Shown here piece by piece: positions 1 through 64,000 of a stretch of DNA of 64,000 nt (positions within the stretch are counted from its first letter, which is position 1; each line of letters begins with the position of its first letter). The notes below the pieces were generated by a model. The model saw only the letters and a list, made by a program, of their open reading frames with translations. It was not told where the DNA came from and did no database searches. Source of the stretch: an uncultured delta proteobacterium (GTDB lineage: Bacteria > Desulfobacterota > Desulfobacteria > Desulfobacterales > B30-G6). The position numbers were made by a program, and so were the translations under genes. The stretch lies in the NCBI GenBank assembly GCA_963823335.1, contig CAWGLD010000001.1:512001-576000 (forward strand), given 5' to 3'.

Positions 1-1042
1 CCCGGTCAATCACCTTCTGCATGGTGTTGGCCACCATGAATTTGATCAGGGAAATATCCTGACGGGCCTCTTTGATTCCCAGGTTCTCGATGGTCCAGGC
101 CGTGTGGAGCACCATCAGTCGGGCAGACCGGATTTCCGCCGCACTCTCTGCAATCCAGGACTGAATGATCTGTTTGCTGGCCAGTGTCTTCCCGGGAGCG
201 ATCACCCGGGTCATGGCCCGGTGGCACATCAGATCAAAGACCCGGTTGCAGATACCGATCCAGCGCATGCAGTGATGGATCCGGCCCGGCCCGAGCCTGT
301 CCTGGGCAATGACAAACCCGTGCCCTTCAGGGCCGAGGAGATTTTTCTGAGGCACCCGGCACGATTGATACAGGATCTCGGCATGGCTGAAATAGCCTTC
401 TCCGGCATGTCCCATGACCGGAATGTTTCTGACGTGATTGAAACCCGGTGTGTCCGTGGGCACGATGATCATGCTGGCCCGCATATAGGGTGATGCATCT
501 GGATTTGTATTGGCCATGACTATGGCGAATTTTGCACCGTCAGCAGAAGAGGTGTACCATTTGTGACCATTGATCACATAGTCGTCACCGTCTTTTACCG
601 CAGTGGTATCCATCATGACCGGGTTCGAGCCGGGCAGGTCGACTTCGGTCATGGAAAAACAGGACCGGATCTGACCATCCACCAGCGGCCTGAGCCAGGT
701 TTCCTTCTGCTCATCCGTGCCGTACTGGTGAAGGATCTCGATATTCCCGGCATCCGGTGCCTGGCACCCGAAAACCAGAAAACCCAGCATGGTCCCACCC
801 AGAACTTCTGATACCAGACCATGTTCCACCAGATTAAGCCCCATGCCCCCGAATTCCTTGGGGTGGTTGGGTGCCCACAGCTCCATCTGCTTTACCATTT
901 TCTGTTTTTCCGCAATAACCGGCAACAGGCGGTTGGTGTCGCTGCTTAAAAATTCCGGTTCCAGGGGAATGAGCTCTTTTTCAACAAACTCTTTCATCAT
1001 ACCGAGTATGGTCTGCATTTTTTCAGATATGTTAAAGTCCAT
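1..1042 (-). CDS. Acyl-CoA dehydrogenase (FadE2/ACAD10-like), runs off window start
   Basis: Not in ORF track. Manual translation from ATG at 1042 (GGGAGG RBS): MDFNISEKMQTILGMMKEFVEKELIPLE...GCQAPDAGNIEIL...SCFSMTE...INGHKWYTS...AQDRLGPGRIHHCMRWIG. Open to position 1. Confidence 0.9.
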   Translation of the reverse strand, partial: MDFNISEKMQTILGMMKEFVEKELIPLEPEFLSSDTNRLLPVIAEKQKMVKQMELWAPNHPKEFGGMGLNLVEHGLVSEVLGGTMLGFLVFGCQAPDAGNIEILHQYGTDEQKETWLRPLVDGQIRSCFSMTEVDLPGSNPVMMDTTAVKDGDDYVINGHKWYTSSADGAKFAIVMANTNPDASPYMRASMIIVPTDTPGFNHVRNIPVMGHAGEGYFSHAEILYQSCRVPQKNLLGPEGHGFVIAQDRLGPGRIHHCMRWIGICNRVFDLMCHRAMTRVIAPGKTLASKQIIQSWIAESAAEIRSARLMVLHTAWTIENLGIKEARQDISLIKFMVANTMQKVIDR

Positions 1043-1150
1043 TGTGCCTCCCTTTTTGTTGGAAATGAATCAGTTGAAGTATGCAATTTGAAATTGTTTC
1101 ACAATCGATAGAGGCTTCCAGCCTGATTTAATAGAACACGCAACCCCGAT

Positions 1151-1861
1151 CTAACGATAGGTCAGCAGGGTGTCGTCATTCTTCAGCTCCAGATGCGTGA
1201 TATCATTGAACCCGGCCAGTGCAAAGCCCCTGGCATTATATTTGAACCGGGTGACGGATGCGTTCATGATCTGCCAGGACAGGGCCATGGCCATCTTGTC
1301 CGTCAGGCCCAGGGCTTCCTGGACCACCACGGATATGGGTCCCCCGGAAGTAAATACGGCCAGACACTTCCCGGCCCCCTGGTTCTGCATGACCTGACGA
1401 GCCCCCCTGATCACCCGTTCACTGAAACCATGCCATGTGACGACTCCCGCAATATCGCATACGCCGGAAACCCAGCGGTTCATGGCTTCCTCGAACAGAA
1501 GCTGGAACGTCCTTTTGTCCGTGTAGATATGGGCAAGTTTTTCAGATATCGATGGCTTTTCTTCCATCATACCTGGAAGCTGGGCCTCGAAAACCGACGC
1601 AGAGTCGTATTCGTCGAAGGCCTCGTCCACAATGATATCCGGAACCGGCATGCGCTTCTCTTTATAGGCTGATACCAGCGCCCCTGCCGTGTCGACCTGC
1701 CGCTTCATGCCGCCCACATAAATGGCGTCGATCTTTCTGTCGATCCTGACCCAATGCCTGGCCACAATTTCTGCCTGCACGACACCCCTGGGAGACAGAC
1801 GGTCATAGTTTTCCTGACCAAACGATGCCTGGCCATGGCGGATCATGTAGAGTTCACTCAT
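1151..1861 (-). CDS. Histidine phosphatase (phosphoglycerate mutase) family protein
   Basis: N-terminal RHG motif (IRHGQASFG); C-terminal NASVT...FNDITHL. Confidence 0.85.
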   Translation of the reverse strand: MSELYMIRHGQASFGQENYDRLSPRGVVQAEIVARHWVRIDRKIDAIYVGGMKRQVDTAGALVSAYKEKRMPVPDIIVDEAFDEYDSASVFEAQLPGMMEEKPSISEKLAHIYTDKRTFQLLFEEAMNRWVSGVCDIAGVVTWHGFSERVIRGARQVMQNQGAGKCLAVFTSGGPISVVVQEALGLTDKMAMALSWQIMNASVTRFKYNARGFALAGFNDITHLELKNDDTLLTYR

Positions 1862-1891
1862 CAGAGTCGTTCTTAATAGGCTTCCGGAGCA

Positions 1892-2248
1892 TCATTCCCA
1901 CGATGGTTCCTCTCCTGCATACCGGTCCGGAGACGAAAGGTACCGGAATAAAAAAGCCGTCAATTGTTCTTCAGCCGCCATTCCCAGCATGCGTCCCTTT
2001 TCTTTGCCCCTGAAAAACAGCAGATATACCGGGGTCCCCTTGATGTGCAGCATCTGTCTGAACCCATTGATCAGCTCTTCTTCAAGCAAACAGACCTTTA
2101 AATTATTTTTATATTTTTCAGCTATTTGGTTTAATAGCATGGATTGGTTTGAAAAATCAGGGCCTTTGGGCATACACAACAACAGGACAGGTTTTACGGC
2201 CTTGTCGATTTCTGTGGCATAGTTTCGGTTGTTGATAAAGGTAATCAT
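1892..2248 (-). CDS. Thioredoxin-fold protein without CxxC
   Basis: Trx-like C-terminal half (LHIKGTPVYLLFFRGKEKGRMLG). Start moved to ATG 2248 because the longer ORF overlaps the sigma54 promoter. Confidence 0.6.
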   Translation of the reverse strand: MITFINNRNYATEIDKAVKPVLLLCMPKGPDFSNQSMLLNQIAEKYKNNLKVCLLEEELINGFRQMLHIKGTPVYLLFFRGKEKGRMLGMAAEEQLTAFLFRYLSSPDRYAGEEPSWE

Positions 2249-2300
2249 GGCACCTGCACTTTGAGTCGTGTGTGTCGGTTTTGGATATTTCAACTGATAA

Positions 2301-2317
2301 TTCAAATATCATGCCAA
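2301..2317 (-). promoter_or_regulatory. Putative sigma54 (-24/-12) promoter
   Basis: TTGGCATGATATTTGAA vs consensus TGGCAC-N5-TTGC; -12 is GA instead of GC. Confidence 0.5.
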
Positions 2318-2409
2318 TCTATTCTGAATGCGTCATATTTGCAATCGTTTGATATAATTATTCTATTTTGATATGATCTTCATCTGTGAGCCTAGTGCCC
2401 TCCGGAATA

Positions 2410-2458
2410 TGTGCCATAGCACATATCTGTGCCAACGCACAAGTGTGCCATCCGCACA
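2410..2458. promoter_or_regulatory. Three tandem palindromic sites, probable enhancer-binding-protein UAS
   Basis: TGTGCCATAGCACA (2410), TGTGCCAACGCACA (2428), TGTGCCATCCGCACA (2444). Confidence 0.55.
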
Positions 2459-2566
2459 CTGAAGCAGCAGGCCATGGTTGGCGCAAGGCCTGTTGACAAC
2501 ACCACAGGACAAGGTTAAATCAGCACATACTACAAAATCGCATCTACCAAACAGGAGGCTTAAAAG

Positions 2567-2866
2567 ATGATCGTTGTCGCCAAACTGAAAGCTCAGGAAG
2601 GAAAAGAAGCAATACTGGAAACTGCATTGCGGGACATGGTAAAGAAGGTGGCCTCCGAAGAAGGGACAGAGGCGTACACGCTCCACAAATCCAGCAAAGA
2701 TCCATCGTTGTTTATGTTCTACGAAAAATACAAAAATGCCGATGCGCTGAAACAACACAGTGCCACGCCGCATTTCAAGGCGCTTTTCGCGACCATTCAG
2801 CCCCTGCTGGCGGCACCGCCGGACATCGAGATGTATAAAGAACTGGCCGCACTGGACCAGTCCTAG
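2567..2866 (+). CDS. Antibiotic biosynthesis monooxygenase (ABM)/putative quinol monooxygenase family protein
   Basis: 99 aa; EEGTEAYTLH...FMFYEKY...ALKQHSATPHF pattern; AGGAGG RBS. Confidence 0.85.
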   Translation: MIVVAKLKAQEGKEAILETALRDMVKKVASEEGTEAYTLHKSSKDPSLFMFYEKYKNADALKQHSATPHFKALFATIQPLLAAPPDIEMYKELAALDQS

Positions 2867-3008
2867 CCCAATCGTTCTCTTTTGCCGGAAAACTTAGAAG
2901 AGACATTTTAGGCATTGGTTGCATACAATAATATGCTGGAATTTTATTGGATCATCAAACTTTGAATCGTCGATGGTTATTCACTATTGAAGAACCTCGC
3001 AGCGACCG

Positions 3009-5090
3009 CTAACGCGACGGCCGGGCAAGGCGGTACTGGGAAATTCTTCTGTAAAGTGTTCTGCGGCCGATACCCAGAAGGCGGGCTGACTTGGCGACAT
3101 TCCAGTCGGTCTGCTTCAGCATTGCCTGGATGTCACCACGATCCTTTCCAGGCGTTTTCCTGGCTGAAACTTTTGCGGACACCGGCAAGTCTCGAATATC
3201 GGTCGGGATATGCTGCAGGTGAATGGTGTTGCCATGACAGAGCACAAAAGCATGTTCGATGGTGTGCTCCAGCTCCCTGATATTGCCGGGCCAGTGATAG
3301 CCCATAAAAACACCCAGAACCTCATCCCCGAGCTTTTCGATATGCTTGCCAAAGTCCTGGTTAAACTTCTGGATAAAGTGATCCACCAGCAACGGTATAT
3401 CTTCCAGGCGGTCACGTAAGGGAGGAAGTCGGATTTCAACCACCTTGAGCCGGTAATAGAGATCTTCCCGGAATTCACCCTGCAGGACTTTCTGCTTCAA
3501 GTTCTTGTTCGTACTGGCCACGATGCGGACATCGGCCCTCATGGTGACGGAATCCCCCACCCGTTCAAATTCTTTTTCCTGCAGCACCCTGAGTAGTTTG
3601 AGCTGAATGCTGGCTGAAATATCACCGATTTCATCCAAATGGATAGTGCCCCCGTCAGCTGTCTCAAATCGACCCCGGGCATCTTTGACCGCCCCGGTGA
3701 AGGCTCCTTTTACATGCCCGAAAAGCTCGCTTTCGAGCAGGTTTTCAGCCAGAGCCGAGCAATTCACCGTCACAAAGGGCTTGAACGCCCGGTTGCCAAT
3801 ATTGTGAAGAGCCTTGGCCGCCAGCTCTTTGCCGGTCCCGCTGTCCCCCGTAATCAAAACCGTTGTCTCCAGGTCGGCGAGATCCTCCATCAGTTTGTAA
3901 ATCTCCCGCATGGGTCTGCTTTTGCCGATGATTTTCTGAAACCGGCTCCGCTCTGCAAGTTCTCTTTCCAGCTCGTTCAATCTCGTAATATCCCTGATGA
4001 CAAGGACGGCACCCATGAATTTGCCGTTCTTGTCCATAAGGGGGGAACAGGAAAGGTCCGATTTCTGGGACGGCCGCTGGGGATTACCACACTCCACCTG
4101 GTAGCCTTTGATGCTCGATTTCCGTTTCAGGGTCTCCAGCAGCACCTCGTGGCAGGCATTGTCACACCGACTGGAAACATCCGTAAATACTTTGCCGATA
4201 ATTTTTTTCGTTTCCAAGCCGCAGATGGCTTGCGCCGCCTGGTTGGCCTCGATCACCCTGAGATCTGTGTCCACGGTGATAATGGCATCTTTCACGCTTC
4301 GAAAAATGGCCCGGAGCCGATTGCGGTGCTCCATGGCATCGGCCTTGGCTCGCTTCCGGTCCGTGATGTCTCGAACAATACTGCGAAATCCTGCGGGCTC
4401 GCCCTTTGAATCTTTTTTTAATGATATGGAATACTCGAGTATTTTTCGAAGACCGCCCCTGGTGAATGTCTCAAATATGAACGACTTGCTGGGAATGCCG
4501 GTCAGATAGACCCGGTTAAAAGCCTGGTAGCAGGCATTGGCCGTCTCTTCGTCGGCGGTCTCGCGATAATTTCTACCCATGAGCCATTCCCGGGAAACAC
4601 CGAAAATTCTACAAACAGCATCATTGCAGAAAATGGTGTTGCCGGACAGATCGTTTTCTACGTAACCATCCTCGATATCATTGAGGGCACTCCGATAGTT
4701 TTCTTCTGTTTCACTCAGGGCGGCTTCCCTGTTCTTGAGTGCCGTAATATCGATCAGACACCCGATGTAATTTGAGCCCGTCTGCCCCGACCCCCCGGGA
4801 GGATTCCCGCTGACCCACACAAACGATCCATCCTTTTTCATCAGTCTGAAAACAATTGGCCCCCTGTCTCCAGCGGCAGGGGTGGCTTCCATTGCAGCGT
4901 TGTCAAGCAACAATTTGTCATCCGGATGAACGATGTCCAGAATGTTTATGCCTGTGAGCTCCGAAAAATTGCCGTAACCCAGCATCTGCAGCAGCGCCTT
5001 GTTGACATAACAGACGCTTTCACCATCCAGGGCATACACCCCCGCGGTCAAATTTTCCAGCACACTCTGATCGTACTTGCCCATGTGCAT
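3009..5090 (-). CDS. Sigma54-dependent transcriptional activator with three PAS domains, AAA+ and Fis-type HTH
   Basis: GDSGTGKE Walker [29 protein letters not shown]-terminal HTH. Confidence 0.95.
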
Positions 5091-5184
5091 TACTTTCGCT
5101 ACCTGACAAAGGTTTCCCGCTCAGTTCCGACAATCGACAGACCGGCAAGCCGTTGAGACGGGGCAACGTTCATGCATGAACCTG

Positions 5185-6294
5185 TCAGGATACGTCCCTG
5201 TCTTTCTGGTCCATGACGCAAAACAACCCTTTGCCGGCCATAATGGGTCCAAAGCACTTGTTGTCGGAAAGACAGGCTGACTTTGTGAGATTCCCCGATC
5301 GCCATCGGTTGATCAGGCCCGGTTCCCGGATAAAAGGCCGGCACAAGGAAATATAATCTGCAACACCATTCTCGACAATCTGCCGGGCTGTTTCATAGGA
5401 TCGGTTCCCCCCCACCAGAATCAGCGGCACCTGCACTTCTGTCTTGAATGCCATTGCCTCCTTTTGAAAATAGGCCTCTTTTTCCGGCGTATGAATACCC
5501 ATCCGGCTGGGACTCATTTTTCCCCCGGTGAGGAGGCCCCCGCTCAACTCGATGGCGTCGAGACCCTCTTGCGCCAGCATCTTGCCTACCTGTATGGCAT
5601 CATCCAGAACAAGACCGTTATCAAAAAAATCAGCGCAGTTCATTTTTATCAATACAGGATACTCCGGGCCAACGGATTCGCGTATGGCTTTCAGGACCGC
5701 CAGCAGCAGTTTGGCCCTGTTCTGGATTTCACCACCCCAGGCATCGGTTCGCTGATTGTAGATCGGTGAAAGAAACTGGCTCAACAGATATCCATGGGCG
5801 GCATGGATCTGCACCCCATCGAAACCTGCCTGTTTGGCCCGCCGGGCTGCTTCTGTAAAGGCAATTACAACAGTGTCAAGACCTTCTTCGGTCAATGCTT
5901 GGCGCGGGGATTTGGCTATGCCTTCTACAGCCGAGGGTGCCACCGGCACCAAACCGCTCAGTTTACCATTGGCGTGGTAGCCGGCATGGGCGAGCTGCAT
6001 CACGATTTTGCCGCCCTTGTCATGAACGGCGCCGGTCATCCGCTGCAACCCGGGAATCAGGTCATCCGTATAAACGCCCAACTGCCAGGGCCCGGCCTGA
6101 CCTTCCCTGCTGACATAAGCGTGACTGCTAATGATGAGACCGACACCCCCCTGGGCAAGATCGGTCATAAGCCTGGTCAGACCGGGTGTGACAGCGCCAT
6201 CGTCGGCAGCCATGCCTTCCCAGGTCGCAGAGCGGACAAAGCGGTTTTCCAGGGTCATCGTGTTAATTCTCGTTGTCTCAAATAGATCTGTCAT
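5185..6294 (-). CDS. NADH:flavin oxidoreductase (Old Yellow Enzyme family)
   Basis: QLAHAG, GFDGVQIHAAHGYLLSQFLSP, NQRTDAWGG. Confidence 0.9.
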   Translation of the reverse strand: MTDLFETTRINTMTLENRFVRSATWEGMAADDGAVTPGLTRLMTDLAQGGVGLIISSHAYVSREGQAGPWQLGVYTDDLIPGLQRMTGAVHDKGGKIVMQLAHAGYHANGKLSGLVPVAPSAVEGIAKSPRQALTEEGLDTVVIAFTEAARRAKQAGFDGVQIHAAHGYLLSQFLSPIYNQRTDAWGGEIQNRAKLLLAVLKAIRESVGPEYPVLIKMNCADFFDNGLVLDDAIQVGKMLAQEGLDAIELSGGLLTGGKMSPSRMGIHTPEKEAYFQKEAMAFKTEVQVPLILVGGNRSYETARQIVENGVADYISLCRPFIREPGLINRWRSGNLTKSACLSDNKCFGPIMAGKGLFCVMDQKDRDVS

Positions 6295-7283
6295 GTCGAT
6301 ATCTCCTTTTGCATGATCACCTGAGAAAATTTTCCCCTGATGATCTGTTCCGTCTCTGCCATAATACGGTCCAGCAGCTCTTGACAGGTGGGAATATCCT
6401 TGATCAGTCCCATGCTCTGTCCTGCTGCGAGAACACCTTTTTCCATTTTCCCCTGCTCCAGCATCTCTTTTCCCACCAGGCCGGACACATAAGGTGCGAT
6501 ATCCTCAATCCGGGTGTCCCCCCTGCTCTCGATATCCAGAATTTTCTGGACGATGGGGTTGTGCATCACACGCTCGGTATTGCGCAGAGAACGCATGATC
6601 AGCCGGGTATCCCGTTCCCCATGACGCATCAGCGCAGCCTTGACCTCCGGATGAACCGGGGCCTCCTTCGTGGCCACAAAGCGGGTACCCATGTTCATAC
6701 CGTCCGCTCCCAGGCCCAGAGCACCCACCAGACCACGTCCGTCAGCAAACCCGCCCGATGCGATGATGGGCAAATCGATGGCGTCCCGGGTAAGCGGTAT
6801 CAGAATCAGGGATGTCACATCATCTTCACCCGGGTGCCCTGCGGCTTCGAATCCATCGATACTGACAGCATCACAACCGATTTTCTGGGCCTTGACGGCG
6901 TGTCTCACCGAGGTGCACTTGTGGACAACCTTGATCCCGGCGGATTTTAACTGGTCCATGTACGGTTCGGGGTTTCTTCCGGCGGTTTCGATAAAACGGA
7001 TACCCTCCTGGATGCAGACATCGATATATGCAGGATAATCCGGTGGCCGCATGGTCGGCAAAAAAGTCAGATTGATCCCGAAAGGCTTGTCGGTCAATTC
7101 TCGGCATTTGCGGATCTCTGTCCGCAACCCTTCGGGTTCGGGAAAGGTCAGGGCCGTCATAAATCCGATGCCGCCGGCATTCCCCACTGCCGAAGCCAGC
7201 TCGGACCTGGCGATCCACATGAGCCCCCCCTGGACGATGGGACGCTCGATACCGAAAAGGTCGGTAATTCTGGTTTTTAACAT
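6291..7283 (-). CDS. Nitronate monooxygenase / FabK-like flavin oxidoreductase
   Basis: PIVQGG, PFGINLTFLP, DGFEAAGH, IASGGFADGRG, MGTRF; start set at MLKTRIT. Confidence 0.85.
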   Translation of the reverse strand: MLKTRITDLFGIERPIVQGGLMWIARSELASAVGNAGGIGFMTALTFPEPEGLRTEIRKCRELTDKPFGINLTFLPTMRPPDYPAYIDVCIQEGIRFIETAGRNPEPYMDQLKSAGIKVVHKCTSVRHAVKAQKIGCDAVSIDGFEAAGHPGEDDVTSLILIPLTRDAIDLPIIASGGFADGRGLVGALGLGADGMNMGTRFVATKEAPVHPEVKAALMRHGERDTRLIMRSLRNTERVMHNPIVQKILDIESRGDTRIEDIAPYVSGLVGKEMLEQGKMEKGVLAAGQSMGLIKDIPTCQELLDRIMAETEQIIRGKFSQVIMQKEIST

Positions 7284-7302
7284 AATTCCACCTTTGGTTG
7301 TT

Positions 7303-7525
7303 AGCGATAAGCTGTAAGCCATAAGCCGCTTATCGCTTACAGCTTATCGCTCAAATCTTAAACCTTCTAAATCCCAGACCCTAAAAGCCCATTTCTTTAT
7401 TCTAAGATCCTTTTATGCTGGGATGCTTGGATGCCGGGATGCCGCTTTCCGTTTACAGCTGTTTGCTACCCTCGAACCCTTGTATTCCCCTCGGACCCTC
7501 AGACCCTTTTCTTCACCCTCGAACC
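7303..7525. repeat. Composite short-period repeat region (7-mer palindrome, GGATGCTG 8-mers, CCCTCGAA 8-mers)
   Basis: AGCGATAAGCTGTAAGCCATAAGC/CGCTTATCGCTTACAGCTTATCGCT at 7303-7351; ATGCTGGGATGCTTGGATGCCGGGATGCC near 7416; ACCCTCGAACCC-type tract 7468-7525. Confidence 0.8.
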
Positions 7526-8059
7526 CTATAGATGAATTGCCCCGCTCACCGGTGCCTCCCAGTCGAGCTGCTGATCTTCGGCGATCCGGGTGTCGAATTT
7601 CTGCGAAATATCCTGGGGCATGGCCATTGCTTTGCGCAATTTCAGATCCGCATGAGTCCCCAGAACTTCCAGGACGGCTGCCAGTTTGTTAGCGCTTTCG
7701 TTGATCATGAAATTCATAAAATGAAATCGTTTCTCGTTGCGTCCCAGCAGACGGATACGCATGGCCACGGTTTCCCCGACTTTAACTTCAGAAAAATACT
7801 GGATAAAGTGTTTCAGTGCAAACACACCCATCTGTTTCCGGATAAAATAACTCTCGTCCAGACCATGGGATATAAACAACTTCCAGACCGAGGTGTCGAA
7901 AAGGGCCATATACCAGCGGACATTCATGTGCCCCATGGCATCCAGATAGGTTTTCGGGATGGTTTCACGGTGATATAAGGGCAGCATCGCCAGCTTGTCC
8001 AATGGCACCAGACACCCTTTTGTTTTTTCCCAGATACCACATTCTGACGTGCTTTCCAT
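7526..8059 (-). CDS. Thioesterase family protein (4HBT-like hotdog fold)
   Basis: YLDAMGHMNVRWY motif. Confidence 0.85.
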   Translation of the reverse strand: MESTSECGIWEKTKGCLVPLDKLAMLPLYHRETIPKTYLDAMGHMNVRWYMALFDTSVWKLFISHGLDESYFIRKQMGVFALKHFIQYFSEVKVGETVAMRIRLLGRNEKRFHFMNFMINESANKLAAVLEVLGTHADLKLRKAMAMPQDISQKFDTRIAEDQQLDWEAPVSGAIHL

Positions 8060-8126
8060 ATTTTTACCCTCTTTCCGGGCAGACACTAGTTAAGGGCCAC
8101 CGACCAAGAGCTACCAGCTAACATCG

Positions 8127-10127
8127 TTAGATGTTCCGGCCTGCCGCAAACCCGTTGTGAACCGCATCAAATGCCAGGGCTACCATGTGTGCATCTCCCA
8201 CAACCTGATACGGGATATCTTTTTTCCGCACCATTTCCTGCAGCGGATTGTAGGATTCGGATCCCACCGCCAGAACCACGGTATCCGCAGGAATGGTCTC
8301 CGTCCGTCCGTCCATTTCAACGGTGACACCCAGGGGTGTAATCTCCAGGGCCCTGGTGGAAACATTCGTTTTCACCCCAATACGTGACATATCCTGAAGC
8401 ATGCCCCAGCGCGTGGTCAAACCAATATCTTTGCCGATTTTTTTTATCATCTCAATAAGTACGACATCCTTGGTTCCCTGGGTTGCCAGTTCATATAAAT
8501 CTTCGGGTGTTTCCGCCTTGTTCACCAGCAGGAATTTGAGCGCTTCACCGGAAAGTGTTCCCTTTTCACCCAGAAACAGGGCCGTTTCCACTCCCACGGC
8601 TCCGCCGCCGATCACCACCACTTGCCGGCCCGTGACGACCCTGTTTAAGAGCACATCCCAGGACTGGACCACATGCCCAAGCTCCACTCCGGGAATCGGT
8701 GGGGTGATGGGTCTCGCACCGGTCGCCAGAATGACCCTGGCTGGGCTTTCATCGTCCAGTATCTTCTCGTCCACTGTGGTGTTGAGAACCACCCGGATCT
8801 TCTGAACAGCCACCTGGGTGGCCAGATCTCTGGCCAGTTCCGCAAACTCGGCCCTGCCCGGTGGTGCAGACGCCAGGTAGAGCTGCCCGCCGAGACGATT
8901 CCCACTTTCGTAGATCACCACGTCATGCCCGCATTCCGCGGCCGCAAGAGCTGCGCTCATACCGGCGGGTCCGCCGCCCACCACCATAACCTTTAAAGGC
9001 ACATCCGAGGCCTGCAGACGGCATTCCTTTTCGTGCCCTGCCTTGGGATTGCAAAGACACTCCACTGACTTCAACTTGAACAGGTGATCGAAACACCCCT
9101 GGGCACAGGCGATACAATGGACGATTTCATTCTCGCGTCCCGTAGCGGCCTTTTCCGGGAGATAGGGATCCGCGATCAAGGGCCGCCCCATGGCAACCAT
9201 GTCACACATGCCGTCGGCAATCATTTCCCTGGCCGTGGCTGGATCGTTGATGCGGTGGCTGGCAATGACGGGTATGTTCACGAGGTCTTTGATCCCTTTT
9301 GCCAGATATCCGAACACACCCCTGGGGACAGATGTGGTAATCTGGGGCACCCGCGCCTCGTGCCAGCCCACGTTGATGCACAACCCGTCCACACCTGCCT
9401 TCGCCAGCGTCTGGGCATACACGGCCAATTCTTTGCGCCCCTGCCCTCCGGGCATAAAATCGTTGCCGTTCATACGCACAATCAGGGGATAATCGCTGCC
9501 CGTAACCGCCTTGATACGCTGCATGACTTCCAGACCAAAACGCATCCGGTTTTCATAGGAGCCCCCATATGCATCCGTTCGCAGATTGGTGAGAGGAGAC
9601 AAAAACTCGGAGATGAGATACCCGGTGCCACTCAAAACCTCCACGGCGTCAAAACCGGCTTCTTTTACACGCCGCGCTGCCTGGGCAAAGCTTTCGACAA
9701 TCTCCGCGATTTCTTCGATATTCAATTCCCGGGGGGTTTCCTTGGTCATGCGGGAGGGGACCGGCGATGGAGCCACAGGTTTCTTGCCGCCCGTAAAAAA
9801 GGAAAAATTGTAGCGGCCGGCATGGTTCAACTGTACAGCACTACGGGCGCCATGGCTCTTGATGCCGTCAGCCAGATCCCTGAGCCCGGGGATAAATTCA
9901 TCCTTGTGCGCACCGATGTTCATTGTGGAGCCCGAAAGTTCGTCCACGGTGGCATAGCCGACACTGATCATGCCCACACCCCCGCGAGCCCTCTCAGCAT
10001 AAAATTCAACGAGTCGTTCCGTGACCTTGTAATCTTCGGCCATGTTCATATGCATGGCCGGCAGATAGATTCGGTTCTTGACTTCCAGCCCACCGATCTT
10101 GATTGGATTAAATAACGGATCCTTCAT
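8127..10127 (-). CDS. 2,4-dienoyl-CoA reductase-like FMN/FAD/Fe-S oxidoreductase
   Basis: OYE barrel, then CIACAQGC...CLCNP Fe-S motif, GGGPAG and GGGAVG dinucleotide motifs (FadH architecture). Confidence 0.88.
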   Translation of the reverse strand: MKDPLFNPIKIGGLEVKNRIYLPAMHMNMAEDYKVTERLVEFYAERARGGVGMISVGYATVDELSGSTMNIGAHKDEFIPGLRDLADGIKSHGARSAVQLNHAGRYNFSFFTGGKKPVAPSPVPSRMTKETPRELNIEEIAEIVESFAQAARRVKEAGFDAVEVLSGTGYLISEFLSPLTNLRTDAYGGSYENRMRFGLEVMQRIKAVTGSDYPLIVRMNGNDFMPGGQGRKELAVYAQTLAKAGVDGLCINVGWHEARVPQITTSVPRGVFGYLAKGIKDLVNIPVIASHRINDPATAREMIADGMCDMVAMGRPLIADPYLPEKAATGRENEIVHCIACAQGCFDHLFKLKSVECLCNPKAGHEKECRLQASDVPLKVMVVGGGPAGMSAALAAAECGHDVVIYESGNRLGGQLYLASAPPGRAEFAELARDLATQVAVQKIRVVLNTTVDEKILDDESPARVILATGARPITPPIPGVELGHVVQSWDVLLNRVVTGRQVVVIGGGAVGVETALFLGEKGTLSGEALKFLLVNKAETPEDLYELATQGTKDVVLIEMIKKIGKDIGLTTRWGMLQDMSRIGVKTNVSTRALEITPLGVTVEMDGRTETIPADTVVLAVGSESYNPLQEMVRKKDIPYQVVGDAHMVALAFDAVHNGFAAGRNI

Positions 10128-10149
10128 GATTGTCTTTCCTCCTCAAATA

Positions 10150-10190
10150 AGCGGCAACGCCGCGTCAAATAAATTCGCACAGCAAATTTA
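10150..10190 (-). repeat. Stop-codon-anchored twin-hairpin element (copy 1 of 4, plus one partial copy)
   Basis: Sense strand TAAATTTGCTGTGCGAATTTATTTGACGCGGCGTTGCCGCT; related copies at 29121-29161, 33306-33349, 34639-34682; partial at 45300-45322. Confidence 0.65.
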
Positions 10191-10607
10191 TTTGGTATAC
10201 GAAACATCCCGCAACAAGCGTTTAAATAAAACCCTCTCTTCAATGGTCAAGCCCTCCAGGCACTCTCGATTGGCCTGGTCCCGCTCGGCGGTTAGTCTGG
10301 GCTTCAATGAAATACCCTTGTCAGACAGACAAATGCGCAGGCTACGCTTGTCTTCCGGATCGGGATGCTTGAAAATCCATCCCCCTGAAACCATTCTTTC
10401 CAGAACACCCGACAACGTTGCCGGATCCAGTACCAGTCGTTCGCTGATAGTGCTGGCCGATAGACCGTCTTCATCCCAGAGCACTTCCAGGATGAGGTGT
10501 TGTATGGGTGTCAGGCCGTATCCGGTCAAGCACTTTTTAAAGGTTCCATGCGCTTTCTGGTAAGCCTTGGCCAGTAAAAATATGACGCAGTCTTTGAATT
10601 TATCCAT
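10188..10607 (-). CDS. MarR family transcriptional regulator
   Basis: GLTPIQ...wHTH...DPEDKRS...LSDKG. Confidence 0.92.
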   Translation of the reverse strand: MDKFKDCVIFLLAKAYQKAHGTFKKCLTGYGLTPIQHLILEVLWDEDGLSASTISERLVLDPATLSGVLERMVSGGWIFKHPDPEDKRSLRICLSDKGISLKPRLTAERDQANRECLEGLTIEERVLFKRLLRDVSYTK

Positions 10608-10750
10608 ATTTAAATCCTTCGCATGCTAACTAATTTGATATTGTTCCTCTTGTCAAGGCTAAATAGGCCATACGCCTTAAGCGATAAGCGGTTTACGGCT
10701 TATCGCTTTAATCTTTATAATTTCCCCCATATAGTGTAGGCTCATCCACC

Positions 10751-12337
10751 ATGCTGCGCGTATTTCAAAACGACCTGTATCTCCCGGGAGAGTTCATCAC
10801 CACCCTGGAACTGGTCCCGGGCAAAGACTCCTCGGGTCGATCCGTGGACACCGTCATGGGTATTGCCCGGGATTCATTTGCCGATGGCAGGCTTTCAGCC
10901 GTATCCATCACCGACAACCCCGGTGGCAATCCCTCCCTGAGCCCCGACGTTCTCGGACACGACATTTTCAAGGTCGGCATGGATGTCATCGTTCACTTTA
11001 CCTGCCGGGATATGAACCGGGTTGGAATGGAAAGCAGAGCGCTGCAACTTTCCATGATGGGCATGAAGAATCTGCTGGCCCTTACCGGAGATTACACCGG
11101 CAAGGGATTCGGCGGGCAGGGTGCGCCTGTCTTCGATCTTGATGCCGTTAATCTCCTGATGATGCTCGATCAACTCAGCCATCGCTTTCACGAGGCAGGA
11201 GATCCGGATGGTTTTTTTACGGGATGTGCCGTATCCCCGTTCAAGTACACCGAGGCGGAATGCTTTGCGCAATATGCCAAACTCTGCCGGAAAATTTCGG
11301 CCGGTGCGCGCTTTATCATTACCCAGCTCGGATATGATGCAAGAAAGTTTGCAGAACTGATGACGGTGTTAAAGCAGCTCGAAGTGACCCTGCCCGTATT
11401 CGGATCCATCTATCTTCTGACACCCCGATCGGCCAGGATCATGAATCAAGGCCTGGTGCCCGGTGCCGTCGTCACCGACAAACTTCTGGAAAGGGTAGTG
11501 GGCGAATGGCAGGATCCGAAAACCGGGCGCGCCAGGGCCATCGAACGGGCGGCCAAACTGGGTGCCATTCTCAAAGGCCTGGGCTATCAGGGGATGCACC
11601 TGGGTGGGGTTCACAAAACCTACGATGTGGTGGGCGATATCATCAGCCGTATGAAAGCCATCCAGGATCAATGGCGGACTTTTCTGCCGGAATTCGATCA
11701 TTCGCCCCCGGGTGGTTTTTTTATGTTTGCGGATAAATCATCCGGCAATCCGTCATCCAATGGATTTGAACATCGGCCGGCAACTCTCCCGCTGATGGAG
11801 AAAATTCAATATAGGCTGATGAAGTCCATGCACGACCGATTCTTCAACTTCGATTCAAAGCATGCCCGGACCATGGAAAAAGTCTGCCGATGGATCGTAG
11901 ACACCCCTACAGCTGAAAAAATGCTGGAATTTTTCGAAACTTCAGCCAAAAAGCTCCTGTTGAACTGCCAGCAGTGCGGTGACTGCGGCATCCAGCACCT
12001 GGCCTTTTTGTGCCCTGAATCCCAGTGTCCCAAACATACCCGCAACGGTGCCTGCGGCGGCAGTCGCGACGGCATGTGCGAAGTGCATCCGGACCGAAAC
12101 TGTGTCTGGGTGAGAACGTACCGCCGCATGGTTTTCAGCGGCTCCTGTCATGACCTGCTTTCAGGATGTGTGCCCCCCAGAATGTGGGAACTCAACCAGA
12201 CATCCTCCTGGTTGAATTTCCATCTCAAGCAGGATCACCAGAGCGTGTCCACCGGTCTTGGAAAACATTGCCGGATCGAGGCATGCCAGATGTCATTTTG
12301 TGAATATTACGGTAAAGCTATAAATGATAGGCTGTAG
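10751..12337 (+). CDS. Methylenetetrahydrofolate reductase (MetF) fused to a C-terminal Cys-rich MetV-type domain
   Basis: ITDNPGG, HFTCRDMNR, LALTGD, GARFIITQLGYD; C-terminal CQQCGDC...CP...CPK...NGACGGS...CEV...CVW. Confidence 0.85.
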   Translation: MLRVFQNDLYLPGEFITTLELVPGKDSSGRSVDTVMGIARDSFADGRLSAVSITDNPGGNPSLSPDVLGHDIFKVGMDVIVHFTCRDMNRVGMESRALQLSMMGMKNLLALTGDYTGKGFGGQGAPVFDLDAVNLLMMLDQLSHRFHEAGDPDGFFTGCAVSPFKYTEAECFAQYAKLCRKISAGARFIITQLGYDARKFAELMTVLKQLEVTLPVFGSIYLLTPRSARIMNQGLVPGAVVTDKLLERVVGEWQDPKTGRARAIERAAKLGAILKGLGYQGMHLGGVHKTYDVVGDIISRMKAIQDQWRTFLPEFDHSPPGGFFMFADKSSGNPSSNGFEHRPATLPLMEKIQYRLMKSMHDRFFNFDSKHARTMEKVCRWIVDTPTAEKMLEFFETSAKKLLLNCQQCGDCGIQHLAFLCPESQCPKHTRNGACGGSRDGMCEVHPDRNCVWVRTYRRMVFSGSCHDLLSGCVPPRMWELNQTSSWLNFHLKQDHQSVSTGLGKHCRIEACQMSFCEYYGKAINDRL

Positions 12338-12547
12338 GGGGTTAGGCTATAGACTGTTAGGTACCAGGCGCCCTCCGCCGTCAGCCACCCTCGAACCCTA
12401 CAAACTTGGTTGCTTTGTTCATTGTGTTCTTCGGGTTTATTGTGTTGCCTAAGGCCGTCGGTATAGGCCTTCAACTCGTTTCCGTTTCATCAACCCAATG
12501 AACCCAAGAAACGCAACAAACCCTATTTTCCTCAAACCCTTGAACCC
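12338..12547. repeat. Composite intergenic repeats: 7-mers, reversed conserved core, inverted 9-mer arrays, C-rich 8-mers
   Basis: TAGGCTATAGACTGTTAGG; GCCGTCAGCCACCCTCGAACCC; TTCATTGTG/TTCTTCGGG/TTTATTGTG facing AACCCAATG/AACCCAAGA/AACGCAACA. Confidence 0.75.
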
Positions 12548-15500
12548 TTATTCCTCCCCCTCCTTCACTGCCGTTTCCTTTTTGCCGTAAAGCAGAAAAT
12601 AGACGACCGGTATCAGCAGCAGGGTAAAGGCCGTGGAAACGATCATGCCGAAGATGATGGACCATGCCAGCCCGCTGAAAATGGGATCCAGGGTAATGGG
12701 CCAGGCACCCAGGGTCGTGGTGCCGGCTGTCAGGAATATGGGTCGGAAACGAACGGCACCGGACTCCACAATGGCATCCACCAGGGCGCTTCCCCGCCTG
12801 ACCTGGACCCGGATAAAGTCGATCAGGATGATGGCATTCCGAACCACGATACCGCTCAGGGCGATCATACCGATCATGGCTGTAGCGGTAAAGAAGACCG
12901 GATTTGCAAAACCGCCCACAGGCTGGTTTACGATGATATTGAGAAGTGCAAACCCCGGCATGATCCCGATCATGGTCAATGGAATCGAAAGCATGATCAC
13001 CACCGGTATCAGGTAGGATGCGGTTTCATAGACCAGCAGCACATAAATGCCCACCAGAGCGGCTGAAAAAGCCAGACCCAGATCACGGAAAACATCCAGG
13101 GTGATCTTCCATTCGCCCTCTCCGCCCCAATCCAATCGTATACCGGACGGCAGCGGGTTTTCCTTGAAGTGTTTCTGGAGTTCCAGCACGGCATAGGCAG
13201 GGCCCCTGCCGGCCATCTCAGCCGTTACATAAACGACACGTTCCTGGTTCTTGTGGTAAATCGATTTGTCCTGAAGTGTTTCTTCGAAGCGACCCAGCTC
13301 TCCCAGTTGAACCCTGTTCCCGCTACGACCCATCACGGCAATGGTCTTTAGACGCGCGATGTCCGATCTGGCCTTCCTGGAAAGACGCAGTACAATGGGC
13401 AGTTCATTCTGTTCCGTCTCCAGATGCACGATCCCGGCCGGCATGCCATCCAGGGCGATCTTGAGCGTCTTGACGATATCCGCGGTGGAAATACCGTTGA
13501 GACCTGCTTTTTCGCGATCCACCCGAAAGAAATACTTGCGCAGGTTCGCTTCCACCATATCGTCGACGTCCACGACCCCGTCTGTCTGAGTCATGCGCTC
13601 CTTGACCTTCCAGGCAGCCTGGATCAGGTCATCATAGGTGTGATGCGGTTGCCCGTATACCTCGGCGACGAGGGTGGAAAGAACCGGCGGACCGGGTGGT
13701 GCCTCCACCAGCTTGATACTCACACCGGTCGCCTGGGCAATCGCCTGCATGTCTTTGCGAATTCTCAGGACCATGGCATGGCTCGACATCTCGCGCTCAT
13801 CCCGGTGCAGCAGGTTGACCCGGATATCGGCTACGTTGGCACCCTCCCTGAGGTAGTAATGACGCACCAGCCCGTTGAAATCCATGGGCGAGGCCGCGCC
13901 GACCGTGGTGGTATAGTTGGTGACTTCCGGCATGGCCATGAGGACTTTTTCCACCCTGCGGACCACGGCCTCGGTCGCTTCCAGGGTGGTTCCCTCCGGC
14001 GGATCGATGAGCACCTGAAATTCGTTCTTGTTGTCAAAAGGCAACATCTTCAGGGGCACATGTCCTGTGAGTGCCAGCGCTATGGATATGAAAAACAGGA
14101 TGGCGATCACCAAAAGGAGCAGAAGACTCTTGGCCTTTGAGTTGACAAAAGGAAGAATGATCCGGCGGTATATTCGGTAATTGGTGGTCTTGGTGAGATC
14201 GTAGGGTTCCTGGTCGGCAGTCTCCTGTTTCAACAGCTTGGCCGAAACCCAGGGAGTGATGGCAAAGGAAACGACCATGGACATGAGCATGGCCAGAGGC
14301 ACATTCAAGGCCATGGGGCGCATATAGGGTCCCATCATGCCGGTAATGAAAAACAGGGGCAGAAAGGAGACAATAATGGCCAGGGTCGCCAGGATTACCG
14401 GCGGCATGACCTCGTTGATGGCGATGGAAATGGCTTCCAGTTTCTTGCGACCCCCCATGGTCAGGTGCCGGTAGATATTTTCCACGCTCACGATGGGATC
14501 GTCCACCACGAGTCCCAGGGCCAGAATGAGGGCAAAAAGTGTCACCCGGTTGATGGTGTAACCGAACAGGTAATTGAAAATGAGAACCAGGGAATAGGTG
14601 ATGGGTACGGCAATGGCCACAATGGTTCCGGTACGCCACCCCATGTAAAAGGTAATCAGTGCAATCACGGTAATAATTGCCTCCCCAAGGCTTTTGACCA
14701 GGCTGTTGACCTTGTCGTTGGCGGTCTCTCCGTAATTTCGTGTGATCTGGTAGCTTACGTTGTGGGGTAGCACGTTCTGCTTCAGGTCCTGCATGCTTTT
14801 TTCGATTTGCCTGGCAACCCAGACCGCATTGCTCCCTTTTTTCTTGGCTATCGCGATGGTAACCGCCGGGAATGTGTCGTTGCCCGACACCTTCTGGCCA
14901 TCCTTTGCGTGGGCTGCTCCGAAACCGATACGGCTGTAGGAGAGAACCTCCTCGGGACCATCCTGCACCTTTGCCACATCCCGCAGATAGACAGGTCTGC
15001 CCTGGTACAGGGTAACAAGCAGGTTCTCGATCTCCTGGATACTCTTGACAAAGGGGCCTGCTTCGACCCGAATCACCTGATTGGCTTTTTCATATTCGCC
15101 GCTCTGCATCTGGGTGTTGGACACCTGAACAGCTCCGGCAACTTCCATGGCGGAAAGACCGTATGCCGCCAGACGTTCCGGGTCCAGATACACATAGGCC
15201 ACACGTTTTCTGCCACCGTGCACACTGATTCTGGCACTGTCGGGAATGTGCTGCAGTTTACCGACGACCTCTTCGGCAACACGGTACAGGTTGTGATCGT
15301 CCAGCACATCGCTGTAGAGGGTCACATTGACGATGGGAACGTCGTCGATTTCAATGGGCTTGATGATCCATCCGGCGATCCCGGGTGTCACCTGATCCAT
15401 GTTCTGGCTGATCTTGTTGTAGAGTTTGATGAGACTCTCTTCACGATTCTGCCCCACATGGAATCGAACCGTGACAACAGCCATCTCCGGACGCGACATG

Positions 15501-15766
15501 GAATAAACATATTCGACACCGTCGATTTGATAAAGAAGCCGTTCGAGCCGGGCGGAAACCAGTTTTTCCACCTCTTCGGCACTGCCTCCTGGATAGGCAA
15601 TCATTACATCGGCCAGGGGCACGACGATCTGGGGCTCTTCTTCACGGGACGTAACGGCCAGAGCCACCACACCGGCCAGGAGACTGATGATAATCAGCAG
15701 AATGGCCAGGTTGCCCTTTAGAAAGGATTCGATGATACTGGACAGTGCCGATGGTTTGTGTTCCAT
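12548..15766 (-). CDS. RND efflux permease (AcrB/CusA family)
   Basis: 1072 aa; GLVVDDPIVSVENI, GIVVRNAIILIDF, RFRPIFLT. Confidence 0.95.
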   Translation of the reverse strand: MEHKPSALSSIIESFLKGNLAILLIIISLLAGVVALAVTSREEEPQIVVPLADVMIAYPGGSAEEVEKLVSARLERLLYQIDGVEYVYSMSRPEMAVVTVRFHVGQNREESLIKLYNKISQNMDQVTPGIAGWIIKPIEIDDVPIVNVTLYSDVLDDHNLYRVAEEVVGKLQHIPDSARISVHGGRKRVAYVYLDPERLAAYGLSAMEVAGAVQVSNTQMQSGEYEKANQVIRVEAGPFVKSIQEIENLLVTLYQGRPVYLRDVAKVQDGPEEVLSYSRIGFGAAHAKDGQKVSGNDTFPAVTIAIAKKKGSNAVWVARQIEKSMQDLKQNVLPHNVSYQITRNYGETANDKVNSLVKSLGEAIITVIALITFYMGWRTGTIVAIAVPITYSLVLIFNYLFGYTINRVTLFALILALGLVVDDPIVSVENIYRHLTMGGRKKLEAISIAINEVMPPVILATLAIIVSFLPLFFITGMMGPYMRPMALNVPLAMLMSMVVSFAITPWVSAKLLKQETADQEPYDLTKTTNYRIYRRIILPFVNSKAKSLLLLLVIAILFFISIALALTGHVPLKMLPFDNKNEFQVLIDPPEGTTLEATEAVVRRVEKVLMAMPEVTNYTTTVGAASPMDFNGLVRHYYLREGANVADIRVNLLHRDEREMSSHAMVLRIRKDMQAIAQATGVSIKLVEAPPGPPVLSTLVAEVYGQPHHTYDDLIQAAWKVKERMTQTDGVVDVDDMVEANLRKYFFRVDREKAGLNGISTADIVKTLKIALDGMPAGIVHLETEQNELPIVLRLSRKARSDIARLKTIAVMGRSGNRVQLGELGRFEETLQDKSIYHKNQERVVYVTAEMAGRGPAYAVLELQKHFKENPLPSGIRLDWGGEGEWKITLDVFRDLGLAFSAALVGIYVLLVYETASYLIPVVIMLSIPLTMIGIMPGFALLNIIVNQPVGGFANPVFFTATAMIGMIALSGIVVRNAIILIDFIRVQVRRGSALVDAIVESGAVRFRPIFLTAGTTTLGAWPITLDPIFSGLAWSIIFGMIVSTAFTLLLIPVVYFLLYGKKETAVKEGEE

Positions 15767-16828
15767 TTACGAAGCCTCCTTCAAAGGGAAGATCAGAATG
15801 ACATCCCCCTGTGACAGTCCGGACAAAATTTCGATCTTTTCCCCGAAAGAGGGACCCGATTTCACCATCCGTCGCACAACCCGTTTATCCTGGACAAGAT
15901 GGACCATCTCCAGCTGTCCCGAAAGGATAATGGCACTCGCCGGCACCAGAACAGCCGGATGGGGGTCTTCGAACACCCATACACGGCCGAATGTACCCGG
16001 AAGGATATCCTTTTTTTTGTTGTCGATGTGGACTTTGATCTCCTGGGTGCGGCTTAACGGATCCACAGCGCTGACGATTTCAGACACCCGGCCCGTGAAA
16101 GGCCGGTTCGGCCGGTCAAGACTGATTTCCACTGTCTGTCCAAGGGACAACTTCTCGATCAGGCGGACCGGGACCGGGACCTCCAAGCGCATGTTGATGG
16201 GATCGTAGACACTCAACAGGGTATGACCGGGATTGGCCAGATCGCCCTTTTCCACCCGCCTGTCCGTGATGATACCGTCGATGGGGGATTTAATCAGGGT
16301 ATAGGTGAGCATGACGTCTATTTCAGCCACCTGGGACTGGGCAGTGTTGTACATGGACTCCGCTGCGGTCAGGGACTGTTCCGTGGCAGCCTTCTGTTTA
16401 TAAAGAGACAGGGTCCTGTTGTATTCCGTGCGGGATTGTTTGAGTTGGATGTTGGCCGATGCCAGTTTTTCCCGTATTTCGCGACTGTCCAGCTCGATAA
16501 GCACCTGCCCCTTCTTGACCGGCTGGCCAGCCGACACAGAAATACTGCTGACATAGGCACTGATCCGCGCGTTTAGGTGTACGCTTTCTTCCGAAGCAAC
16601 CGTTCCCACCACATCGATTTTCGCCGCAACCGGCTCCATTTCAACGGTGTATGTCTGGGCATTTTCGGGCAAGGGTTTCCCGACCACGAGGTCGAGCTTG
16701 CCTGCGGCCGTTTTTGTGTGAAACACGCCCCCGGTCCAGGCGATCAACAGCACCAGAACTACGATGGAAACCGGCCATTTCAAAAAGCGTATCACCCTGC
16801 TTCCTTTACCTTTTTTATGCTCAGACAT
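15767..16828 (-). CDS. RND membrane-fusion (periplasmic adaptor) protein
   Basis: N-terminal anchor; biotinyl-lipoyl-like halves (GQPVKKGQVL, IKSPIDG); LSGLSQGD. Confidence 0.92.
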   Translation of the reverse strand: MSEHKKGKGSRVIRFLKWPVSIVVLVLLIAWTGGVFHTKTAAGKLDLVVGKPLPENAQTYTVEMEPVAAKIDVVGTVASEESVHLNARISAYVSSISVSAGQPVKKGQVLIELDSREIREKLASANIQLKQSRTEYNRTLSLYKQKAATEQSLTAAESMYNTAQSQVAEIDVMLTYTLIKSPIDGIITDRRVEKGDLANPGHTLLSVYDPINMRLEVPVPVRLIEKLSLGQTVEISLDRPNRPFTGRVSEIVSAVDPLSRTQEIKVHIDNKKKDILPGTFGRVWVFEDPHPAVLVPASAIILSGQLEMVHLVQDKRVVRRMVKSGPSFGEKIEILSGLSQGDVILIFPLKEAS

Positions 16829-16844
16829 GTTCTCCCCCTGTTGA

Positions 16845-17072
16845 CGCCTTCGAATGACATTTGCCTTTCAGGCGTCATTTGTTCTATCGAACGACATTTG
16901 CGCTACGCGCGACATTTCGCCTTCGGCTGTCATTAGCCCTTCGGGCGAGATTAGCGCTGCGCGCGAGATTTATTGTTGCTCATAGCTGATAGCTGGAAGC
17001 TACGATAAATGACACGAAGCGAATGACATTTCTTCCCCTCCAACCCTTGTATCCCCCTCGAACCCTTGTACC
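16845..17072 (-). repeat. Mini-hairpin array element inside the tolC-MFP operon
   Basis: CAACAAT leader, then 6 units of (A/T)AAT(G/C)(A/T)C + 4-bp stem + GNA/GNNA loop; G-rich 8-mers directly after the tolC stop. Confidence 0.85.
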
Positions 17073-18428
17073 CTACTTCATATAGCGCTCCACCCCCAGC
17101 CCCCGGGCCCTGTCATAATTTGAGAGCGCTGTCAGATAATCGTAATATGCAGCGACACTCCTGGTTTTCTGGGCCGTCAATCCTACTTGAGCGGTCAGCA
17201 GCACCGTAATCTCCGCCGCGCCTTGCTTGTACATCTCAGAGGTAATGCGCAGTGCTTCGGCGGCACTCTCGATACTCTTTTCACTCACCTCCAGCCGCTC
17301 CCAGGCATCCATGGCTTTGAGATATGCCTGGTGGAGATCCAACCGAAGTTCGTTGCGGGCTTTAAGGGTCTCATTTTGGGCTGTCTGCCACTCGGCCCTG
17401 GCGACCCTTGCCTTATTCTGTCGCTGATAACCATCAAAAAATTCCCACTCCGCCATGACACCCATGAGATAACTGTTTTCAAATTCCGCAAAATCACCAC
17501 TGTCAACATCATAGGAGCCGAAAGCACTCATGGTGGGACGATTTTCACGGGAAATTTTTTCGTAGGACTGTTCCTTGATGTTGGACATGCTATGGGTGGC
17601 TTTCAATTCTGGCCGATTCTCGAGAACACTGAAGTCGAGCGCATCAGGCTTTTTCCGAATTGCTTCCCGGGCCGGAACCGAGATCCCACTGGAGAAAATC
17701 AAATCCGAGCCAATGGCCGTGTTCAAGGACGCAATTGCGAGCCGGACCCCATTCTTGACCCGGATGGTGTCCTCTCGCGCCTGGGCCAGCTTTACCTCCA
17801 GATTCAGCACATCGGTCTTGACCGCAGATCCCGCGTTGAAACGCGCCGTCGCAACCCTGAAACTTTCCTCAAGGCTTTTCACCGACTCCTCCTGTACAGC
17901 CACAAAGGACTGGGCCTGCAACACACCGTAATACCCCCGGGTCACCTGGTGGATCAGTTCGTTTTGGACTGCCCGCAGACCCATTTCCCGCAATTGTTTG
18001 CTCTCTTTCGCCATCCGGACCTGGATTGTTCTGACACCGCCATCATAAATCTGGTACTTCAAACCAAGGGAAAGCCGCACATTGTCGGTATGGTCTGGAT
18101 CATTCGGGTCAAATCCCGCTTGCGCCATATCAAGATCTTTCTGGTTGAGTGACATCATAAATGCCTGGGGAGGATTGTCGGTCACGGAATAGGCACCCGA
18201 AAGGTACAGGCGTGGGTAGTAAGCCGATTCCGCATGCTGGATCATGTATTTGGCTTCGTTTATACGGGTGATGCCCGCCTGAATCCCCGGGTTGTTCTCG
18301 AGAGCGGTTTTGATACATGTCTCAAGTGTCACCGCCTGACTCGATAGTGCCAGACCGAGAACCATCGCCAGGACCAATGCAATGCCCAGAAGACAGCGAC
18401 AAGATCGTCGAAGCATCCCTTCCTTCAT
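17073..18428 (-). CDS. TolC family outer-membrane efflux protein
   Basis: Signal peptide; ALENNP, SAYYPRL, RFNAG...DVL, LENRPEL. Start set at MKEGM (GGGAGA RBS), downstream of the sigma54 promoter. Confidence 0.9.
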   Translation of the reverse strand: MKEGMLRRSCRCLLGIALVLAMVLGLALSSQAVTLETCIKTALENNPGIQAGITRINEAKYMIQHAESAYYPRLYLSGAYSVTDNPPQAFMMSLNQKDLDMAQAGFDPNDPDHTDNVRLSLGLKYQIYDGGVRTIQVRMAKESKQLREMGLRAVQNELIHQVTRGYYGVLQAQSFVAVQEESVKSLEESFRVATARFNAGSAVKTDVLNLEVKLAQAREDTIRVKNGVRLAIASLNTAIGSDLIFSSGISVPAREAIRKKPDALDFSVLENRPELKATHSMSNIKEQSYEKISRENRPTMSAFGSYDVDSGDFAEFENSYLMGVMAEWEFFDGYQRQNKARVARAEWQTAQNETLKARNELRLDLHQAYLKAMDAWERLEVSEKSIESAAEALRITSEMYKQGAAEITVLLTAQVGLTAQKTRSVAAYYDYLTALSNYDRARGLGVERYMK

Positions 18429-18461
18429 GTGTCTCTCCCTTTGTTTTTGCAGCTCTAAGCC

Positions 18462-18476
18462 GCAAGTTAAGTGCCA
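18462..18476 (-). promoter_or_regulatory. Sigma54 promoter of the tolC-MFP-RND operon
   Basis: TGGCACTTAACTTGC, an exact match to TGGCAC-N5-TTGC. Confidence 0.85.
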
Positions 18477-18523
18477 AAATAAAAAAACAACCGCTGTTCT
18501 GACAGCCCCATGGGCAAACCTGT

Positions 18524-18750
18524 TCAAAGGGGTCTCTTAGACCCTGGTTTCAGTGGAATATCCCATTTTTTGATATACTTCCATATGGCTGTTCGACTCA
18601 GACCCACCCGTCTGGCAACCTCTGCCTTGTTCCAGTTCACGAACATTTCCAGGCCAGGTGTGATCCATGAAGCGCCGCAGGGCGGTCTGGGAGAGACGTT
18701 GGATCTTTTTGTTCGTTTTTTTGTTATGCTGGGTGATTAAATGGTTTGTG
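18524..18750 (-). pseudogene. Remnant of a sigma54 activator gene (end of AAA+ domain plus HTH, internally deleted and frameshifted)
   Basis: Frame A: NHLITQHNKKTNKKIQRLSQTALRRFMDHTWPGNVRELE. Frame B: NWNKAEVARRVGLSRTAIWKYIKKWDI. The two share AACTGGAA at the junction. Confidence 0.85.
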
Positions 18751-18769
18751 TCATTATCACCTGCCTGAA

Positions 18770-18907
18770 TTGAACCCTAACAGCGAGCACGTGCCCCATG
18801 GGTTCTGTCTGCAGCAGAGCTTGCATGTCGCGGGGCTGGCGAGCGAATCTGAAATTAAAGAATTTCTTAGGGTCGAAGAATCCCGCAGATTGCTGTGAGT
18901 TTCTTCA
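18770..18907. mobile_element. About 140-bp non-coding dispersed element (MITE-like), degenerate copy
   Basis: Colinear with 27980-28123: TTGAACC..AACAGCGAGC...GCGAGCGAATCT...GGTCGAAGA...TTCTTCA. Confidence 0.7.
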
Positions 18908-19117
18908 TGGTTACGAAAAAAAACAGTTGGTGACGTTACCAAACGCTTAGTGAACACCATAAAACCAAACAAGGTTTTTGTCAATTCCTGATTATCTTTT
19001 GAGAAGCACTTGACAACAGGAGAGACTTCTGAATAATTACCTTTCTCAAATTAAGGATCGAGCATCACGCCAATTTATGAACCGAAAAAGTCAGCGCATT
19101 CTCCGTAGGATCACGCC

Positions 19118-20569
19118 ATGATACTTCCCGTCGAGTGGAAAACAGGTCTCCAGTTACTGCCCAAAGATGACCTCATCAAAATTCACGAGGCCAGTCTGCA
19201 GATACTGGAACATACCGGTATGGCCATGCCCCTGGGGGAAAACCGCCTCAACGATCTTGCGGATTTTGGATTGCTGGTGGACCGTAAGACAAATAGGGTC
19301 CGTTTTCCGTCACACATCGTGGAAAGCGCCATCCAACACGCACCTGATTCGTATATCCTCCACGCCAGAAACCCGGAACACGACCTTGTTCTGGACGGGC
19401 ACCACGGATATCTCTGCCTGGACGGCACCGGTCTCAAGGTAAAGAATCTGGATTCCGGCCTGATTAACAAATCCACATACAAGGATCTGGCCGACGCTGC
19501 ACGGGTAGCCGATTTTCTGCCCCAGATTTCCTTTTTGTGGCCCTGCGTCAGCGCCCAGGACCGGCCTTCGGCAACCCAGGCTCTTCACGAGCTGCATGCC
19601 CTGATGCACAATTCCGGAAAGCACATCCAGGCCATGACCGCCGTAAGCCCCCTGACAGCCAAAGGCACGGTAGAAATGGCTGCCGCGGTCGTCGGTGGCA
19701 AAGCCTCCTTGAAAAAAAGACCGATCATCTCCAATTTCCAATCCACCATCAGTCCCTTGACCTGCAGTGCCAGGGGCATGGAGTCGGCCCTGATCTTTGC
19801 AGAGGCCGGTGTTCCCGTCGGCTTTGTGACCATGCAGATCGGTTGTGCCACCGCACCGGCCACCCTGGCCGGCAATATTGCCCTGGGAAACGCGGAAATC
19901 CTGGCCGGCATCACATTTCTGCAGCTTTTTTATCCTGGAACACCCTGCTTCTACGGATCGTATGCCACCATGATGGATCTGAAAACCGGTGGTATGACCG
20001 GTGGCAACCCCGAAGACTTTCTGTTACAGGCGGCTGCCATTCAACTGGCACGACATTACAGACTGCCCATCACCATCGGGACCTATGGGACGGGCGCCGT
20101 GAGCGACGATTGGCGAAGTGGTGTTGAAAATGCCATCTCCGGGGCCGTGAGCCTGTTTGCGAGAGGAGACATGCTCTGTGGGGCGGGTCTGTTGGATTGT
20201 GCCACGATTTTCTCTTTTGAACAACTGATCAAGGATTGCGAGATATACGACATCTTGAGAATCGTCAGCAGCGGTATATCCGTTACACCGGAAACCCTCG
20301 CCCTTGACGACATTCATGCCACGGGGCCTGAAAACCACTACATGATCAGCGATCACACCCTGAAGCACATGCATGAAATCTGGCAACCCACGGTCAAGGG
20401 ACGCCCCGCTGTCAACACACCCTCATACCCGGGTGCCTCTGAATCTGGCGCCACCGCTGCAGAAAAAGCCCGGGAAATTTTAAAGAACCACGTCCCCATT
20501 CCCCTGGACAATGCCGATCAGGTCCAGGAAATTCTCGACGCCTACGACCGCCTGGCAATGGAAACATAA
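19118..20569 (+). CDS. Trimethylamine methyltransferase (MttB) superfamily protein, non-pyrrolysine
   Basis: IHEASLQILE..G, APATLAG....NAEILAG, GAGLL....FSFEQLI.DCEI; no in-frame TAG; upstream TTGACA at 19010. Confidence 0.88.
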   Translation: MILPVEWKTGLQLLPKDDLIKIHEASLQILEHTGMAMPLGENRLNDLADFGLLVDRKTNRVRFPSHIVESAIQHAPDSYILHARNPEHDLVLDGHHGYLCLDGTGLKVKNLDSGLINKSTYKDLADAARVADFLPQISFLWPCVSAQDRPSATQALHELHALMHNSGKHIQAMTAVSPLTAKGTVEMAAAVVGGKASLKKRPIISNFQSTISPLTCSARGMESALIFAEAGVPVGFVTMQIGCATAPATLAGNIALGNAEILAGITFLQLFYPGTPCFYGSYATMMDLKTGGMTGGNPEDFLLQAAAIQLARHYRLPITIGTYGTGAVSDDWRSGVENAISGAVSLFARGDMLCGAGLLDCATIFSFEQLIKDCEIYDILRIVSSGISVTPETLALDDIHATGPENHYMISDHTLKHMHEIWQPTVKGRPAVNTPSYPGASESGATAAEKAREILKNHVPIPLDNADQVQEILDAYDRLAMET

Positions 20570-20626
20570 ACCCAGATTTCTTTTGAAAATAATATTTCAC
20601 AGGCAATCTGGATTAGCGGAACGGGT

Positions 20627-21865
20627 TCAAGCGAGTTCTCCCAAAGCCTCAACCAGCCTGCTGACGTCCTGCTCGCTGTTGTAATGCACGAGACTTATCC
20701 TGACGACCCCATCCTCCGGATCCCGGATACCCAGAGCCTCCAGGCAACGAAGTGCATAAAAATCCCCGTTGCGCACCGCAATATCCCTTTCCACAAGCTT
20801 TTTGACGGCAGCACCCGAAGACGTGCCGTCTATGGTAAAGGAAATGGTTGCCGCGCGTGATCCTGTCAGGGCTCGATCCTGGCCGATGATTCTCGAACCG
20901 GGGATACCCTTGACAGCCTCTAAAATCCGATTTGCCTGAACGGTTTCATGTTCGGAAAAAAGCTCGAATACCCTTGCGGCCCTGGCGTGAAAACCGGGTT
21001 GCGCTTCATCGAAATGATGCTCGTAAATGGCCTCGATGTACTCCTGGAGACCGGCCAGAGCACCGATTTGAGCATGCAGAGGGCCTGCGGGGTTGAAATT
21101 GTAGTGGGGGGTATCCCTGTGGAAGTAATGCCCCTGAGGCTCGATGGTGTCCAGAATCGCCGGTCTGCCCCACATGACTCCCAAATGAGTCCCGAAGGTC
21201 TTATAGGTGCTGAACAGGTAAAAATCTAGACCGCTGGCATTTACGTCCAGCACGCGGTGAGGGGCAAACGATACCCCGTCGCCGATGGCTATCGCACCCG
21301 CATCATGGGCCATGCTGCAGATGGCTTCAAAATCGTTCATGGTTCCCACGATGTTGGAGCAGAGGGAAAAACAGACCAGGCGGGTGTTGCCGCTGATCAG
21401 ACGCTCTAGATCTTCCAAAGAGAGCTCACCGGTTTGTGGATCGATACGCCACTCTTTCAGGACTGCCCCGAACGCATCCAATCGACGCCAGGATCCGATA
21501 TTGGCCTCGTGGTCCTGGTTGGTGACGATAATCTCGTTGCCCGGCTTTAACGTTGGCCGGATAGCCTGGGCCAGCACATAAGTATTCATGGACGTTGAAG
21601 GACCCAGGGTCAGCTCGTCCGGGTGGCAGTTAAGCAGACCGGCTATAGCCAGGTAACCGGCATCCATACTCTCGCCGGCGGCAATAGAAGACTGGAAGGG
21701 GCCATATGGCTGGACCTTGGTGAACTGGAAAAACGCGTGCAGGCGGTCGATAACCTGGTGCGGGACATAAGAGCCGCCTGCATTTTCGAACATGGCCCAA
21801 CGTGCGGTTTCAGGGTTGCTAAAAACAGGGTACTGGGCGCGGATAAATTCCAAATCTAATGCCAT
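20627..21865 (-). CDS. Class V PLP aminotransferase / cysteine desulfurase-like protein
   Basis: FENAGGS, DHEANI, DGVSFAPH, FSTYKTFG (PLP lysine), RISLVHYN. Confidence 0.9.
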   Translation of the reverse strand: MALDLEFIRAQYPVFSNPETARWAMFENAGGSYVPHQVIDRLHAFFQFTKVQPYGPFQSSIAAGESMDAGYLAIAGLLNCHPDELTLGPSTSMNTYVLAQAIRPTLKPGNEIIVTNQDHEANIGSWRRLDAFGAVLKEWRIDPQTGELSLEDLERLISGNTRLVCFSLCSNIVGTMNDFEAICSMAHDAGAIAIGDGVSFAPHRVLDVNASGLDFYLFSTYKTFGTHLGVMWGRPAILDTIEPQGHYFHRDTPHYNFNPAGPLHAQIGALAGLQEYIEAIYEHHFDEAQPGFHARAARVFELFSEHETVQANRILEAVKGIPGSRIIGQDRALTGSRAATISFTIDGTSSGAAVKKLVERDIAVRNGDFYALRCLEALGIRDPEDGVVRISLVHYNSEQDVSRLVEALGELA

Positions 21866-21881
21866 AATCCGATTTCCTATA

Positions 21882-21937
21882 TAGGGGTTGTCAGAAAAAC
21901 GTTCCGATTGAGGACTTTTTTTCTGCTACAACCCCTT
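21882..21937. repeat. Inverted repeat resembling a pair of collapsed IS ends
   Basis: TAGGGGTTGTCAGAAAAA ... TTTTTCTGCTACAACCCCT. Confidence 0.45.
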
Positions 21938-22013
21938 ATGCCGCCATCCTATTTTCGGAACATTATTATGACAAGCGGTATAAACTCAGCTTTCTATAAC
22001 CATCTCTTCTGTT

Positions 22014-22775
22014 TTAAAGAATATGAGCCAGGAACTGCTTGCTGCGCTCCTTCTTGGGATTGGTGAACATCTCTTCTGGGGAACCCTCTTCTATCCAGTT
22101 GCCGCCGTCCATGATAAACACCCGGGTGGAAACATCACGAGCAAAATGCATCTCGTGGGTCACGGCAATAATGGTCATGCCTTCATTGGCCAGGCGCTCC
22201 ATTACATCCACAACCTCTCCCACCAGTTCAGGATCAAGGGCCGATGTGGGTTCATCAAAAAGCATTATCTTGGGTTTCATTGCCAGGCTCCGGGCAATGG
22301 CAACACGCTGCTGCTGACCACCCGAAAGACGCGCCGGAAATTCATCCCGCTTATCAGAAAGACCCACCCAGTCAAGCAGCTCCTCGGCATAGGGAGTGGC
22401 CTCTTTTTTGGACTGGCCCAATACCGTCACGGGTCCTTCGATGACATTTCCGATGGCGGTCATGTGGGGAAACAGGTTAAAGGCCTGAAAACACATCCCG
22501 GTCTTTTTGCGGATATCCAGGATCTTTGCTGCATGATCCTTTGATCTTTCACCGGCTTTAATCACCACGCCATCCACCTCAATGGTCCCGGCCGTAGGCT
22601 CTTCCAGAAAATTGATACAGCGCAGCAGGGTGCTCTTACCCGATCCGGAAGGACCCAGGATCGATACCACCTCGCCCACACTCACATCCAGATCGATACC
22701 GGCCAGCACATGCAGATCCCGGCCAAAGACCTTGTGAAGATTTCGAATTTTGACCATTACGTTACTGTTGCTCAT
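22014..22775 (-). CDS. Polar amino-acid ABC transporter ATP-binding protein (GlnQ-like)
   Basis: GPSGSGKS, LSGGQQQRVAIAR, FDEPTSALDPE. Confidence 0.95.
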   Translation of the reverse strand: MSNSNVMVKIRNLHKVFGRDLHVLAGIDLDVSVGEVVSILGPSGSGKSTLLRCINFLEEPTAGTIEVDGVVIKAGERSKDHAAKILDIRKKTGMCFQAFNLFPHMTAIGNVIEGPVTVLGQSKKEATPYAEELLDWVGLSDKRDEFPARLSGGQQQRVAIARSLAMKPKIMLFDEPTSALDPELVGEVVDVMERLANEGMTIIAVTHEMHFARDVSTRVFIMDGGNWIEEGSPEEMFTNPKKERSKQFLAHIL

Positions 22776-23638
22776 CCGTTTTCCCCTCTCTCTCCCCGGG
22801 CCATATGTTTTTCGATTTTCTCCTGTACGGTCTGCAGGACAATACACATCACCCAGTAGATCACCGCCACCAGGATCAGCATCTCCAGGGACTGAAAATG
22901 TCGCCGCCCGATTTTTATGGCCCGGAAGCTAAGTTCCCAGACCCCCATCAGAGAAACCAGTGAAGAGTCCTTGACCATGGCGATAAATTCATTGGAAACA
23001 GGAGGAACAATGACCCGCAGGGCCTGGGGAAAGATGACCCTGCGCATGGTCTGGGCGCCGGTCATACCCAGCGCTTTGGCCGCCTCGTTCTGGCCAATCT
23101 TTATGGATTGTATTCCGGCGCGTACTGTTTCGGTCATATAGGCACCGTAGCACACGGCCAGAGCCAGGATACCAGCCGGTATGGCGGGCAGGGTCAAATA
23201 TTTCTGGATTCCCACAAAGCCAAGCTCCTGCAGGGCGCCACCGATCTGAGGAAGAGCAAGGTACCACATGTAAACCTGCACCAGAAGGGGCGTACCCCGG
23301 ATCAACGACACATATAGGGTGGCCATAGCGTTCAAGATTGGATTTCGGGAAAGTCTGCCCAGGGCACCGATGACGGATAAAACACAGGCCAGACTTATTG
23401 CCAGAACCGAGACCATCAGGGTAAACCCGAGTCCTGTGAGAATAAACCCGAGCCACTTGGCCATAAATTTAAAGTCGAGACCCAGCACAACCAGGCCCAG
23501 AACAAGCAGCAAAACCATACAGGCAAGGGAAATTTTTATATTTCGATTGAAGTTCTTGCGTCTGGTATCTATGCGCTTCATGACCTCAAGCGCTTCCGTG
23601 GGAATGCCTCGCACCGCAACACTGTTGAGTTGGTTCAT
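22772..23638 (-). CDS. Polar amino-acid ABC transporter permease
   Basis: RGTPLLVQ, EAA loop (GQNEAAKALG), KDSSL. Confidence 0.95.
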   Translation of the reverse strand: MNQLNSVAVRGIPTEALEVMKRIDTRRKNFNRNIKISLACMVLLLVLGLVVLGLDFKFMAKWLGFILTGLGFTLMVSVLAISLACVLSVIGALGRLSRNPILNAMATLYVSLIRGTPLLVQVYMWYLALPQIGGALQELGFVGIQKYLTLPAIPAGILALAVCYGAYMTETVRAGIQSIKIGQNEAAKALGMTGAQTMRRVIFPQALRVIVPPVSNEFIAMVKDSSLVSLMGVWELSFRAIKIGRRHFQSLEMLILVAVIYWVMCIVLQTVQEKIEKHMARGERGENG

Positions 23639-23773
23639 TTCGTCTCCAAACTGCATCCCGTTTAAAGAATCACGTTTTGCATATTGCCGCGCCGGCCAAG
23701 ATAATTACCCGTACTTTAACTATAAGCTATCTCAAAAATGTCTTTTGGCCGAAATGTTTATAAAAAGGGGAAC

Positions 23774-23813
23774 CCGGTTTCCCTCCATGCAAAAACTGAC
23801 TGGGGGAAACCGG
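23774..23813 (-). terminator. Stem-loop after the SBP gene (attenuator or mRNA stabiliser)
   Basis: CCGGTTTCCC...GGGAAACCGG. Confidence 0.5.
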
Positions 23814-23828
23814 AGATATCAAGAAATA

Positions 23829-24677
23829 CTACAGCTTGGGAATGAGGTCAGTGCCGTAAAACTGCATGGAAAGAGCTACCAGTGTTCCGTCTTCATACAT
23901 GGAAGAGAGAACCTCGTTCAGTTTTTTTATCAAAGACTCACTATCGGGCCGGCTCTTGTCGAGTGCAACACTCAGGTGTTCATAAAAGGCAGGCTCACCC
24001 AGCATCTTTATGGGGCAGCCGCCGCCACAGCCTGATTTCTCGGCTTCAAAAATGGTCGGTTTGGCGGTGAGCACTGCGTCAAGCCGGACACCATCACCCA
24101 GGGCTATATCTTCTATGGCATTGGCATCTGTCGGATAGGTAGTGACTTTACTCGCTTTCCAATCCGGATACTCAATCTTGACGCCCACCAGTTCAAGGTC
24201 TTTATTAAGATATCGGTCATAGGTGGTTTCGGTTCCTACACCGATGCGCTTGCCGGCCAGGTCCTTGATGCTTTTGATGCTGGTATTGTCTTTGTGTACG
24301 GCAAACTGGGCGGGTGTGCTGTAATAGGGCATGGTGAAATGGAGTGCCTTCACGCGCTCCGCCGTGGGGGTCATGGAGCCGATGGAGATATCCCAGCGTT
24401 TGCCCCAATTGCCGGAAGTGATAAGATCCCAGTCCGGTGTTACGAATTCAACCTTTACACCCAGGCGTTTGGCAACCTCCTTGGCCACGCTGATATCAAA
24501 ACCTTCCAGTTCACCCTTGTCGTTGAGAAAACTCTGGGGGGCATAGTTGGCATCTGTGGAGACCTTTATAACCCCGGCCGCCATTATCTCATCCAGAACG
24601 GAGCCGGCAAAAGCACTGCCAGCGCCTAAAATTACAAAACTGACGGCCAACAATCCCACAAACAATCGTTTTTTCAT
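23829..24677 (-). CDS. Polar amino-acid ABC transporter substrate-binding protein
   Basis: Signal peptide; YAPQSF, GFDI, GSMTPTAER. Confidence 0.93.
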   Translation of the reverse strand: MKKRLFVGLLAVSFVILGAGSAFAGSVLDEIMAAGVIKVSTDANYAPQSFLNDKGELEGFDISVAKEVAKRLGVKVEFVTPDWDLITSGNWGKRWDISIGSMTPTAERVKALHFTMPYYSTPAQFAVHKDNTSIKSIKDLAGKRIGVGTETTYDRYLNKDLELVGVKIEYPDWKASKVTTYPTDANAIEDIALGDGVRLDAVLTAKPTIFEAEKSGCGGGCPIKMLGEPAFYEHLSVALDKSRPDSESLIKKLNEVLSSMYEDGTLVALSMQFYGTDLIPKL

Positions 24678-25047
24678 TTAGCATCTCCTTTTGATAAATT
24701 AATAATAACCCCCCCGGGCCGGAGGAGCGCCTAAAAACAAGACATGTGGCCCAATTTCGCCTGACGGTAATGACCCGTAACATGGGGTAACCGACAGGAC
24801 TGCAAATCACACATTATCAAAATATTTTTTCTCCCTCTCAGAGAGGGTTTGTTTACAGTAGTATGTTTTGTGCAGAAACCAGTTAAAAAAGTCGTGGCCC
24901 AAGCGATCGCGCCCTGGGGTCACAAGTCATCGATTCTTCACTGGTAGAGAGATGATCCAAAATATAAGAGCTTGCTTTTTTCTAAATCGAGTATGCCAAA
25001 ACGATACATGTGCGTCAACAGCTTATTGAAGTTATGAAACGCTCTAC

Positions 25048-25539
25048 TCAGGTGATTTTTTTGGTCATGAACAATTGATCCCCGGCTTCTTGAGCCAGGA
25101 ATGAATCCTCGAAGCCATTTCTGCGGTAGAGTCTGCGGGCGGTGGTATTGTTCTCCTGAACTTCAAGGGTTATCTTGCAACAGCCCATGTCACGGGCAAT
25201 GGTTTCAATTTCTCTCAGGAAAGCCCTGCCAATCCCCTGACCCCTGAAATCTTCCAGCACCATAAAATCATGGATGTTTATCAGTGGTTTTGCATGAAAC
25301 GTCGAAAATCCCAAAAAACAGATACTCATGCCCACATAGCCTTTGTCAATTCTGGCCAGCAAGACAACGGCATTTTGCATGCGCTCCAAACCAGGCACCA
25401 ATGCATGCAGCACATGACCTTTGATGGCTTTTCGAAAGCCCAGCAAGCCCTTTGCATAGGCATTCAACAAATAGGGTATGGCAGACCGTTGCGCGGGGTC
25501 CGTGTAGTCCGCCCGAAGGATATCAACGTTACGTGTCAC
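25048..25539 (-). CDS. GNAT family N-acetyltransferase
   Basis: FRGQGIG acetyl-CoA motif; LEVQENN..ARRLY...GF. Confidence 0.92.
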   Translation of the reverse strand: MTRNVDILRADYTDPAQRSAIPYLLNAYAKGLLGFRKAIKGHVLHALVPGLERMQNAVVLLARIDKGYVGMSICFLGFSTFHAKPLINIHDFMVLEDFRGQGIGRAFLREIETIARDMGCCKITLEVQENNTTARRLYRRNGFEDSFLAQEAGDQLFMTKKIT

Positions 25540-25637
25540 CAGGTATCTCCTTTGATTGTTTATATTTTTGCTATCCCCGTGACATGCGAAGCACTGCCGC
25601 AGGCAGAACCCACAGAGAATGTGTTCGTTGCTGCGCT

Positions 25638-26477
25638 TCAGGCACCACTGAATCGCGGGTCCCGTTTTTCCATACGCGCATTCAGGGCTTCCATAAAATC
25701 AGAAGTTGCAAACCCACGGTTCAATCCCTCGTTCTCCAGATCAAGGGCCCGCGACACGGCCTCGATCATGGGTTTGTGTAGAATTTCTTTGGAGAGACGA
25801 ACGGCCAGTCCCGCCCCCTGCGGTGGAATCAGCTTGCAGGTCTGCGCTCTCGCAAACCGCAGAAGTTCACTGTGGGGCAGCACCTGGTTGACCAGCCCCA
25901 GGTCATACAGTCTCTCGGCGCTCAGCCGCTCTCCAAAAAACATGATCTCTTTGGCCCGCTGCAAACCGATCAGGCGTGGCAAAAGATAACTCGAAGCCAG
26001 CTCCGGCACCAGACCCAGGCGTATGAAGGGCAGCTTTACCCAGGCATGCTCGGACATATAGATCAGATCGGCACACGCCAGGGGTATGGTAAAGCCTCCA
26101 CCGATGGCCAGACCGTTGATGGCCGCTACCATCGGTTTGGTAAATTTCCAGAGCTTGAGACAGAGACGTTTCTGGGCAAGGTCGGTCAGATCCACCTCCT
26201 GCCTGGTCTCCTCGTCCAGAGCTTCCAGTTCGGCAAAGTCGAGATACATACCACTGCTGAAAGCTTCCTGAGCCGGGTCTGTCTTGTCTGCTGATACCGC
26301 ACCTGTCAATATCATGGCCGACGCTGTTTCGTCGTTTTCCACAGCCTCTACGGCACGGTAGAGATCCAAAAGCATCACAATGCCCAGGGCATTCTTGATC
26401 TCGGGTCTGTTCAACGTCACCTGAACGATACCGTTTTCAGGATCTTTTTCATAGCGTATCTGTTTGAACTCCATCAT
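25638..26477 (-). CDS. Enoyl-CoA hydratase/isomerase family protein
   Basis: LNRPEIKNA, FSSG, AAINGLAIGGG, GLVPE; start at MMEFKQ after AGGAGG. Confidence 0.9.
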   Translation of the reverse strand: MMEFKQIRYEKDPENGIVQVTLNRPEIKNALGIVMLLDLYRAVEAVENDETASAMILTGAVSADKTDPAQEAFSSGMYLDFAELEALDEETRQEVDLTDLAQKRLCLKLWKFTKPMVAAINGLAIGGGFTIPLACADLIYMSEHAWVKLPFIRLGLVPELASSYLLPRLIGLQRAKEIMFFGERLSAERLYDLGLVNQVLPHSELLRFARAQTCKLIPPQGAGLAVRLSKEILHKPMIEAVSRALDLENEGLNRGFATSDFMEALNARMEKRDPRFSGA

Positions 26478-26484
26478 GCCTCCT

Positions 26485-27915
26485 TTATCCCAAGCGTGAC
26501 AGGCTCTTGCGGGCAACTTCCCAGAGGCCCTCGGCCAGGGTCGGATGCGCATGGATCGTCTCCGCCAGATCCCGGGTGGTAATTCCCATTTTGATTGCCA
26601 GAACCGCCTCCGCAATCAATTCCGTGGCATGCTCTCCAATGATATGCACACCCAGAACACGACCAGAGGGCTTCTCGGTTATCATCTTGACCTGGCCGGA
26701 CAGTTCACCTTTGGCCTGGGACATCCCCAGTTCCCTGAAAAGAAATGTGTCTGCAGTATAATCGATTCCCGCGGTCTTTGTTTCACTTTCAGTGAGTCCC
26801 ACGTCGGCCACCTCCGGAAAGGTATAAATTCCGGACGGTACAGCCCCATAGTCCATCCGACGTTGACCACCCAGACAGTTTTCCACGGCCACGAGACCTT
26901 CCATGGACGCCACATGTGCCAGCATGATTTTCTGCGGTCCCAAGATATCCCCAATGGCGTAGACATCTGCAACCTGGGTCTCCATCTTCTGGTTGGCAGG
27001 AACCCAGCCCTTCTTGTCCAGGCCGATCCCCATGCGCGCAAGACCGATGCCATTGGAATTGGGCGCACGACCGACGGTCAGAAAAATTGCATCCGCCTGG
27101 ACTTGACGGTCCTGAGAGTATGCAGGGAGAGGTTGTTCGTAAAACGGCGATGGGCCGAGGGTAACCATGACCCTCCCGTCCGGCGTTGACTGAAAATCGG
27201 CAATGGTCGTCTTCAAGTGAACCGTGATCTTGTCTTTTTTCATTTCCCTTAGCAGGGTCTTGCTCATGTCCACGTCTACGCTGGGCAGGGGTATCAGGCG
27301 CTCCATGGCCTCCACGACAATCACTTCGGAGCCGAATTGTTTGAAAATGGAGGCAAACTCGGCACCGATTACACCGCCACCCAGAATAATGATTTTAGCA
27401 GGTATGTTTTCCAGTTTCAAAACATCATCCGAGGACAAGATGTGCTTACCGTCGAAAGAAAGGTTCGGCAGACCCTGGGGATGGGAGCCTGTTGCCAGTA
27501 TGAGCTTGTCCCCCACCACTTCGTGGGAGTTGCCCTCCGGATCCACCACCCGGACAAGGTGCGGGTCGACAACTTCCCCGGTACCTTTGATCAGGGTCAC
27601 CTTCCCGTCCTTGAAGGCTTTTTCGATACCGCTCACCAGGGTTGCCACCACCTTGTCCTTGCGGGCCATGATGGCCGTAAAATCGGGTCGGATCTCCCCT
27701 GAAAAATCGATGCCGTAGGTCTTGAGTCGTTCCGCTTTCCTGACCGCCTCCGCCGAACTCTTCAACGTTTTGGTGGGAATACAACCCCAGTTCAGGCAGG
27801 TTCCCCCGAGATTGTCATTCTCGACAACCGTCACCCGGGCACCCAGTTCCGCTCCTCTCAAGGCGGCCACATACCCACCTGGCCCGCCACCTATAATGGT
27901 AATCCGTATGGACAT
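26485..27915 (-). CDS. lpdA: Dihydrolipoyl dehydrogenase
   Basis: GGGPGGY, GGTCLNWGCIPTK redox disulfide, HAHPTLAE. Confidence 0.93.
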   Translation of the reverse strand: MSIRITIIGGGPGGYVAALRGAELGARVTVVENDNLGGTCLNWGCIPTKTLKSSAEAVRKAERLKTYGIDFSGEIRPDFTAIMARKDKVVATLVSGIEKAFKDGKVTLIKGTGEVVDPHLVRVVDPEGNSHEVVGDKLILATGSHPQGLPNLSFDGKHILSSDDVLKLENIPAKIIILGGGVIGAEFASIFKQFGSEVIVVEAMERLIPLPSVDVDMSKTLLREMKKDKITVHLKTTIADFQSTPDGRVMVTLGPSPFYEQPLPAYSQDRQVQADAIFLTVGRAPNSNGIGLARMGIGLDKKGWVPANQKMETQVADVYAIGDILGPQKIMLAHVASMEGLVAVENCLGGQRRMDYGAVPSGIYTFPEVADVGLTESETKTAGIDYTADTFLFRELGMSQAKGELSGQVKMITEKPSGRVLGVHIIGEHATELIAEAVLAIKMGITTRDLAETIHAHPTLAEGLWEVARKSLSRLG

Positions 27916-27979
27916 GTCTCATCCCTTTCCAAAAATTGAACCTCATCCAGCGCTGGGAAGAGCACTGAATGAATTTCAA

Positions 27980-28123
27980 TTGAACCGAAACAGCGAGCGC
28001 ATTCCCCGTAGGTTCTGCCGTCCGGCAGTGCTTCGCATGCTGCGGGGGTTAGCGAGCGAATCTAAATTAGACAGAATTCCTTACGGTCGAAGATTCCTCG
28101 TAGCTTGCTGCGAGGTTCTTCAA
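27980..28123. mobile_element. 144-bp non-coding dispersed element (MITE-like) with TTGAA/TTCAA ends and internal hairpins
   Basis: Second copy at 18770-18907; 18-nt terminal remnant at 2986-3003; hairpin CCTCGTAGCTTGCTGCGAGG. Confidence 0.72.
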
Positions 28124-28241
28124 TATAGAAAAACCAAGCCTTTCTGTCAAAATAAAATCGTTACAATGCTGCTCCTGGGACCGAAAGGTTATTTTGACAA
28201 ATGCTATATGCGGAAGAACGGATCGGAGAATCCCTATCTTA

Positions 28242-28271
28242 TTGACATATCCTGAGCTTTTTATATATTAT
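28242..28271 (+). promoter_or_regulatory. Putative sigma70 promoter
   Basis: TTGACA, then TATATT/TATTAT at 16-18 nt spacing. Confidence 0.5.
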
Positions 28272-28331
28272 CTTTTTTTGGTCACGCACTGAAAAGAACG
28301 TTGTTCACCAACACTAACAGGAGGAGACATT

Positions 28332-29123
28332 ATGAAAAAAGTAGGGATTCTTTTGATCGTTTTGGCGCTGGTAATGGCCGCAGCTGCTGTTCAGGCCAAG
28401 GACTGGAAGGTTGTACGCATCGGTGTGGAAGGTGCCTACCCCCCCTTCAGCTGGGTGACACCCGATGGGGAGCTGAAAGGATTTGACATTGATATCGCCA
28501 AGGCCCTCGTGGAAGCCATGGGTGCCGAGGTCAAGCTGGTGCCCCAGGACTGGGACGGCATCATTCCGGCCCTGCTGGCAAAAAAATACGACGCCATTAT
28601 CGCCTCCATGTCCATCACCGAAGAGCGCAAGCAAAAGGTTGCGTTTACCAACAAGTACTACAACACACCTGCCAAGTTCGTGTGCAAGAAGGGCGCCATG
28701 AAGGACTTTACCCGGGCAGAGGTCGCCCAGGCCACCAAAGGCAAGAGTATCGGTGTTCAGCGTGCCACCATCCACGACAATTTTATCACCGATAACGGCG
28801 GCGAAGGCGTTTCCATTAAGCGCTACGGCACCCAGGACGACGCTTATCTGGATCTGGTGGCCGGCCGTGTGGACATGCTCCTGGCAGACAGTGTCGCCAT
28901 CGACGACGGTTTTTTACAGAAGCCGGAAGGGCAGGATTTCCAGTTCATCGGGCCGGACCTGTCTGAAAAGAAATACTTCGGTGAAGGCGCCGGGATCGCC
29001 ATCCGCAAGGAAGACACGGACCTGGTGGAGCTGTTCAACGAAGCCATCGTGAAAATCCGCCAGGACGGCACCTATAAAATGATCCAGGACAAGTACTTCC
29101 AATTCAACGTTTACGGCGAATAA
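28332..29123 (+). CDS. Lysine/arginine/ornithine (ArgT/HisJ-like) ABC substrate-binding protein
   Basis: EGAYPPFS, GFDIDIA, QDWDGIIPALLAKKYDAIIASMSITEER. Confidence 0.92.
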   Translation: MKKVGILLIVLALVMAAAAVQAKDWKVVRIGVEGAYPPFSWVTPDGELKGFDIDIAKALVEAMGAEVKLVPQDWDGIIPALLAKKYDAIIASMSITEERKQKVAFTNKYYNTPAKFVCKKGAMKDFTRAEVAQATKGKSIGVQRATIHDNFITDNGGEGVSIKRYGTQDDAYLDLVAGRVDMLLADSVAIDDGFLQKPEGQDFQFIGPDLSEKKYFGEGAGIAIRKEDTDLVELFNEAIVKIRQDGTYKMIQDKYFQFNVYGE

Positions 29124-29199
29124 CTTCGTTTTACGAATTTATGTGACGCGACTTCGTCGCTATTTTGGAAACCAAGCGAGTATCAATTTCTTTCAACCT

Positions 29200-29224
29200 A
29201 ACGGGGGAGAATTTCTCCCCCGTT
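29200..29224 (+). terminator. Rho-independent terminator
   Basis: AACGGGGGAGA-ATT-TCTCCCCCGTT followed by TATCTT. Confidence 0.65.
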
Positions 29225-29316
29225 TATCTTGAGTAAGCAGGACAGCTATAAGCATTGAGCCATAAGCTGTTAGCATGCTTATAGCTTAATGCTTACTGCT
29301 TAAAAAAGGCCAAACA

Positions 29317-30459
29317 TTGACCACCAAAACAATTGAAAAACAGATCCTCCCGGTCTCCAGCATGGGAAACCAACGCGCATTGACGATTATCCGTTACGGC
29401 AACGGCTCTGCCGGGAAGAAAGCCTATGTCCAGGCAGGGCTGCACGCCGACGAGGCTCCCGGGTATCTCGTCATGCACCACCTGATCAACCTGCTCGATG
29501 CGGAGGATAGCGCCGGAACCATCCCAGGGGAAATCCTGCTGGTTCCAGTGGCCAACCCCATCGGGACGGGCCAGTGGCGCGATGAAGTCCTGAGAGGTCG
29601 CTTCGATTATTTCGACAACACAAATTTTAATCGGAAGCACCTGGACATTACCGATAAAGTAGCCGAAAAAATCTCGAACACCCTGTCCGATTCACCGGAT
29701 CGAAACAAGGCCATTATCCGTCAGGCCATGGCCGACGTACTCCAGGGCTTATCACCCATCGATGAATCGGCCCGGCTCAAGCACCTGCTCCTGTCCCTTT
29801 CCTTTGATGCGGATATCGTTCTCGATCTCCATTGTGACTACCAGGCCGTTACCCATGTCTACATGGGCAGCCCTCTCTGGCCGGAGGCCTCGGACCTGTC
29901 CGCCCAGATCGGATCGGAGGCGACGCTTCTAGCCAAGGTCTCCGGCGACAACCCCTATGACGAGGCCTGCAGCAGGATCTGGTGGGAACTGGCTGAAAAA
30001 TTTTCCGCCTTCCCTATACCGTTGGCCTGCCTGGCCGCCACCGTCGAACTCAGAGGAATCTCAGACGTCTCACACGCACTTGCATCCCGTGATGCGCAAA
30101 ATATCTTTCACTTTTTACAGAGACGGGGCCTACTTTCCGGGCAGACCGCGGAACTGCCGCCCCTGCGAAACCCTGCAACACCCCTGCGGGGGGTAGCGCA
30201 TCTCAAAGCGACAGCGCCGGGTGTGGTGGTCTATTTCAAGAAACCCGGGGACAGGGTCAAAAAGGGAGATGTCGTTGCTGAAATCGTGAATCCCCTGGAA
30301 GAGGATCCGCACAGCCGGGTCACCCGCGCAAGAAGCGATATCGATGGTCTTCTCATCTCGGTCAATATCGACCGCTTTGCCAGACCTGGCCGCCTCCTGG
30401 CCAAAATTGCAGGAAAGGAGCCCTTGACGGACAAGGGGGAAAATCTGCTTACTTTGTAA
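29317..30459 (+). CDS. Succinylglutamate desuccinylase/aspartoacylase (M14-like) family protein
   Basis: LHADE, VANPIG, NFNR, LDLHCD, TVELRG. Confidence 0.9.
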   Translation: MTTKTIEKQILPVSSMGNQRALTIIRYGNGSAGKKAYVQAGLHADEAPGYLVMHHLINLLDAEDSAGTIPGEILLVPVANPIGTGQWRDEVLRGRFDYFDNTNFNRKHLDITDKVAEKISNTLSDSPDRNKAIIRQAMADVLQGLSPIDESARLKHLLLSLSFDADIVLDLHCDYQAVTHVYMGSPLWPEASDLSAQIGSEATLLAKVSGDNPYDEACSRIWWELAEKFSAFPIPLACLAATVELRGISDVSHALASRDAQNIFHFLQRRGLLSGQTAELPPLRNPATPLRGVAHLKATAPGVVVYFKKPGDRVKKGDVVAEIVNPLEEDPHSRVTRARSDIDGLLISVNIDRFARPGRLLAKIAGKEPLTDKGENLLTL

Positions 30460-30735
30460 TAGTTAGGGTTCAAGGGGCCGAGGGGGATACAAGGGTTGGA
30501 GGGTGGCTGACAGCAGCATCCCAGCGTCCCAGCATTCAAGGAGTGAAGGTGTGAAGGGTTTGAGGGAAAGAGATGTCATTTGCTTCGCGTCATTTGTGGT
30601 CATTTACTTCGTGTCATTAATCGCAGCTGTGGGCATTCAGCTATAGACAACAATAAATGACAGCCGAAGGCGAAATGACGCGCGTAGCGCAAATGTCGTC
30701 CGGCAGGACAAATGACGCACGAAGTGTAAATCACC
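30460..30735 (+). repeat. Composite element: G-rich 8-mers, partial core, inverted linker units, 4-unit mini-hairpin array
   Basis: AAATGAC AGCC-GAA-GGCG / AAATGAC GCGC-GTA-GCGC / AAATGTC GTCC-GGCA-GGAC / AAATGAC GCAC-GAA-GTGT at 30655-30727. Confidence 0.85.
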
Positions 30736-30757
30736 TAAGAACTGAATTAATTGGAAT

Positions 30758-30882
30758 TAGCCGGCGTATTTTGAAGTGAGGTTGCCGCATCCGCAAGGCG
30801 TCGGACCATGAAGCTGTAGTTTGCTACCGCGAATGGTCCGCAACACAGCGGATGCGGTGAGATCGCTTCAAAATACCGGTTA
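30758..30882. mobile_element. About 125-bp palindromic MITE/REP-like element
   Basis: Nested arms: TAGCCGGCGTATTTTGAAGTGA/TCGCTTCAAAATACCGGTTA, CCGCATCCGC/GCGGATGCGG, CGGACCAT/ATGGTCCG. Confidence 0.65.
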
Positions 30883-31359
30883 AGTGAAGATTTTACGGGC
30901 CAGGTCAATATCTTCCGGACAGAAGACGAAAAGGCATTTTGCGTCCGGAGAAGAAACGGATCCATAGACATAATTGATATTGACCCCTTCCTGGCCGAAT
31001 TTTCTGGTGATGCTGGCCAGTTCACCCGGCCGGTTCTCCAGTTCCAGGGCAATCACCGGCATGATATCGTAAACATACTGGTTTTCGGTCAGCAGATCCA
31101 TGGCCTTGTCTGTTTTGTCCACCAGGAGACGCAGCAAGGCATACTCAGCCGAATCCTTGCGCATGGAGTTGTAGCTGGCTGCAGATGCAATACGCTTCAG
31201 AGATTTACCCCTGGCCTTGAAAAGCTCCTGAACATAACTCGATGCATCCTGAATCGTCATGGCATCGATGTTGATATTTTCTTCCCCAAAGGCAGTTGCC
31301 AGTTTGCCAAGTTCACCGGGTTCGTTTTTCATGAATAGCGATATCTCTGTTCGTACCAT
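30880..31359 (-). CDS. Tandem ACT domain protein
   Basis: NEPGEL...ENINI and ENRPGEL...GVNINYVY. Confidence 0.88.
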   Translation of the reverse strand: MVRTEISLFMKNEPGELGKLATAFGEENINIDAMTIQDASSYVQELFKARGKSLKRIASAASYNSMRKDSAEYALLRLLVDKTDKAMDLLTENQYVYDIMPVIALELENRPGELASITRKFGQEGVNINYVYGSVSSPDAKCLFVFCPEDIDLARKIFT

Positions 31360-31425
31360 GGATGACTCCTTGTTTTAAGCGATAAGCGGTAAGCCATCAG
31401 CTGTAAGCAGTTTACAGTTTAATAC

Positions 31426-31671
31426 TTCAACTTTCGATTTGTACCATAAATAGAGCGAAATGGGTGATCCAATGGCGATTTGCGCTGTTTGAGGCGCTTA
31501 GGGATCCTTTCATCAGCGCATGACCATGAAAATCCAATATGAAAATTCGGCCATTTGGCAGCCATGCCTGTTTCACTTTATGGCCGGCGCTGATGTTAGG
31601 AGCCTTTGCGGCGAGTTCGCAAAGCGCCAGGGGATTATTCATTTCGTGTTCGCTGAACCCCGAAAGTTGAA
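31426..31671. mobile_element. 246-bp MITE with 11-bp perfect TIRs and 7-bp flanking direct repeat
   Basis: TTCAACTTTCG (31426-31436) ... CGAAAGTTGAA (31661-31671); TTAATAC at 31419-31425 and 31672-31678. Confidence 0.75.
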
Positions 31672-31691
31672 TTAATACCTAAAACTATGCT

Positions 31692-33212
31692 TTACGGCTT
31701 ACCGTAGAGCTCCTTGACCTTCTGCCGATCGATTTCACCCGCCGTCGTCACAGGTATCTCGCTCACAAATTCCACATACTGCGGCTTTTTGAAACGGGCG
31801 ATCCGTTCTCCCACGAAGCGGATCAAGGCCTCGGAAGTGAGATTCTGGCCGGATTTGAGCTGGCAAACCGCCTTGATGGCTTCTTTCCATCTGGGATCCG
31901 GGATACCGATCACGGCTGTTTTTTCCACTGCCGGATGCTGCAGAATCACCCTCTCGACTTCGGCTGGGTAGACATTTTCCCCGCCTGGCTTGATCAGTTC
32001 CTTCTCCGGCTTACGACCGCAATACCAGAGATATCCATCCGCGTCAAGACGACCCAGGTCCCCGGTGTGGTGCCAGCCGTTACGAAAGGTCCTTTCCGTA
32101 TCTTCCGGCAGGTTCCAGTAACCCTGAAACACCATGGGTCCCTTAACGGCAATTTCACCCACGTCTCCCTGGGGGACGGGTGTGTCGTTGTCGTTCAAGA
32201 GCTGTAACCTGACAAGTGCAACCGGTCGCCCTGCCGATCCTGGTCTGTCACTGTAGGGGCCCATGGTGACGACACACGACGTCTCTGTCTGTCCGAACAG
32301 GCTGTAAAACGTACCACCGGTCCGCCGCTGATAGGCTTCGATGACTTCAGGCGTGTCGAGACCCATGACCGCTTTTAATGATCCGATATTCTTACCGGTT
32401 GTTTCTCCGGCATCCAGGATCGAAGAGAGGATAGGTGAAAAATCAAACAGAATCGAAACCGTGAATCTTTCGATCAGATCCACGGCCTTTGGGGCATCGA
32501 ATTTACGCATGTTGATATTCTGGGCACCGGCCTGGAAGCTGTTGGTAGCCATGAACAGACCCCCCACATGAAAGAGGGGTAAGAGGTTGAGATGGACATC
32601 CCCTGAATCCAGGTTGAAACCGTGATTCAGCACCAGGTTTGCACACAGCAAATTGCCGTGGCTCAGAAGCGCTCCCCGGGGTCTGCCGGCGACCGCTGCA
32701 GTGTGGATGATGACAAAGCCGTCGGTCCCTGCCACATCCACCGGTTCAAACAGGCCATCATTCTCGCACAGGGCTTTCATGTCCTCAAAGGATCCCTTGC
32801 CGGCACCGAGCGTGTAAACAGTTTGGATGGACGGCAGCTGATCCATGATCCCGGAAATCATCTCCTGAAATTCCGGATCCACAAACAGCACCACCGGTCC
32901 GCAGTCGTCGAGATTGAAGGCCACCTCCTGGGCAGAAAGCCGCCAGTTGACGGGAAGCATCACGGCACCGAGTGCTGCAGCCGCACCATAAAGAACAAAA
33001 TATTCCAGGCTGTTCTGACCTAGCACACCGATCCGGTCGCCTTTTTTTATGCCCTTTTTCTGCAAACCCGCAGCCAGGCAATCCACTCTGTTCTTGAACT
33101 GGCTGAAGGTGACGGCCCTGTCGTCATCGGCCTCGTACCAGGCCGGGCAGCCGCCAAACACGACGGCATTCTGTGAAATCAGATCATAAAACGTGACATC
33201 ATAAAGTCCCAT
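31692..33212 (-). CDS. AMP-binding acyl-CoA synthetase
   Basis: HTAAVAGRPRG (degenerate P-loop), GQTET, GWHHTGDLG, IKPGGENVYPAEVE. Confidence 0.9.
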   Translation of the reverse strand: MGLYDVTFYDLISQNAVVFGGCPAWYEADDDRAVTFSQFKNRVDCLAAGLQKKGIKKGDRIGVLGQNSLEYFVLYGAAAALGAVMLPVNWRLSAQEVAFNLDDCGPVVLFVDPEFQEMISGIMDQLPSIQTVYTLGAGKGSFEDMKALCENDGLFEPVDVAGTDGFVIIHTAAVAGRPRGALLSHGNLLCANLVLNHGFNLDSGDVHLNLLPLFHVGGLFMATNSFQAGAQNINMRKFDAPKAVDLIERFTVSILFDFSPILSSILDAGETTGKNIGSLKAVMGLDTPEVIEAYQRRTGGTFYSLFGQTETSCVVTMGPYSDRPGSAGRPVALVRLQLLNDNDTPVPQGDVGEIAVKGPMVFQGYWNLPEDTERTFRNGWHHTGDLGRLDADGYLWYCGRKPEKELIKPGGENVYPAEVERVILQHPAVEKTAVIGIPDPRWKEAIKAVCQLKSGQNLTSEALIRFVGERIARFKKPQYVEFVSEIPVTTAGEIDRQKVKELYGKP

Positions 33213-33346
33213 TGTTGGAATTTTCTCCTTTATCGTCGGCTGGCATGTATCGCTGGCTGGATTAACAACGGCAGTATTGCGGAGTGTGCACAATTCCGGC
33301 TAAATAGCGGCGCAGCCGCGTCAGATAACATCGCGCAGCGAGGTTA

Positions 33347-33739
33347 TTATTTAACCGAAATGACGGGGCAAGACGCTTTCAGGATAATGTATTGCGCTGT
33401 GGATCCCAGCAGTAGTTTGCTGGTACGCGATTTTTTCTGGATACCCACATAAATCATGTCGACCTTGTTCTCATCGGCATAAAAGACAATGTCCTCTCCT
33501 GGCGAAAGACCGCGTGCCAGCTGGGTTACCTCGCATGCAATGCCTTCCTTTTTCAGAGTTGTCTTGATCTCCTCCAGCCGGGTGGTCATCTTGCTGATCT
33601 CTTCCGGATCTTCACCTTTGCCCCCTTCGCTGGAAGAGACGAGCAAGATCTCGGCATCGAAATACCGAGAATGCGTCTTGGCCAGATCCAGTGCGAGCTG
33701 CGACTCTTTGGTATTTTTATAGGCCACCAGTATTTTCAT
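33347..33739 (-). CDS. Universal stress protein (UspA family)
   Basis: KILVAY; LLLGSTAQYIILKASCPV. Confidence 0.92.
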   Translation of the reverse strand: MKILVAYKNTKESQLALDLAKTHSRYFDAEILLVSSSEGGKGEDPEEISKMTTRLEEIKTTLKKEGIACEVTQLARGLSPGEDIVFYADENKVDMIYVGIQKKSRTSKLLLGSTAQYIILKASCPVISVK

Positions 33740-33763
33740 CAAGATCCCCTTTTCTCCGGTTTC

Positions 33764-34585
33764 CTACATCCAGCGCTTGCGCCGCTTATAGGATTTGACG
33801 TCCTTGAATGATTTCCGTCTACCACCCTTGGTGACACCCATGTAAAATTCCTTCACGTCCGGGTTGTTTTTCAATTCTCTGGAAGGCCCTTCCAGAACGA
33901 TTTTTCCGGACTCCATGATATAGGCATAGGTCGAGATCTCCAATGCGATCTTGGCATTCTGCTCCACGATCAGCAGGGTCGTCTGCATCTCCTGGTTGAT
34001 TCGTGTGACGTTCTCGAAAATTTCCTTGACCAGCAGCGGGGCCAGTCCCAGAGACGGTTCGTCCAGCATAAGCATTTTGGGCGACGACATCAATGCCCGG
34101 GCGATGGCGATCATCTGCTGCTCGCCACCGGAACAGTAGCCTGCCAGGCGATTGGTGACTCTGGACAACCGTGGGAAATGCTTGTACATAAGCTCCTGGT
34201 CTTTGCGGATACTCTGAGAACCATCCTTGCGGGTAATGGATCCCACGCGGATATTCTCGTCCACCGTCAGATGCTTGAACACACGACGTCCTTCCGGCAC
34301 CATCACCGCCCCTAGCTTCACAACCTGCGTTCCCAGGACATTGGTGATGTCATTTCCCTCGAATTTGACGAAACCGTCCTTGATGTAGCCGTTTTCCGGC
34401 TTGAGAAGCCCGCTGATGGCCCGCAAGGTGGTAGTCTTCCCTGCCCCGTTGGTACCCAGCAAAGATACGATACTGCCTTCGGTTACGCTCAGACTGACAC
34501 CGCGCAGTACCTGGACAATGTCGTTGTAAACGACTTCGATGTTGTTGACATCTAGTAAATTTCCATTGGATGTTTGCTTAGTCAT
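33764..34585 (-). CDS. Liv-type ABC transporter ATP-binding protein (LivF-like)
   Basis: GTNGAGKT, VPEGRRVF, SGGEQQM, DEPSLGLAP. Confidence 0.93.
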   Translation of the reverse strand: MTKQTSNGNLLDVNNIEVVYNDIVQVLRGVSLSVTEGSIVSLLGTNGAGKTTTLRAISGLLKPENGYIKDGFVKFEGNDITNVLGTQVVKLGAVMVPEGRRVFKHLTVDENIRVGSITRKDGSQSIRKDQELMYKHFPRLSRVTNRLAGYCSGGEQQMIAIARALMSSPKMLMLDEPSLGLAPLLVKEIFENVTRINQEMQTTLLIVEQNAKIALEISTYAYIMESGKIVLEGPSRELKNNPDVKEFYMGVTKGGRRKSFKDVKSYKRRKRWM

Positions 34586-34599
34586 ATTTCATCTATCTG

Positions 34600-34632
34600 A
34601 AGGGGAGGGCTGCACATAGCAGCCCTCCCTTT
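34600..34632 (-). terminator. Intra-operon stem-loop after the SBP gene
   Basis: GGGAGGGCTGC-ACATA-GCAGCCCTCCC. Confidence 0.55.
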
Positions 34633-34679
34633 TATAAGAGCGGCGAAGCCGCGTTTCATAATATCGTGCAGCGATATTA

Positions 34680-35999
34680 TTATTTGATCTTCTTTACAAA
34701 CTCAGAAACGAACGGCGAACCGAGGGCGTAGAAAACACCACCATTGGATACGTAGAGCTGAAGGGTGTCCACACCCTCCCGGTCATCCTCGGAATAAGTA
34801 ACCGGTCCCACGGTGGTCAGAGGATAGTAGGCATTGTAGCCGTTCATGCCCAATATCTCCTCATGCAGGGTTTCACGGGTAATTTTTTTCCCTTTTGCCT
34901 TGACCCGGCGCATGGCTTCCACGGCCACCTGGGCCACCATGATGCCGTTGGTGTAGTTGGAATCGTTGGCCAGATTGTCATCGCGTCCATAGCGTTTGGC
35001 CAGCGCCAGCTGAGCATCCGTCCCCGGCCCCTTGGAGGTCATCAGCTTGTAGGATGTGGTCCAGTAATAGTTTTCAGCGGCTGAACCGGCCAGCGCGATC
35101 AGACCGGGTCCACCGGCATAGTGGGCCCCCAGGAAGGTTACTTTACCGGCCTCACCAAATTTCGAGGCGATCATGCCCAGGCTCTGAGCCCCTTTCAACA
35201 TGGTGGCCACTGGCGGCTGAACCGTGTGGCTGATCACATACTGTACGCCTTTGCTTTGAAAACGTGTCAGCATGGCTGTGTTATCCAGGTCTTTGCCGTG
35301 TTCCACCACTTCCACGAGTTCGATGTTCAGACCGGCGTCAATTGCTTTTTGGACGTCCTCGTAGGACGCACGTCCAAAGGCCGACGGGTGGATGAACATG
35401 GCCACTTTGGCTTTGCCACCACCTTTGTGATTGGCCACGACGTATTCCGCCAGACCGACTGCCTGACTGGAATAGGAAGCAATGGGCAGGAAGATGTAGT
35501 TGGAGTCGATCAGGTTGCCGGCATGAAACGAGGCCGGGAGAACCGGAATTTTCTCTTCTTCGAAGTCCGGCTTCAAGGCCAGGGTGCTGCCGGTGGAGTA
35601 GTTCAGATAGAACACGATACCTTCATCCAGGAAGTCCTCGAAATTTCTTTTGGTGACTTCCGTCTTATAACCGTCATCGCGGATGAAAAGCTCCACTTTG
35701 TCGGCTCCCAGAAGCTTCTCATCGTTGACATATTTGACATAGTCCTCAGCGCCCTTTGAGTATGGGTCGCCTGCATCCGATGTCGGTCCGGTAATGGCGA
35801 GGGACAGACCCATCTTGTAGGTTTGGCCGCCGGCAGGACCGGCTTCAGTTTTCAACTTTTCAATCTGGCCTTGCAATTCAGCATTTTCAGCCGTCAGTTG
35901 TGTAACCTGGGCTTCCTGTTTTGAGTCACCGCAGGCAAACAAGAAAAAGGATAAACAAATGGGAATTAATACGAGTAACCACGTTTTTGATATTTTCAT
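34680..35999 (-). CDS. Liv-type ABC substrate-binding lipoprotein with short N-terminal coiled coil
   Basis: Lipobox LFAC; AITGPTS, RDDGYK (periplasmic binding protein type 1). Confidence 0.88.
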   Translation of the reverse strand: MKISKTWLLVLIPICLSFFLFACGDSKQEAQVTQLTAENAELQGQIEKLKTEAGPAGGQTYKMGLSLAITGPTSDAGDPYSKGAEDYVKYVNDEKLLGADKVELFIRDDGYKTEVTKRNFEDFLDEGIVFYLNYSTGSTLALKPDFEEEKIPVLPASFHAGNLIDSNYIFLPIASYSSQAVGLAEYVVANHKGGGKAKVAMFIHPSAFGRASYEDVQKAIDAGLNIELVEVVEHGKDLDNTAMLTRFQSKGVQYVISHTVQPPVATMLKGAQSLGMIASKFGEAGKVTFLGAHYAGGPGLIALAGSAAENYYWTTSYKLMTSKGPGTDAQLALAKRYGRDDNLANDSNYTNGIMVAQVAVEAMRRVKAKGKKITRETLHEEILGMNGYNAYYPLTTVGPVTYSEDDREGVDTLQLYVSNGGVFYALGSPFVSEFVKKIK

Positions 36000-36154
36000 C
36001 TGAACCTCCTTACAGGGTTTGTGGAACGATTAAGCATGACATCGACTTTTTCCCAACTCATGATACACAAATATGAATTATAAAACCACGATTCTGCCGA
36101 TTGTATATGGATTCAAGCGACAAAACCGGAAAAAATAGTTCAGGATGCTGCCCG

Positions 36155-37249
36155 TCAGTACCGAAACGGCCACAACTTGAAATAGGATCTCACGATGCGC
36201 CACCAGTTAGCGATCCCCCGCGGCTCGAACATCAGGAACAGGACGATGACCAGACCGAAGGACAGCGGCCGAAACGCCGTTGCCACATCCCCTAAGGCCG
36301 TGAAGTAGTGACCCACGAATTCGGCCAGGTTTTCCACCTGCAGCTCCAGCATCAGGATGGCTGCCGGCCCAACAAACGAACCCACCAGGGTTCCCAGACC
36401 GCCCACGATGGCCATGGCCAGATAAGAAATGGAGTGGTGCAGCGTAAAGGATTCAAAGCCCACCCCCCGCCACAGATAAGCGTGCAGGGCACCGGCCACC
36501 CCGGCAAAAAAACCTGCCAGGGCAAAAGCGTAGACTTTGGTAAACCCAGGGTGCATGCCCATGGCATCTGCGGCTCGATCGTTGTCGCGCACCGCCACCA
36601 GACTTCTGCCGTAGCGGGTGCGCAGCAGGTTGCGCACCGCAAATCCCAGAATCACCACAATGACCAGGATGGCGTAGTACCAGAAAAGATAGTGTTCATC
36701 ACGGGCCACCTCGCCCGTGAACCAGAAGACCCGGCCGATGGCGATGGTCTGCCCCTGGTTGAAAAATTTCGTGAAGTTGATGAACCATTGAAATATCATC
36801 TGGAAAGAAAGGGTGGCGATCACCAGGTAGAGGTGCTTCAATCGCAGCGACGGTAAGCCCACCACGCCACCGATGAATGAACCCACGCATCCTGCCACCA
36901 AAATCATCAGAGGCCAGAAATGGGTCAGCAATATGTGGTCGCTTCCGAGTATGCGGGAAAAGGAGGCCAGTGTGTAGGCGCCTACACCCACAAAGGCGGC
37001 GTGACCGATGGAAATCAGACCGGCAAATCCGGTCAAAAGATTCAGGCCGTACACGGCCACAATAGCAATCAGAATGCTGTCGACCACCAGCATGTATTTG
37101 CTGCCCACCTCGAATATAAGCGGCCAAGCAAACAGCAGCACCAGGAAGCAGATAAAAACCAGGCGATCGATATGCGTCAGAAATATGCGCTGTTCGGTCT
37201 TGTATGAGGTAAAGAAATTACCCGTGGCTAACCATCTATTTTCAGACAT
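36155..37249 (-). CDS. Liv-type ABC permease (LivM-like)
   Basis: GLISIGHAAFVGVGAY, AVRDNDRAA, VGGLG. Confidence 0.92.
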   Translation of the reverse strand: MSENRWLATGNFFTSYKTEQRIFLTHIDRLVFICFLVLLFAWPLIFEVGSKYMLVVDSILIAIVAVYGLNLLTGFAGLISIGHAAFVGVGAYTLASFSRILGSDHILLTHFWPLMILVAGCVGSFIGGVVGLPSLRLKHLYLVIATLSFQMIFQWFINFTKFFNQGQTIAIGRVFWFTGEVARDEHYLFWYYAILVIVVILGFAVRNLLRTRYGRSLVAVRDNDRAADAMGMHPGFTKVYAFALAGFFAGVAGALHAYLWRGVGFESFTLHHSISYLAMAIVGGLGTLVGSFVGPAAILMLELQVENLAEFVGHYFTALGDVATAFRPLSFGLVIVLFLMFEPRGIANWWRIVRSYFKLWPFRY

Positions 37250-37252
37250 AAC

Positions 37253-38146
37253 TTATACCCGTTCTATTTCATGGATACCAAAAAGACCATGGGGCTTGAA
37301 CAACAGAATGACCAAAAGGATTATGTAGGGCAGCACATCCGCCGTGCCGTTCAGACCCCAATTGCCGTCCAGGTAACCAGCGGCAAACTGCTGGATCAAC
37401 CCCATAATGATGCCGGCCACAATAGCCCCGAATATGGAATCCAGCCCACCCACGATCACCACCGGAAACACGATGATGCCGAATGATTGCAGCACATCAA
37501 AATTCAATCCCGTGATATTGCCGAGAATACCGCCGGCCGCAGCCGCACTCAGGCCGGCAGCGGCCCAGGCAAGGCCGAACACCTTCGGGACCGAAATGCC
37601 GATGGACATGGAAGCGAACTGATCGTCCGACACCGCCCGCATGGAGATACCCACCGTGGATGCCTTGAAGAACCAGGTAAATGCGCCGATCATGATGAAG
37701 GTGATGACCACGCCCACCAGTTGGGTCCAGGAGATTGAGATGCCCAAGAATGCTATGGGTGTCTTGGGTAAAAATTCCGGAAACGAAAAATTTCCTGCGC
37801 CAAAAGGCGTCATGTAGATGATACCATCGATGATGGACATCAACCCGATGGTTACCATGATGACCGATATGATAGGTTCACCGATGAGTCTACGCAGAAA
37901 CACACGCTCCACACTCATGGCCAGGAAAAAGGTAATAACCATGCTCAGCAGAAAAGAAATCACGATGTGGATGCCCACAAAGACAGTGAGGGCATAGGTG
38001 ATGAAAGCCCCGGCAGCGATGATCTGCCCGTGGGCAATGTTCAGCACACGGCTCGACTTATAGATCAGCACAAACCCCAGGGCCGAAAGCGCATAGATGG
38101 ATCCCACCACCACACCGCTGATGACCAGTTGAAAAAAATAACTCAT
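37253..38146 (-). CDS. Liv-type ABC permease (LivH-like)
   Basis: GSIYAL.ALGFVLIY...LNIAHG; KPHGLFG. Confidence 0.92.
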   Translation of the reverse strand: MSYFFQLVISGVVVGSIYALSALGFVLIYKSSRVLNIAHGQIIAAGAFITYALTVFVGIHIVISFLLSMVITFFLAMSVERVFLRRLIGEPIISVIMVTIGLMSIIDGIIYMTPFGAGNFSFPEFLPKTPIAFLGISISWTQLVGVVITFIMIGAFTWFFKASTVGISMRAVSDDQFASMSIGISVPKVFGLAWAAAGLSAAAAGGILGNITGLNFDVLQSFGIIVFPVVIVGGLDSIFGAIVAGIIMGLIQQFAAGYLDGNWGLNGTADVLPYIILLVILLFKPHGLFGIHEIERV

Positions 38147-40071
38147 GCAACCCCTTCCATTGTGTAAAACAACATTTCAGCCTCCACGGTCGTGGTCTGG
38201 CCATCCTGGTATTGGAAATCAGCTTCGACTTGCTTTTTGTGGACGCTCTCATCGTAAAGCGCTTCGTAGAGGTCCTTGTATTTTTCCATGACAAATTTCC
38301 GTCGTATTTTTCCGGTTTTGGTCAGCTCACCGTCATCCATGTCCAGCAGTTTGTACAAAACAGCGAAGCGTTTGATCCTGAAATGGTCTTTTTCCGCCCG
38401 TGCGTTGACGTCGGCCACCGCTTCTTTAAGTAGTTCCGCGACCTCCGGTTTGCCGGAAAGATCCATGTAGGTGGTGAAGGATATGCCCCGATCTTCGGCC
38501 CATTTACCCACCACAATGGGGTCGACATTGACCAGCGCCGCCACATAATCCCGTTGGTTCCCGAAAATAACCGCCTCCTTGATATAAGGGCTGAATTTGA
38601 GTTTGTTTTCCAGGAACATGGGGCTGAACATCTCGCCTTTGCTGTTGTGCATCACATCGGATACCCGGTCGATGACCACCAGATGACCGTTCTCGTCGAT
38701 ATATCCGGCATCCCCCGAGTGCATCCATCCGTCATGCAGCAACTCATCGGTTTTTTCGTCCTGCTTGAAATATCCCTTACACACCGAAGGCGAGCGCGAC
38801 AGAATCTCGCCTGCTTCGCTTATTTTGCACTCGGTTTCAGGCAAGGGCTTACCCACCGTATCCGGACGGACATCCCCGTCCCTGTGCATATAGGCAATGC
38901 CGACAATCTCCGTCTGTCCGTAGATCTGTTTCAGGTTAACACCGATAGCCTGGTAAAAGGTGAACAGCTCGGGACCCAGTGCTGCACCACCGGTGTAGGC
39001 CCTGCGCAGCCTGCTCAGACCGATCTGGTTGATCAACGGGTCCGTTACCAGGATCTTTCCCAGCCAGGCCATGAAACGCAGGGATGCGGGCATTTTTTCC
39101 CCGCGCATCCGGTATTGGGCCGCTTTCTCCCCGATCCTGATAAACTTGTTGTAGGCCAAACGGTTGAGCCAGTAGGATTCGTCTATTTTCAGCCAGATCT
39201 GCGAACGTATGGTTTCGTATATCCTAGGTGCGCCAAACATGAAATGGGGTCCGACCTCCTTGAGGTCCTCCATACTGGTTTCCACCGATTCCGGAAAGTT
39301 GATGGTGATGCCGGTGGCCATGGCCACACCAAAAGAGTTCATTTGCTCACCGATCCAGGCAAAGGGCAAAAAAGAAACATATTCGTCGGTATCTTCCAGG
39401 CGATCGACCTTGGAAAGTTGAATCCCCATATTGATGTAGTTTCTGTGGGTCATCATAGATGCCTTGGGCAGACCGGTGGTACCCGAGGTCAAGCAGAAAT
39501 GACACACGTCTTCCGGGTTTCCCTGCTCGATCATGGCCTCATATTTTTCGGGCTGCTCTGCGTGAATTTCTGCGCCCATTTCGTAGAGATCTTTTATGAG
39601 TAGAAACCAGTCATCGGACCGATAGCTGCGCATGCCACGCGGATCTTCGTAGATGACTTTCCGCACCCGGGGGATACGCTCGCGGATATCAACCAGTTTA
39701 TCTACCTGCTCCTGATCGTCGCAAAAAACGGCCGTGACGTCCATATAGTTGATCAAATCGGCTATTTCATCGGGCAGAGTGGTTTGATATATTCCGGCCG
39801 AGACCGCGCCCAGGGACTGGGCACCAATGGCCATGAACAACATTTCCGGGATATTGTCCCCTATCAGGGCTAGTTTGTCGCCTTTCTTGACACCCACTTT
39901 TTCTAGCCCCAGGGCAATCTTCCTTACGTATTCGTAATAGTCGTTCCAGGTGTAGTTATTCCAGTATCCGAAATCCTTTTCGCGCAAAGCGACTTTCGTC
40001 CCGGTCTCTTTGACCCGCCAGCGTAATAGCTGGGGAATAGTGAGTTCTAATAACTGATTATTGTCTTTCAT
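38143..40071 (-). CDS. Long-chain acyl-CoA synthetase embedded in the ABC operon
   Basis: TSGTTGLPK, YGQTE, GWMHSGDAG, ELTKTGKIRR. Confidence 0.92.
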   Translation of the reverse strand: MKDNNQLLELTIPQLLRWRVKETGTKVALREKDFGYWNNYTWNDYYEYVRKIALGLEKVGVKKGDKLALIGDNIPEMLFMAIGAQSLGAVSAGIYQTTLPDEIADLINYMDVTAVFCDDQEQVDKLVDIRERIPRVRKVIYEDPRGMRSYRSDDWFLLIKDLYEMGAEIHAEQPEKYEAMIEQGNPEDVCHFCLTSGTTGLPKASMMTHRNYINMGIQLSKVDRLEDTDEYVSFLPFAWIGEQMNSFGVAMATGITINFPESVETSMEDLKEVGPHFMFGAPRIYETIRSQIWLKIDESYWLNRLAYNKFIRIGEKAAQYRMRGEKMPASLRFMAWLGKILVTDPLINQIGLSRLRRAYTGGAALGPELFTFYQAIGVNLKQIYGQTEIVGIAYMHRDGDVRPDTVGKPLPETECKISEAGEILSRSPSVCKGYFKQDEKTDELLHDGWMHSGDAGYIDENGHLVVIDRVSDVMHNSKGEMFSPMFLENKLKFSPYIKEAVIFGNQRDYVAALVNVDPIVVGKWAEDRGISFTTYMDLSGKPEVAELLKEAVADVNARAEKDHFRIKRFAVLYKLLDMDDGELTKTGKIRRKFVMEKYKDLYEALYDESVHKKQVEADFQYQDGQTTTVEAEMLFYTMEGVA

Positions 40072-40077
40072 ACCGGT

Positions 40078-40839
40078 CTAATCTTCTCCAATGTAGGCTT
40101 CGACAACCTTGGGAATTTTCACTACTTCTTCCGGTGTTCCAGAGCCGATCAGCTCACCGAAATCGAGCACATAGATACGGTCCGATATGTCCATGACCAC
40201 ACCCAGATCGTGCTCCACCAGAATAACCGTGGCGTTTCGCTCCTTCTGTATATCGATGATGAACCGCACCATATCCTCTTTTTCTTCGATATTCATGCCT
40301 GCCATGGGTTCGTCAAGTAGAAGCAGCTCCGGGGCCAGGGTGAGGGCGCGGGCGACTTCGACCCGCTTTTGAATCCCGTAACTGAGGTTCCCCACCGTAT
40401 GTTTTCGATAAGGCTCCAATTCCATAAAATCGATAACCTCTTCCACATACGCCCGGTTCTTCGATTCTTCTCTGGAGGTTTTTCCGAGAAAGACCATAGC
40501 CTGCAGAAGGTTGTATTTCAATTTTTGATGCCTGGCCAGCATCAGGTTGTCCAGCACCGTCATACCCCTGAACAATTCGAGGTTTTGAAAAGCGCGGGCA
40601 ATGCCCATGCTTGATACCTGATGCGGACTGGCCTTTGAAAGACTTTTATCCCGGTAATGAATGTCACCTGACGTGGGGTGATAAAACCCGGAGATACAAT
40701 TGAGCAGGCTGGTTTTTCCGGCACCGTTGGGCCCGATGATGGAGGTGATCAGGCCCGGCTCGATATCCATGCTCACATTGGAAAGCGCTGCCAACCCACC
40801 AAAGGTGAGTGTAATGTCCTCAATTTTTAATCTGGCCAT
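40078..40839 (-). CDS. Liv-type ABC transporter ATP-binding protein (LivG-like)
   Basis: GPNGAGKT, LSYGIQKRVE, DEPMAGMN, VEHD. Confidence 0.93.
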   Translation of the reverse strand: MARLKIEDITLTFGGLAALSNVSMDIEPGLITSIIGPNGAGKTSLLNCISGFYHPTSGDIHYRDKSLSKASPHQVSSMGIARAFQNLELFRGMTVLDNLMLARHQKLKYNLLQAMVFLGKTSREESKNRAYVEEVIDFMELEPYRKHTVGNLSYGIQKRVEVARALTLAPELLLLDEPMAGMNIEEKEDMVRFIIDIQKERNATVILVEHDLGVVMDISDRIYVLDFGELIGSGTPEEVVKIPKVVEAYIGED

Positions 40840-40964
40840 AACTAAATAGTGTTCGCTTGTTAATAGGATTACATGAAAATAAAAAAAATCCGAAAGCAGG
40901 CATAACGGTTGTGATCTGTTTCAGATCCTTTTCAGCGACAATGCTGAGTTGTTGCATTTATAAT

Positions 40965-40979
40965 ATGAACAAAGTTCAT
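40965..40979. promoter_or_regulatory. Palindromic candidate operator upstream of the fatty-acid ABC operon
   Basis: ATGAAC-AAA-GTTCAT in an AT-rich promoter region. Confidence 0.4.
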
Positions 40980-41172
40980 TTACAAGGTGAAATTTATAGC
41001 CAAAGCCGCATATAAGGTCAAGTGGCTAATTTACTTTCATTGCATTTTATGACATGCCCGAAGATAATCTTTGGACGGGCAAACCTGTCACGCAGCTGCT
41101 AATGCAATAATTGTGACTACTTTATAGCTATGTTCTAATTTTTGTCAAACAAAATAAAATCGTTACCCAATT

Positions 41173-41823
41173 TTAAAGAATGACCACCTTTTTGACATAA
41201 TTGACGATCTCTTCAGGCTCGTCCATAATCTGAAAAATCTCCATATCCTTCGACGAAACCCGATTGTCTGCAAGAAGCCGGTTCTCGATCCATTCCTTCA
41301 TACCACCCCAGTAATCACTGCCCACCAGAATGATGGGAAGCGGCCGGATCCGGTGGGTTTGAACCAGGGTCACGACTTCGAACAATTCATCGAGAGTTCC
41401 AAATCCTCCGGGCATGGCAATAAAGGCGGTAGCATATTTTATGAACATGACCTTTCGAATGAAAAAATACTTGAATTCGAGTTTCACATTCGCATATTCA
41501 TTCGGTTTCTGCTCAAAGGGCAGATGGATGTTGAGACCCGCCGAAGTGCCACCGGCCGCCGCCGCGCCCTTGTTTGCCGCCTCCATGACCCCGCCGCCGC
41601 CGCCCGTGATGACGGCAAACTTGTTTTCCGCAAACAGACCGGCTATTTTTTCTGTTTTACAATAAATGGGATCCTCCGGGGCAACCCTGGCGGACCCGAA
41701 GATACTCACCGCCGGCCCCAGATCGTGGAGAGCTTCGACGCCATCCACAAATTCCCCCATAATCTTGAAAAGACGCCACGATTCTCCAAGTTTAAAATCA
41801 TCGATAACAAATTGTTTTTCCAT
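41173..41823 (-). CDS. LOG family protein (Rossmann-fold nucleotide phosphoribohydrolase)
   Basis: FGSAR, TGGGGGVMEAAN, PGGFGTLDE. Confidence 0.92.
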   Translation of the reverse strand: MEKQFVIDDFKLGESWRLFKIMGEFVDGVEALHDLGPAVSIFGSARVAPEDPIYCKTEKIAGLFAENKFAVITGGGGGVMEAANKGAAAAGGTSAGLNIHLPFEQKPNEYANVKLEFKYFFIRKVMFIKYATAFIAMPGGFGTLDELFEVVTLVQTHRIRPLPIILVGSDYWGGMKEWIENRLLADNRVSSKDMEIFQIMDEPEEIVNYVKKVVIL

Positions 41824-41909
41824 TATTTAATTCCTCTATTTAGTTCCTCGAACTTTCTTCAGTTTTTTAGGGGTTTAGACTGTAGACTCAATGCCGTTAA
41901 CTTAATGAT

Positions 41910-41970
41910 GTAGCGCAGAGCTTCAGCTCTGCCCGTACACCGTTATAGCAGGCCTAAAGACCTGCGCTAC
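41910..41970. repeat. REP doublet of the GTAG family
   Basis: GTAG-CGCAGAGCTTCAGCTCTGC ... GCAGGCCTAAAGACCTGCG-CTAC. Confidence 0.75.
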
Positions 41971-42009
41971 ATTGCGTGGAGCCGGGTACCACCTTAAATC
42001 AATGACCTT

Positions 42010-42115
42010 GACTGTAGACTATAAGGTGCGTCCGCCCCTCTCCAACCCTTGTATCACCCTCAAACCCTCTTATCACCCTTGTATCCCCCTCAAACCCTTC
42101 ACTTCTCCAACCCTG
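42010..42115 (-). repeat. G-rich (sense-strand) 8-mer tract plus 7-mers downstream of the selenoprotein gene
   Basis: Plus strand CCAACCCTTGTATCACCCTCAAACCCTCTTATCACCCTTGTATCCCCCTCAAACCC. Confidence 0.75.
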
Positions 42116-42121
42116 GTCTCT

Positions 42122-42138
42122 CCCGGCCGCCCGCCGGG
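42122..42138 (-). promoter_or_regulatory. Candidate SECIS hairpin for the C-terminal UGA (lies in the 3' UTR)
   Basis: CCCGGC-GGGCG-GCCGGG, starting 13 nt after the UGA at 42154-42152. Confidence 0.65.
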
Positions 42139-42142
42139 TGGT

Positions 42143-42370
42143 TTAAATCTTTCACCCTTTCCCGTTGTAACCGATAACCACCTTTCCCTGATCGACGATC
42201 ACCGGGACCTTTCGGCCACCCTTTGAATATACAAGCATGCTATTCATCTGTGCCTTGTCCGACAGTACGTCGTGATACTCAACATATCGACCCGCCTTTT
42301 CAAAAGCTTCCCGAGCTTCGGTGGTATAGGGTCAGGTATTTTTCCCGAAAATAATAACTTTTTCTGACAT
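42143..42370 (-). CDS. Glutaredoxin-like selenoprotein with two Sec residues (UXX-star-type), 75 aa
   Basis: AGGAGG RBS; MSEKVIIFGKNTUPYTTEAREAFEKAGRYVEYHDVLSDKAQMNSMLVYSKGGRKVPVIVDQGKVVIGYNGKGUKI*; TGA at codons 13 and 73; absent from the ORF track. Confidence 0.85.
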
Positions 42371-42505
42371 GGGGCCTCCTTGTTGGATAAACATCATATC
42401 CGAAAGAACGGGCACAATTTAGATGCGAATATCTTGTAAACTCAGACAATTATCACAGGAAATATTTTATTAACAGTAAATCCGGCGAATGTCAACGATT
42501 GCGGA

Positions 42506-42534
42506 TTGACAATTGCGCGATGAATTGGTTAAAT
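42506..42534 (+). promoter_or_regulatory. Putative sigma70 promoter of ptsH-ptsI-smpB
   Basis: TTGACA-N17-TTAAAT with extended -10 TG. Confidence 0.5.
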
Positions 42535-42642
42535 CGGGCGCCTAATAATCAGGCCGTTAGACTGTGGACTTTTAGGCTGCCAGGCTGTAGACTGTCAGCC
42601 ACCTACGGCCTGTTTACCTATAGCCTAATAGACTAATATGTC

Positions 42643-42924
42643 ATGAGAAATACCGGAAAGGCGTTTTCAAAAGATGTCACCGTGGTCAATGATCTGGGAC
42701 TACATGCAAGATCTGCTGCAAAAATTGCCGAACTTGCCAGGGCTGCGACCTCGAAAATCTGGGTGCAAAAAAACGAGAAGAGAGCCGATGCCAGAAGTAT
42801 TTTGGACCTTCTGACACTGGCATGTGACAAAGGATCAAAACTGACCATCGTAATTAATGACAGATCGGACATGCAGACCCTGAACCACATTGTCGAACTC
42901 GTAAAAAATGGATTTGGAGAATAA
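42643..42924 (+). CDS. ptsH: Phosphocarrier protein HPr
   Basis: GLHAR (His15) and DARSIL (Ser46 region). Confidence 0.93.
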   Translation: MRNTGKAFSKDVTVVNDLGLHARSAAKIAELARAATSKIWVQKNEKRADARSILDLLTLACDKGSKLTIVINDRSDMQTLNHIVELVKNGFGE

Positions 42925-42930
42925 AACCGG

Positions 42931-44700
42931 ATGTTGGATAACAAGGAACATAAGGAGATTGTATTAACCGGAATCAGCGCCTCTCCCGGAATTTGCATCG
43001 GCAAGGCATACCTGGTGAATCGGGAAGGCGTGGATGTCATCAAGCGATATCAAATCCTTAATTCAGGTCTTCAAAATGAGAAGAACCGCTTTAAAAAGGC
43101 GGTTAAAGAGGCCAAGTCCGAGCTCAATGATATCATCGCCAATATCCCCGAAGACCTGAGTCAGCATTCCGATATTCTCAAATCCCATATGCTGCTCCTG
43201 AAGGACAAAATGCTCTTCGATCGGACCCTCGATACCATCGACCAGGAACGGGTGAACGCGGAATGGGCTCTCAAGAAAGTCGTCTCCGGTGTTATGGCCA
43301 TGTTCCAGGATATTTCCGACCCGTACCTGAAAGACAGGTCGAGCGATGTGGAGCATGTCTCGGAACGCATTATGCTGCACCTGGCAGGGGTCAACTCGGT
43401 CAAAATCGCCGACATTGATAAACGCGTCATACTCGTGGCCCACGATCTTTCCCCTGCCCAGACCAGCCAGATCAATCTTGAGCGTATCAAGGGATTCGTA
43501 ACGGTTCGGGGCGGTATCACCTCCCACACCAGCATTGTTGCCCGAACCCTGGGAATTCCCGCCGTCCAGGGGGTTGCGGATGCTAAAACCCAGATACACA
43601 CGGATGATATCATCATCGTAGACGGCTCACTGGGACGTGTTGTTATCAACCCTTCCGAACAGACCCTGGTTACACATGAAGAACGCCAGGCGCGATTTGA
43701 ATCTTTTCGGGCCAGCATTGCCAGAATCAGCCACCGGCCAGCTGAAACCACCGACGGGCTTCGCATCCGGGTGATGGGCAACATCGAACAACCCGAGCAG
43801 GTGGTATCGGTTATGGATAACGGCGGTGAGGGTATCGGTTTATATCGGACCGAATTTCAATACCTCGCTCTCACAAGATTTCCGAACGAAGATGAGCTGT
43901 TCGACAAGTACCGGGATGTGGTGGAGGTCATGCCTTCGGCACCGGTGACCATCCGGACCCTAGACATTAACGGCGACAAGGCTGTCCACAAGTCAACCTT
44001 GGTGGAATCCAATCCCGCATTGGGGATGCGGGCTATCCGCTACTGCCTGCAGCGTCCGGAAGTCTTTCAAACCCAATTGAGGGCCATCTTGAGGGCCGCG
44101 GCCTTTGGAGATGTGCGGGTCCTTTTTCCCATGATATCCACCTACGAAGAACTCATGGCATCCAAGAGAATGCTGAGCCAAGCCATGGAGACCCTCGACA
44201 AGTCGGGTATTGAATTCAACCGCGATGTTTCCCTGGGCGTGATGATCGAAGTGCCGTCCCTGGCGATCATGGCGGACAGAATCGCCCCTGAAGTCGATTT
44301 TTTCAGCATCGGCACCAACGATCTGATCCAGTATACCATGGCTGTCGACAGGACTAACAAGAATGTGGCCCATCTATACAACCCCCTTCATCCCGCAATT
44401 CTACGGTTGCTGAAGTTTGTTTCCGATGCCGCCAAGGATCACAATGTCCAACTTTTCATGTGTGGCGAAATGGCCGGGGATCCATTCAATCTCCCCATTC
44501 TGATGGGTCTGGGTATTGATGAATTGAGCATGAATCCACAGGCCATTCCCATGGCCAAGAATGTCATCCGAGCACTCTCTGCCGCTGAAACCCGACCGTT
44601 TTTAGATACCGTTCTCATGCAGACCACCGCCGAAGACGTTGAGAAACTTGTTCGTGAAGCATACGGAGACATCATAACCCAGGCAACATCACCGGAATAG
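42931..44700 (+). CDS. ptsI: PTS enzyme I (PEP-protein phosphotransferase)
   Basis: GGITSHTSIVAR, GIGLYRTEF, SIGTNDLIQY, CGEMAG. Confidence 0.95.
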   Translation: MLDNKEHKEIVLTGISASPGICIGKAYLVNREGVDVIKRYQILNSGLQNEKNRFKKAVKEAKSELNDIIANIPEDLSQHSDILKSHMLLLKDKMLFDRTLDTIDQERVNAEWALKKVVSGVMAMFQDISDPYLKDRSSDVEHVSERIMLHLAGVNSVKIADIDKRVILVAHDLSPAQTSQINLERIKGFVTVRGGITSHTSIVARTLGIPAVQGVADAKTQIHTDDIIIVDGSLGRVVINPSEQTLVTHEERQARFESFRASIARISHRPAETTDGLRIRVMGNIEQPEQVVSVMDNGGEGIGLYRTEFQYLALTRFPNEDELFDKYRDVVEVMPSAPVTIRTLDINGDKAVHKSTLVESNPALGMRAIRYCLQRPEVFQTQLRAILRAAAFGDVRVLFPMISTYEELMASKRMLSQAMETLDKSGIEFNRDVSLGVMIEVPSLAIMADRIAPEVDFFSIGTNDLIQYTMAVDRTNKNVAHLYNPLHPAILRLLKFVSDAAKDHNVQLFMCGEMAGDPFNLPILMGLGIDELSMNPQAIPMAKNVIRALSAAETRPFLDTVLMQTTAEDVEKLVREAYGDIITQATSPE

Positions 44701-44828
44701 GGGGAAGGGTATGAAGGGACCGAGGGTCCAGGGTTCGAGGGTGATACAAGGGTTGGAGAGTGGCTGAGGGCAGTGAGCGAAAGGCACCTAATCGTCTACA
44801 GTCTAAACCGCTAAAAGGCTAACCAGGG
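44701..44828 (+). repeat. G-rich 8-mer tract, conserved core and 7-mer tail between ptsI and smpB
   Basis: 44744-44828 matches 47998-48082 at 80 of 85 positions (manual alignment). Confidence 0.88.
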
Positions 44829-44840
44829 AGTTGACCGTCA

Positions 44841-45302
44841 ATGAATCAGGGTCATATAAAAAAGATCGCAGAAAACCGAAAAGCGCGTTACGATTTTCAT
44901 ATCGAAGATACCTATGAGGCCGGAATTGTACTGCTCGGGACTGAAGTTAAATCCCTCCGAACAGGCCGGGCCAACCTGAAAGACTCTTACGCCAAGGTTA
45001 CCAATGGGGAGGTGTTCGCACACCAGATTCACATCGGCGCTTATCCCTTCGCCTACTACGACAACCACGACCCTTTGAGGGTTAGAAAACTTCTTTTGAA
45101 AAATCATGAAATCAAACGGCTCTACGCAAAAGTCAACGAGAAGGGATATTCTCTGATACCCTTGAGCCTCTACTTCAAGGACGGCAAGGCCAAGATGACC
45201 CTGGCCCTGGCAAAAGGCAAACGCAAGTACGACAAACGGGAATCCATCAGAAGCCGAGATGAAAAAAGAGATCTGGATCGTCAGAGAAAAGAGTACAAAT
45301 AA
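44841..45302 (+). CDS. smpB: SsrA-binding protein
   Basis: NRKARYDF, EAGIVLLGTEVKSLR, RKLLL, KGKRKYDKRE. Confidence 0.97.
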   Translation: MNQGHIKKIAENRKARYDFHIEDTYEAGIVLLGTEVKSLRTGRANLKDSYAKVTNGEVFAHQIHIGAYPFAYYDNHDPLRVRKLLLKNHEIKRLYAKVNEKGYSLIPLSLYFKDGKAKMTLALAKGKRKYDKRESIRSRDEKRDLDRQRKEYK

Positions 45303-45355
45303 AATCGCTGTGCGACTTTATTTGCGAATGCGTTCAGAGTAGATGGAGTACTCTC

Positions 45356-45733
45356 ATGTCACTGAAAAAAACACCGAACACATCCAACAACCGTGACCGG
45401 ATTGTTGCGGAAGCCCGTCGCGAACAGGCGCGTCGAGAAAAAAGCTACCGGGAACGGGCGCTCAAGATGTTCCCCTGGATATGTGGTCGTTGCGGTCGTG
45501 AATTTTCCGGACAGCGTGTTCGAGAACTGACCGTGCATCACAAGGATCACGACCACGACAACAACCCGCCGGATGGGAGCAACTGGGAACTGCTCTGCAT
45601 CTACTGCCACGACAACGAACACTCACGGGACCAGGTGGCAGAGTGGTACCAACAGACCCCTGCGGATGACGAGTCGTCTCCGGTGGTCGGCCACAAGCCC
45701 TTTGCCGGTCTTGCCGATCTTTTAAAAAAATAA
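45356..45733 (+). CDS. yajD: YajD-family HNH nuclease
   Basis: YRERALK.FPWICGRCGREF...LTVHHKDHDHDNNPPDGSNWELLCIYCHDNEH. Confidence 0.88.
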   Translation: MSLKKTPNTSNNRDRIVAEARREQARREKSYRERALKMFPWICGRCGREFSGQRVRELTVHHKDHDHDNNPPDGSNWELLCIYCHDNEHSRDQVAEWYQQTPADDESSPVVGHKPFAGLADLLKK

Positions 45734-45785
45734 TACCAGTATAAAATCGGGTAAGATCCTCTTTTCCCGAACACAAGGACTTGCA

Positions 45786-46994
45786 ATGAACAACCCGCCT
45801 GCAGTAGCCGTTGTCGGTACATTTGATTCAAAGGGAGAAGAACATCTGTTCCTCAAGAACCGTATTGAAGAATTGGGGCTCCAGGTGTTGACCGTAAATG
45901 TCGGGACCAGAGAACCCATTCCCTTCGAAGTATCCCATGACCTGTATGCGTCCATGAAAAAGGATGCGACACTGGATGACAGTAACCGGGACAAAGCCAT
46001 TCAGGGAATGATCCATGGAGGCATACAGTTAATAAAACAACTGTATCGCGATGGTAAAATCCAGGCCATGATATCCGCCGGCGGTGGCAGTGGAACGCAC
46101 CTCTGTTCCAGTATCATGCGCGAACTCCCTATCGGGGTTCCAAAGGTGATGGTTTCAACCGTTGCCTCTCGAGACATGAAGCACACTGTCGGCACCAAAG
46201 ACATCACCATGATGCACAGCGTGGTGGACCTGCTGGGGGTGAACAGCATTTCCGGAATTATTCTGGACAAGGCCGCAGCAGCCGTTTGCGGCATGACCAT
46301 GAGTCAATGGCGGCCTGCTAAAGACAAAAGACGTATTGCACTCTCATTTTTCGGCTTCATCACAAAATCGGCCGAAGCAGTTAAAAAGGCCCTGGAGGGC
46401 ATGGGCTATGAAGTGATTCCCTTTCATGCCAATGGCACCGGCGGTATGGCCATGGAGGAGCTGGCCGCAGAAGGATATTTTGACGGCATTCTCGATCTGG
46501 CAACCCATGAACTGGCCGATGCGTTGATGGGTGGCTACTGCAGCGGCATCGGGCCCGGGCGTTTCGAGCCGTCTGCGGGGAAAAATATTCCCCGGCTGAT
46601 CACACCGGGAGGTCTTGACTGTGCCGTGCTCGAATTTACTCGCCAGCATGTTCCCGAAGAATACAGGAACCGCAAGGTATTTTATTATGACTTCAGATCC
46701 GCCATTCGCCTCACCCTCGAAGAGAGCCGGGTACTGGCTGAACAGCTGTCTGACAGACTGAACAAGGACGTGAAAAATGTTCATGTCCTGGTTCCCACCC
46801 AAGGATGGTCCGAAGCAGACCAGCAGGACGGACCGCTGTATGACCCTGAAACAAATGCATATCTGGTTAAAATTTTCAAAGAAAAACTGGACAAACGCAT
46901 TCAGCTTCAGGAAATCGACATGCACATCAATGATCCTGGTTTTGCTCAAATTGCGGCCAATGTAATGGATCAGATGGTCAAAGAGCGCAGCTAA
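45786..46994 (+). CDS. Tm-1-like ATP-binding domain protein (UPF0261), paralog 1
   Basis: GTFDSKGEE, GGGSGT, LPIGVPKVMVSTVAS, FHANGTGGMAMEEL, HINDPGFA. Confidence 0.88.
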   Translation: MNNPPAVAVVGTFDSKGEEHLFLKNRIEELGLQVLTVNVGTREPIPFEVSHDLYASMKKDATLDDSNRDKAIQGMIHGGIQLIKQLYRDGKIQAMISAGGGSGTHLCSSIMRELPIGVPKVMVSTVASRDMKHTVGTKDITMMHSVVDLLGVNSISGIILDKAAAAVCGMTMSQWRPAKDKRRIALSFFGFITKSAEAVKKALEGMGYEVIPFHANGTGGMAMEELAAEGYFDGILDLATHELADALMGGYCSGIGPGRFEPSAGKNIPRLITPGGLDCAVLEFTRQHVPEEYRNRKVFYYDFRSAIRLTLEESRVLAEQLSDRLNKDVKNVHVLVPTQGWSEADQQDGPLYDPETNAYLVKIFKEKLDKRIQLQEIDMHINDPGFAQIAANVMDQMVKERS

Positions 46995-47034
46995 ATGTCT
47001 AACTCCGAATATCAAAAGCGGAGATCTTCCAAAA

Positions 47035-47913
47035 ATGATTATCAAACCCGATTGCATCCCCTGTATCTTGAACATGTCTTTGCACTATCTTCGCAAACTG
47101 TCCCTTGGCGAGGAACAGGTCAACAAGATCTGTTCAGATATTCTGACATTGCGACCCCTCAGGGGAGAGATATGGGATATCACCAGCCCGGAAATCATCG
47201 AGCCGATCATGAAGAAAATCATGTCCGCTGTCGGCAGTCACGATCCCTTTGCAGTTGAAAGGGTAAAGCAGAACCAGAAGATGCTGACGCTGTATCCACA
47301 GCTGCAAAAAATGGTAAAGACAGCTGAGCATCCATTTAAAGCAGCAGCACACCTCGCCGGTCTTGGAAATGCCATCGATGTCATGCTGGTGGGGGGTGCC
47401 ACAGATATTCAGAAAATCATCAAAGAACAACTCGCCGATCCTCTGCCGGAAAATGTATTAGAGATACTTGAAAAACGGATCATGAGCAGTCGCCACATTC
47501 TCTACTTTGGCGACAATGCCGGAGAAATCGTTCTGGACAGGCTGTTCATCGAAACGATCAAAGAGCACTATGATACAGACATTACCTTTGTGGTCAGAAG
47601 TATGCCGACCTTGAACGATGCAACCCTGAAAGATGCAGAACAGACAGGTATGGCCAATCTGGTGCGTGTCATGGAGAACGGTATCGATGGTCCTGTCCCC
47701 GGAACCCTGCTGAATCGATGCTCAGGTGAGTTGCAGCGTCTTTTTCAGGAGGCGGATCTGATCATATCCAAAGGCGGTGGGAATTTTGACACCCTGGATG
47801 AGCTGCCGGAGAAGCGCAAAAGCAAGATATCCTATCTGCTGCTGTCAAAATGCCGCCCCTACCAAGAGCATTTTGGTGTGGGATTGCAGCGGGCGATACT
47901 ATTTAACGCTTAG
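47035..47913 (+). CDS. DUF89/ARMT1-like damage-control metal-dependent phosphatase
   Basis: N-terminal DCIPC, GNAID, DNAGEIVLD, LNDAT, ISKGGGNFDTL, KC. Confidence 0.88.
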   Translation: MIIKPDCIPCILNMSLHYLRKLSLGEEQVNKICSDILTLRPLRGEIWDITSPEIIEPIMKKIMSAVGSHDPFAVERVKQNQKMLTLYPQLQKMVKTAEHPFKAAAHLAGLGNAIDVMLVGGATDIQKIIKEQLADPLPENVLEILEKRIMSSRHILYFGDNAGEIVLDRLFIETIKEHYDTDITFVVRSMPTLNDATLKDAEQTGMANLVRVMENGIDGPVPGTLLNRCSGELQRLFQEADLIISKGGGNFDTLDELPEKRKSKISYLLLSKCRPYQEHFGVGLQRAILFNA

Positions 47914-47924
47914 AGAACTTTAAA

Positions 47925-48330
47925 AAAGGGTTTGAGGGTGATACAAGGGTGGTACAAGGGTTCGAGGGGGATAAAGGGGTTCGAGGGTCAGAGGGGGATA
48001 CAAGGGTTGGAGGGTGGCTGACAGCAGTTAGCGAAAGGCACCTAATAGTCTACAGTCTAAACCGCTAAAAGGCTAACCAGGGGTGGAGGGTGGTACAGGG
48101 GTTGGAGGGAAATAACTGTCATTTGCTTCGCGTAAATGAAAATGTTTCAGCTGTTAGGTTTTAAGTGTTAGGTAAGTCACGGGCTAAGAGCAACAATAAA
48201 TTACGCGCGCAGCGCAAATGACAGCCGAAGGCGAAATGTCGCGCGCAGCGCAAATGTCGTCCGCTAGGACAAATGACGCACGAAGTGCAAATGACATCCG
48301 AAGGATAAATGACGCCTGAAAGGCGAATGC
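47925..48330 (+). repeat. Largest composite element: G-rich 8-mers, core, 7-mers and 7-unit mini-hairpin array
   Basis: Array at 48198-48324 of AAAT(G/T)(A/T)C + 4-bp stem + GNA loop, 18-nt period (one 19-nt unit). Confidence 0.9.
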
Positions 48331-48342
48331 ACAGGGGGGCCC

Positions 48343-49554
48343 ATGCAGAAACCAAGCGTACTTCTTGTGGCAACAATGGATACCAAGTTCAGGGAAGCCG
48401 GCTTCATAGAATCCTGTCTCAAAGAATCCGGCTGTGCGGTCACGGTTATGGATGCCGGGATTCGTGGCGATAGCCCCGTACCTGTCACAATTACAAGACA
48501 CGAAGTCGCCCGGGCCGGCGGAAAAACATTATCGGAAATTCAATCCATAGGCCACGAAGGCGAAGCTCTCAACATGATGCTCATGGGCGCCTGCAGGATT
48601 GCGGACGAAATGATCGCCAAGGGTGCCGTCATTGGTGTCATAAGTCTGGGCGGCTCCATGGGAACCACACTCGGTACGGGTGTCATGCGCCGATTTCCCA
48701 TCGGGGTCCCAAAGGTGATGATCTCCACCATGGCCTCCAGGGATACCCGCACGTTTGTGGGAACAAAAGACATTCTTATGCTGCACGCCGTCTGTGATCT
48801 CTCGGGCCTCAACCGGTTTTCGAGAAAAATACTCCACAACGGCGCCATGGCCCTCTACGGCATGGTGTCCCGGAGCCGGAAAGACATTTCATCAGACAAA
48901 TCCATGATCTTTATTTCCACTCTGGGAACCACCGAGAAATGTGTTCAGGAGATACGCGCCTCCCTCGAAAAACAGGGTAAGGAAGTCGTGGTCTTTCACA
49001 CGGTGGGTTCCGGCGGCAGAGCCATGGAAGAACTCATCGCCTCAGAACCGGTTGAAGCCCTGGTGGACCTCTCCCTGCATGAAATGGCGGATCATCGTTT
49101 CGGAGGGGATTACGATGCAGGACCTGACAGGGGTTCCGTGGCATTGAAAAAGGGGATTCCGGTCGTCCTGGTACCCGGAAATATCGATTTTCTTGTGTCA
49201 GGACCGCTGGAGCAGTCCCTGAAAGATTTTCCCGATCGGCCGTACCATGTTCACAATACAGCCATTACGGTTGTACGAACGACCCGTGAAGAGATTGAAA
49301 GCATTGCCCGGCATGTAGGGGATTATTGTAATGCCGCCCCTGGACCGTACACCCTGGTAATTCCCATGAAGGGATTTTCAGCCTTTGACGCCATAGAGGG
49401 GCCGCTTCACGACCCCCAGGCACCGACCTGCTTTGTCAAAGCCCTGGAATCCCAGCTGTCCGACACATCACGGATGCACACCCTGCCATACCACATCAAT
49501 GATTCCGGCTTTTCTGCAGCTGTGATTGAAAAGCTCCAAGAACTGTTGCCCTGA
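48343..49554 (+). CDS. Tm-1-like ATP-binding domain protein (UPF0261), paralog 2
   Basis: ATMDTKFRE, GGSMGT, FPIGVPKVMISTMAS, FHTVGSGGRAMEEL, HINDSGFS. Confidence 0.88.
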   Translation: MQKPSVLLVATMDTKFREAGFIESCLKESGCAVTVMDAGIRGDSPVPVTITRHEVARAGGKTLSEIQSIGHEGEALNMMLMGACRIADEMIAKGAVIGVISLGGSMGTTLGTGVMRRFPIGVPKVMISTMASRDTRTFVGTKDILMLHAVCDLSGLNRFSRKILHNGAMALYGMVSRSRKDISSDKSMIFISTLGTTEKCVQEIRASLEKQGKEVVVFHTVGSGGRAMEELIASEPVEALVDLSLHEMADHRFGGDYDAGPDRGSVALKKGIPVVLVPGNIDFLVSGPLEQSLKDFPDRPYHVHNTAITVVRTTREEIESIARHVGDYCNAAPGPYTLVIPMKGFSAFDAIEGPLHDPQAPTCFVKALESQLSDTSRMHTLPYHINDSGFSAAVIEKLQELLP

Positions 49555-49560
49555 TCTCTA

Positions 49561-49935
49561 TCAGAAGCCATCAACAACCATCTTCCTGAAAAAAGCTATT
49601 GTGTCTTTTGCTTCAGTAATTACTGAATAAATAAGAACGCAAAACTGAAGACCAAAAATAACGCTTTCTAAAATAAAGAACTGTCTTGGGCTTGCGGTAA
49701 AAACAAGAAAAGGAACCAGTATCGCCGATAGCCAGAGAAAAATATAACGGAATATAATCTTTTTCTTCCGATTTTTTTCCCTTATCAGAGAAATAATTTT
49801 CAACATAACATAAACAATAATAATATCCGAGATGCTCCACAATATCCCTTGAACTTTTGTGGTCAACAGATAGGCTTCTGTTGAAAAGCTCTTACCTATT
49901 TCCCAAAAAAACATATCTGTTAATTCTGAGATCAT
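49561..49935 (-). CDS. Hypothetical membrane protein (about 3 TM)
   Basis: 124 aa, hydrophobic, AT-rich; ATGA overlap with the upstream gene. Confidence 0.65.
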   Translation of the reverse strand: MISELTDMFFWEIGKSFSTEAYLLTTKVQGILWSISDIIIVYVMLKIISLIREKNRKKKIIFRYIFLWLSAILVPFLVFTASPRQFFILESVIFGLQFCVLIYSVITEAKDTIAFFRKMVVDGF

Positions 49936-50528
49936 GCTAGCTTCTTTTTTAATAGGAAGAATATTTTAAGCCCAATCAGACCAACAATCCATTCTATGAT
50001 AATCCAGAACATCCCGCATATTTTGATGTAAAAAGTAAAAGAATTTTGTATGTTCCTATGGGTATACCCGTCCATATCGACCAATGAGCCAAGATATGAA
50101 TGGTAGGCAGCATAAAATGAAAAAAGACCTAGGAAGAATATACCCGGCCCAAATAAAAGAATCCTATTAAGTATTGGTTTTTTTCTCTCGATAACAATTC
50201 TTAACAGATTATAGATTTTGAAAACATAAATAACGATAGCCGCCTCGATTGCTACCCAGAGGGTGCAAAAGAAATTCCACAAATAGCTGTAATAGAAATA
50301 TCCTAATGGTTTGTATTTATTGCTTAAATACTTGTCGATATGTATCTCCTGGCCGAAGTTCAAACAGACAAGAAGAACAAAAACAGTGATACAAAAATAG
50401 ATAAATGCTATTTGCCGGGCGTCACCATTTTTAAGAAAAATAAACCCTTTTCTGATATAAATCATAACCAATCCTTCGGCGAACAGCCAAAAGATTCCCA
50501 TGATCTTTATAAAGAATGATAAACTCAT
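49932..50528 (-). CDS. Hypothetical membrane protein (about 5 TM) with internally repeated W-x3-E helices
   Basis: GIFWLFAE / CTLWVAIE / GMFWIIIE; AT-rich. Confidence 0.65.
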   Translation of the reverse strand: MSLSFFIKIMGIFWLFAEGLVMIYIRKGFIFLKNGDARQIAFIYFCITVFVLLVCLNFGQEIHIDKYLSNKYKPLGYFYYSYLWNFFCTLWVAIEAAIVIYVFKIYNLLRIVIERKKPILNRILLFGPGIFFLGLFSFYAAYHSYLGSLVDMDGYTHRNIQNSFTFYIKICGMFWIIIEWIVGLIGLKIFFLLKKKLA

Positions 50529-50561
50529 GTCTCTTAACCTGGATGACGCCTACAACATTTT

Positions 50562-51242
50562 CTAAACGAGCATATCCGTCAAATCCGCGATGCTGTCAAT
50601 GACGGCATCCGGGTTTTCCCGGCTCAACGCTTTATGGTCGTCAAACCCGGTGAGCACGCCAACCGTCTTCATCCCGGCTGCCTTACCCGCCTGAATATCT
50701 ATACGCGCATCCCCCACATACATGCAGTCCCGGGGCAGGACGCCAAGACTTTTACAGCCCTTTATCAATGGATCCGGCGCCGGCTTTTTACGGGGTGCAT
50801 CCTCTGCATGGATGATGAACTCCAGCAGCTTGTCAATGCCTGAGTCCACCAGTGTCGGCAGTTTGACCGCCATGCTTTGCCGGGGCGTGGATGTAACAAT
50901 GCCCATCCTGATCCCTTTTTGCACCATGGCCTGCAGGGCTTTTTTTGCATCAGGGATCAGTTTTACCTGGTTTCTGAAAAGATTTGGATATATTTCGGCA
51001 ATGATCTCACGGGTTTTCTTTATCAGGTGGTCTTTTTCTTGGGGTGTTTTTTTCGGGAACACACTGCCCCATTCAAAATCACCATTTTTTGCTGCCTCCC
51101 GAAGTCTGTCCCTGGAAGGCATCGGAAAATCGAGTCGATTGAATACTATTTCAATAATCTGGTAGTATATGTGAATGGAGTCCAGAATCGTTCCATCGAG
51201 GTCAAACAAAACAGCAGTCACATTAATTTTCTTATTGTTCAC
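50562..51242 (-). CDS. HAD-superfamily phosphatase (Gph-like)
   Basis: FDLDGTILDS, IVTS, KPAPDP, VGDARID. Confidence 0.92.
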   Translation of the reverse strand: MNNKKINVTAVLFDLDGTILDSIHIYYQIIEIVFNRLDFPMPSRDRLREAAKNGDFEWGSVFPKKTPQEKDHLIKKTREIIAEIYPNLFRNQVKLIPDAKKALQAMVQKGIRMGIVTSTPRQSMAVKLPTLVDSGIDKLLEFIIHAEDAPRKKPAPDPLIKGCKSLGVLPRDCMYVGDARIDIQAGKAAGMKTVGVLTGFDDHKALSRENPDAVIDSIADLTDMLV

Positions 51243-51800
51243 CTAATTATCCTGCGCTTTCTTCTTGTGCATCCAAAAATAGTAAAAGGCCAACAAGGTC
51301 ATGCCATTGTCGATGCGATTGTCATGAATCTCGGAAGAAACATGGGCCAGGGGAAGCTTGATGACATCCAGGTCTTCCCCTTCATCCAAGGCGGGTGCCT
51401 GCTGAAATTCAGCATCCATGGCCAGGCATACAACACATTTGTTGCTCAATATGGCCGGCTGGGGAAAACATTCACCAATCACACGAAAATCCCTGGATCC
51501 ATAGCCGGTCTCCTCCAAAAGCTCTCTCCGGGCGGCTGCAATGGGAGAAGGATCATCCGGGTCCACCAGCCCGCCAGGCAGCTCCAGGTGTACCTTCTCG
51601 GTGCCATGGCGGTACTGGTTGACCATCACGACTTCCTGTTCCGCGGTAAGCGCCAGCACCACAACCCAGGTGGGGAAGTGAATGGCCATCACATTCATGG
51701 TCTTCCCGGTTCTGGGCGAGCGTGCCTCTTTTGATTCTATCTGCATGAGTTTGAAATCATGCAGGATTTTTCGATTCAATATTTTCCACGGTCGGATCAT
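51243..51800 (-). CDS. Nudix hydrolase (NudF/ADP-ribose pyrophosphatase-like)
   Basis: QYRHG...LELPGG; Nudix box AARRELLEETGY. Confidence 0.92.
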   Translation of the reverse strand: MIRPWKILNRKILHDFKLMQIESKEARSPRTGKTMNVMAIHFPTWVVVLALTAEQEVVMVNQYRHGTEKVHLELPGGLVDPDDPSPIAAARRELLEETGYGSRDFRVIGECFPQPAILSNKCVVCLAMDAEFQQAPALDEGEDLDVIKLPLAHVSSEIHDNRIDNGMTLLAFYYFWMHKKKAQDN

Positions 51801-51825
51801 TCTGACAACTCCTTGATTACGCAAT

Positions 51826-51942
51826 GTTTTAGGTGTTAGGTATTAAGTTTTAGGTTCAGCCACAAGACAGGTGCCCCTTTGCTGTCCGCTAATGGCCGTC
51901 ACCCTTATACCACCCTCCGACCCTCCAACCCCCTCATCACCC
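51826..51942 (-). repeat. G-rich 8-mer tract, degenerate core and 7-mers between lysR and the Nudix gene
   Basis: Plus strand CACCCTTATACCACCCTCCGACCCTCCAACCCC and GTTTTAGGTGTTAGGTATTAAGTTTTAGG. Confidence 0.7.
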
Positions 51943-52890
51943 TCACCTCTGCTGGGCCAGTATCTTCAACATCAAGGCCCCGATATCCTGTGGTCGCATA
52001 TCTTCGGAGCGTAATTTTTTCAAGACTTTTTCAAAAGCCCTGGCAGGCATGGACAAGGGTTGCTTTTTCAGGTAGGCAAAACTGACGTCAAGATAAATCT
52101 GTTGTCCTTTGAGGGGAATCGTGGCCAATTTTCCTTCTTCGATTTCCGCAGCCACACAGGCCTTCACAAGAATGGAAACCCCCTCCCCTTTCTGAACCAG
52201 CTGTTTGATAAATTCGTTGTTACTGGTTTCCATGAGAACATTGGGTGTACAATCATGCTGTTTAAAAAGCATGTTCACGCGCTTTCGGGTTCCTGAACCT
52301 GTTTCCTTCATGATCAGCGGCTCTTTAGCCAGGTCCTGGGGGGAGATGTCTCCTTCGGCTGTCAGCGGGTGATTTACCGGAACAACAAGAATCAGCTCTT
52401 CCTGACTGAAAGGAACAAATGTAACCGCTGGATTCTCTGATGCCTTTGCAATGACAGCCACTTCATTCTTGAATTCCAGGAGGGTGTTGGTCATGTCCAG
52501 TGAGCTGCCCTCATCCAGATGAATTTTGATGCCGGGGTAGTCTTTATGAAAGCTGGAGAGCAGCGACGGCATAAAATAGCGCGCATAGGTCTTGGTGGTT
52601 CCCAGCCTCAGAACACCCCGTTTCAGCTCCTTCATGTCATCGATGACGTTCTCGATTTCTTTTTCATATTGAAAGATTTTCTGGGTGTATTCATACAGTG
52701 TCTTGCCTTCTTCCGTCAGATGTATCTGGCGTCCCTTTTTCTTGAACAGCTTCAGGTTGCATCCTTCTTCCAGTGCCTTGACCTGGGCCGTTACAGCCGG
52801 TTGTGTTACGAAGAGCATGCCTGCCGCAACCGTAAAACTGGCATGCTTCGCTGCATAATGAAAGGTCCTGAGCTGGTTGAAGTTCAACAT
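51943..52890 (-). CDS. LysR family transcriptional regulator, divergent from the ppsA-like operon
   Basis: MLNFNQLRTF...SFT.AA..L.VTQPAVTAQVKALE HTH; KETGSGTR. Confidence 0.93.
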   Translation of the reverse strand: MLNFNQLRTFHYAAKHASFTVAAGMLFVTQPAVTAQVKALEEGCNLKLFKKKGRQIHLTEEGKTLYEYTQKIFQYEKEIENVIDDMKELKRGVLRLGTTKTYARYFMPSLLSSFHKDYPGIKIHLDEGSSLDMTNTLLEFKNEVAVIAKASENPAVTFVPFSQEELILVVPVNHPLTAEGDISPQDLAKEPLIMKETGSGTRKRVNMLFKQHDCTPNVLMETSNNEFIKQLVQKGEGVSILVKACVAAEIEEGKLATIPLKGQQIYLDVSFAYLKKQPLSMPARAFEKVLKKLRSEDMRPQDIGALMLKILAQQR

Positions 52891-52983
52891 GAACGTCTTC
52901 CTTTTTGAAGTATCTCCCAACAAGTCACGGGGCAAGCGCGCGCTGTCGTGTTTCAAAACTTTTATTTATGGAAAATAAATCAC

Positions 52984-52998
52984 ATAAGAAAATGTTAT
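52984..52998. promoter_or_regulatory. LysR-type binding site (T-N11-A) next to a TTGACA -35
   Basis: ATAA-GAAAATG-TTAT; TTGACA at 53021-53026. Confidence 0.55.
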
Positions 52999-53207
52999 AA
53001 TCAACATAAATTTAATTGAATTGACAGAATATTTTAGTTACTCCATAAATATTTATATTATATCTCCTTCTGCTGCTGAATGTTTTTGCTGATACTTCTT
53101 ACTGAGACTGGTTTCAGAGCCTCCATTATTCATCGTCCAAGCTTACCCTGCGGACCTTCAGGGTTCGGCAAAATTCCTATTAACCCCACACAAAAAGGAG
53201 GATAAAA

Positions 53208-55064
53208 ATGCCGGACGAAAAAGGAAGATTTCCAGATCCCCACGAGATTCAGGTTCCCCCGGAACTTGAGGGATGGGAGGAGATGTATCCATCACATCAC
53301 CTCTTTTCCAAGGACAGAGCAGACTGGGAAAAAGCGCAATTCTGGTATCAGGACAAGATCCATGCACCCGAGCCGGTGCCACCCCTGGATCTCATTTTTC
53401 AGGAGGCGTGGCAGATCTCCCTTTCCCAGTACACTACCCGGGTATTTTGTATTCCACCTGCCCAGGGAATCGCCCAGAGAATGGTGGGCTGTTACCTGTA
53501 CATCTGTGCCATTGCGCCCCCACCCGACGAAATTATCGGCCAGAAAGCAGCCCTGTTCGAAAAACGCGTTTTCTATGTATTTGAGCACTATGATGAACTG
53601 TGGGAAAAATGGCTCACAAAGTTCAAGGCGCTGGGCCAGGAAATGGAGGACGTGAAGGTCCCGGCGGAGTTGCCGAAATTTGTTCCGGATGATGAAGTGC
53701 TGCCCGCGCCTAAGGGCTACTACGATTCATACACACTCCTCGAATCTTTCGACAAACTTGTCAACCAGATGTTCAAGGGCTGGCAATATCATTTTGAAAT
53801 GCTCAATCTGACCTATCTGGCCTACCTCATGTTTGCCGATGTAGCCAGAAAACTTTTCCCGGGAATCAGTGAAAGCGCCATCGGCAAGATGGTGGCCGGC
53901 GCATATGTTTCCATGTTCAAACCGGAGGAGGAATTGTGCCGACTCGCCAGACTGGCACATTCGACCCAGGCCGTGGCGGATATTTTAAGGAGCGACAACA
54001 CGGCGGCGGAAAAAATCGCCACGCTTGAAAAAATATCTGAAGGTAAAAACTGGCTGGCGGAATATGAAAAATCCAAAGACCCCTGGTTCTCTGTGTCCTG
54101 CGGCAGCGGCTGGTTTCATCATGAAGGCAGCTGGACAACCAACCTCGATATTCCTTTCAGCTATCTCAAGAGTTATGTGGACCGTTTAGCCAATGGAGAA
54201 ACCATCGAACGTGCCCTGGAGGAGATCGGTAAAGAACGGGACAAAATCGTCGAAGAATACAAAAATCTCATCCAGACCGACGAAGACAGACAATCCTTCG
54301 ACGGTGCCTACAACACCATCCGAACCATCTATCGATATGCCGAGGATCATCTCTTCTGGGTGGAACATTGGTTCCATACCATTTGGTACAGAAAAATCCG
54401 GAAGATCGGGAAACTGCTTGTCGACAACGGGATGATCGATCAAGTGGATGACATTTTCATGTTCAACCGTTACGAAATTCCGCAACTTCTGACCGAAGTT
54501 TCAACGGCCTGGGCCCTGGGCGTAGACATACCCATGAGAAGTTCCCACTACAAGGCCAAGGTTGTCAAGCGTCGAAGCATTCTGGAGGCCGCCGGAAAAT
54601 GGAATCCGACACCGGCACTGGGTGTTCCGCCTGCAGAAGTGGCCGAGCCGTTTACGATCATGCTGTGGGGCATCACCACGGACAGGGTGCAGGAATGGCT
54701 CAAGGGCGTCGATGCGGCCCAGGAAGGCGATGTTTCCGAAATCAAAGGCTTTGCTTCTTCCGCCGGTGTAGCTCAAGGACCCGCAAGGGTACTGAAGTTA
54801 CTCAAGGACATCCTGGATCTGCAGCCCGGAGAAGTACTGGTTTGTCCCTCAACCAACCCGTCCTGGGCACCTGTTTTTACCAACATCAAAGCAGCCGTTA
54901 CCGACATTGGCGGTCTCACAAGTCATGCGGCCATCGTCTGCAGAGAATACGGTATTCCGTCCGTCACGGGGACGGGTGTGGCTACGTCTGTTATCAAGAC
55001 CGGCGATATCGTCAAGGTAGACGGCGATACGGGTTTGGTAGAGGTAATCGAACGGGCAGGGTAA
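53208..55064 (+). CDS. Phenylphosphate synthase alpha subunit-like protein (PEP-utilising phospho-His domain)
   Basis: RFPDPHEI...EGWEEMYP...[10 protein letters not shown]...[10 protein letters not shown]...[10 protein letters not shown]-terminal [18 protein letters not shown]. Recalled similarity to Thauera PpsA over the full length. Confidence 0.85.
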
Positions 55065-55101
55065 TCCGACACCTACGTTGCCCGAACAACCATTTAAGCA
55101 T

Positions 55102-55134
55102 GTTTGGAGCGGTGTAACCAACGCCGCTCCAAAC
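55102..55134 (+). other. Intercistronic 14-bp stem-loop
   Basis: GTTTGGAGCGGTGT-AACCA-ACGCCGCTCCAAAC. Confidence 0.6.
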
Positions 55135-55156
55135 TTCCTAAAACCCGTAAACGGGG

Positions 55157-56233
55157 GTGGAAATGGAGTATGTTCTTACTTTCCTGGAGGTAGACAAAAA
55201 TTCACTGTCGCTGGTTGGCGGCAAAAACGCCAGTCTGGGAGAATTGATAAAGGCGGACATTCGCGTGCCTCCCGGTTTTGCCGTAACCACGGAGAGTTAT
55301 CATAAATTTATCACCGAAACCGGGATCAGGGACAAGATTTTCCAAATACTATCGGACATGAAGCCGGGAGACATTGCCGCCCTGAATGCCGCCAGCGAAA
55401 GTATCCAGACGCTGATACAGGGTTCAGCCCTGTCGGAAGACATCCGATCGGCCATCGAAAAAGCATATGCGGAGCTCTGCGCCGACTGCCGGGTAATCGA
55501 CATGCCGGTGGCGGTTCGTTCAAGCGCTACGGCCGAAGACCTGCCCACGGCCAGCTTCGCCGGTCAACAGGACACCTATCTCTGGATTCAGGGTCACAAA
55601 GATGTCGCGGAAAAGGTTCAGCGCTGCTGGGCCAGCCTGTTTACACCCCGGGCCATCGATTATCGTGTAAAAAATAAGTTTGCACATGAGAAAGTTCTGA
55701 TCAGCGTAGGGGTTCAGAAAATGGTGAACTCCAGAGCTGCCGGGGTTATGTTTACATTGAACCCGACCGACGGCGACCTGTCCAAGGTCGTTATCGAAGG
55801 CAGCTGGGGGCTGGGGGAGACTGTCGTTTCCGGCTCCGTCAATCCGGACAAGTTCGTGGTAGACAAGGTGGTCATGGAAACTTCAGACAAGACCATTTCC
55901 ACCAAACACATCGCCTGCGTATACGACCCGCAGGCAGGTAAGGTCGTGGATGCGGATGTGGATGAAGACATGCAGTGCAAATGCTGTCTGGAGGATATGG
56001 AAGTCAAGGCCCTGGTGAGCATGGGCAAGTTGATCGAACGGCACTACAAGCGCCCCATGGACATCGAATGGGCCATCGATAAAGACCTCGATTTCCCCGA
56101 GAATATCTTTATCGTGCAGGCGCGGCCGGAGACCGTCTGGAGCCAGCGTAAGACACGCTCGCTAATCGGCGCTAAAAGCGGCTATCAACTTTTGATGGAA
56201 CAGGCCATGAAACGGATCAAGATACCCAGTTAA
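55157..56233 (+). CDS. Phenylphosphate synthase beta subunit-like protein (ATP-grasp N-terminal domain of PEP synthase)
   Basis: VGGKNASLGEL, AVRSSATAEDLPTASFAGQQDTYL, WGLGETVVSG, DIEWA, QARPETVWS; no His or pyruvate domain. Confidence 0.88.
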   Translation: MEMEYVLTFLEVDKNSLSLVGGKNASLGELIKADIRVPPGFAVTTESYHKFITETGIRDKIFQILSDMKPGDIAALNAASESIQTLIQGSALSEDIRSAIEKAYAELCADCRVIDMPVAVRSSATAEDLPTASFAGQQDTYLWIQGHKDVAEKVQRCWASLFTPRAIDYRVKNKFAHEKVLISVGVQKMVNSRAAGVMFTLNPTDGDLSKVVIEGSWGLGETVVSGSVNPDKFVVDKVVMETSDKTISTKHIACVYDPQAGKVVDADVDEDMQCKCCLEDMEVKALVSMGKLIERHYKRPMDIEWAIDKDLDFPENIFIVQARPETVWSQRKTRSLIGAKSGYQLLMEQAMKRIKIPS

Positions 56234-56238
56234 AAAAT

Positions 56239-56385
56239 AGGGTTCGAGGGTCCGAGGGTCCGAGTGGCGAAGGGTGGCTGACGGCAGTGAGCGAAAGGCA
56301 CCTGCAGCCTATCGTCTAAACGCCTAAAAGAAGTGCTTGGTTCTCAGCTGAAATTAACACTAAAACCTAAAACCTAAAACGAAAA
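56239..56385 (+). repeat. G-rich 8-mers, 33-nt core and 7-mers
   Basis: AGGGTGGCTGACGGCAGTGAGCGAAAGGCACCT (56271-56303), identical to 60403-60435. Confidence 0.88.
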
Positions 56386-56491
56386 TACTGCACTAACGTC
56401 TATACCGCAAAAAAAATCGTTTGGTAAAAATCATATGGGTTTTGTTTGCATGTTTGTTCAATTCTAACCAATAAAGGAGGACTGTTGCTCT

Positions 56492-57898
56492 ATGAAGAAC
56501 ATGAGAGATTTTATCACAGAAGGTGAGAAAAAGGGCCTGTGTAAACGAATTTCAGCTGAAGTCGATTGGAATCTGGAGTTGTCGCATATCGCCAAACTCA
56601 ATGAAGAGCAAAAGGGTCCGGCGCTGCTGTTTGAAAATGTGAAGGACTATGACACACCGGTGATTACCAGTGTCTGTACCACCCCTGAAAGACTGGCATT
56701 TATCCTTGGTCAACCATTGGATTCCACGCTTGTAGATCTCTACGCGCACTGGGCCAAGCTGGGGGACAACCTGTTGGAGCCCAAGTATGTGGAAAAAGCG
56801 GATGCGCCATGCAAAGAGAATATCATCACCGGGGACGACATTGACCTTTTCAAATTCCCCGTGCCGCAGTGGTATCCTCTGGACGGGGGCCGTTATATCG
56901 GGACCGCTCATTTCTTCATCAGCAAGGATCCCGAAACCGGCTGGGTAAACCTGGGAACCTACAGGGCTCAGCTATTGGGAAAAGACAAGATTGGCACCCA
57001 GTTTATCAAGGGCAAACATGCCGACATCATGCTGAAGAAATATCAAGCCATGGGGAAACCCATGCCGGTGGCTTCAGTAATCGGGTGTGATCCTCTGCTT
57101 TTTATCCTCGGTGCAGCACGCGTTTCAGCTTTTACTTCAGAATACGATGTGGCAGGCGCCCTGCGCGGTGAGCCTGTAGAAGTCGTTAAAGGAGAAATCG
57201 TCGATCTGCCCATTCCGGCACATGCCGAGATCGTGCTCGAAGGAGAAGTGGATGCCGACAAATTTATGGAAGAAGGACCGTTCGGTGAATATACCGGGTA
57301 TTATTCCGGCGTTGGTACGGATCCACGCAATTTCATGGATGTCCAATGTGTCACCCATCGTAACAATCCGATTCTCTGGGGAACCACCGTCGGCCGGGCC
57401 GTTACAGACACGCACATGACCATGGCACTGTCATATGGGGCCACCCTTTGGCAACAATTGTTGGCCATGAAGATTCCAGGCTTGAAAGCGGTTTACTGCC
57501 CGCCGGAAGGCTCCGGACGGTTTTTGGCCATCATCTCCATGAAGCAGATGTATCCCGGGCATGCAGACCAGGTGCTCACGGCTGCCATTTCAACGGAAAT
57601 GGGTGCCTATGGTCTGAAAACCGTCATCGTCGTGGATGAGGATATCGACCCCTGGGATATTCCCCGGGTCCTGTATGCCTTGAGTTTCAGATTCCAGCCC
57701 AACCGCAGTCAGGTCATCAAGAGAGGGCGGTCCACACCACTGGATCCGTCTCTGCCCATCAATGCGCGGGAAATTACCGGTAGACTTTTGTTGGATGCCA
57801 CCATACCCTATGACTGGAAACACAAACCGATTCCCATTGAACTGGACGCGGAAATGGTGAAAAGAGTCAAGTCGCGATGGTCTGAGTTGGGGTTATAA
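56492..57898 (+). CDS. UbiD-family (de)carboxylase, phenylphosphate carboxylase beta subunit-like
   Basis: EVDWNLELSHI.KL.E..KGPALLFE, DGGRYIGT, NLGTYR, EGPFGEYTGYY, KRGRSTPLDP (PpcB-like by recall). Confidence 0.88.
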   Translation: MKNMRDFITEGEKKGLCKRISAEVDWNLELSHIAKLNEEQKGPALLFENVKDYDTPVITSVCTTPERLAFILGQPLDSTLVDLYAHWAKLGDNLLEPKYVEKADAPCKENIITGDDIDLFKFPVPQWYPLDGGRYIGTAHFFISKDPETGWVNLGTYRAQLLGKDKIGTQFIKGKHADIMLKKYQAMGKPMPVASVIGCDPLLFILGAARVSAFTSEYDVAGALRGEPVEVVKGEIVDLPIPAHAEIVLEGEVDADKFMEEGPFGEYTGYYSGVGTDPRNFMDVQCVTHRNNPILWGTTVGRAVTDTHMTMALSYGATLWQQLLAMKIPGLKAVYCPPEGSGRFLAIISMKQMYPGHADQVLTAAISTEMGAYGLKTVIVVDEDIDPWDIPRVLYALSFRFQPNRSQVIKRGRSTPLDPSLPINAREITGRLLLDATIPYDWKHKPIPIELDAEMVKRVKSRWSELGL

Positions 57899-57932
57899 AA
57901 ATAAAAACGCTCAATTTAGGAGGAGTTAGGTA

Positions 57933-58448
57933 ATGTCCGATACCGACATGATAGAAGACAAAAAGGTTCTGGTGGTTGATGATGAACAGGACATTCTGGA
58001 GGTTTTGGAAGAACTGCTGGATATGTGCCATGTGACAACAGCGTCGACCTTTGATCAGGCTAAAACCCTGTTGGAAACCCAGGCCTTTGACATCGCGATT
58101 CTCGATATCATGGGGGTTGACGGATATCGCCTGTTGGAAATTGCCAACAAGAAAAAGATACCCGCAATTATGCTTACAGCGCATGCATTCTCTGCCGGCA
58201 ACCTGGTAAAGACCATCAAAGAGGGTGCCTATGCCTATGTTCCCAAAGAAGAAATCGGCCGGATCGCCGAGTTTCTTTCAGATGCCTTGAACGCCAAAAA
58301 ACAAGGCAAAAATCCCTGGCGCGTCTGGGAGGAAAGACTGCCGTCATCCTATTTTGAAAAAAGATGGGGGGCGGCCTGGAAGAATTCGGACCGGGACTTC
58401 TGGAACAAATTCAGGGAAAGCATCAAAACGCGGGATGGGAAAAAATAA
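57933..58448 (+). CDS. Stand-alone response regulator receiver protein with Trp-rich tail
   Basis: VLVVDDE, ILDIMG, MLTAH, YVPK. Confidence 0.88.
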   Translation: MSDTDMIEDKKVLVVDDEQDILEVLEELLDMCHVTTASTFDQAKTLLETQAFDIAILDIMGVDGYRLLEIANKKKIPAIMLTAHAFSAGNLVKTIKEGAYAYVPKEEIGRIAEFLSDALNAKKQGKNPWRVWEERLPSSYFEKRWGAAWKNSDRDFWNKFRESIKTRDGKK

Positions 58449-58527
58449 CGCAGTTATCCCCAACCAGGATAAACCGGTTGGAGTGAAGCGAAAACCCTGG
58501 CTTGCCGGGGAAAAGATAAGACCTTTT

Positions 58528-58607
58528 ATCACGAAAGCACGAAAGTACGAAAACACGAAAATTTTCATGGTCTTTTTCGTGTTTTTCAGATTTCGTGTTT
58601 TCGTGAT
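58528..58607. repeat. Inverted arrays of the 8-mer CACGAAA(A/G)
   Basis: CACGAAAG CACGAAAG TACGAAAA CACGAAAA ... TTTTCGTG TTTTTCAG ATTTCGTG TTTTCGTG. Confidence 0.8.
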
Positions 58608-58705
58608 TGCTTATATTTTTTTGCCACATAATTTACAAATTTTACAGTGCTCTGTGTCATTTGGACTTTATAGATAAGCATGAAAAAGAAAGAAGGAGGT
58701 TTGAA

Positions 58706-60361
58706 TTGAAACCGATTCGTTACCAGAAAGATATGATCGATGAATTTGTGACCGATGGTTACTGGACCGAAGAGCTTTTCTATGACTTCTGGGATAGAAA
58801 TGCCCGGGAAATCGGTAACCGGGAAGCGCTGGTAGACTCGAAATATCGCCTGACATGGTCTGAAGCCAAAAAACTGGTGGACGCCATGGCCATTTCCTGG
58901 GTGGAAATGGGAATTCCCAAACATTCCCGGGTCATCATTCAATCGCCCAACAGTGTCTACGGGTTTCTCGCCCGAATCGCCTGTGAGAGGGCCGGACTCA
59001 TTTCTCTTACGGTCTATCCATACCTTCGTCAGAGGGAATTGGAGTACATGCTGGAGAAAACAGAGGCCAAGGCAGTCGTTATTCTGAACATCTACAACAA
59101 ATTCAATTATCTAAAAATGTACACGGAGCTCCAGAAACAGTTTCCCCATCTAAAATATTTTTTTCTTTTCGACGATGACGTTCCGGACGATGCGCCTGCG
59201 GGTACCTATTCGCTGCCCCGGATGACCCAGCTCCGGGCAGAAAAACCAGTGGACGCATCCGTGCTGGCAGAACGCAGGTTGGACCCGTTCTGGAACATCT
59301 CCCTGCTCACGACCACATCCGGCACCACCGGTATCCCCAAGCTGGTGGAGTGGCCCACCGCGCCCCGCGTCTGCACATCCAAAGGCAGATGCGCCATCTG
59401 GAACCTCAACCGTGACGACACCACCATGGCCATCGCCCCTCATGCCGGCGGAGCGGCTGGAACACTGACGTATTTCGCCGCCCCCATTGCCGGTGCCAAA
59501 ACCGTGATGTTGGAGGAGTTTTCCGGCGAAGGCGCGCTGGCGCTCATCGAAAAAGAGAAAGCTACGGCCATCGGTGTGGTTCCCACCCACCTTATACGGA
59601 TGCTGGAGGCCGACGTCTCCAAATACGATCTGAGTTCTCTGCGGTTTATCCGCTCGGCCGGCGGGTATTTATCACCCCAGGTGGCCGAAGAAGCTGAAAA
59701 CGCATTTAAGGCAAGCATTACCAGCGACCTTGGGACCCAGGACAAGGGATCGGTGTCCGGGTGCAGCGTAGAGGATTCAAAGGATCTTCGCCGCAGAACC
59801 GTCGGCCGCATGCTTCCGGGCAACAAGGTGAGATTGCTGGACAAGGACACCGGCAAAGAAGTGCCCGAGGGCGAACCCGGAGTTCTCTGGCTCAGGGGCC
59901 CCCACGCCCCGGCAGGATACTTCCGGGACGAGGAATTGACCGCCACGGTGTTCGACAAGGACGGATGGACCACCACGGAGGATATCGTCAAATTCGATCA
60001 GGGCTGTCTGTGGATTCTGGGCCGGGCCAAGGACATGATCATCCGGGGAGGACAGAACATCTATCCTGCAGAGATCGAGGGCCTGCTCAATGATCATCCC
60101 GGGGTATCGTCTGTAGCGGTTGTGGGGTATCCGGACCGGGAGATGGGTGAACGGTGCTGTGCCTACGTCATCCCCAAGCCTGGTGTGGATTTTTCCTTTG
60201 ACGAAATGGTTTCTTTTCTCAAGGGGAAAAATATTGCCATGTTCAAACTTCCGGAACGGCTCGAAATTGTGTCTGAGTTTCCCCTGGTGGGAGATTCGGG
60301 CAAGGTCAACAAGGAAACCTTGAAGGAACAGATCAAGGCATTGGTTGAGAAGGGGAGCTAA
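58706..60361 (+). CDS. Aryl/cyclic carboxylate-CoA ligase (AMP-binding)
   Basis: TTSGTTGIPK, GRAKDMIIRGGQNIYPAEIE, MGERCCAYV, FKLPERL; TTG start after AGGAGG. Confidence 0.85.
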   Translation: MKPIRYQKDMIDEFVTDGYWTEELFYDFWDRNAREIGNREALVDSKYRLTWSEAKKLVDAMAISWVEMGIPKHSRVIIQSPNSVYGFLARIACERAGLISLTVYPYLRQRELEYMLEKTEAKAVVILNIYNKFNYLKMYTELQKQFPHLKYFFLFDDDVPDDAPAGTYSLPRMTQLRAEKPVDASVLAERRLDPFWNISLLTTTSGTTGIPKLVEWPTAPRVCTSKGRCAIWNLNRDDTTMAIAPHAGGAAGTLTYFAAPIAGAKTVMLEEFSGEGALALIEKEKATAIGVVPTHLIRMLEADVSKYDLSSLRFIRSAGGYLSPQVAEEAENAFKASITSDLGTQDKGSVSGCSVEDSKDLRRRTVGRMLPGNKVRLLDKDTGKEVPEGEPGVLWLRGPHAPAGYFRDEELTATVFDKDGWTTTEDIVKFDQGCLWILGRAKDMIIRGGQNIYPAEIEGLLNDHPGVSSVAVVGYPDREMGERCCAYVIPKPGVDFSFDEMVSFLKGKNIAMFKLPERLEIVSEFPLVGDSGKVNKETLKEQIKALVEKGS

Positions 60362-60460
60362 AACAGGGTCCAGGGGTGATACAAGGGTGGTAAGAGGGTT
60401 CGAGGGTGGCTGACGGCAGTGAGCGAAAGGCACCTAAAAGCCTACAGTCTAAAGCCCTAA
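60362..60460 (+). repeat. G-rich 8-mers, 33-nt core and 7-mers
   Basis: Core at 60403-60435 followed by AAAAGCCTACAGTCTAAAGCCCTAA. Confidence 0.88.
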
Positions 60461-60523
60461 TTTTCTGAACTAGGTTCATCGGCTTTTCGCTAGTGTCCGT
60501 CCAAAAATAGAGATTTTCGCGTT

Positions 60524-61735
60524 ATGCCAAAGCAGATCCTGATCATATCCACCCTGGACACCAAAGGGGTGGAAACACGTTACTTGAAGCAGAAAATCGA
60601 GGCGCTGGGTCTTTCCGCCATCCTCATGGATCTGTCCATGCGCGCTGACGTTAAACTGCCGGCTGAAATAACCAATGCCCAGGTGGCTGAAGCAGGCGGC
60701 AGCAGCATCGAAGAAATCGGGCAATCCCGTGAACGAAGCAAGATCACGAAAATCATGACGTCCGGGGCTTCCAAGCTGGCAAGGCAGTATTATGGCGAGG
60801 GCAGAATCGACGGTGTAATTGCAATGGGCGGATCCACCGGCACCCTGATGGCATCCGATGTGATGCGGTCCCTCCCTTTTGGTGTTCCCAAGACAGTTAT
60901 ATCTTCTACGGCAGCACTTCCCGGTCTTTCCACCAGGTATATCGGAACAGGGGATATTACGCTGTTTCATTCGGTAATCGAAATTTCCGGTCTTTCCAAT
61001 TTGTTAAAAAACGTGATGGACAGGGCAGCACACGCCATCACCGCCATGGTTCATGAGACAGTCACACCCCTGGTTACGGGCGAGGGAAAAGCCATCGCCC
61101 TGACCATGCTGGGTCCCTGTGAAAAATGTGCCAGCTTTGTCCGTATTGCCCTTGAAAAAGAAGGCTATCAGGTCATCGGCTTCTCCGCAGCCGGTGTGGG
61201 TGATCGGGCCATGGAACAGATGATCGCCGAAGGGTTTTTTCAGGGTGTCATCGACCTGGCGCCGGGTGGGGTCGGGGAGCATCTTTTCGGTTTTATGAGA
61301 GATGCAGGCCCGAATCGACTGGAAAATGCAGGCAGGATGGGAATTCCAATGATTGTTTCCACCTGCAGCGTCAATCACATGACACCCTCAAAGTCCAGAT
61401 ACCAAGCCGAATACCACCAGCGCCGCAAATATGACCTGGATAAATTTCGCACCTGGATACGATTGTCGCCGGAAGAGCTGCAGAGCGTTGCGCAAGCCTT
61501 TGCCGCGAAATTGAACAAAGCCGGCGGCCCGGTAAAATTCCTGATACCGCAGAATGGTTGGTCTTCGGTGGACCAGCCCGGCAATCCGACCCACGATCCA
61601 CAGGAGGACCGCATCTTCGTTGAGGTGCTGCAACAAAACCTGCGCCCGGACATCGACATCCTGGAAATACAGGCCAATATGGAAGACCCGGTCTTTGCCC
61701 AGGCTGTTGTTGAAACGGCATTGCATCTATTTTAA
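60524..61735 (+). CDS. Tm-1-like ATP-binding domain protein (UPF0261), paralog 3
   Basis: STLDTKGVE, GGSTGT, LPFGVPKTVISST, FSAAGVGDRAMEQM, NMEDPVFA. Confidence 0.85.
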   Translation: MPKQILIISTLDTKGVETRYLKQKIEALGLSAILMDLSMRADVKLPAEITNAQVAEAGGSSIEEIGQSRERSKITKIMTSGASKLARQYYGEGRIDGVIAMGGSTGTLMASDVMRSLPFGVPKTVISSTAALPGLSTRYIGTGDITLFHSVIEISGLSNLLKNVMDRAAHAITAMVHETVTPLVTGEGKAIALTMLGPCEKCASFVRIALEKEGYQVIGFSAAGVGDRAMEQMIAEGFFQGVIDLAPGGVGEHLFGFMRDAGPNRLENAGRMGIPMIVSTCSVNHMTPSKSRYQAEYHQRRKYDLDKFRTWIRLSPEELQSVAQAFAAKLNKAGGPVKFLIPQNGWSSVDQPGNPTHDPQEDRIFVEVLQQNLRPDIDILEIQANMEDPVFAQAVVETALHLF

Positions 61736-61908
61736 TTGACCATATGCCTCTTGAAAAAGTAGCTCCTCTGGGATAAAGAATCGATTCTTTATTCTGCTGG
61801 GAAGCGAGGATGCTTGGAGACTGGGATGCTGCTGTCCGTTTTTATCTCTCAGCCACCCTCGAATCCTTGGCCTCTGGAACCCTTTTTCCTAAAAAAAGCG
61901 AGGTACCC

Positions 61909-62514
61909 ATGTCCAAACGAATTGTCATAGGAATATCCGGTGCAAGCGGTGTGACGTACGGTGTGCGCCTGCTCAGCCTGCTGAAAGACAGTGATTATGA
62001 AACGCACCTGATCTTGTCCGAATCCGGCAAACTCAATATCAAGATCGAGACAGCCTACACACCCGAGGAAGTCCAGGCCATGGCCAGTCATGTGTATGAC
62101 CACAAAGACATGGCCGCCGCTCTGTCATCCGGTTCTTTCCTGACCCAGGGCATGGTGGTGGTCCCGTGTACCATAAAGACCTTGTCCGGGATTGCCAACT
62201 CATATAACGAGAACCTTCTTGTGCGGGCCGCCGATGTCACATTAAAGGAAAAACGCAAACTGGTTCTGGTGGTGAGAGAAACGCCCCTGCACCTCGGTCA
62301 CCTGCGCCTCATGACACTGGCGGCGGAAATGGGAGCCCTTATTGTACCGCCGGTGCCCTCCTTTTATCATCAACCCGAAACCCTCCAGGACATCATCGAT
62401 CAAACCATCGGCAAGGTATTCGATTACCTCGGTATCGAACACGCGCTTTTTAATCGCTGGGGTGAGAACAAAAGAATGCCCAGGACACCCGATGCCTCAT
62501 TAAAAGCACTTTAA
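61909..62514 (+). CDS. ubiX: Flavin prenyltransferase
   Basis: GISGASG, SSGS, PCTIKTLSGIA, RAADVTLKEKRKL...RETP, PSFY; start at MSKRIV (the longer ORF begins inside a repeat). Confidence 0.93.
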   Translation: MSKRIVIGISGASGVTYGVRLLSLLKDSDYETHLILSESGKLNIKIETAYTPEEVQAMASHVYDHKDMAAALSSGSFLTQGMVVVPCTIKTLSGIANSYNENLLVRAADVTLKEKRKLVLVVRETPLHLGHLRLMTLAAEMGALIVPPVPSFYHQPETLQDIIDQTIGKVFDYLGIEHALFNRWGENKRMPRTPDASLKAL

Positions 62515-62557
62515 AGGTGAGAATCTCTTTCCTCGGGGTGAGCTTTGATTCTCTGTT

Positions 62558-63259
62558 TTAGGCGCCCTCATCTCCCCCGGGAAACCCGGGGCTTCCGGCA
62601 ATACCTGTTCGTTTGCGGGAGCGCGGGCCCGCGGCGCCTTCAGATCGCCAGTCCTGTGGTTTCCGCACCTCATGGATCAAGTGAAGTTTATTCTGTCGCT
62701 GAAGCCTTTCATAGATCTGCCCCCATGCACAGGGAACCTCCGGGTTGATTTCACAGCTGACGCCGTTGCTTCCCCCGCAAGGGCCGTTCAACAGGCTCTT
62801 TGCACATCGGGCGATCGGACAAATACCGCCGGTATAGGTCAGCAGGCAGTCGCCACATCCCCGGCACATTTCCTGCCATAGGCCCGGTTCAAAAGAGGCA
62901 CCAAGAAAGGTTGTGTTCAATGCCGGAATCACAGGCAGGGGATCAAAAGCATCGGCCAGGGTCTGTACACCGGCCCCGCAGGCCAGAGAGATAACGGCAT
63001 CGGTCCCTTGGGGAAGCTCGTGATAGGATTGGACGAGATCCAGCTCGCATTGCCTTAATATAACATCGACGGTTATGGGTGACGGCTCGGCCCCGTGGTA
63101 CACTTTGCGGTTGAGCTCTTGGGCGAGCATCTGCACCTCGCGGTCTCCGCCGGAAAGACACACGGAAACACAGCTTCCACAACCGACGATGGAAATTTTT
63201 TCATAACCGGAAATAGATCGAATGATCTCCTCGATGGGTTTGATATCACCGACAATCAT
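62558..63259 (-). CDS. MetV-like Fe-S/Zn protein (MTHFR C-terminal domain-containing)
   Basis: GCGSCVSVCLSGG, RQCE, ACGAGVQ, CRGCGDC...CPIARCAKSLLNGPCGGS...CE...CAW. Confidence 0.88.
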   Translation of the reverse strand: MIVGDIKPIEEIIRSISGYEKISIVGCGSCVSVCLSGGDREVQMLAQELNRKVYHGAEPSPITVDVILRQCELDLVQSYHELPQGTDAVISLACGAGVQTLADAFDPLPVIPALNTTFLGASFEPGLWQEMCRGCGDCLLTYTGGICPIARCAKSLLNGPCGGSNGVSCEINPEVPCAWGQIYERLQRQNKLHLIHEVRKPQDWRSEGAAGPRSRKRTGIAGSPGFPGGDEGA

Positions 63260-63268
63260 GACATAGCC

Positions 63269-63649
63269 TCATTTTTTTTCCATAAAGTGGGCCTTGACTT
63301 TGAGCGTCAGGGCCGGCTTGTGGCGTTCGCAAACAGGCGCTTCAAGTTTGCCCAGCTTTTCAGCAAGTGTTTCTCCAAAAGCGGCGGTATAAATCGGCTC
63401 GCCACACACACGGCAGTGCTCCAGATCGAGGGAGATGACCTCATCCCAGCGGTTTTGGAGCATATATTGAAATTCGACGGCATCCTGAGGGCACACACGC
63501 CAGCAATTCCCGCAGCGGGCGCATTTTGCCATATTGTGGCGAAGTTTTCTCTTTTTAGCATCATCCTGAACATCGATGGCATTGGCAGGACAATTCTGTA
63601 AACAGGCCAGACACCCGTTACATTTGCTGTTGACCTGGAAAAAGTTCAT
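63269..63649 (-). CDS. 2x[4Fe-4S] ferredoxin-like protein with extra C-terminal Cys motif
   Basis: CNGCLACLQNCP, CARCGNCWRVCP, CRVCG...CERH. Confidence 0.88.
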   Translation of the reverse strand: MNFFQVNSKCNGCLACLQNCPANAIDVQDDAKKRKLRHNMAKCARCGNCWRVCPQDAVEFQYMLQNRWDEVISLDLEHCRVCGEPIYTAAFGETLAEKLGKLEAPVCERHKPALTLKVKAHFMEKK

Positions 63650-63650
63650 C

Positions 63651-64000
63651 TCAGTACTTCCTCCTTAAACAGGCGGATTTGCGGATATTGGCCGTTTGAA
63701 GCATGTCGGCATCGTCCCATCGCAATGCACCGGGTTCGCAAAAATGAACACACTGCGGGTTTCCATTACACACATCGCACTTGAAAATCACCTGTCGGAT
63801 TTCGTCGAAACCGATGGCCGCATAGGGACAGGCAGCCATACACGCTCGACAGGATACACATCGGTCATAATCCACCATGACCCTTCCCCAATCGTCATTC
63901 CAGACCATGGCCTCTTTGGGGCAGACAGCCATGCAAGGCGCATCCGCACACTGCTGACAACAATTCGGTAAAAAGACATCACCCGTGTGCCATGCAATTA
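63651..64000 (-). CDS. DmsB/HybA-type 4Fe-4S dicluster protein (5' part outside window)
   Basis: Frame open to the window end: ...PNCCQQCADAPCMAVCP...CVSCRACMAACP...KCDVCNGNPQCVHFC. Confidence 0.88.
   Translation of the reverse strand, partial: IAWHTGDVFLPNCCQQCADAPCMAVCPKEAMVWNDDWGRVMVDYDRCVSCRACMAACPYAAIGFDEIRQVIFKCDVCNGNPQCVHFCEPGALRWDDADMLQTANIRKSACLRRKY

Follow-up and report, generated by a model that had tools for sequence, protein, structure and literature searches.

The window analysed here is a 64-kb stretch of DNA (64,000 nucleotides) from an uncultured delta proteobacterium, and the genes of interest occupy positions 45786-62514 (Table 1). Open reading frames and Pfam/NCBIfam domains in this region agreed with an earlier gene list, and the genes were found where a preliminary description of the sequence had placed them. 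The main operon (53208-62514, + strand) has a LysR gene facing away from it upstream. The remaining genes had been described as a second arm; this gene content was recovered, but it forms two converging units on opposite strands, UPF0261-DUF89-UPF0261 on the + strand and LysR-Nudix-HAD-membrane-membrane on the - strand, rather than a single arm. Two open reading frames are probably over-extended at their starts: the ligase, which has 584 aa as called versus a family median of 551 aa and probably starts at about 58706-58733, and UbiX, in which residue 36 is the first one covered by the Pfam match and the GISGASG motif is preceded by a Met at residue 34, with 61909 as the probable true start.

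Table 1. Genes at 45786-62514 of the window, with strand and supporting domain or structure matches.
Feature	Position	Strand	Evidence or remark
UPF0261 #1 (402 aa)	45786-46994	+	PF06792 + PF23189
DUF89/ARMT1-type metal-dependent phosphatase	47035-47913	+	PF01937, E=2.3e-49; between two UPF0261 genes
UPF0261 #2 (403 aa), MarK-like copy	48343-49554	+	9mpy match E=1.4e-99
Hydrophobic ORFs, 124 and 198 aa	49561-49935, 49932-50528	-	no Pfam/NCBIfam match
HAD-IA phosphatase, phosphoglycolate-phosphatase-like	50562-51242	-	PF13419
Nudix hydrolase	51243-51824	-	PF00293
LysR-family regulator, divergent from main operon	51943-52956	-	PF00126 + PF03466
PpsA-like alpha subunit of two-component aryl dikinase, 618 aa	53208-55064	+	PF00391, NF006153
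PpsB-like ATP-grasp beta subunit, 358 aa	55157-56233	+	PF01326 PPDK_N, E=2.8e-120
PpcB-type UbiD (prFMN) carboxylase, 468 aa	56492-57898	+	TIGR02724
Single-domain receiver, 171 aa	57933-58448	+	PF00072; C-terminal extension of ~60 aa
Aryl-acid adenylating enzyme / CoA ligase, DhbE/salicylate-AMP ligase type	58607-60361	+	PF00501 + PF13193
UPF0261 #3 (403 aa), in-operon Tm-1/MarK-family ATP-binding protein	60524-61735	+	PF06792 + PF23189
UbiX flavin prenyltransferase	61810-62514	+	NF004685, 262 bits

Among the upstream genes, DUF89 scored below both NCBIfam damage-control phosphatase cut-offs, and the best NCBIfam matches of the HAD protein were PGP models, all below cut-off. The HAD protein was also considered as a KdsC-like phosphatase of the PpcD type, which was rejected as it did not match Azoarcus PpcD. 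The Nudix protein gave no BLAST match to the Nudix of the Azoarcus cluster at E<=1e-3.

Conservation of the cluster in related loci

Synteny was investigated in 80 related loci from uncultured Desulfobacterota, 38 of them evaluable downstream and 24 upstream. A LysR homologue precedes PpsA in all 24 upstream-evaluable loci, while Nudix is present in seven of these. The arrangement of the cluster is more than chance, because UbiD, UPF0261 and UbiX are kept in 36, 35 and 33 of the 38 downstream-evaluable loci; PpsB was found in 34/38, and ligase and receiver in 26/38 each. The in-operon UPF0261 gene is an integral part of the operon: of 28 loci, 25 have it next after the ligase, and in 32 of 38 operons it is found upstream of UbiX at a distance of up to 900 bp. 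The UPF0261-DUF89 pair also occurs in four related loci (L001, L008, L019 and L079). Since the two membrane ORFs (49561-50528) had no tblastn match in the 80 loci, they fall outside the conserved cluster and are probably genome-specific and not part of the system; G+C is 0.46 in the composition window 50001-52000, compared with about 0.50-0.53 in the operon.

Dikinase, carboxylase and ligase

The PpsA-like protein carries a C-terminal PF00391 swivel His domain (residues 539-609) and matches NF006153 at 847 bits. In the alignment to Azoarcus PpsA (41.6% identity) the catalytic His is conserved, His573 aligning with His569. Identity to all references of known context, comprising phenol, cresol, hydroxyphenylethanone and haloarchaeal types, is 38-45%. 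A tree places the protein in a distinct clade outside the canonical betaproteobacterial PpsA, as the preliminary description had supposed, grouping it with a haloarchaeal clade (support 99) and not with Azoarcus PpsA; the neighbours of that haloarchaeal clade look like an aerobic alkylphenol route. Given identities of at most 45% and this haloarchaeal grouping, the kinase alone does not fix the substrate. The PpsB-like protein is 49.9% identical to Azoarcus PpsB.

The UbiD protein scored 507.7 bits against TIGR02724, the PpcB equivalog (cut-off 468.95), and across its whole length shares 83% identity with PpcB P0312 of Desulfatiglans anilini (468 aa, 52.24 kDa). Because this length and mass agree, P0312 was equated with H567DRAFT_02059 (Ppc-beta2); the remaining two PpcB-like proteins of D. 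anilini are listed with 473 and 466 aa in the PMC7500099 supplement and PMC6114531 Table 1. Judged by sequence, the window UbiD is the orthologue of Ppc-beta2. It shares 49.5% identity with Azoarcus PpcB and 34% with PpcA, and its clade is sister to canonical PpcB in the tree. UbiX is 56% identical to Azoarcus UbiX. According to PMC7500099, no 4-hydroxybenzoate was made from phenylphosphate in vitro by Ppc-beta and Ppc-beta2 of D. anilini together, and therefore a single UbiD may not suffice.

Protein abundances in D. anilini were taken from the PMC7500099 supplement (Table_1.XLSX, sheet 'raw data replicate 1'). Gene order in its phe cluster was read from consecutive locus-tag numbers, without coordinates or strands, and PpsA, ligase and UPF0261 were matched to it by annotation, length and consecutive tags, not by sequence. 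The receiver (02050), PpsB (02051), PpsA (02052), UbiX (02056), UPF0261 (02057), ligase (02058) and PpcB (02059) were all most abundant on phenol in replicate 1, and each of these has a counterpart in the window. PpsB has 358 aa in both, the receiver 171 aa here and 175 aa (CheY-like) in D. anilini, and the 618 aa of the window PpsA are close to the 615 aa of 02052, unlike PasA (554 aa). The ligase has its closest solved structures among enzymes that activate ortho-hydroxy acids, namely 2,3-DHB-AMP ligase (E=2.6e-64) and salicylate-AMP ligase (E=4.8e-61), and corresponds by position to 02058, a phenol-induced '2,3-dihydroxybenzoate-AMP ligase' of 552 aa.

The preliminary description had suggested a substrate other than phenol, for which no supporting result was obtained; in locus L061 the same PpsA clade (79% identity) is joined to a canonical phenylphosphate carboxylase (a PpcB-PpcD-PpcD-PpcA set, with PpcB at 653 bits) without UPF0261. 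That the same chemistry acts here on a different phenolic compound or an aromatic amine (hydroquinone, catechol, aminophenol or hydroxybenzoate) is unlikely, as this locus, the relation of UbiD to phenol-induced Ppc-beta2 above the equivalog cut-off, the length of PpsA and the phenol induction of the DhbE-type ligase in D. anilini all argue against it. Under this reading the number of kinases would reflect the presence of more than one -OH group, and the DhbE-type ligase would receive a salicylate- or gentisate-type acid produced by carboxylation ortho to a hydroxyl. The distinct PpsA clade, the relatives of the ligase and the presence of a dikinase and three UPF0261 subfamilies at one locus are consistent with it, and PasAB of D. 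anilini is reported to take both aniline and phenol (PMC7500099). It would also agree with the Liv-type ABC transporters directly upstream in three loci (L051, L053 and L063), which fit an anionic substrate better than phenol, and with the lack of 4-hydroxybenzoyl-CoA reductase (hcr) genes in the window and in all 80 loci.

The UPF0261 proteins

The three UPF0261 copies of the window were compared with structure 9mpy, which we take to be MarK. Copy #2 matches it over residues 2-402 and keeps all six MarK sites (signature DTKGHH). In the in-operon copy #3 (E=3.1e-54, DTKGSL) the D-T-K motif is kept, but Ser and Leu replace His219 and His304, so that the two phenol-binding His of MarK are missing. 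Copy #1 matches Tm-1 (E=1.7e-55) and 9mpy (E=6.2e-46), with the signature D-S-K / G-H-Y. The phenol-binding residues are thus retained by one of the three copies only, and the full MarK signature occurs in 8 of 70 UPF0261 rows. The clades of #2 (8 rows) and #1 (23 rows) both have support of 100, and the operon subfamilies differ in acceptor-site signature (DTKGSL, NTKGHL, DTRGHI, DERGHQ, EEKGSY). The preliminary description was right about the presence of these 'Tm-1-like' genes but left them as an unexplained label, whereas an activity of the family, that of the ADP-forming aromatic kinase MarK, was demonstrated in 2025 (PMC12624787).

All three copies could be cheaper ADP-forming phenol kinases, spending one ATP equivalent instead of two and feeding the same carboxylase with aryl phosphate, while the dikinase would serve low substrate concentrations. 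With phenolic hydroxyl groups as acceptors, MarK indeed releases ADP, AMP being the product of HpeHI/PpsAB-type enzymes, and both kinase kinds are reported in about a quarter (179/657) of aromatic-kinase genomes (PMC12624787). Copy #2, with its six MarK sites intact, speaks for this explanation as well. The rarity of the full signature and the Ser/Leu exchange in the in-operon copy make it quite improbable. The fixed position of the in-operon copy after the ligase, mirrored by locus tag beside a synthetase in both D. anilini clusters (02057 with 02058, 03869 with acyl-CoA synthetase 03870), points to a later step. Moreover, 03869 of the aniline cluster was commoner on 4-aminobenzoate than on aniline, with replicate 1 areas of 5.4e9, 6.5e8, 0 and 0 on 4-aminobenzoate, aniline, benzoate and phenol; those of 02057, which resembles #3 in position and length (403 aa), were 0, 5.0e7, 5.3e7 and 2.5e9.

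Alternatively, the in-operon copy may make dimethylallyl phosphate (or FMN) for UbiX and so stand in for the ORF7-UbiD, DUF120 and Nudix genes that the canonical cluster carries. Its proximity to UbiX, the loss of the phenol-binding His and the occurrence of DUF120 in a few of the related loci suit this idea, as does the Azoarcus KH32C canonical cluster, where Nudix lies beside UbiX and a DUF120 riboflavin kinase is grouped with them. We regard it as very unlikely, given that the D. anilini aniline-cluster tags 03868-03872 comprise PasB, UPF0261, acyl-CoA synthetase, PasA and PpcB with no UbiX among these five, the ubiX-like gene 02056 being placed in the phe cluster (PMC7500099), and that the variable acceptor-site residues make a single invariant small substrate unexpected.

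Proposed route and comparison with known clusters

From the computed family assignments, the catalytic His, the orthology of UbiD to Ppc-beta2 and the conserved synteny, the operon at 53208-62514 is probably a module by which strictly anaerobic Desulfobacterota carry out phenol-type activation, and the counterpart of the D. anilini phe cluster. The substrate used here, the order of steps and the roles of all UPF0261, DUF89, HAD, Nudix and receiver proteins are predictions. The dikinase would first convert phenol, or a close phenolic, and ATP into aryl phosphate, AMP and Pi via phospho-His573, after which the single PpcB-type, prFMN-dependent UbiD, with prFMN supplied by UbiX, would introduce a carboxyl group into the aryl phosphate at the position para to its oxygen. 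The DhbE-type ligase may then turn the hydroxy-aryl acid into its CoA thioester and so pull the carboxylation forward, with LysR and the small receiver as putative regulators. The in-operon UPF0261 would belong to the ligase/carboxylase part as an ATP-binding protein of kinase fold and would not simply be a second phenol kinase; our favoured guess is that it moves a phosphate group onto or off either the aryl phosphate or the para-acyl phenol product, meaning 4-hydroxybenzoate or its CoA ester. Copy #2 could plausibly phosphorylate phenolic substrates with formation of ADP, and DUF89, HAD and Nudix may act as matching phosphohydrolases or provide the precursor of prFMN.

The Thauera/Azoarcus ppsABC-ppcABCD cluster served as the canonical reference, and the absence here of ppsC, ppcA, ppcC/G and ppcD was borne out by tblastn and domain searches: with Azoarcus KH32C proteins as queries (E<=1e-3, 64-kb window), PpsC, PpcD and PpcG had no match, and PpcA matched the single UbiD gene only (34%). 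Likewise, a LysR protein (PF00126 + PF03466) stands in place of the sigma-54 regulator, and domain searches found the accessory genes to differ, as had been proposed. The Azoarcus KH32C cluster does share with the window the presence of UbiX and of a Nudix gene. The novelty of the variant pathway that the preliminary description had inferred from these differences was not supported, as this architecture, including a UbiD 83% identical to that of the window, is already published for the phenol-induced phe cluster of D. anilini. There, PMC6114531 places ppsC, ppcA and ppcD outside the cluster, gives ppcC as absent from the species, and mentions only a ppcB homologue for the Geobacter cluster; it assigns the 4-hydroxybenzoate ligase role to 02049, leaving 02058 without a function. 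Because the missing ppsC/ppcACD genes are thus already known from D. anilini, the substrate here is likely to be phenol or a closely related phenolic. The two clusters differ in the 4-hydroxybenzoyl-CoA reductase genes, which lie inside the D. anilini cluster but not near the window operon. Phenylphosphate formation in D. anilini extracts and phenol induction of every counterpart have been shown by others. The pathway type is therefore not new but is the cluster version carried by strictly anaerobic sulfate reducers, as seen in D. anilini; the roles given to its kinase-like UPF0261 (Tm-1/MarK-family) proteins are predictions.

Gene layout of the cluster and its surroundings

The cluster at 45786-62514 is the copy, in an uncultured member of the Desulfobacterota, of the type of phenol cluster described for Desulfatiglans anilini. 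The gene content claimed for it in the preliminary description was confirmed by ORF calls and by Pfam and NCBIfam searches at the coordinates listed in the table below, and the reported absence of ppsC, ppcA, ppcC and a PpcD-type phosphatase from the window also held. In tblastn searches of the 64-kb window, the canonical queries from Azoarcus sp. KH32C revealed no PpsC, PpcD or PpcG, and the PpcA query matched one gene only, the single UbiD. A PpcC hidden in the 258-bp gap between the PpsB-like gene and UbiD was ruled out, as no ORF there could be PpcC; no conserved element was found in this gap across 41 loci. No molybdenum-hydroxylase (xanthine dehydrogenase family) genes were present among the scanned window ORFs.

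Features of the cluster, with positions in the window
Feature	Position	Strand	Evidence or remark
UPF0261 #1	45786-46994	+	ORF, Pfam
DUF89/ARMT1 phosphatase	47035-47913	+	ORF, Pfam
UPF0261 #2	48343-49554	+	ORF, Pfam
Hydrophobic ORF (124 aa)	49561-49935	-	no family match
Hydrophobic ORF (198 aa)	49932-50528	-	no family match
HAD-IA	50562-51242	-	ORF, Pfam
Nudix	51243-51824	-	ORF, Pfam
LysR	51943-52956	-	divergent from main operon
PpsA-like (618 aa)	53208-55064	+	Pfam: swivel His domain PF00391 only; NF006153, 847 bits
PpsB-like ATP-grasp	55157-56233	+	PF01326
UbiD	56492-57898	+	TIGR02724
Receiver (171 aa)	57933-58448	+	Pfam
AMP-binding ligase	58607-60361	+	Pfam
UPF0261 #3	60524-61735	+	PF06792 + PF23189
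UbiX	61810-62514	+	NF004685

The minus-strand genes from LysR through Nudix and HAD to the hydrophobic ORFs converge on the plus-strand UPF0261-DUF89-UPF0261 set. The ORF starts of the ligase, whose family length is about 551 aa, and of UbiX were probably called too far upstream. Conversely, UPF0261 #3 is present in the protein collection as a 369-aa product (P0394; 100% identity, 92% coverage), its orthologues having 403 aa; this deposited gene call probably starts too late, because the D-T-K motif falls in the N-terminal part absent from the shorter product. An Rfam scan of positions 44000-64000 returned no match. Promoter-like sites (13, against 17.2 +/- 5.1 in shuffled sequence) and terminator-like sites (29, against 20.5 +/- 5.5) were both within about two standard deviations of the shuffles, and since the counts were this close to shuffled sequence no operon boundaries were taken from the scan.

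The two hydrophobic ORFs overlap, are located between UPF0261 #2 and the HAD gene (49561-50528) and lie in a stretch of lower G+C content, about 0.46. Neither has a Pfam or NCBIfam match, nor a tblastn match in any of the best 80 related loci, L001 and L079 as the closest among them, and the pair looks like a lineage-specific insertion.

The remainder of the window encodes general metabolism and carries no further pps or ppc gene. On the minus strand at 3009-10127, a PAS/sigma-54 activator adjoins two Old-Yellow-Enzyme-family flavoproteins, one of which (666 aa) has an added pyridine-nucleotide-disulphide reductase domain, a pairing known from dienoyl-CoA and aryl-CoA reductases; with its further genes for a thioesterase, an acyl-CoA dehydrogenase and a nitronate-monooxygenase-like protein, this region could be another aromatic or alicyclic CoA-ester module. 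A second minus-strand set (31692-40839) comprises an ACT-domain protein and two AMP-binding ligases of 533 and 642 aa on either side of a Liv-type ABC transporter, a layout typical of clusters for the uptake and activation of aromatic or fatty acids; some 2 kb separate it from the PtsI gene, which lies downstream of it and ahead of the cluster at 45786-62514. Finally, an MttB-family methyltransferase homologue and two DUF5981 (MTHFR C-terminal domain) genes, one of them fused to MTHFR, were found at 10751-12337, 19118-20569 and 62558-63259. The second DUF5981 gene comes right after UbiX and is followed by ferredoxin-like genes, an arrangement of DUF5981 and Fer4 after UbiX that recurs in loci L001 and L025; these genes probably belong to methyl-group or Wood-Ljungdahl metabolism.

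The phenol cluster of Desulfatiglans anilini and the related loci

The phenol (phe) cluster of D. anilini (H567DRAFT_02049-02059) and the window share the module of PpcB, ligase, UPF0261 and UbiX as well as PpsA, PpsB and a small receiver (tags 02052-02051-02050). Read backwards, tags 02059-02058-02057-02056 give the window order UbiD-ligase-UPF0261-UbiX, the order being taken from consecutive tag numbers. Neither cluster contains ppsC, ppcA, ppcC or ppcD. Present in the phe cluster only are a PaaK-like ligase (02049) and the 4-hydroxybenzoyl-CoA reductase-like genes, whereas the UPF0261-DUF89-UPF0261 set, the Nudix-HAD set and the divergent LysR are found only in the window.

Proteins of the D. 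anilini phe cluster and their window counterparts (PMC6114531; PMC7500099). Abundances are from the supplementary table of PMC7500099, 'raw data replicate 1'. Counterparts other than PpcB were matched by annotation, length and locus-tag order, not by sequence, coordinates or strand
Tag	Annotation	Length (aa)	Window length (aa)	4-Aminobenzoate	Aniline	Benzoate	Phenol
02050	CheY-like receiver	175	171	1.1e9	8.8e8	6.9e8	6.0e9
02051	PpsB	358	358				
02052	PpsA	615	618				
02053-02055	4-hydroxybenzoyl-CoA reductase-like						
02056	UbiX	193	present				detected on phenol only
02057	'Uncharacterized protein, UPF0261 family'	403	403	0	5.0e7	5.3e7	2.5e9
02058	'2,3-dihydroxybenzoate-AMP ligase'	552	about 551	8.5e8	8.0e8	6.6e8	1.26e10
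02059	PpcB	468	468 (83% identical)	1.5e9	8.8e8	8.8e8	1.8e10

The features that had been described as non-canonical are thus already published hallmarks of the strict-anaerobe phenol pathway: according to the available text of PMC6114531, ppcB stands alone in the phe cluster of D. anilini, with ppsC, ppcA and ppcD elsewhere and ppcC missing from the genome, and the Geobacter metallireducens cluster holds only a ppcB homologue. The ubiX-like gene found by the D. anilini authors (02056) is likewise placed in the phe cluster (PMC7500099).

The window UbiD scored 507.7 bits against the phenylphosphate carboxylase subunit beta equivalog TIGR02724 (cut-off 468.95) and is 49.5% identical to Azoarcus PpcB and 34% to PpcA. 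In a tree it falls in a clade of 51 sequences (SH-aLRT 99) whose sister group is canonical PpcB, PpcA branching outside, and its mean column identity is 89% across 21 sequences, one of which is just 59% identical to the window protein. A phthaloyl-CoA decarboxylase-type UbiD/ligase system was ruled out in view of the dikinase and of the UbiD score above the PpcB model cut-off. The D. anilini protein found, among many MAG proteins, at 83% identity over the whole length (collection entry P0312, 'phenylphosphate carboxylase subunit beta [Desulfatiglans anilini]') has a computed mass of 52.24 kDa, the mass listed for H567DRAFT_02059 in Table 1 of PMC6114531, and its 468 aa are the length of 02059 in the proteome table of PMC7500099, where the other PpcB-like proteins, 03872 and 03563, measure 473 and 466 aa. 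Because length and mass fit 02059 and not 03872 or 03563, the window UbiD is identified by sequence as the orthologue of Ppc-beta2 (02059), the carboxylase subunit that phenol induces in the phe cluster. The window UbiX matches NF004685 over its full length (262 bits, cut-off 188) and is 56% identical to Azoarcus UbiX.

The alpha subunit of the dikinase carries its C-terminal swivel domain at residues 539-609, and His573 aligns, within the conserved GG..SHAAIV motif, with His569 of Azoarcus PpsA, the number given for the phospho-accepting residue of Thauera in the D. anilini paper (PMC7500099); by this alignment the phospho-accepting histidine is kept. The beta subunit (PF01326, E=2.8e-120) is encoded 92 bp downstream and is 49.9% identical to Azoarcus PpsB. 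PpsC is reported as not needed for activity and lies outside the cluster in D. anilini too (PMC6114531). With proteins whose genomic context is readable from plasmid records as references, the alpha subunit is about equally far from all of them: its identity is 41.6% with PpsA of the ppsABC-ppcBDAG cluster (Azoarcus KH32C pAZKH), 41% with a Rhodococcus kinase of the Cre type, which has P450 and HD genes as neighbours, 39% with a Rhizobium kinase of the Hpe/Acv type, encoded near biotin carboxylase genes, and 45% with a haloarchaeal homologue. Beyond its own cluster, the next full-length protein in a library of 50%-identity representatives is 44% identical. In a quick maximum-likelihood tree of 71 sequences, with SH-aLRT support only and with plasmid proteins as its sole named references, the Desulfobacterota alpha clade (100) is sister to a haloarchaeal clade (99) and separate from both the Azoarcus (Thauera-type) clade and the group of Cre and Hpe types.

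The haloarchaeal relatives, the nearest outside the Desulfobacterota (42-45% identity), are encoded on megaplasmids. In one of these, a Natribaculum luteum plasmid (L082, 9950-12979), the neighbours are a HAD-IB phosphatase, a large FAD/Fe-S oxidoreductase, a Rieske dioxygenase and an aldehyde dehydrogenase, a single neighbourhood that suggests an aerobic, phosphorylation-initiated alkylphenol route in archaea.

For the PpsA-like protein at least 120 cluster representatives were listed at 80-93% identity, and those among them that are named by organism are Desulfobacterales or 'Deltaproteobacteria' MAGs. A scan of one genome per species identified 281 stretches encoding a relative. The best 80 of these (L001-L080; 69-90% identity), titled as MAGs or uncultured isolates, include the Olavius symbiont 'Delta 1', Ca. 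Desulfacyla euxinica and Desulfatiglandaceae, and a few bins carry Bacteroidota or Anaerolineales labels. ORFs were called and clustered, and counts were restricted to loci with enough flanking DNA (24 upstream, 38 downstream). LysR precedes PpsA in all 24 evaluable loci, and downstream UbiD (36/38), UPF0261 (35/38), PpsB (34/38) and UbiX (33/38) recur, followed by the ligase and the receiver (26/38 each) and a small PF21758 (PAC_bac) protein (16/38). This gene neighbourhood is not a chance arrangement, and its wide occurrence and tight conservation in uncultured sediment Desulfobacterota is a modest new point.

The upstream accessory genes vary (UPF0261 9/24, Nudix 7/24, HD 4/24, HAD 3/24, DUF89 3/24), and HD, HAD, LMW-PTP or DUF89 genes are carried by related loci, with DUF120 and LMW-PTP in a few. 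The DUF89, HAD and Nudix proteins of the window, and HD, LMW-PTP and DUF120 elsewhere, may represent interchangeable phosphohydrolase or cofactor-supply functions; the canonical Azoarcus cluster also has Nudix and DUF120 beside UbiX. The PF21758 protein (bacterial proteasome-assembly-chaperone-like, about 131 aa), absent from the window, is encoded between UPF0261 and UbiX where it occurs (e.g. L002, 9872-10285), and might be a small carboxylase or cofactor-loading subunit.

In the proposed route, the PpsAB-like dikinase would phosphorylate phenol or a close phenolic, the PpcB-type enzyme would carboxylate the aryl phosphate with prFMN made by UbiX, and the DhbE-type ligase would trap the acid by converting it to a CoA ester. 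Family membership, the catalytic histidine, UbiD orthology and synteny are the observed footing from which we infer the rest of this mechanism, phenol induction having been demonstrated in D. anilini alone (PMC6114531, PMC7500099). The preliminary description had proposed a variant pathway, possibly for another substrate, a proposal that found no support. A single related locus also points to phenol: L061 (6028-14819, Desulfobacteraceae MAG) has a window-type LysR/PpsA/PpsB/receiver set, with PpsA 79% identical to that of the window, and then encodes a PaaK-like ligase, a second UbiD-family protein and UbiX. A canonical PpcB (653 bits) comes next, with a pair of PpcD-like genes and a PpcA that the contig end truncates. 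The locus contains no UPF0261, is the only one of the 80 loci with PpcD and PpcA, and is a natural module swap.

Several observations speak against the phenol reading and keep a different phenolic substrate as an unlikely alternative. The alpha-subunit clade has no placed member of tested activity; 4-hydroxybenzoyl-CoA reductase genes were found neither in the window nor among the recurrent families of the 80 loci; and the ligase, closest among proteins of solved structure to 2,3-dihydroxybenzoate-AMP and salicylate-AMP ligases, is similar to enzymes that act on ortho-hydroxy acids. In D. anilini, the two UbiD subunits did not convert phenylphosphate in vitro (PMC7500099), and the matches to the window other than PpcB are those of annotation, length and tag order. 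Three loci (L051, L053, L063) have a five-gene Liv-type ABC transporter (Peripla_BP_6, two permeases, two ATPases) directly upstream of PpsA, and their operons are without the CoA ligase, which hints at an anionic or hydrophilic substrate in this subclade. Phenol remains the preferred reading; as the substrate of the clade is only predicted, caution is advised in the common use of metagenomic PpsA hits as phenol-pathway markers.

UPF0261 proteins in the operon

All three UPF0261 copies of the window, of which #3 belongs to the main operon and #1 and #2 lie upstream, carry PF06792 and PF23189 and match two PDB structures, Tm-1 and 9mpy ('UPF0261 domain-containing protein'), the latter presumably the structure of MarK. 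MarK (Saro_1862 of Novosphingobium aromaticivorans), reported in 2025 as the first UPF0261 activity, is an ADP-forming kinase of phenolic hydroxyls that prefers para-carbonyl phenols; its proposed ATP site includes D14/T15/K16 and its phenol site G195/H219/H304 (PMC12624787). These six positions were mapped onto 70 UPF0261 proteins from the window and the related loci. UPF0261 #2 has the full MarK signature, DTKGHH, and matches 9mpy with E=1.4e-99 over residues 2-402; UPF0261 #1 reads DSKGHY (DSK at the ATP site; G, H and Y at the phenol site), and in UPF0261 #3 (DTKGSL) both phenol-binding histidines are replaced, by S and L. By these residues only #2 can be filed as MarK-like, and it would be a credible ADP-forming phenol kinase.

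The most frequent signatures were DSKGHY (20 proteins) and DTKGSL (17), followed by DTKGHH and DERGHQ (8 each), EEKGSY (5), NTKGHL and DTRGHI (4 each). They match well-supported clades, so that at least six UPF0261 subfamilies have been recruited to these operons, and those after the ligase (DTKGSL, NTKGHL, EEKGSY) differ from those after UbiD/receiver in ligase-less operons (DERGHQ, DTRGHI). A UPF0261 gene follows the ligase within 600 bp in 25 of 28 loci and precedes UbiX within 900 bp in 32 of 38. The relatives of UPF0261 #3 among the matches listed all have at least 68% identity and none is named D. anilini, so its orthology with 02057 rests on annotation, length and tag order; a search of plasmid records gave matches of at most 36% identity.

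In the available text of the D. anilini papers no function is given for 02057, and 02058 is explicitly 'of unknown function' (PMC6114531, PMC7500099). A full-text search, with coverage outside subscription journals, found no paper giving UPF0261 a role in these clusters, and none of the UPF0261 papers it returned deals, by title or abstract, with UbiD or phenol carboxylation. The UPF0261 protein of the aniline (ani) cluster of D. anilini (03869, 411 aa) reached 5.4e9 on 4-aminobenzoate and 6.5e8 on aniline, with 0 on benzoate and phenol (PMC7500099, Table_1.XLSX, replicate 1). In this one replicate its abundance on 4-aminobenzoate was thus about eight times that on aniline, and it was undetected on the other two substrates, a pattern that fits a role after the carboxylation step. 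Two modest new points emerge: UPF0261 accompanies the module as constantly as UbiD and UbiX do and is induced by substrate in the phe and the ani cluster alike, and none of the papers found links the kinase activity of the family to these clusters.

The in-operon UPF0261 would be expected to act in the ligase/carboxylase part of the pathway, using ATP or ADP; a para-acyl phenol product is a reasonable guess for its acceptor because MarK prefers para-carbonyl phenols. UPF0261 adjoins the aryl-CoA ligase in the window and, by tag, in the phe and ani clusters; a speculative and on balance improbable proposal is that it is the component still missing from aryl-phosphate carboxylation in strict anaerobes, replacing PpcA/C/D through ATP/ADP-linked phosphotransfer. 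The acceptor or donor would then be the aryl phosphate or the para-acyl phenol/aniline product, and the protein might also regain ATP or install a phosphate that could leave in a reductive dehydroxylation. If true, this could explain why the two UbiD subunits alone do not act on phenylphosphate in vitro, and how the pathway is affordable for sulfate reducers. The strict-anaerobe phenol route is only half understood: carboxylase activity could not be demonstrated in D. anilini extracts, and the D. anilini authors ask how a sulfate reducer pays its ATP cost (PMC6114531, PMC7500099); the kinase link makes testable the old question of what completes the carboxylase and how the energy cost is met.

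Comparison with other known systems

Like the window, the ani cluster of D. anilini (PasAB + Ppc-beta; PMC7500099) comprises a dikinase, a PpcB-type UbiD and a UPF0261, and its genes are induced together. Its UPF0261 tag (03869) falls between PasB (03868) and an acyl-CoA synthetase (03870, 549 aa), Ppc-beta has 473 aa and no UbiX is found among tags 03867-03872. PasA has only 554 aa and is about 27% identical to D. anilini PpsA, whereas the window alpha subunit is PpsA-sized. The benzene 'Magic' cluster (PMC13101534) was set aside as a counterpart, its genes being unrelated.

The Thauera/Aromatoleum-type ppsABC-ppcBDAG cluster (Azoarcus sp. KH32C pAZKH) has in common with the window the PpsA/PpsB dikinase, the PpcB-type UbiD and UbiX, with Nudix and an AMP-binding ligase in the neighbourhood of both. 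It contains PpsC (CBS), PpcA, PpcD, PpcG, an extra UbiD paralogue, DUF120 and a sigma-54 regulator, all absent from the window; it is without UPF0261, whereas the window has three UPF0261, LysR and a ligase of the DhbE rather than the PaaK type.

MarK shares the two-domain UPF0261 fold with the window copies and all six site residues with #2, and differs from #1 and #3 at the acceptor site. Its host is an aerobe and its gene neighbours encode a biotin-dependent acetovanillone carboxylase, in contrast to the window UPF0261 proteins, which accompany a UbiD carboxylase in an anaerobe (PMC12624787).

The dikinases of the Cre (4-cresol) and Hpe/Acv (hydroxyphenylethanone) pathways, CreHI, HpeHI and AcvAB, are homologous to that of the window (PMC9618137; PMC12167813), the Rhodococcus and Rhizobium plasmid examples being 39-41% (alpha) and 41-47% (beta) identical. 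In these pathways, which have no UbiD/UbiX, the side chain is oxidised or biotin-carboxylated while the phosphate is kept as a protecting group, to be taken off later by a dedicated HD or HAD phosphatase (PMC9618137; PMC12167813).

Follow-up and report, generated by a model that had tools for sequence, protein, structure and literature searches.

Three intergenic spacers of the window (the whole 64-kb stretch of DNA analysed here) carry arrays in which a short constant linker alternates with a variable mini-hairpin. All three are copies that belong to a single dispersed, non-coding repeat family of Desulfobacterales-type genomes, and the same repeat grammar is also present in Bacteroidales. 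The family is a real, REP/BIME-like but structurally new one. Because its units are built like the DNA mini-hairpin known for its extraordinary stability, the arrays probably work as single-stranded DNA; to the reading as a whole, dispersed arrays whose grammar implies a single-stranded mini-hairpin as the working form, we assign a probability of about 0.45. Unit grammar favours DNA and placement favours the transcript, and an RNA role is kept in play.

Few classes of non-coding DNA persist in compact bacterial genomes; REP, BIME and REPIN elements form one of them, and only part of their biology is understood. The fold used by the family described here is the smallest very stable one known for nucleic acids, and it is repeated with a fixed spacer in arrays of up to at least 23 units.

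Three arrays in the window

An earlier note, made from the sequence alone, had described three mini-hairpin arrays, and this observation is confirmed. The window unit is a 7-nt linker (mostly AAATGAC) followed by an 11-12-nt mini-palindrome with a C-GNA-G core, and the units are joined head-to-tail.

48198..48324, plus strand: array A, 7 units of linker and C-GNA-G or C-GNNA-G mini-hairpin (sequence, Tandem Repeats Finder)
30655..30734, plus strand: array B, 4 hairpin units (30655-30727) and a degenerate fifth linker AAATCAC (30728-34)
16845..16971, minus strand: array C, 7 units, the last imperfect (ATTC-GAA-GGCG)

The seven units of array A read exactly as they had been listed. For array B the four units at 30655-30727 stand, and a degenerate fifth linker, AAATCAC, follows them; array C is present on the minus strand as described, with seven units running from 16971 to 16845 rather than six. 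Spacings in array A are 18, 18, 18, 19, 18 and 18 nt. Tandem Repeats Finder reports a period of 18/36 at 48198-48327 (period 36 in 3.2 copies) and, for array C, a period of 18 at 16892-16971.

Array A lies between an ARMT1-like gene upstream (47035-47913) and a UPF0261 gene (48343-49554), ending 18 nt before the ATG of the latter. Array C is flanked by an outer-membrane efflux gene (17073-18527, minus strand) and an HlyD-type adaptor gene (15767-16828, minus strand), with 16 nt from its end to the ATG of the adaptor gene. Upstream of array B stands an AstE/AspA-family gene (29317-30459); the gene on its other side (30880-31359, minus strand) is convergent. The claim that the arrays run in the sense direction of the upstream gene holds for all three.

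The pattern AATNWC-N3-CGNAG has 13 matches in the 64-kb window against 1.01 expected, a count reached in 0 of 100 shuffles, and CGNAG-N4-AATNWC has 12 against 1.12 expected. Every match to the unit pattern falls within the three arrays, and these searches returned no solitary unit in the window. Unit order is partly conserved, as had been reported, with pairwise identities of 85-90%: 90% over 87 nt for B and A (30655-30741 vs 48216-48302), 85% over 106 nt for C and A (16847-16952 vs 48199-48304) and 87% over 76 nt for C and B (16859-16934 vs 30656-30731). One shared stem has changed on both sides, reading GTCC..GGAC in arrays A and B and GTTC..GAAC in array C.

Each array is preceded by an entry motif, a short opposite-orientation arm and G-rich word repeats.

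48191..48201, plus strand: entry motif CAACAATAAAT of array A, at the 5' edge of the array
30648..30658, plus strand: entry motif CAACAATAAAT of array B
16968..16978, minus strand: entry motif CAACAATAAAT of array C
48118..48137, plus strand: arm 1 of copy A, a single opposite-orientation unit
30574..30619, minus strand: arm 1 of copy B, 4 opposite-orientation linkers with short spacers ACGAAGT, CAC and GCGAAGC
17007..17027, plus strand: arm 1 of copy C, 2 opposite-orientation linkers around one short hairpin
47921..48109, plus strand: upstream mosaic of copy A, G-rich 8/11/19-nt word arrays and a conserved module
30462..30571, plus strand: upstream G-rich word arrays of copy B, beginning 3 nt past the stop codon
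17029..17078, minus strand: upstream G-rich word array of copy C, overlapping the efflux-gene stop codon

As the earlier note had stated, CAACAATAAAT opens every array: it occurs exactly three times in the window, once at each array start. When up to one mismatch is allowed, 1.27 matches are expected and at least three appear in 9 of 100 shuffles; taken alone, the entry motif carries little weight. An alignment of 13 array lead-ins places it within a conserved ..AGC.ACAAT.AAT lead-in.

Arm 1 of copy A reads GTCATTT-GCTTCGC on the plus strand, so that linker and GCGAAGC mini-hairpin lie on the minus strand, and its second linker is degenerate. Arm 1 of copy C reads GTCATTC-GCTTCGT-GTCATTT on the minus strand, and in arm 1 of copy B Tandem Repeats Finder detects a period of 14 at 30575-30618. 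A shorter opposite-orientation array lies just upstream in 8 of 13 Desulfobacterales arrays among the matches listed, reaching eight units in locus L114. A long foldback between the two arms was considered and is not supported in the window, where copies A and C contain no inverted repeat of at least 12 nt and copy B only two 12-nt linker-level pairs; the arms of L114 match over 30 nt at 73-80%, and those of L051 as linker-level pairs.

In the mosaic of copy A, word arrays at 47921-48015 and 48076-48109 surround a conserved module of about 70 nt (48014-48085), and its modules are also found elsewhere in the window without hairpin arrays. The other word repeats and G-rich modules in array spacers are all sense-oriented.

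Copies in other genomes

The earlier note had proposed a genome-wide pattern search, and a scan of species-representative genomes returned at least 115 loci. The same grammar is present in 11 of the 115 listed, classed by a hairpin criterion of at least two C-GNA-G spacers per locus; the other 104 are without any C-GNA-G spacer. Desulfobacterales/deltaproteobacterial MAGs account for at least eight grammar-bearing loci in at least four MAGs, and Bacteroidales for at least three loci in at least three MAGs. In general form, the 7-nt linker fits WAATNWC (mostly AAATGAC) and the mini-palindrome after it measures 7-12 nt; a copy is a head-to-tail array of 3-23 units (at least, among the matches listed).

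Window array A is 91% identical over 69 nt to the array of L044 and 90.5% identical over 95 nt to that of L105, and in both cases the flanking genes are unrelated. As a pattern, this shows whole arrays copied to unrelated intergenic sites. Between L044 and L075b, the array units in common are identical at 56 of 64 positions, compared with 38 of 76 in the adjacent leader. The acyl-CoA dehydrogenases downstream of these two arrays are 95% identical; since any two family arrays look alike, the units in common do not prove orthology. The arrays of L075 and L023 were considered as orthologous filled sites and set aside, the upstream carboxyltransferases being just 29% identical and thus not orthologues.

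Of the suggestion that the element is mobile, recurrence of the same array at unrelated loci and in other genomes is supported; no empty site was found among the loci examined, no target-site duplication was visible by eye at array edges, and no transposase family matched any of the 49 window ORFs or 26 ORFs of the outside loci. Among these ORFs nothing ties the arrays to an HUH or RAYT enzyme, the link that had been proposed. A gene was also sought beside the copies, and the array of L038 abuts a PF05635 four-helix-bundle gene; this is one of 11 outside loci, and the gene is not enclosed by arrays. No consistent gene association emerged across the window and outside loci.

Higher-order periods of 36 (window A), 37 (L038), 51 (L061, 7.2 copies) and 54 nt (L105) bear out the earlier idea of unit expansion and show that arrays lengthen or shorten by slippage or unequal exchange of two- to three-unit blocks. 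IS200/IS605-style insertion of single units at the linker is disfavoured by this block growth and by the unit order kept between copies.

Stem pairing, loops and the working form

The pairing analysis used 73 units (58 distinct) and the hairpin census 111 hairpin spacers (56 distinct). The earlier note had observed that stem sequences vary while pairing is kept, as in GTCC/GGAC and GTTC/GAAC, and had named covariation as the check. Across the 73 units, 96.6% of stem cells are paired, a share that falls to 67.8% in shuffles and to 25-48% with slid partners, and 59 cells show double-sided changes, compared with 16.3 in shuffles; 0 of 500 shuffles reach either observed value. The array hairpins are under pairing constraint. 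The outside loci were chosen by the hairpin criterion, and hairpin frequencies within them are thus partly circular; the 19 units of the window itself are free of this selection.

The closing pair is C-G in 106 of the 111 hairpin spacers, and 93 have a GNA loop (GAA 55, GCA 22, GTA 14, GGA 2). Eight more have a GNYA loop; all eight 4-nt G..A loops carry a pyrimidine at position 3, and GNRA is absent among them. Seven AGCGNAGC units of L061 vary at the middle base of the loop alone. Stems are mostly of 4 bp (76 spacers), with 14 of 3 bp, 20 of 2 bp and one of 1 bp, the 2-bp forms including GCGAAGC, GCGTAGC and ACGAAGT, and all 73 units have a purine at stem position 1 (49 G, 24 A). Of 397 stem cells, six are G.T and six A.C; equal counts mean no wobble asymmetry, in a comparison based on just 12 cells.

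Covariation in short DNA palindromes can come from template-switch correction instead of selection. The arrays may be a neutral by-product, slippage-prone microsatellite-like DNA without a function of its own, in which intra-strand template switching keeps palindromes perfect and recombination between intergenic repeats spreads the copies. Growth by ordinary tandem duplication of multi-unit blocks fits this account, as do the other short-period word repeats packed into array spacers and neighbours that show no consistent gene association; Geobacter is reported to have intergenic 6-42-nt direct repeats and paired tandem hepta/octanucleotide repeats of unknown role (PMC2700814, PMC2996986). Template switching leaves unexplained, however, why the loop G and A are invariant when the base between them is free to vary, why C-G closes 106 of 111 hairpin spacers and why position 1 is always a purine (73/73). 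That two phyla have the same grammar, and that the units of L044 and L075b agree better (56/64) than the adjacent leader (38/76), also argues against neutrality, which we consider improbable.

The loop rule is that of known DNA mini-hairpins. Array spacers follow the Hirao rule (C-G closing, GNA or G..A loop, at least two stem pairs), and this identical core rule is described for d(GCGNAGC) mini-hairpins at phage G4-type origins, RSF1010 ssiA and phage N4 virion-RNA-polymerase promoters, where they work in single-stranded DNA (PMC13037366). Some array units are identical to the published heptamers GCGAAGC, GCGTAGC and GCGGAGC (PMC13037366). In the excerpted text of that source, GNA is the sole mini-hairpin-forming class among all 64 triloops tested, and d(GCGAAGC) melts at 76.5 C compared with 39 C for r(GCGAAAGC) (PMC13037366). 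In the arrays the preferred loops run A > C > T > G, against A > G > C > T for published stability. Inverted arrays carry the unit grammar on the opposite strand. Several features taken together point to a grammar at the level of DNA: the 2-bp units, the GNYA tetraloops, G.T and A.C in equal numbers, and the inverted copies.

Placement leads in another direction. Among the matches listed, 13 of 14 long arrays with callable neighbour genes are in sense orientation; the array of L051 is antisense to both adjacent genes. Arrays lie between a stop codon and the ribosome-binding site of the next gene or a canonical terminator, and in L004, L047 and L114 an A-tract/hairpin/T-tract terminator follows the array, which therefore lies in the 3' UTR. 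A strong sense bias and placement of this kind are the pattern expected of an RNA element and count against the single-stranded DNA reading. GC skew in the window tracks gene orientation and gave no independent replication marker.

In a second reading the arrays would work as RNA, in the upstream gene's transcript, as part of a 3' UTR or intercistronic spacer in which a string of small hairpins with single-stranded AAAUGAC between them slows 3'-to-5' exonucleases, insulates cistrons, or titrates or recruits an RNA-binding protein, with parallels in REP sequences in mRNA and multi-site sponge RNAs. The sense bias (13/14, among the matches listed), the 3' UTR position in the three loci with terminators, the ends of arrays A and C 18 and 16 nt short of the next ATG, and the uniformly sense-oriented G-rich modules adjoining the arrays all agree with this, and REPs too are described as lying mainly downstream of ORFs and argued to be transcribed (PMC3733652). 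Against it, stems of 4 bp and especially 2 bp with triloops are weak in RNA (the 39 C noted above, against 76.5 C in DNA; PMC13037366), GNRA is absent from the eight 4-nt G..A loops, G.U is no commoner than A.C (6 vs 6), and in L051 and the inverted arrays it is the antisense strand that keeps the unit grammar. Folding of the sense RNA does not outdo shuffles (z -0.75; DNA z -2.6, with an energy model that has no special term for GNA loops), and in its minimum-energy fold the mini-hairpins are lost to pairing between repeats; this folding comparison is not decisive. Rfam has no match on the arrays even at E up to 10. We regard a transcript-level role as possible, though less than likely.

Another account, that the hairpin clusters are terminators which end the sense transcript, or antisense or convergent transcription through the other strand (hairpin then UCAUUU), we judge highly improbable. 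A simple scan flags four weak antisense-strand sites at array A against 0.5 expected and one at array C, array B lies between convergent genes, and hairpin clusters after stop codons have been proposed as termination units in a computational study (PMC8355165). The sense-strand hairpins, however, each precede an A-rich linker instead of U, stems are merely 4-5 bp, and the terminator scan finds no sense-strand site at arrays A, B or C and none on either strand at B. Arrays A and C directly precede co-oriented genes, and in the three loci where a canonical terminator follows, the array would be redundant as one.

Hairpin-less versions with 10-11-nt periods exist (AAATGAC-CAT-AAATGAC seven times, and (G/T)AATGAC-TATT repeats in L051), and this spacing of about one helical turn would suit an iterated duplex site, in which the AATGAC heptamer binds a nucleoid-associated protein or regulator and the palindromes are incidental. 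Opposite-strand paired heptamer and octamer sites of Geobacter have been guessed to bind IHF/HU (PMC2700814). Double-stranded sites leave the compensatory stem changes and the loop rule unexplained, however; the 18-19-nt period would put successive sites on different helix faces, and a scan of the three arrays found no promoter-like sites on the array strand. We judge this reading, too, highly improbable.

In the single-stranded DNA reading, the AAATGAC strand could become unwound in three settings: on the non-template side while the upstream gene is transcribed, on the lagging-strand template, or through negative supercoiling. Each unwound spacer could then snap into a mini-hairpin that resists coating and nucleases, and the heptamer linkers would remain as evenly spaced single-stranded sites for a putative protein. 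That long arrays are mostly in sense orientation may stem from use of the non-template strand or, alternatively, from selection against the reverse orientation, with its hairpin and U-rich tail. Mini-hairpins are so far known to us from phage and plasmid origins and phage N4 promoters; if the arrays act as single-stranded DNA, they would be the first chromosomal, arrayed use of this fold and a lead to proteins that read such DNA.

We think it unlikely, on present evidence, that the arrays are the cis element of an undescribed single-stranded DNA system common to Desulfobacterales and Bacteroidales, in which a dedicated protein reads AAATGAC heptamers between nuclease-resistant mini-hairpins. 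Candidate readers would be an HUH-type nuclease, a primase-like enzyme or a nucleic-acid-binding four-helix-bundle (PF05635-type) protein. If such a system exists, the arrays could be a new non-autonomous mobile element, with ends and body of 18-nt modules, or chromosomal strand-specific signals for priming or supercoiling relief at gene ends.

Relation to known repeats

The earlier note knew no named family with this design, and the comparisons agree. Rfam gave no match across the whole window at the gathering score, none at E up to 10 for 47900-48360, and nothing on an array in the 11 outside loci, where it returned a tRNA and three chance matches below threshold. A blastn search of 48100-48340 against plasmids and phages had no match, and literature searches returned no description of such linker and mini-hairpin arrays.

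The arrays resemble REP/BIME elements in lifestyle, not in structure. Like REP, BIME and REPIN sequences, as these are described in PMC3733652 and PMC3337134, they are short structured high-copy intergenic repeats, mostly downstream of ORFs and between co-oriented or convergent genes; they have subfamilies with compensating stem changes, form mosaics with other motifs and have inverted neighbours, and DNA-level and RNA-level roles are both debated. All three window arrays share the REP placement, being extragenic, downstream of ORFs and between unidirectional or convergent genes, and it holds for 13 of the 14 long arrays with callable neighbours among the matches listed. The REP definitions in the excerpted text of PMC3733652 nevertheless differ from what the arrays show. 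REP stems are of 6-13 bp (GTAG) or 8-9 bp (CGTC) in 20-40-bp units, whereas the arrays have mostly 2-4-bp stems in 7-12-nt palindromes, and REPs are mainly singletons or inverted dimers with head-to-tail arrangement negligible (PMC3733652), whereas head-to-tail arrangement, up to at least 23 units, is the rule here. Where REPs carry an unpaired GTAG or CGTC tag, the arrays have the 7-nt AAATGAC linker. It contains no GTAG, a word that the C-GTA-G loops produce by chance only. Read on the other strand, the junction of stem and linker is YGTC, its Y set by the purine at stem position 1; this resembles a CGTC/TGTC tag, but its first base is paired and it continues as GTCATTT. A REPIN-RAYT system would have a RAYT gene (Y1 HUH transposase) flanked by the repeats in its genome; no RAYT or other transposase family was present among the 49 window ORFs and the 26 ORFs near outside loci (at most 4 kb each).

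Known DNA mini-hairpins, as described in the excerpted text of PMC13037366, are single and stand at phage or plasmid origins and promoters, whereas the arrays are tandem, chromosomal, joined by a constant linker and present at many intergenic sites. Like a CRISPR, an array alternates a constant with a variable element at regular intervals. The CRISPR constant repeat is 24-48 nt long, however, and that of the arrays 7 nt; CRISPR spacers are unique, whereas the variable part of the arrays is an 11-nt palindrome from a small common repertoire (56 distinct among 111). Unlike CRISPRs, the arrays form many small loci per genome, and there are no cas genes among the 49 window ORFs.

Cyanobacterial STRR heptamers are comparable short-period intergenic repeats. 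Geobacter intergenic repeats are likewise short-period words, with several families per spacer and sometimes opposite-strand pairs; the text descriptions of them mention no variable covarying hairpin between constant words, and overlap with the arrays is possible (PMC2700814, PMC2996986).

A coding role for the arrays was rejected: copies differ in unit length (10, 15, 18 and 19 nt), on the sense strand the linker holds TGA or TAA in two frames, and Pfam has no match for the antisense ORFs that run through array A (48184-48501, minus strand) and array C (16577-16936, plus strand). Arrays and adjoining word repeats occupy many intergenic spacers of these anaerobes and create spurious ORFs, for example at 48184-48501 (minus strand) and 41972-42226, and they are likely trouble spots for assembly and annotation in metagenome-derived genomes.

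Tandem mini-hairpin arrays in the window and in other genomes

The tandem mini-hairpin arrays are real and statistically solid. Direct reading of three places, together with a relaxed-linker scan of the window, gave three loci of head-to-tail units, each unit a 7-nt linker (mostly AAATGAC) followed by a mini-palindrome with a C-GNA-G core.

Hairpin arrays of the window, with spacings in nt and neighbouring genes
48198-48324 (+): array A, 7 units, spacings 18, 18, 18, 19, 18, 18; ARMT1-like gene upstream, UPF0261 gene downstream
30655-30734 (+): array B, 4 hairpin units and a degenerate fifth linker, spacings 18, 18, 19, 18; AstE/AspA-family gene upstream, convergent ACT-domain gene opposite
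16971-16845 (-): array C, 7 units, spacings 18, 18, 18, 18, 19, 18; outer-membrane efflux gene, then HlyD-type adaptor and AcrB-type pump

Across the window, AATNWC-N3-CGNAG has 13 matches against 1.01 expected and CGNAG-N4-AATNWC has 12 against 1.12; all lie inside these arrays, and neither count is reached in any of 100 shuffles. The earlier note had placed the three arrays correctly, with six units in array C where we count seven. Its description of a common start, a partly conserved unit order and a sense orientation holds: CAACAATAAAT occurs exactly three times in the window, once at each array start (weak evidence by itself, since three matches arise in 9 of 100 shuffles with 1 mismatch permitted), the shared unit order gives the copies 85-90% identity across 76-106 nt, and all three arrays are intergenic and sense relative to the upstream gene. 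The next ATG follows 18 nt after the end of array A and 16 nt after that of array C.

A search beyond the window, also proposed there, was made in species-representative genomes for three AAATGWC linkers 11-12 nt apart, with spacers unconstrained. It returned at least 115 loci, which were sorted by their number of stem-C-GN(N)A-G-stem spacers. Among the matches listed the split is clean: such spacers number 3 to 21 in 11 loci, and 104 loci have none, the latter being ordinary tandem repeats of identical units. The same grammar is present in at least 11 outside loci, with taxonomic spread and copy number both lower bounds. Among the matches listed, from which the window's own genome is absent, these loci come from four Desulfobacterales/deltaproteobacterial MAGs (L004, L044, L114; L050, L075; L023; L047, L105) and three Bacteroidales MAGs (L038, L051, L061). 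The deltaproteobacterial loci also carry the window's lead-in, its arm 1 (a shorter array of the same units, in opposite orientation, just upstream of the main array) and other modules; the Bacteroidales loci, one of which (L061) packs 23 units into a single spacer, have only the unit grammar in common with the window.

Genes flanking the 11 loci are ordinary and mutually unrelated. At one of them, L038 in a Rikenellaceae MAG, the array adjoins the 3' end of a PF05635 four-helix-bundle gene (2076-2441, minus strand; 121 aa; 23S rRNA intervening-sequence protein family, E 8e-27), whose ORF ends within the first unit of the 5-unit array (1989-2081). The earlier note had suggested looking for copies that enclose such an ORF; at this locus the gene is adjacent and not enclosed, with no inverted array upstream of the ORF, and we treat it as a lead. 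Just 3' of the arrays in L004, L047 and L114 lies a shared terminator-like motif (A-tract, ATCGC-NNN-GCGAT-type hairpin, T-tract), seen in the window at 45298-45324 and 10150-10192, for example right after smpB.

Pairing constraint and the constrained form

Pooling the window with the 11 loci gave 23 arrays, 157 units and 134 internal spacers, of which 73 are 11 nt long, 17 are 12 nt, 11 are 7 nt, 9 are 8 nt, one is 10 nt and 23 are 3-4 nt; these shortest spacers have no hairpin (CAT is seen seven times). The 111 hairpin spacers, 56 of them distinct, are closed by C-G in 106 cases and have the triloops GAA (55), GCA (22), GTA (14) and GGA (2), or 4-nt loops of the form GNYA (8). Seven AGCGNAGC units in L061 are identical except for the middle loop base. 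The linker's invariant AAT and C were fixed by the search pattern and have no evidential value.

Stems had been said to vary with pairing mostly kept, and this holds for the 73 units that measure exactly 18 nt, 58 of them distinct. Their four stem pairs are paired in 96.6% of cases, against 67.8% in shuffles and 25-48% with slid partners, and double-sided stem changes number 59, where shuffles give 16.3 and none of 500 is as high; the outside loci were chosen by a hairpin criterion for which two hairpins per locus were enough, and no such selection was applied to the window's units. Three pair types occur freely at each of the second and third stem positions, 56 of the 58 distinct units close with C-G, and all 73 units begin their stem with a purine.

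We tentatively read this grammar as a sign that the constrained form is single-stranded DNA, at a probability of about 0.45. According to the available text of PMC13037366, a survey of all 64 triloops in GCNNNGC found the structure with GNA only; d(GCGAAGC), whose only pairs are two G-C and one sheared G-A, melts at 76.5 C and r(GCGAAAGC) at 39 C; and the natural sites described there (G4-type phage origins, RSF1010 ssiA, phage N4 promoters) all act as single-stranded DNA. Some array spacers equal published DNA heptamers letter for letter. Evidence for a DNA-level grammar comes from 2-bp stems in 20 of the 111 hairpin spacers, the absence of GNRA among the eight 4-nt G..A loops, and the equal rarity of G.T and A.C (6 each among 397 stem cells). 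The opposite strand follows the grammar too, in the arm 1 that accompanies 8 of 13 deltaproteobacterial arrays (8 units of this kind in L114), and at L051 the array runs antisense to the genes on either side. Folding z-scores are -2.6 for DNA and -0.75, no better than shuffles, for sense RNA.

The main rival, a role as RNA in the transcript of the upstream gene, seems to us less likely. In its favour, the sense orientation is seen in 13 of the 14 long arrays whose neighbours could be called, arrays are flanked by a stop codon on one side and by the next gene or a canonical terminator on the other, and neighbouring modules are all sense-oriented. The two bodies of evidence can be reconciled: the sense strand is the non-template strand, and often the lagging-strand template too. 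The reverse orientation reads as a hairpin plus UCAUUU, and because of this terminator-like reading it could be selected against inside operons; a simple terminator scan of array A in reverse orientation found 4 sites against 0.5 expected. Hairpin clusters as transcription terminators, a computational proposal in the available text of PMC8355165, are a further rival. GC skew in the window tracks gene direction and is not an independent test.

Array growth and comparison with known families

Arrays grow by block duplication, 2-3 units at a time, as their higher-order periods show; this agrees with the unit expansion proposed in the earlier note.

Higher-order periods
Window array A: 36 nt, 3.2 copies, 78% matches
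L038: 37 nt, 2.5 copies, 94% matches
L061: 51 nt, 7.2 copies, 84% matches
L105: 54 nt, 2.7 copies, 89% matches

Unit order recurs at unrelated loci and in different genomes, for example AGCC-GAA-GGCG, then GCGC-GYA-GCGC, then GTCC/GTTC-GNNA-GGAC/GAAC, then GCAC-GAA-GTGC. The L044 and L075b arrays each precede an acyl-CoA dehydrogenase gene (proteins 95% identical). A single 10-nt CAT unit distinguishes the two arrays, one stem reads GTCC..GGAC versus ATCC..GGAT, and their three shared units are identical at 56 of 64 positions versus 38 of 76 in the adjacent leader. Because all arrays of the family are alike, this shows conservation of family sequence rather than proven orthology.

No named family fits, as had been supposed. 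Rfam gave no family match for the whole window at gathering score, for array A at E up to 10 or for the 11 outside loci at E up to 1; the plasmid and phage collections searched gave no similar sequence, and no description of tandem mini-hairpin arrays of this kind was found in the literature. REPs, as defined in the available text of PMC3733652, are 20-40-bp palindromes with 6-13-bp or 8-9-bp stems and an unpaired GTAG or CGTC tag, mostly in inverted dimers; the arrays share their placement downstream of ORFs but differ in stem and arrangement, and probably in tag. Read on the complementary strand, the linker-stem junction is YGTC, a possible likeness to the CGTC/TGTC tags of REPs that we regard as a lead only. 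The arrays form a structured repeat dispersed through intergenic DNA, REP/BIME-like in lifestyle and new in architecture, with C-GNA-G mini-hairpins strung in tandem on a constant heptamer linker, and they occur in two phyla.

The surrounding mosaic and other elements

Each window array is the final part of a mosaic that begins at a stop codon and runs from G-rich 8/11/19-nt word arrays through (in copy A) a ~70-nt conserved module, arm 1, heptamer words and a conserved lead-in ending in ACAAT-AAAT to the array. Arm 1 here has one to four opposite-orientation linker-plus-hairpin units, whose short spacers include GCGAAGC and ACGAAGT. Other mosaic modules, without hairpin arrays, occupy about 10 more window spacers and are always G-rich on the adjacent gene's sense strand.

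Repeat modules of the window
7444-7527 (-), 17029-17078 (-), 42030-42124 (-), 51901-51944 (-); 30462-30571, 44719-44770, 47921-48015, 48076-48109, 56236-56277, 60359-60410: G-rich word arrays
44760-44830, 48014-48085, 56275-56330, 60405-60475; partial 12335-12399 (-), 41846-41888 (-): ~60-70-nt conserved non-coding module
7299-7360, 10667-10708, 29275-29303, 31376-31420: TAAGC-type heptamers
48150-48175, 51829-51855: GTTAGGT-type heptamers
56360-56380: CTAAAAC, three copies
58530-58605: CACGAAAG, four copies facing their own inverted copy

The G-rich word arrays (periods 8, 11, 19 and 27; GGGTTCGAGGG and GATACAAGGG types) begin at or near stop codons, look quadruplex-prone with GGG runs 5-8 nt apart, and recur in deltaproteobacterial MAG loci (L044, L075). 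The ~60-70-nt module follows them in several spacers, its copies 71-90% identical over 105 nt, with no Rfam match at gathering score. The short-period words resemble the intergenic tandem hepta- and octanucleotide repeats of Geobacter, often paired on opposite strands; there, in the available text of PMC2700814 and PMC2996986, direct repeats of 6-42 nt occur in 12% of intergenic regions and their function is unknown. The window's word-repeat mosaic resembles these repeats, and the published alignments may show a similar hairpin array.

ORFs of 84-119 aa traverse repeat arrays at 41972-42226 (+), 48184-48501 (-) and 16577-16936 (+); none matches a family, and they are probably artefactual, arising from repeat composition, and a hazard for automatic annotation. 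Three UPF0261 paralogues lie within 16 kb (45786-46994, 48343-49554, 60524-61735), those at 48343 and 60524 directly preceded by repeat mosaics. A long imperfect hairpin (30766-30876; 44-nt arms, 75% complementary, 23-nt loop) stands between convergent genes, right after the ACT-domain gene and 30 nt past array B.

A ~270-nt non-coding element (31419-31686, minus strand) is 84% identical to L050:2151-2418, lying just upstream of TAAGC heptamers in the window and of the hairpin array in the L050 MAG; Rfam gives no match for it at E up to 5, and it may be an undescribed structured RNA. A GC-rich repeat of ~150 nt (18830-18960, 27990-28130, partial 2774-2800) has both full copies in divergent promoter regions, near which Rfam gives only sub-threshold chance matches. 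By gene content (sigma-54 activators, MttB, UbiD, a phenylphosphate-synthase-like pair, numerous acyl-CoA enzymes) the window looks like a Desulfobacterales-type anaerobe. At 53208-57898 lies a cluster typical of anaerobic phenol activation (PEP-utilising mobile-domain protein, PPDK_N-domain protein, UbiD-family carboxylase), with an acyl-CoA ligase and a flavin prenyltransferase-like gene nearby.
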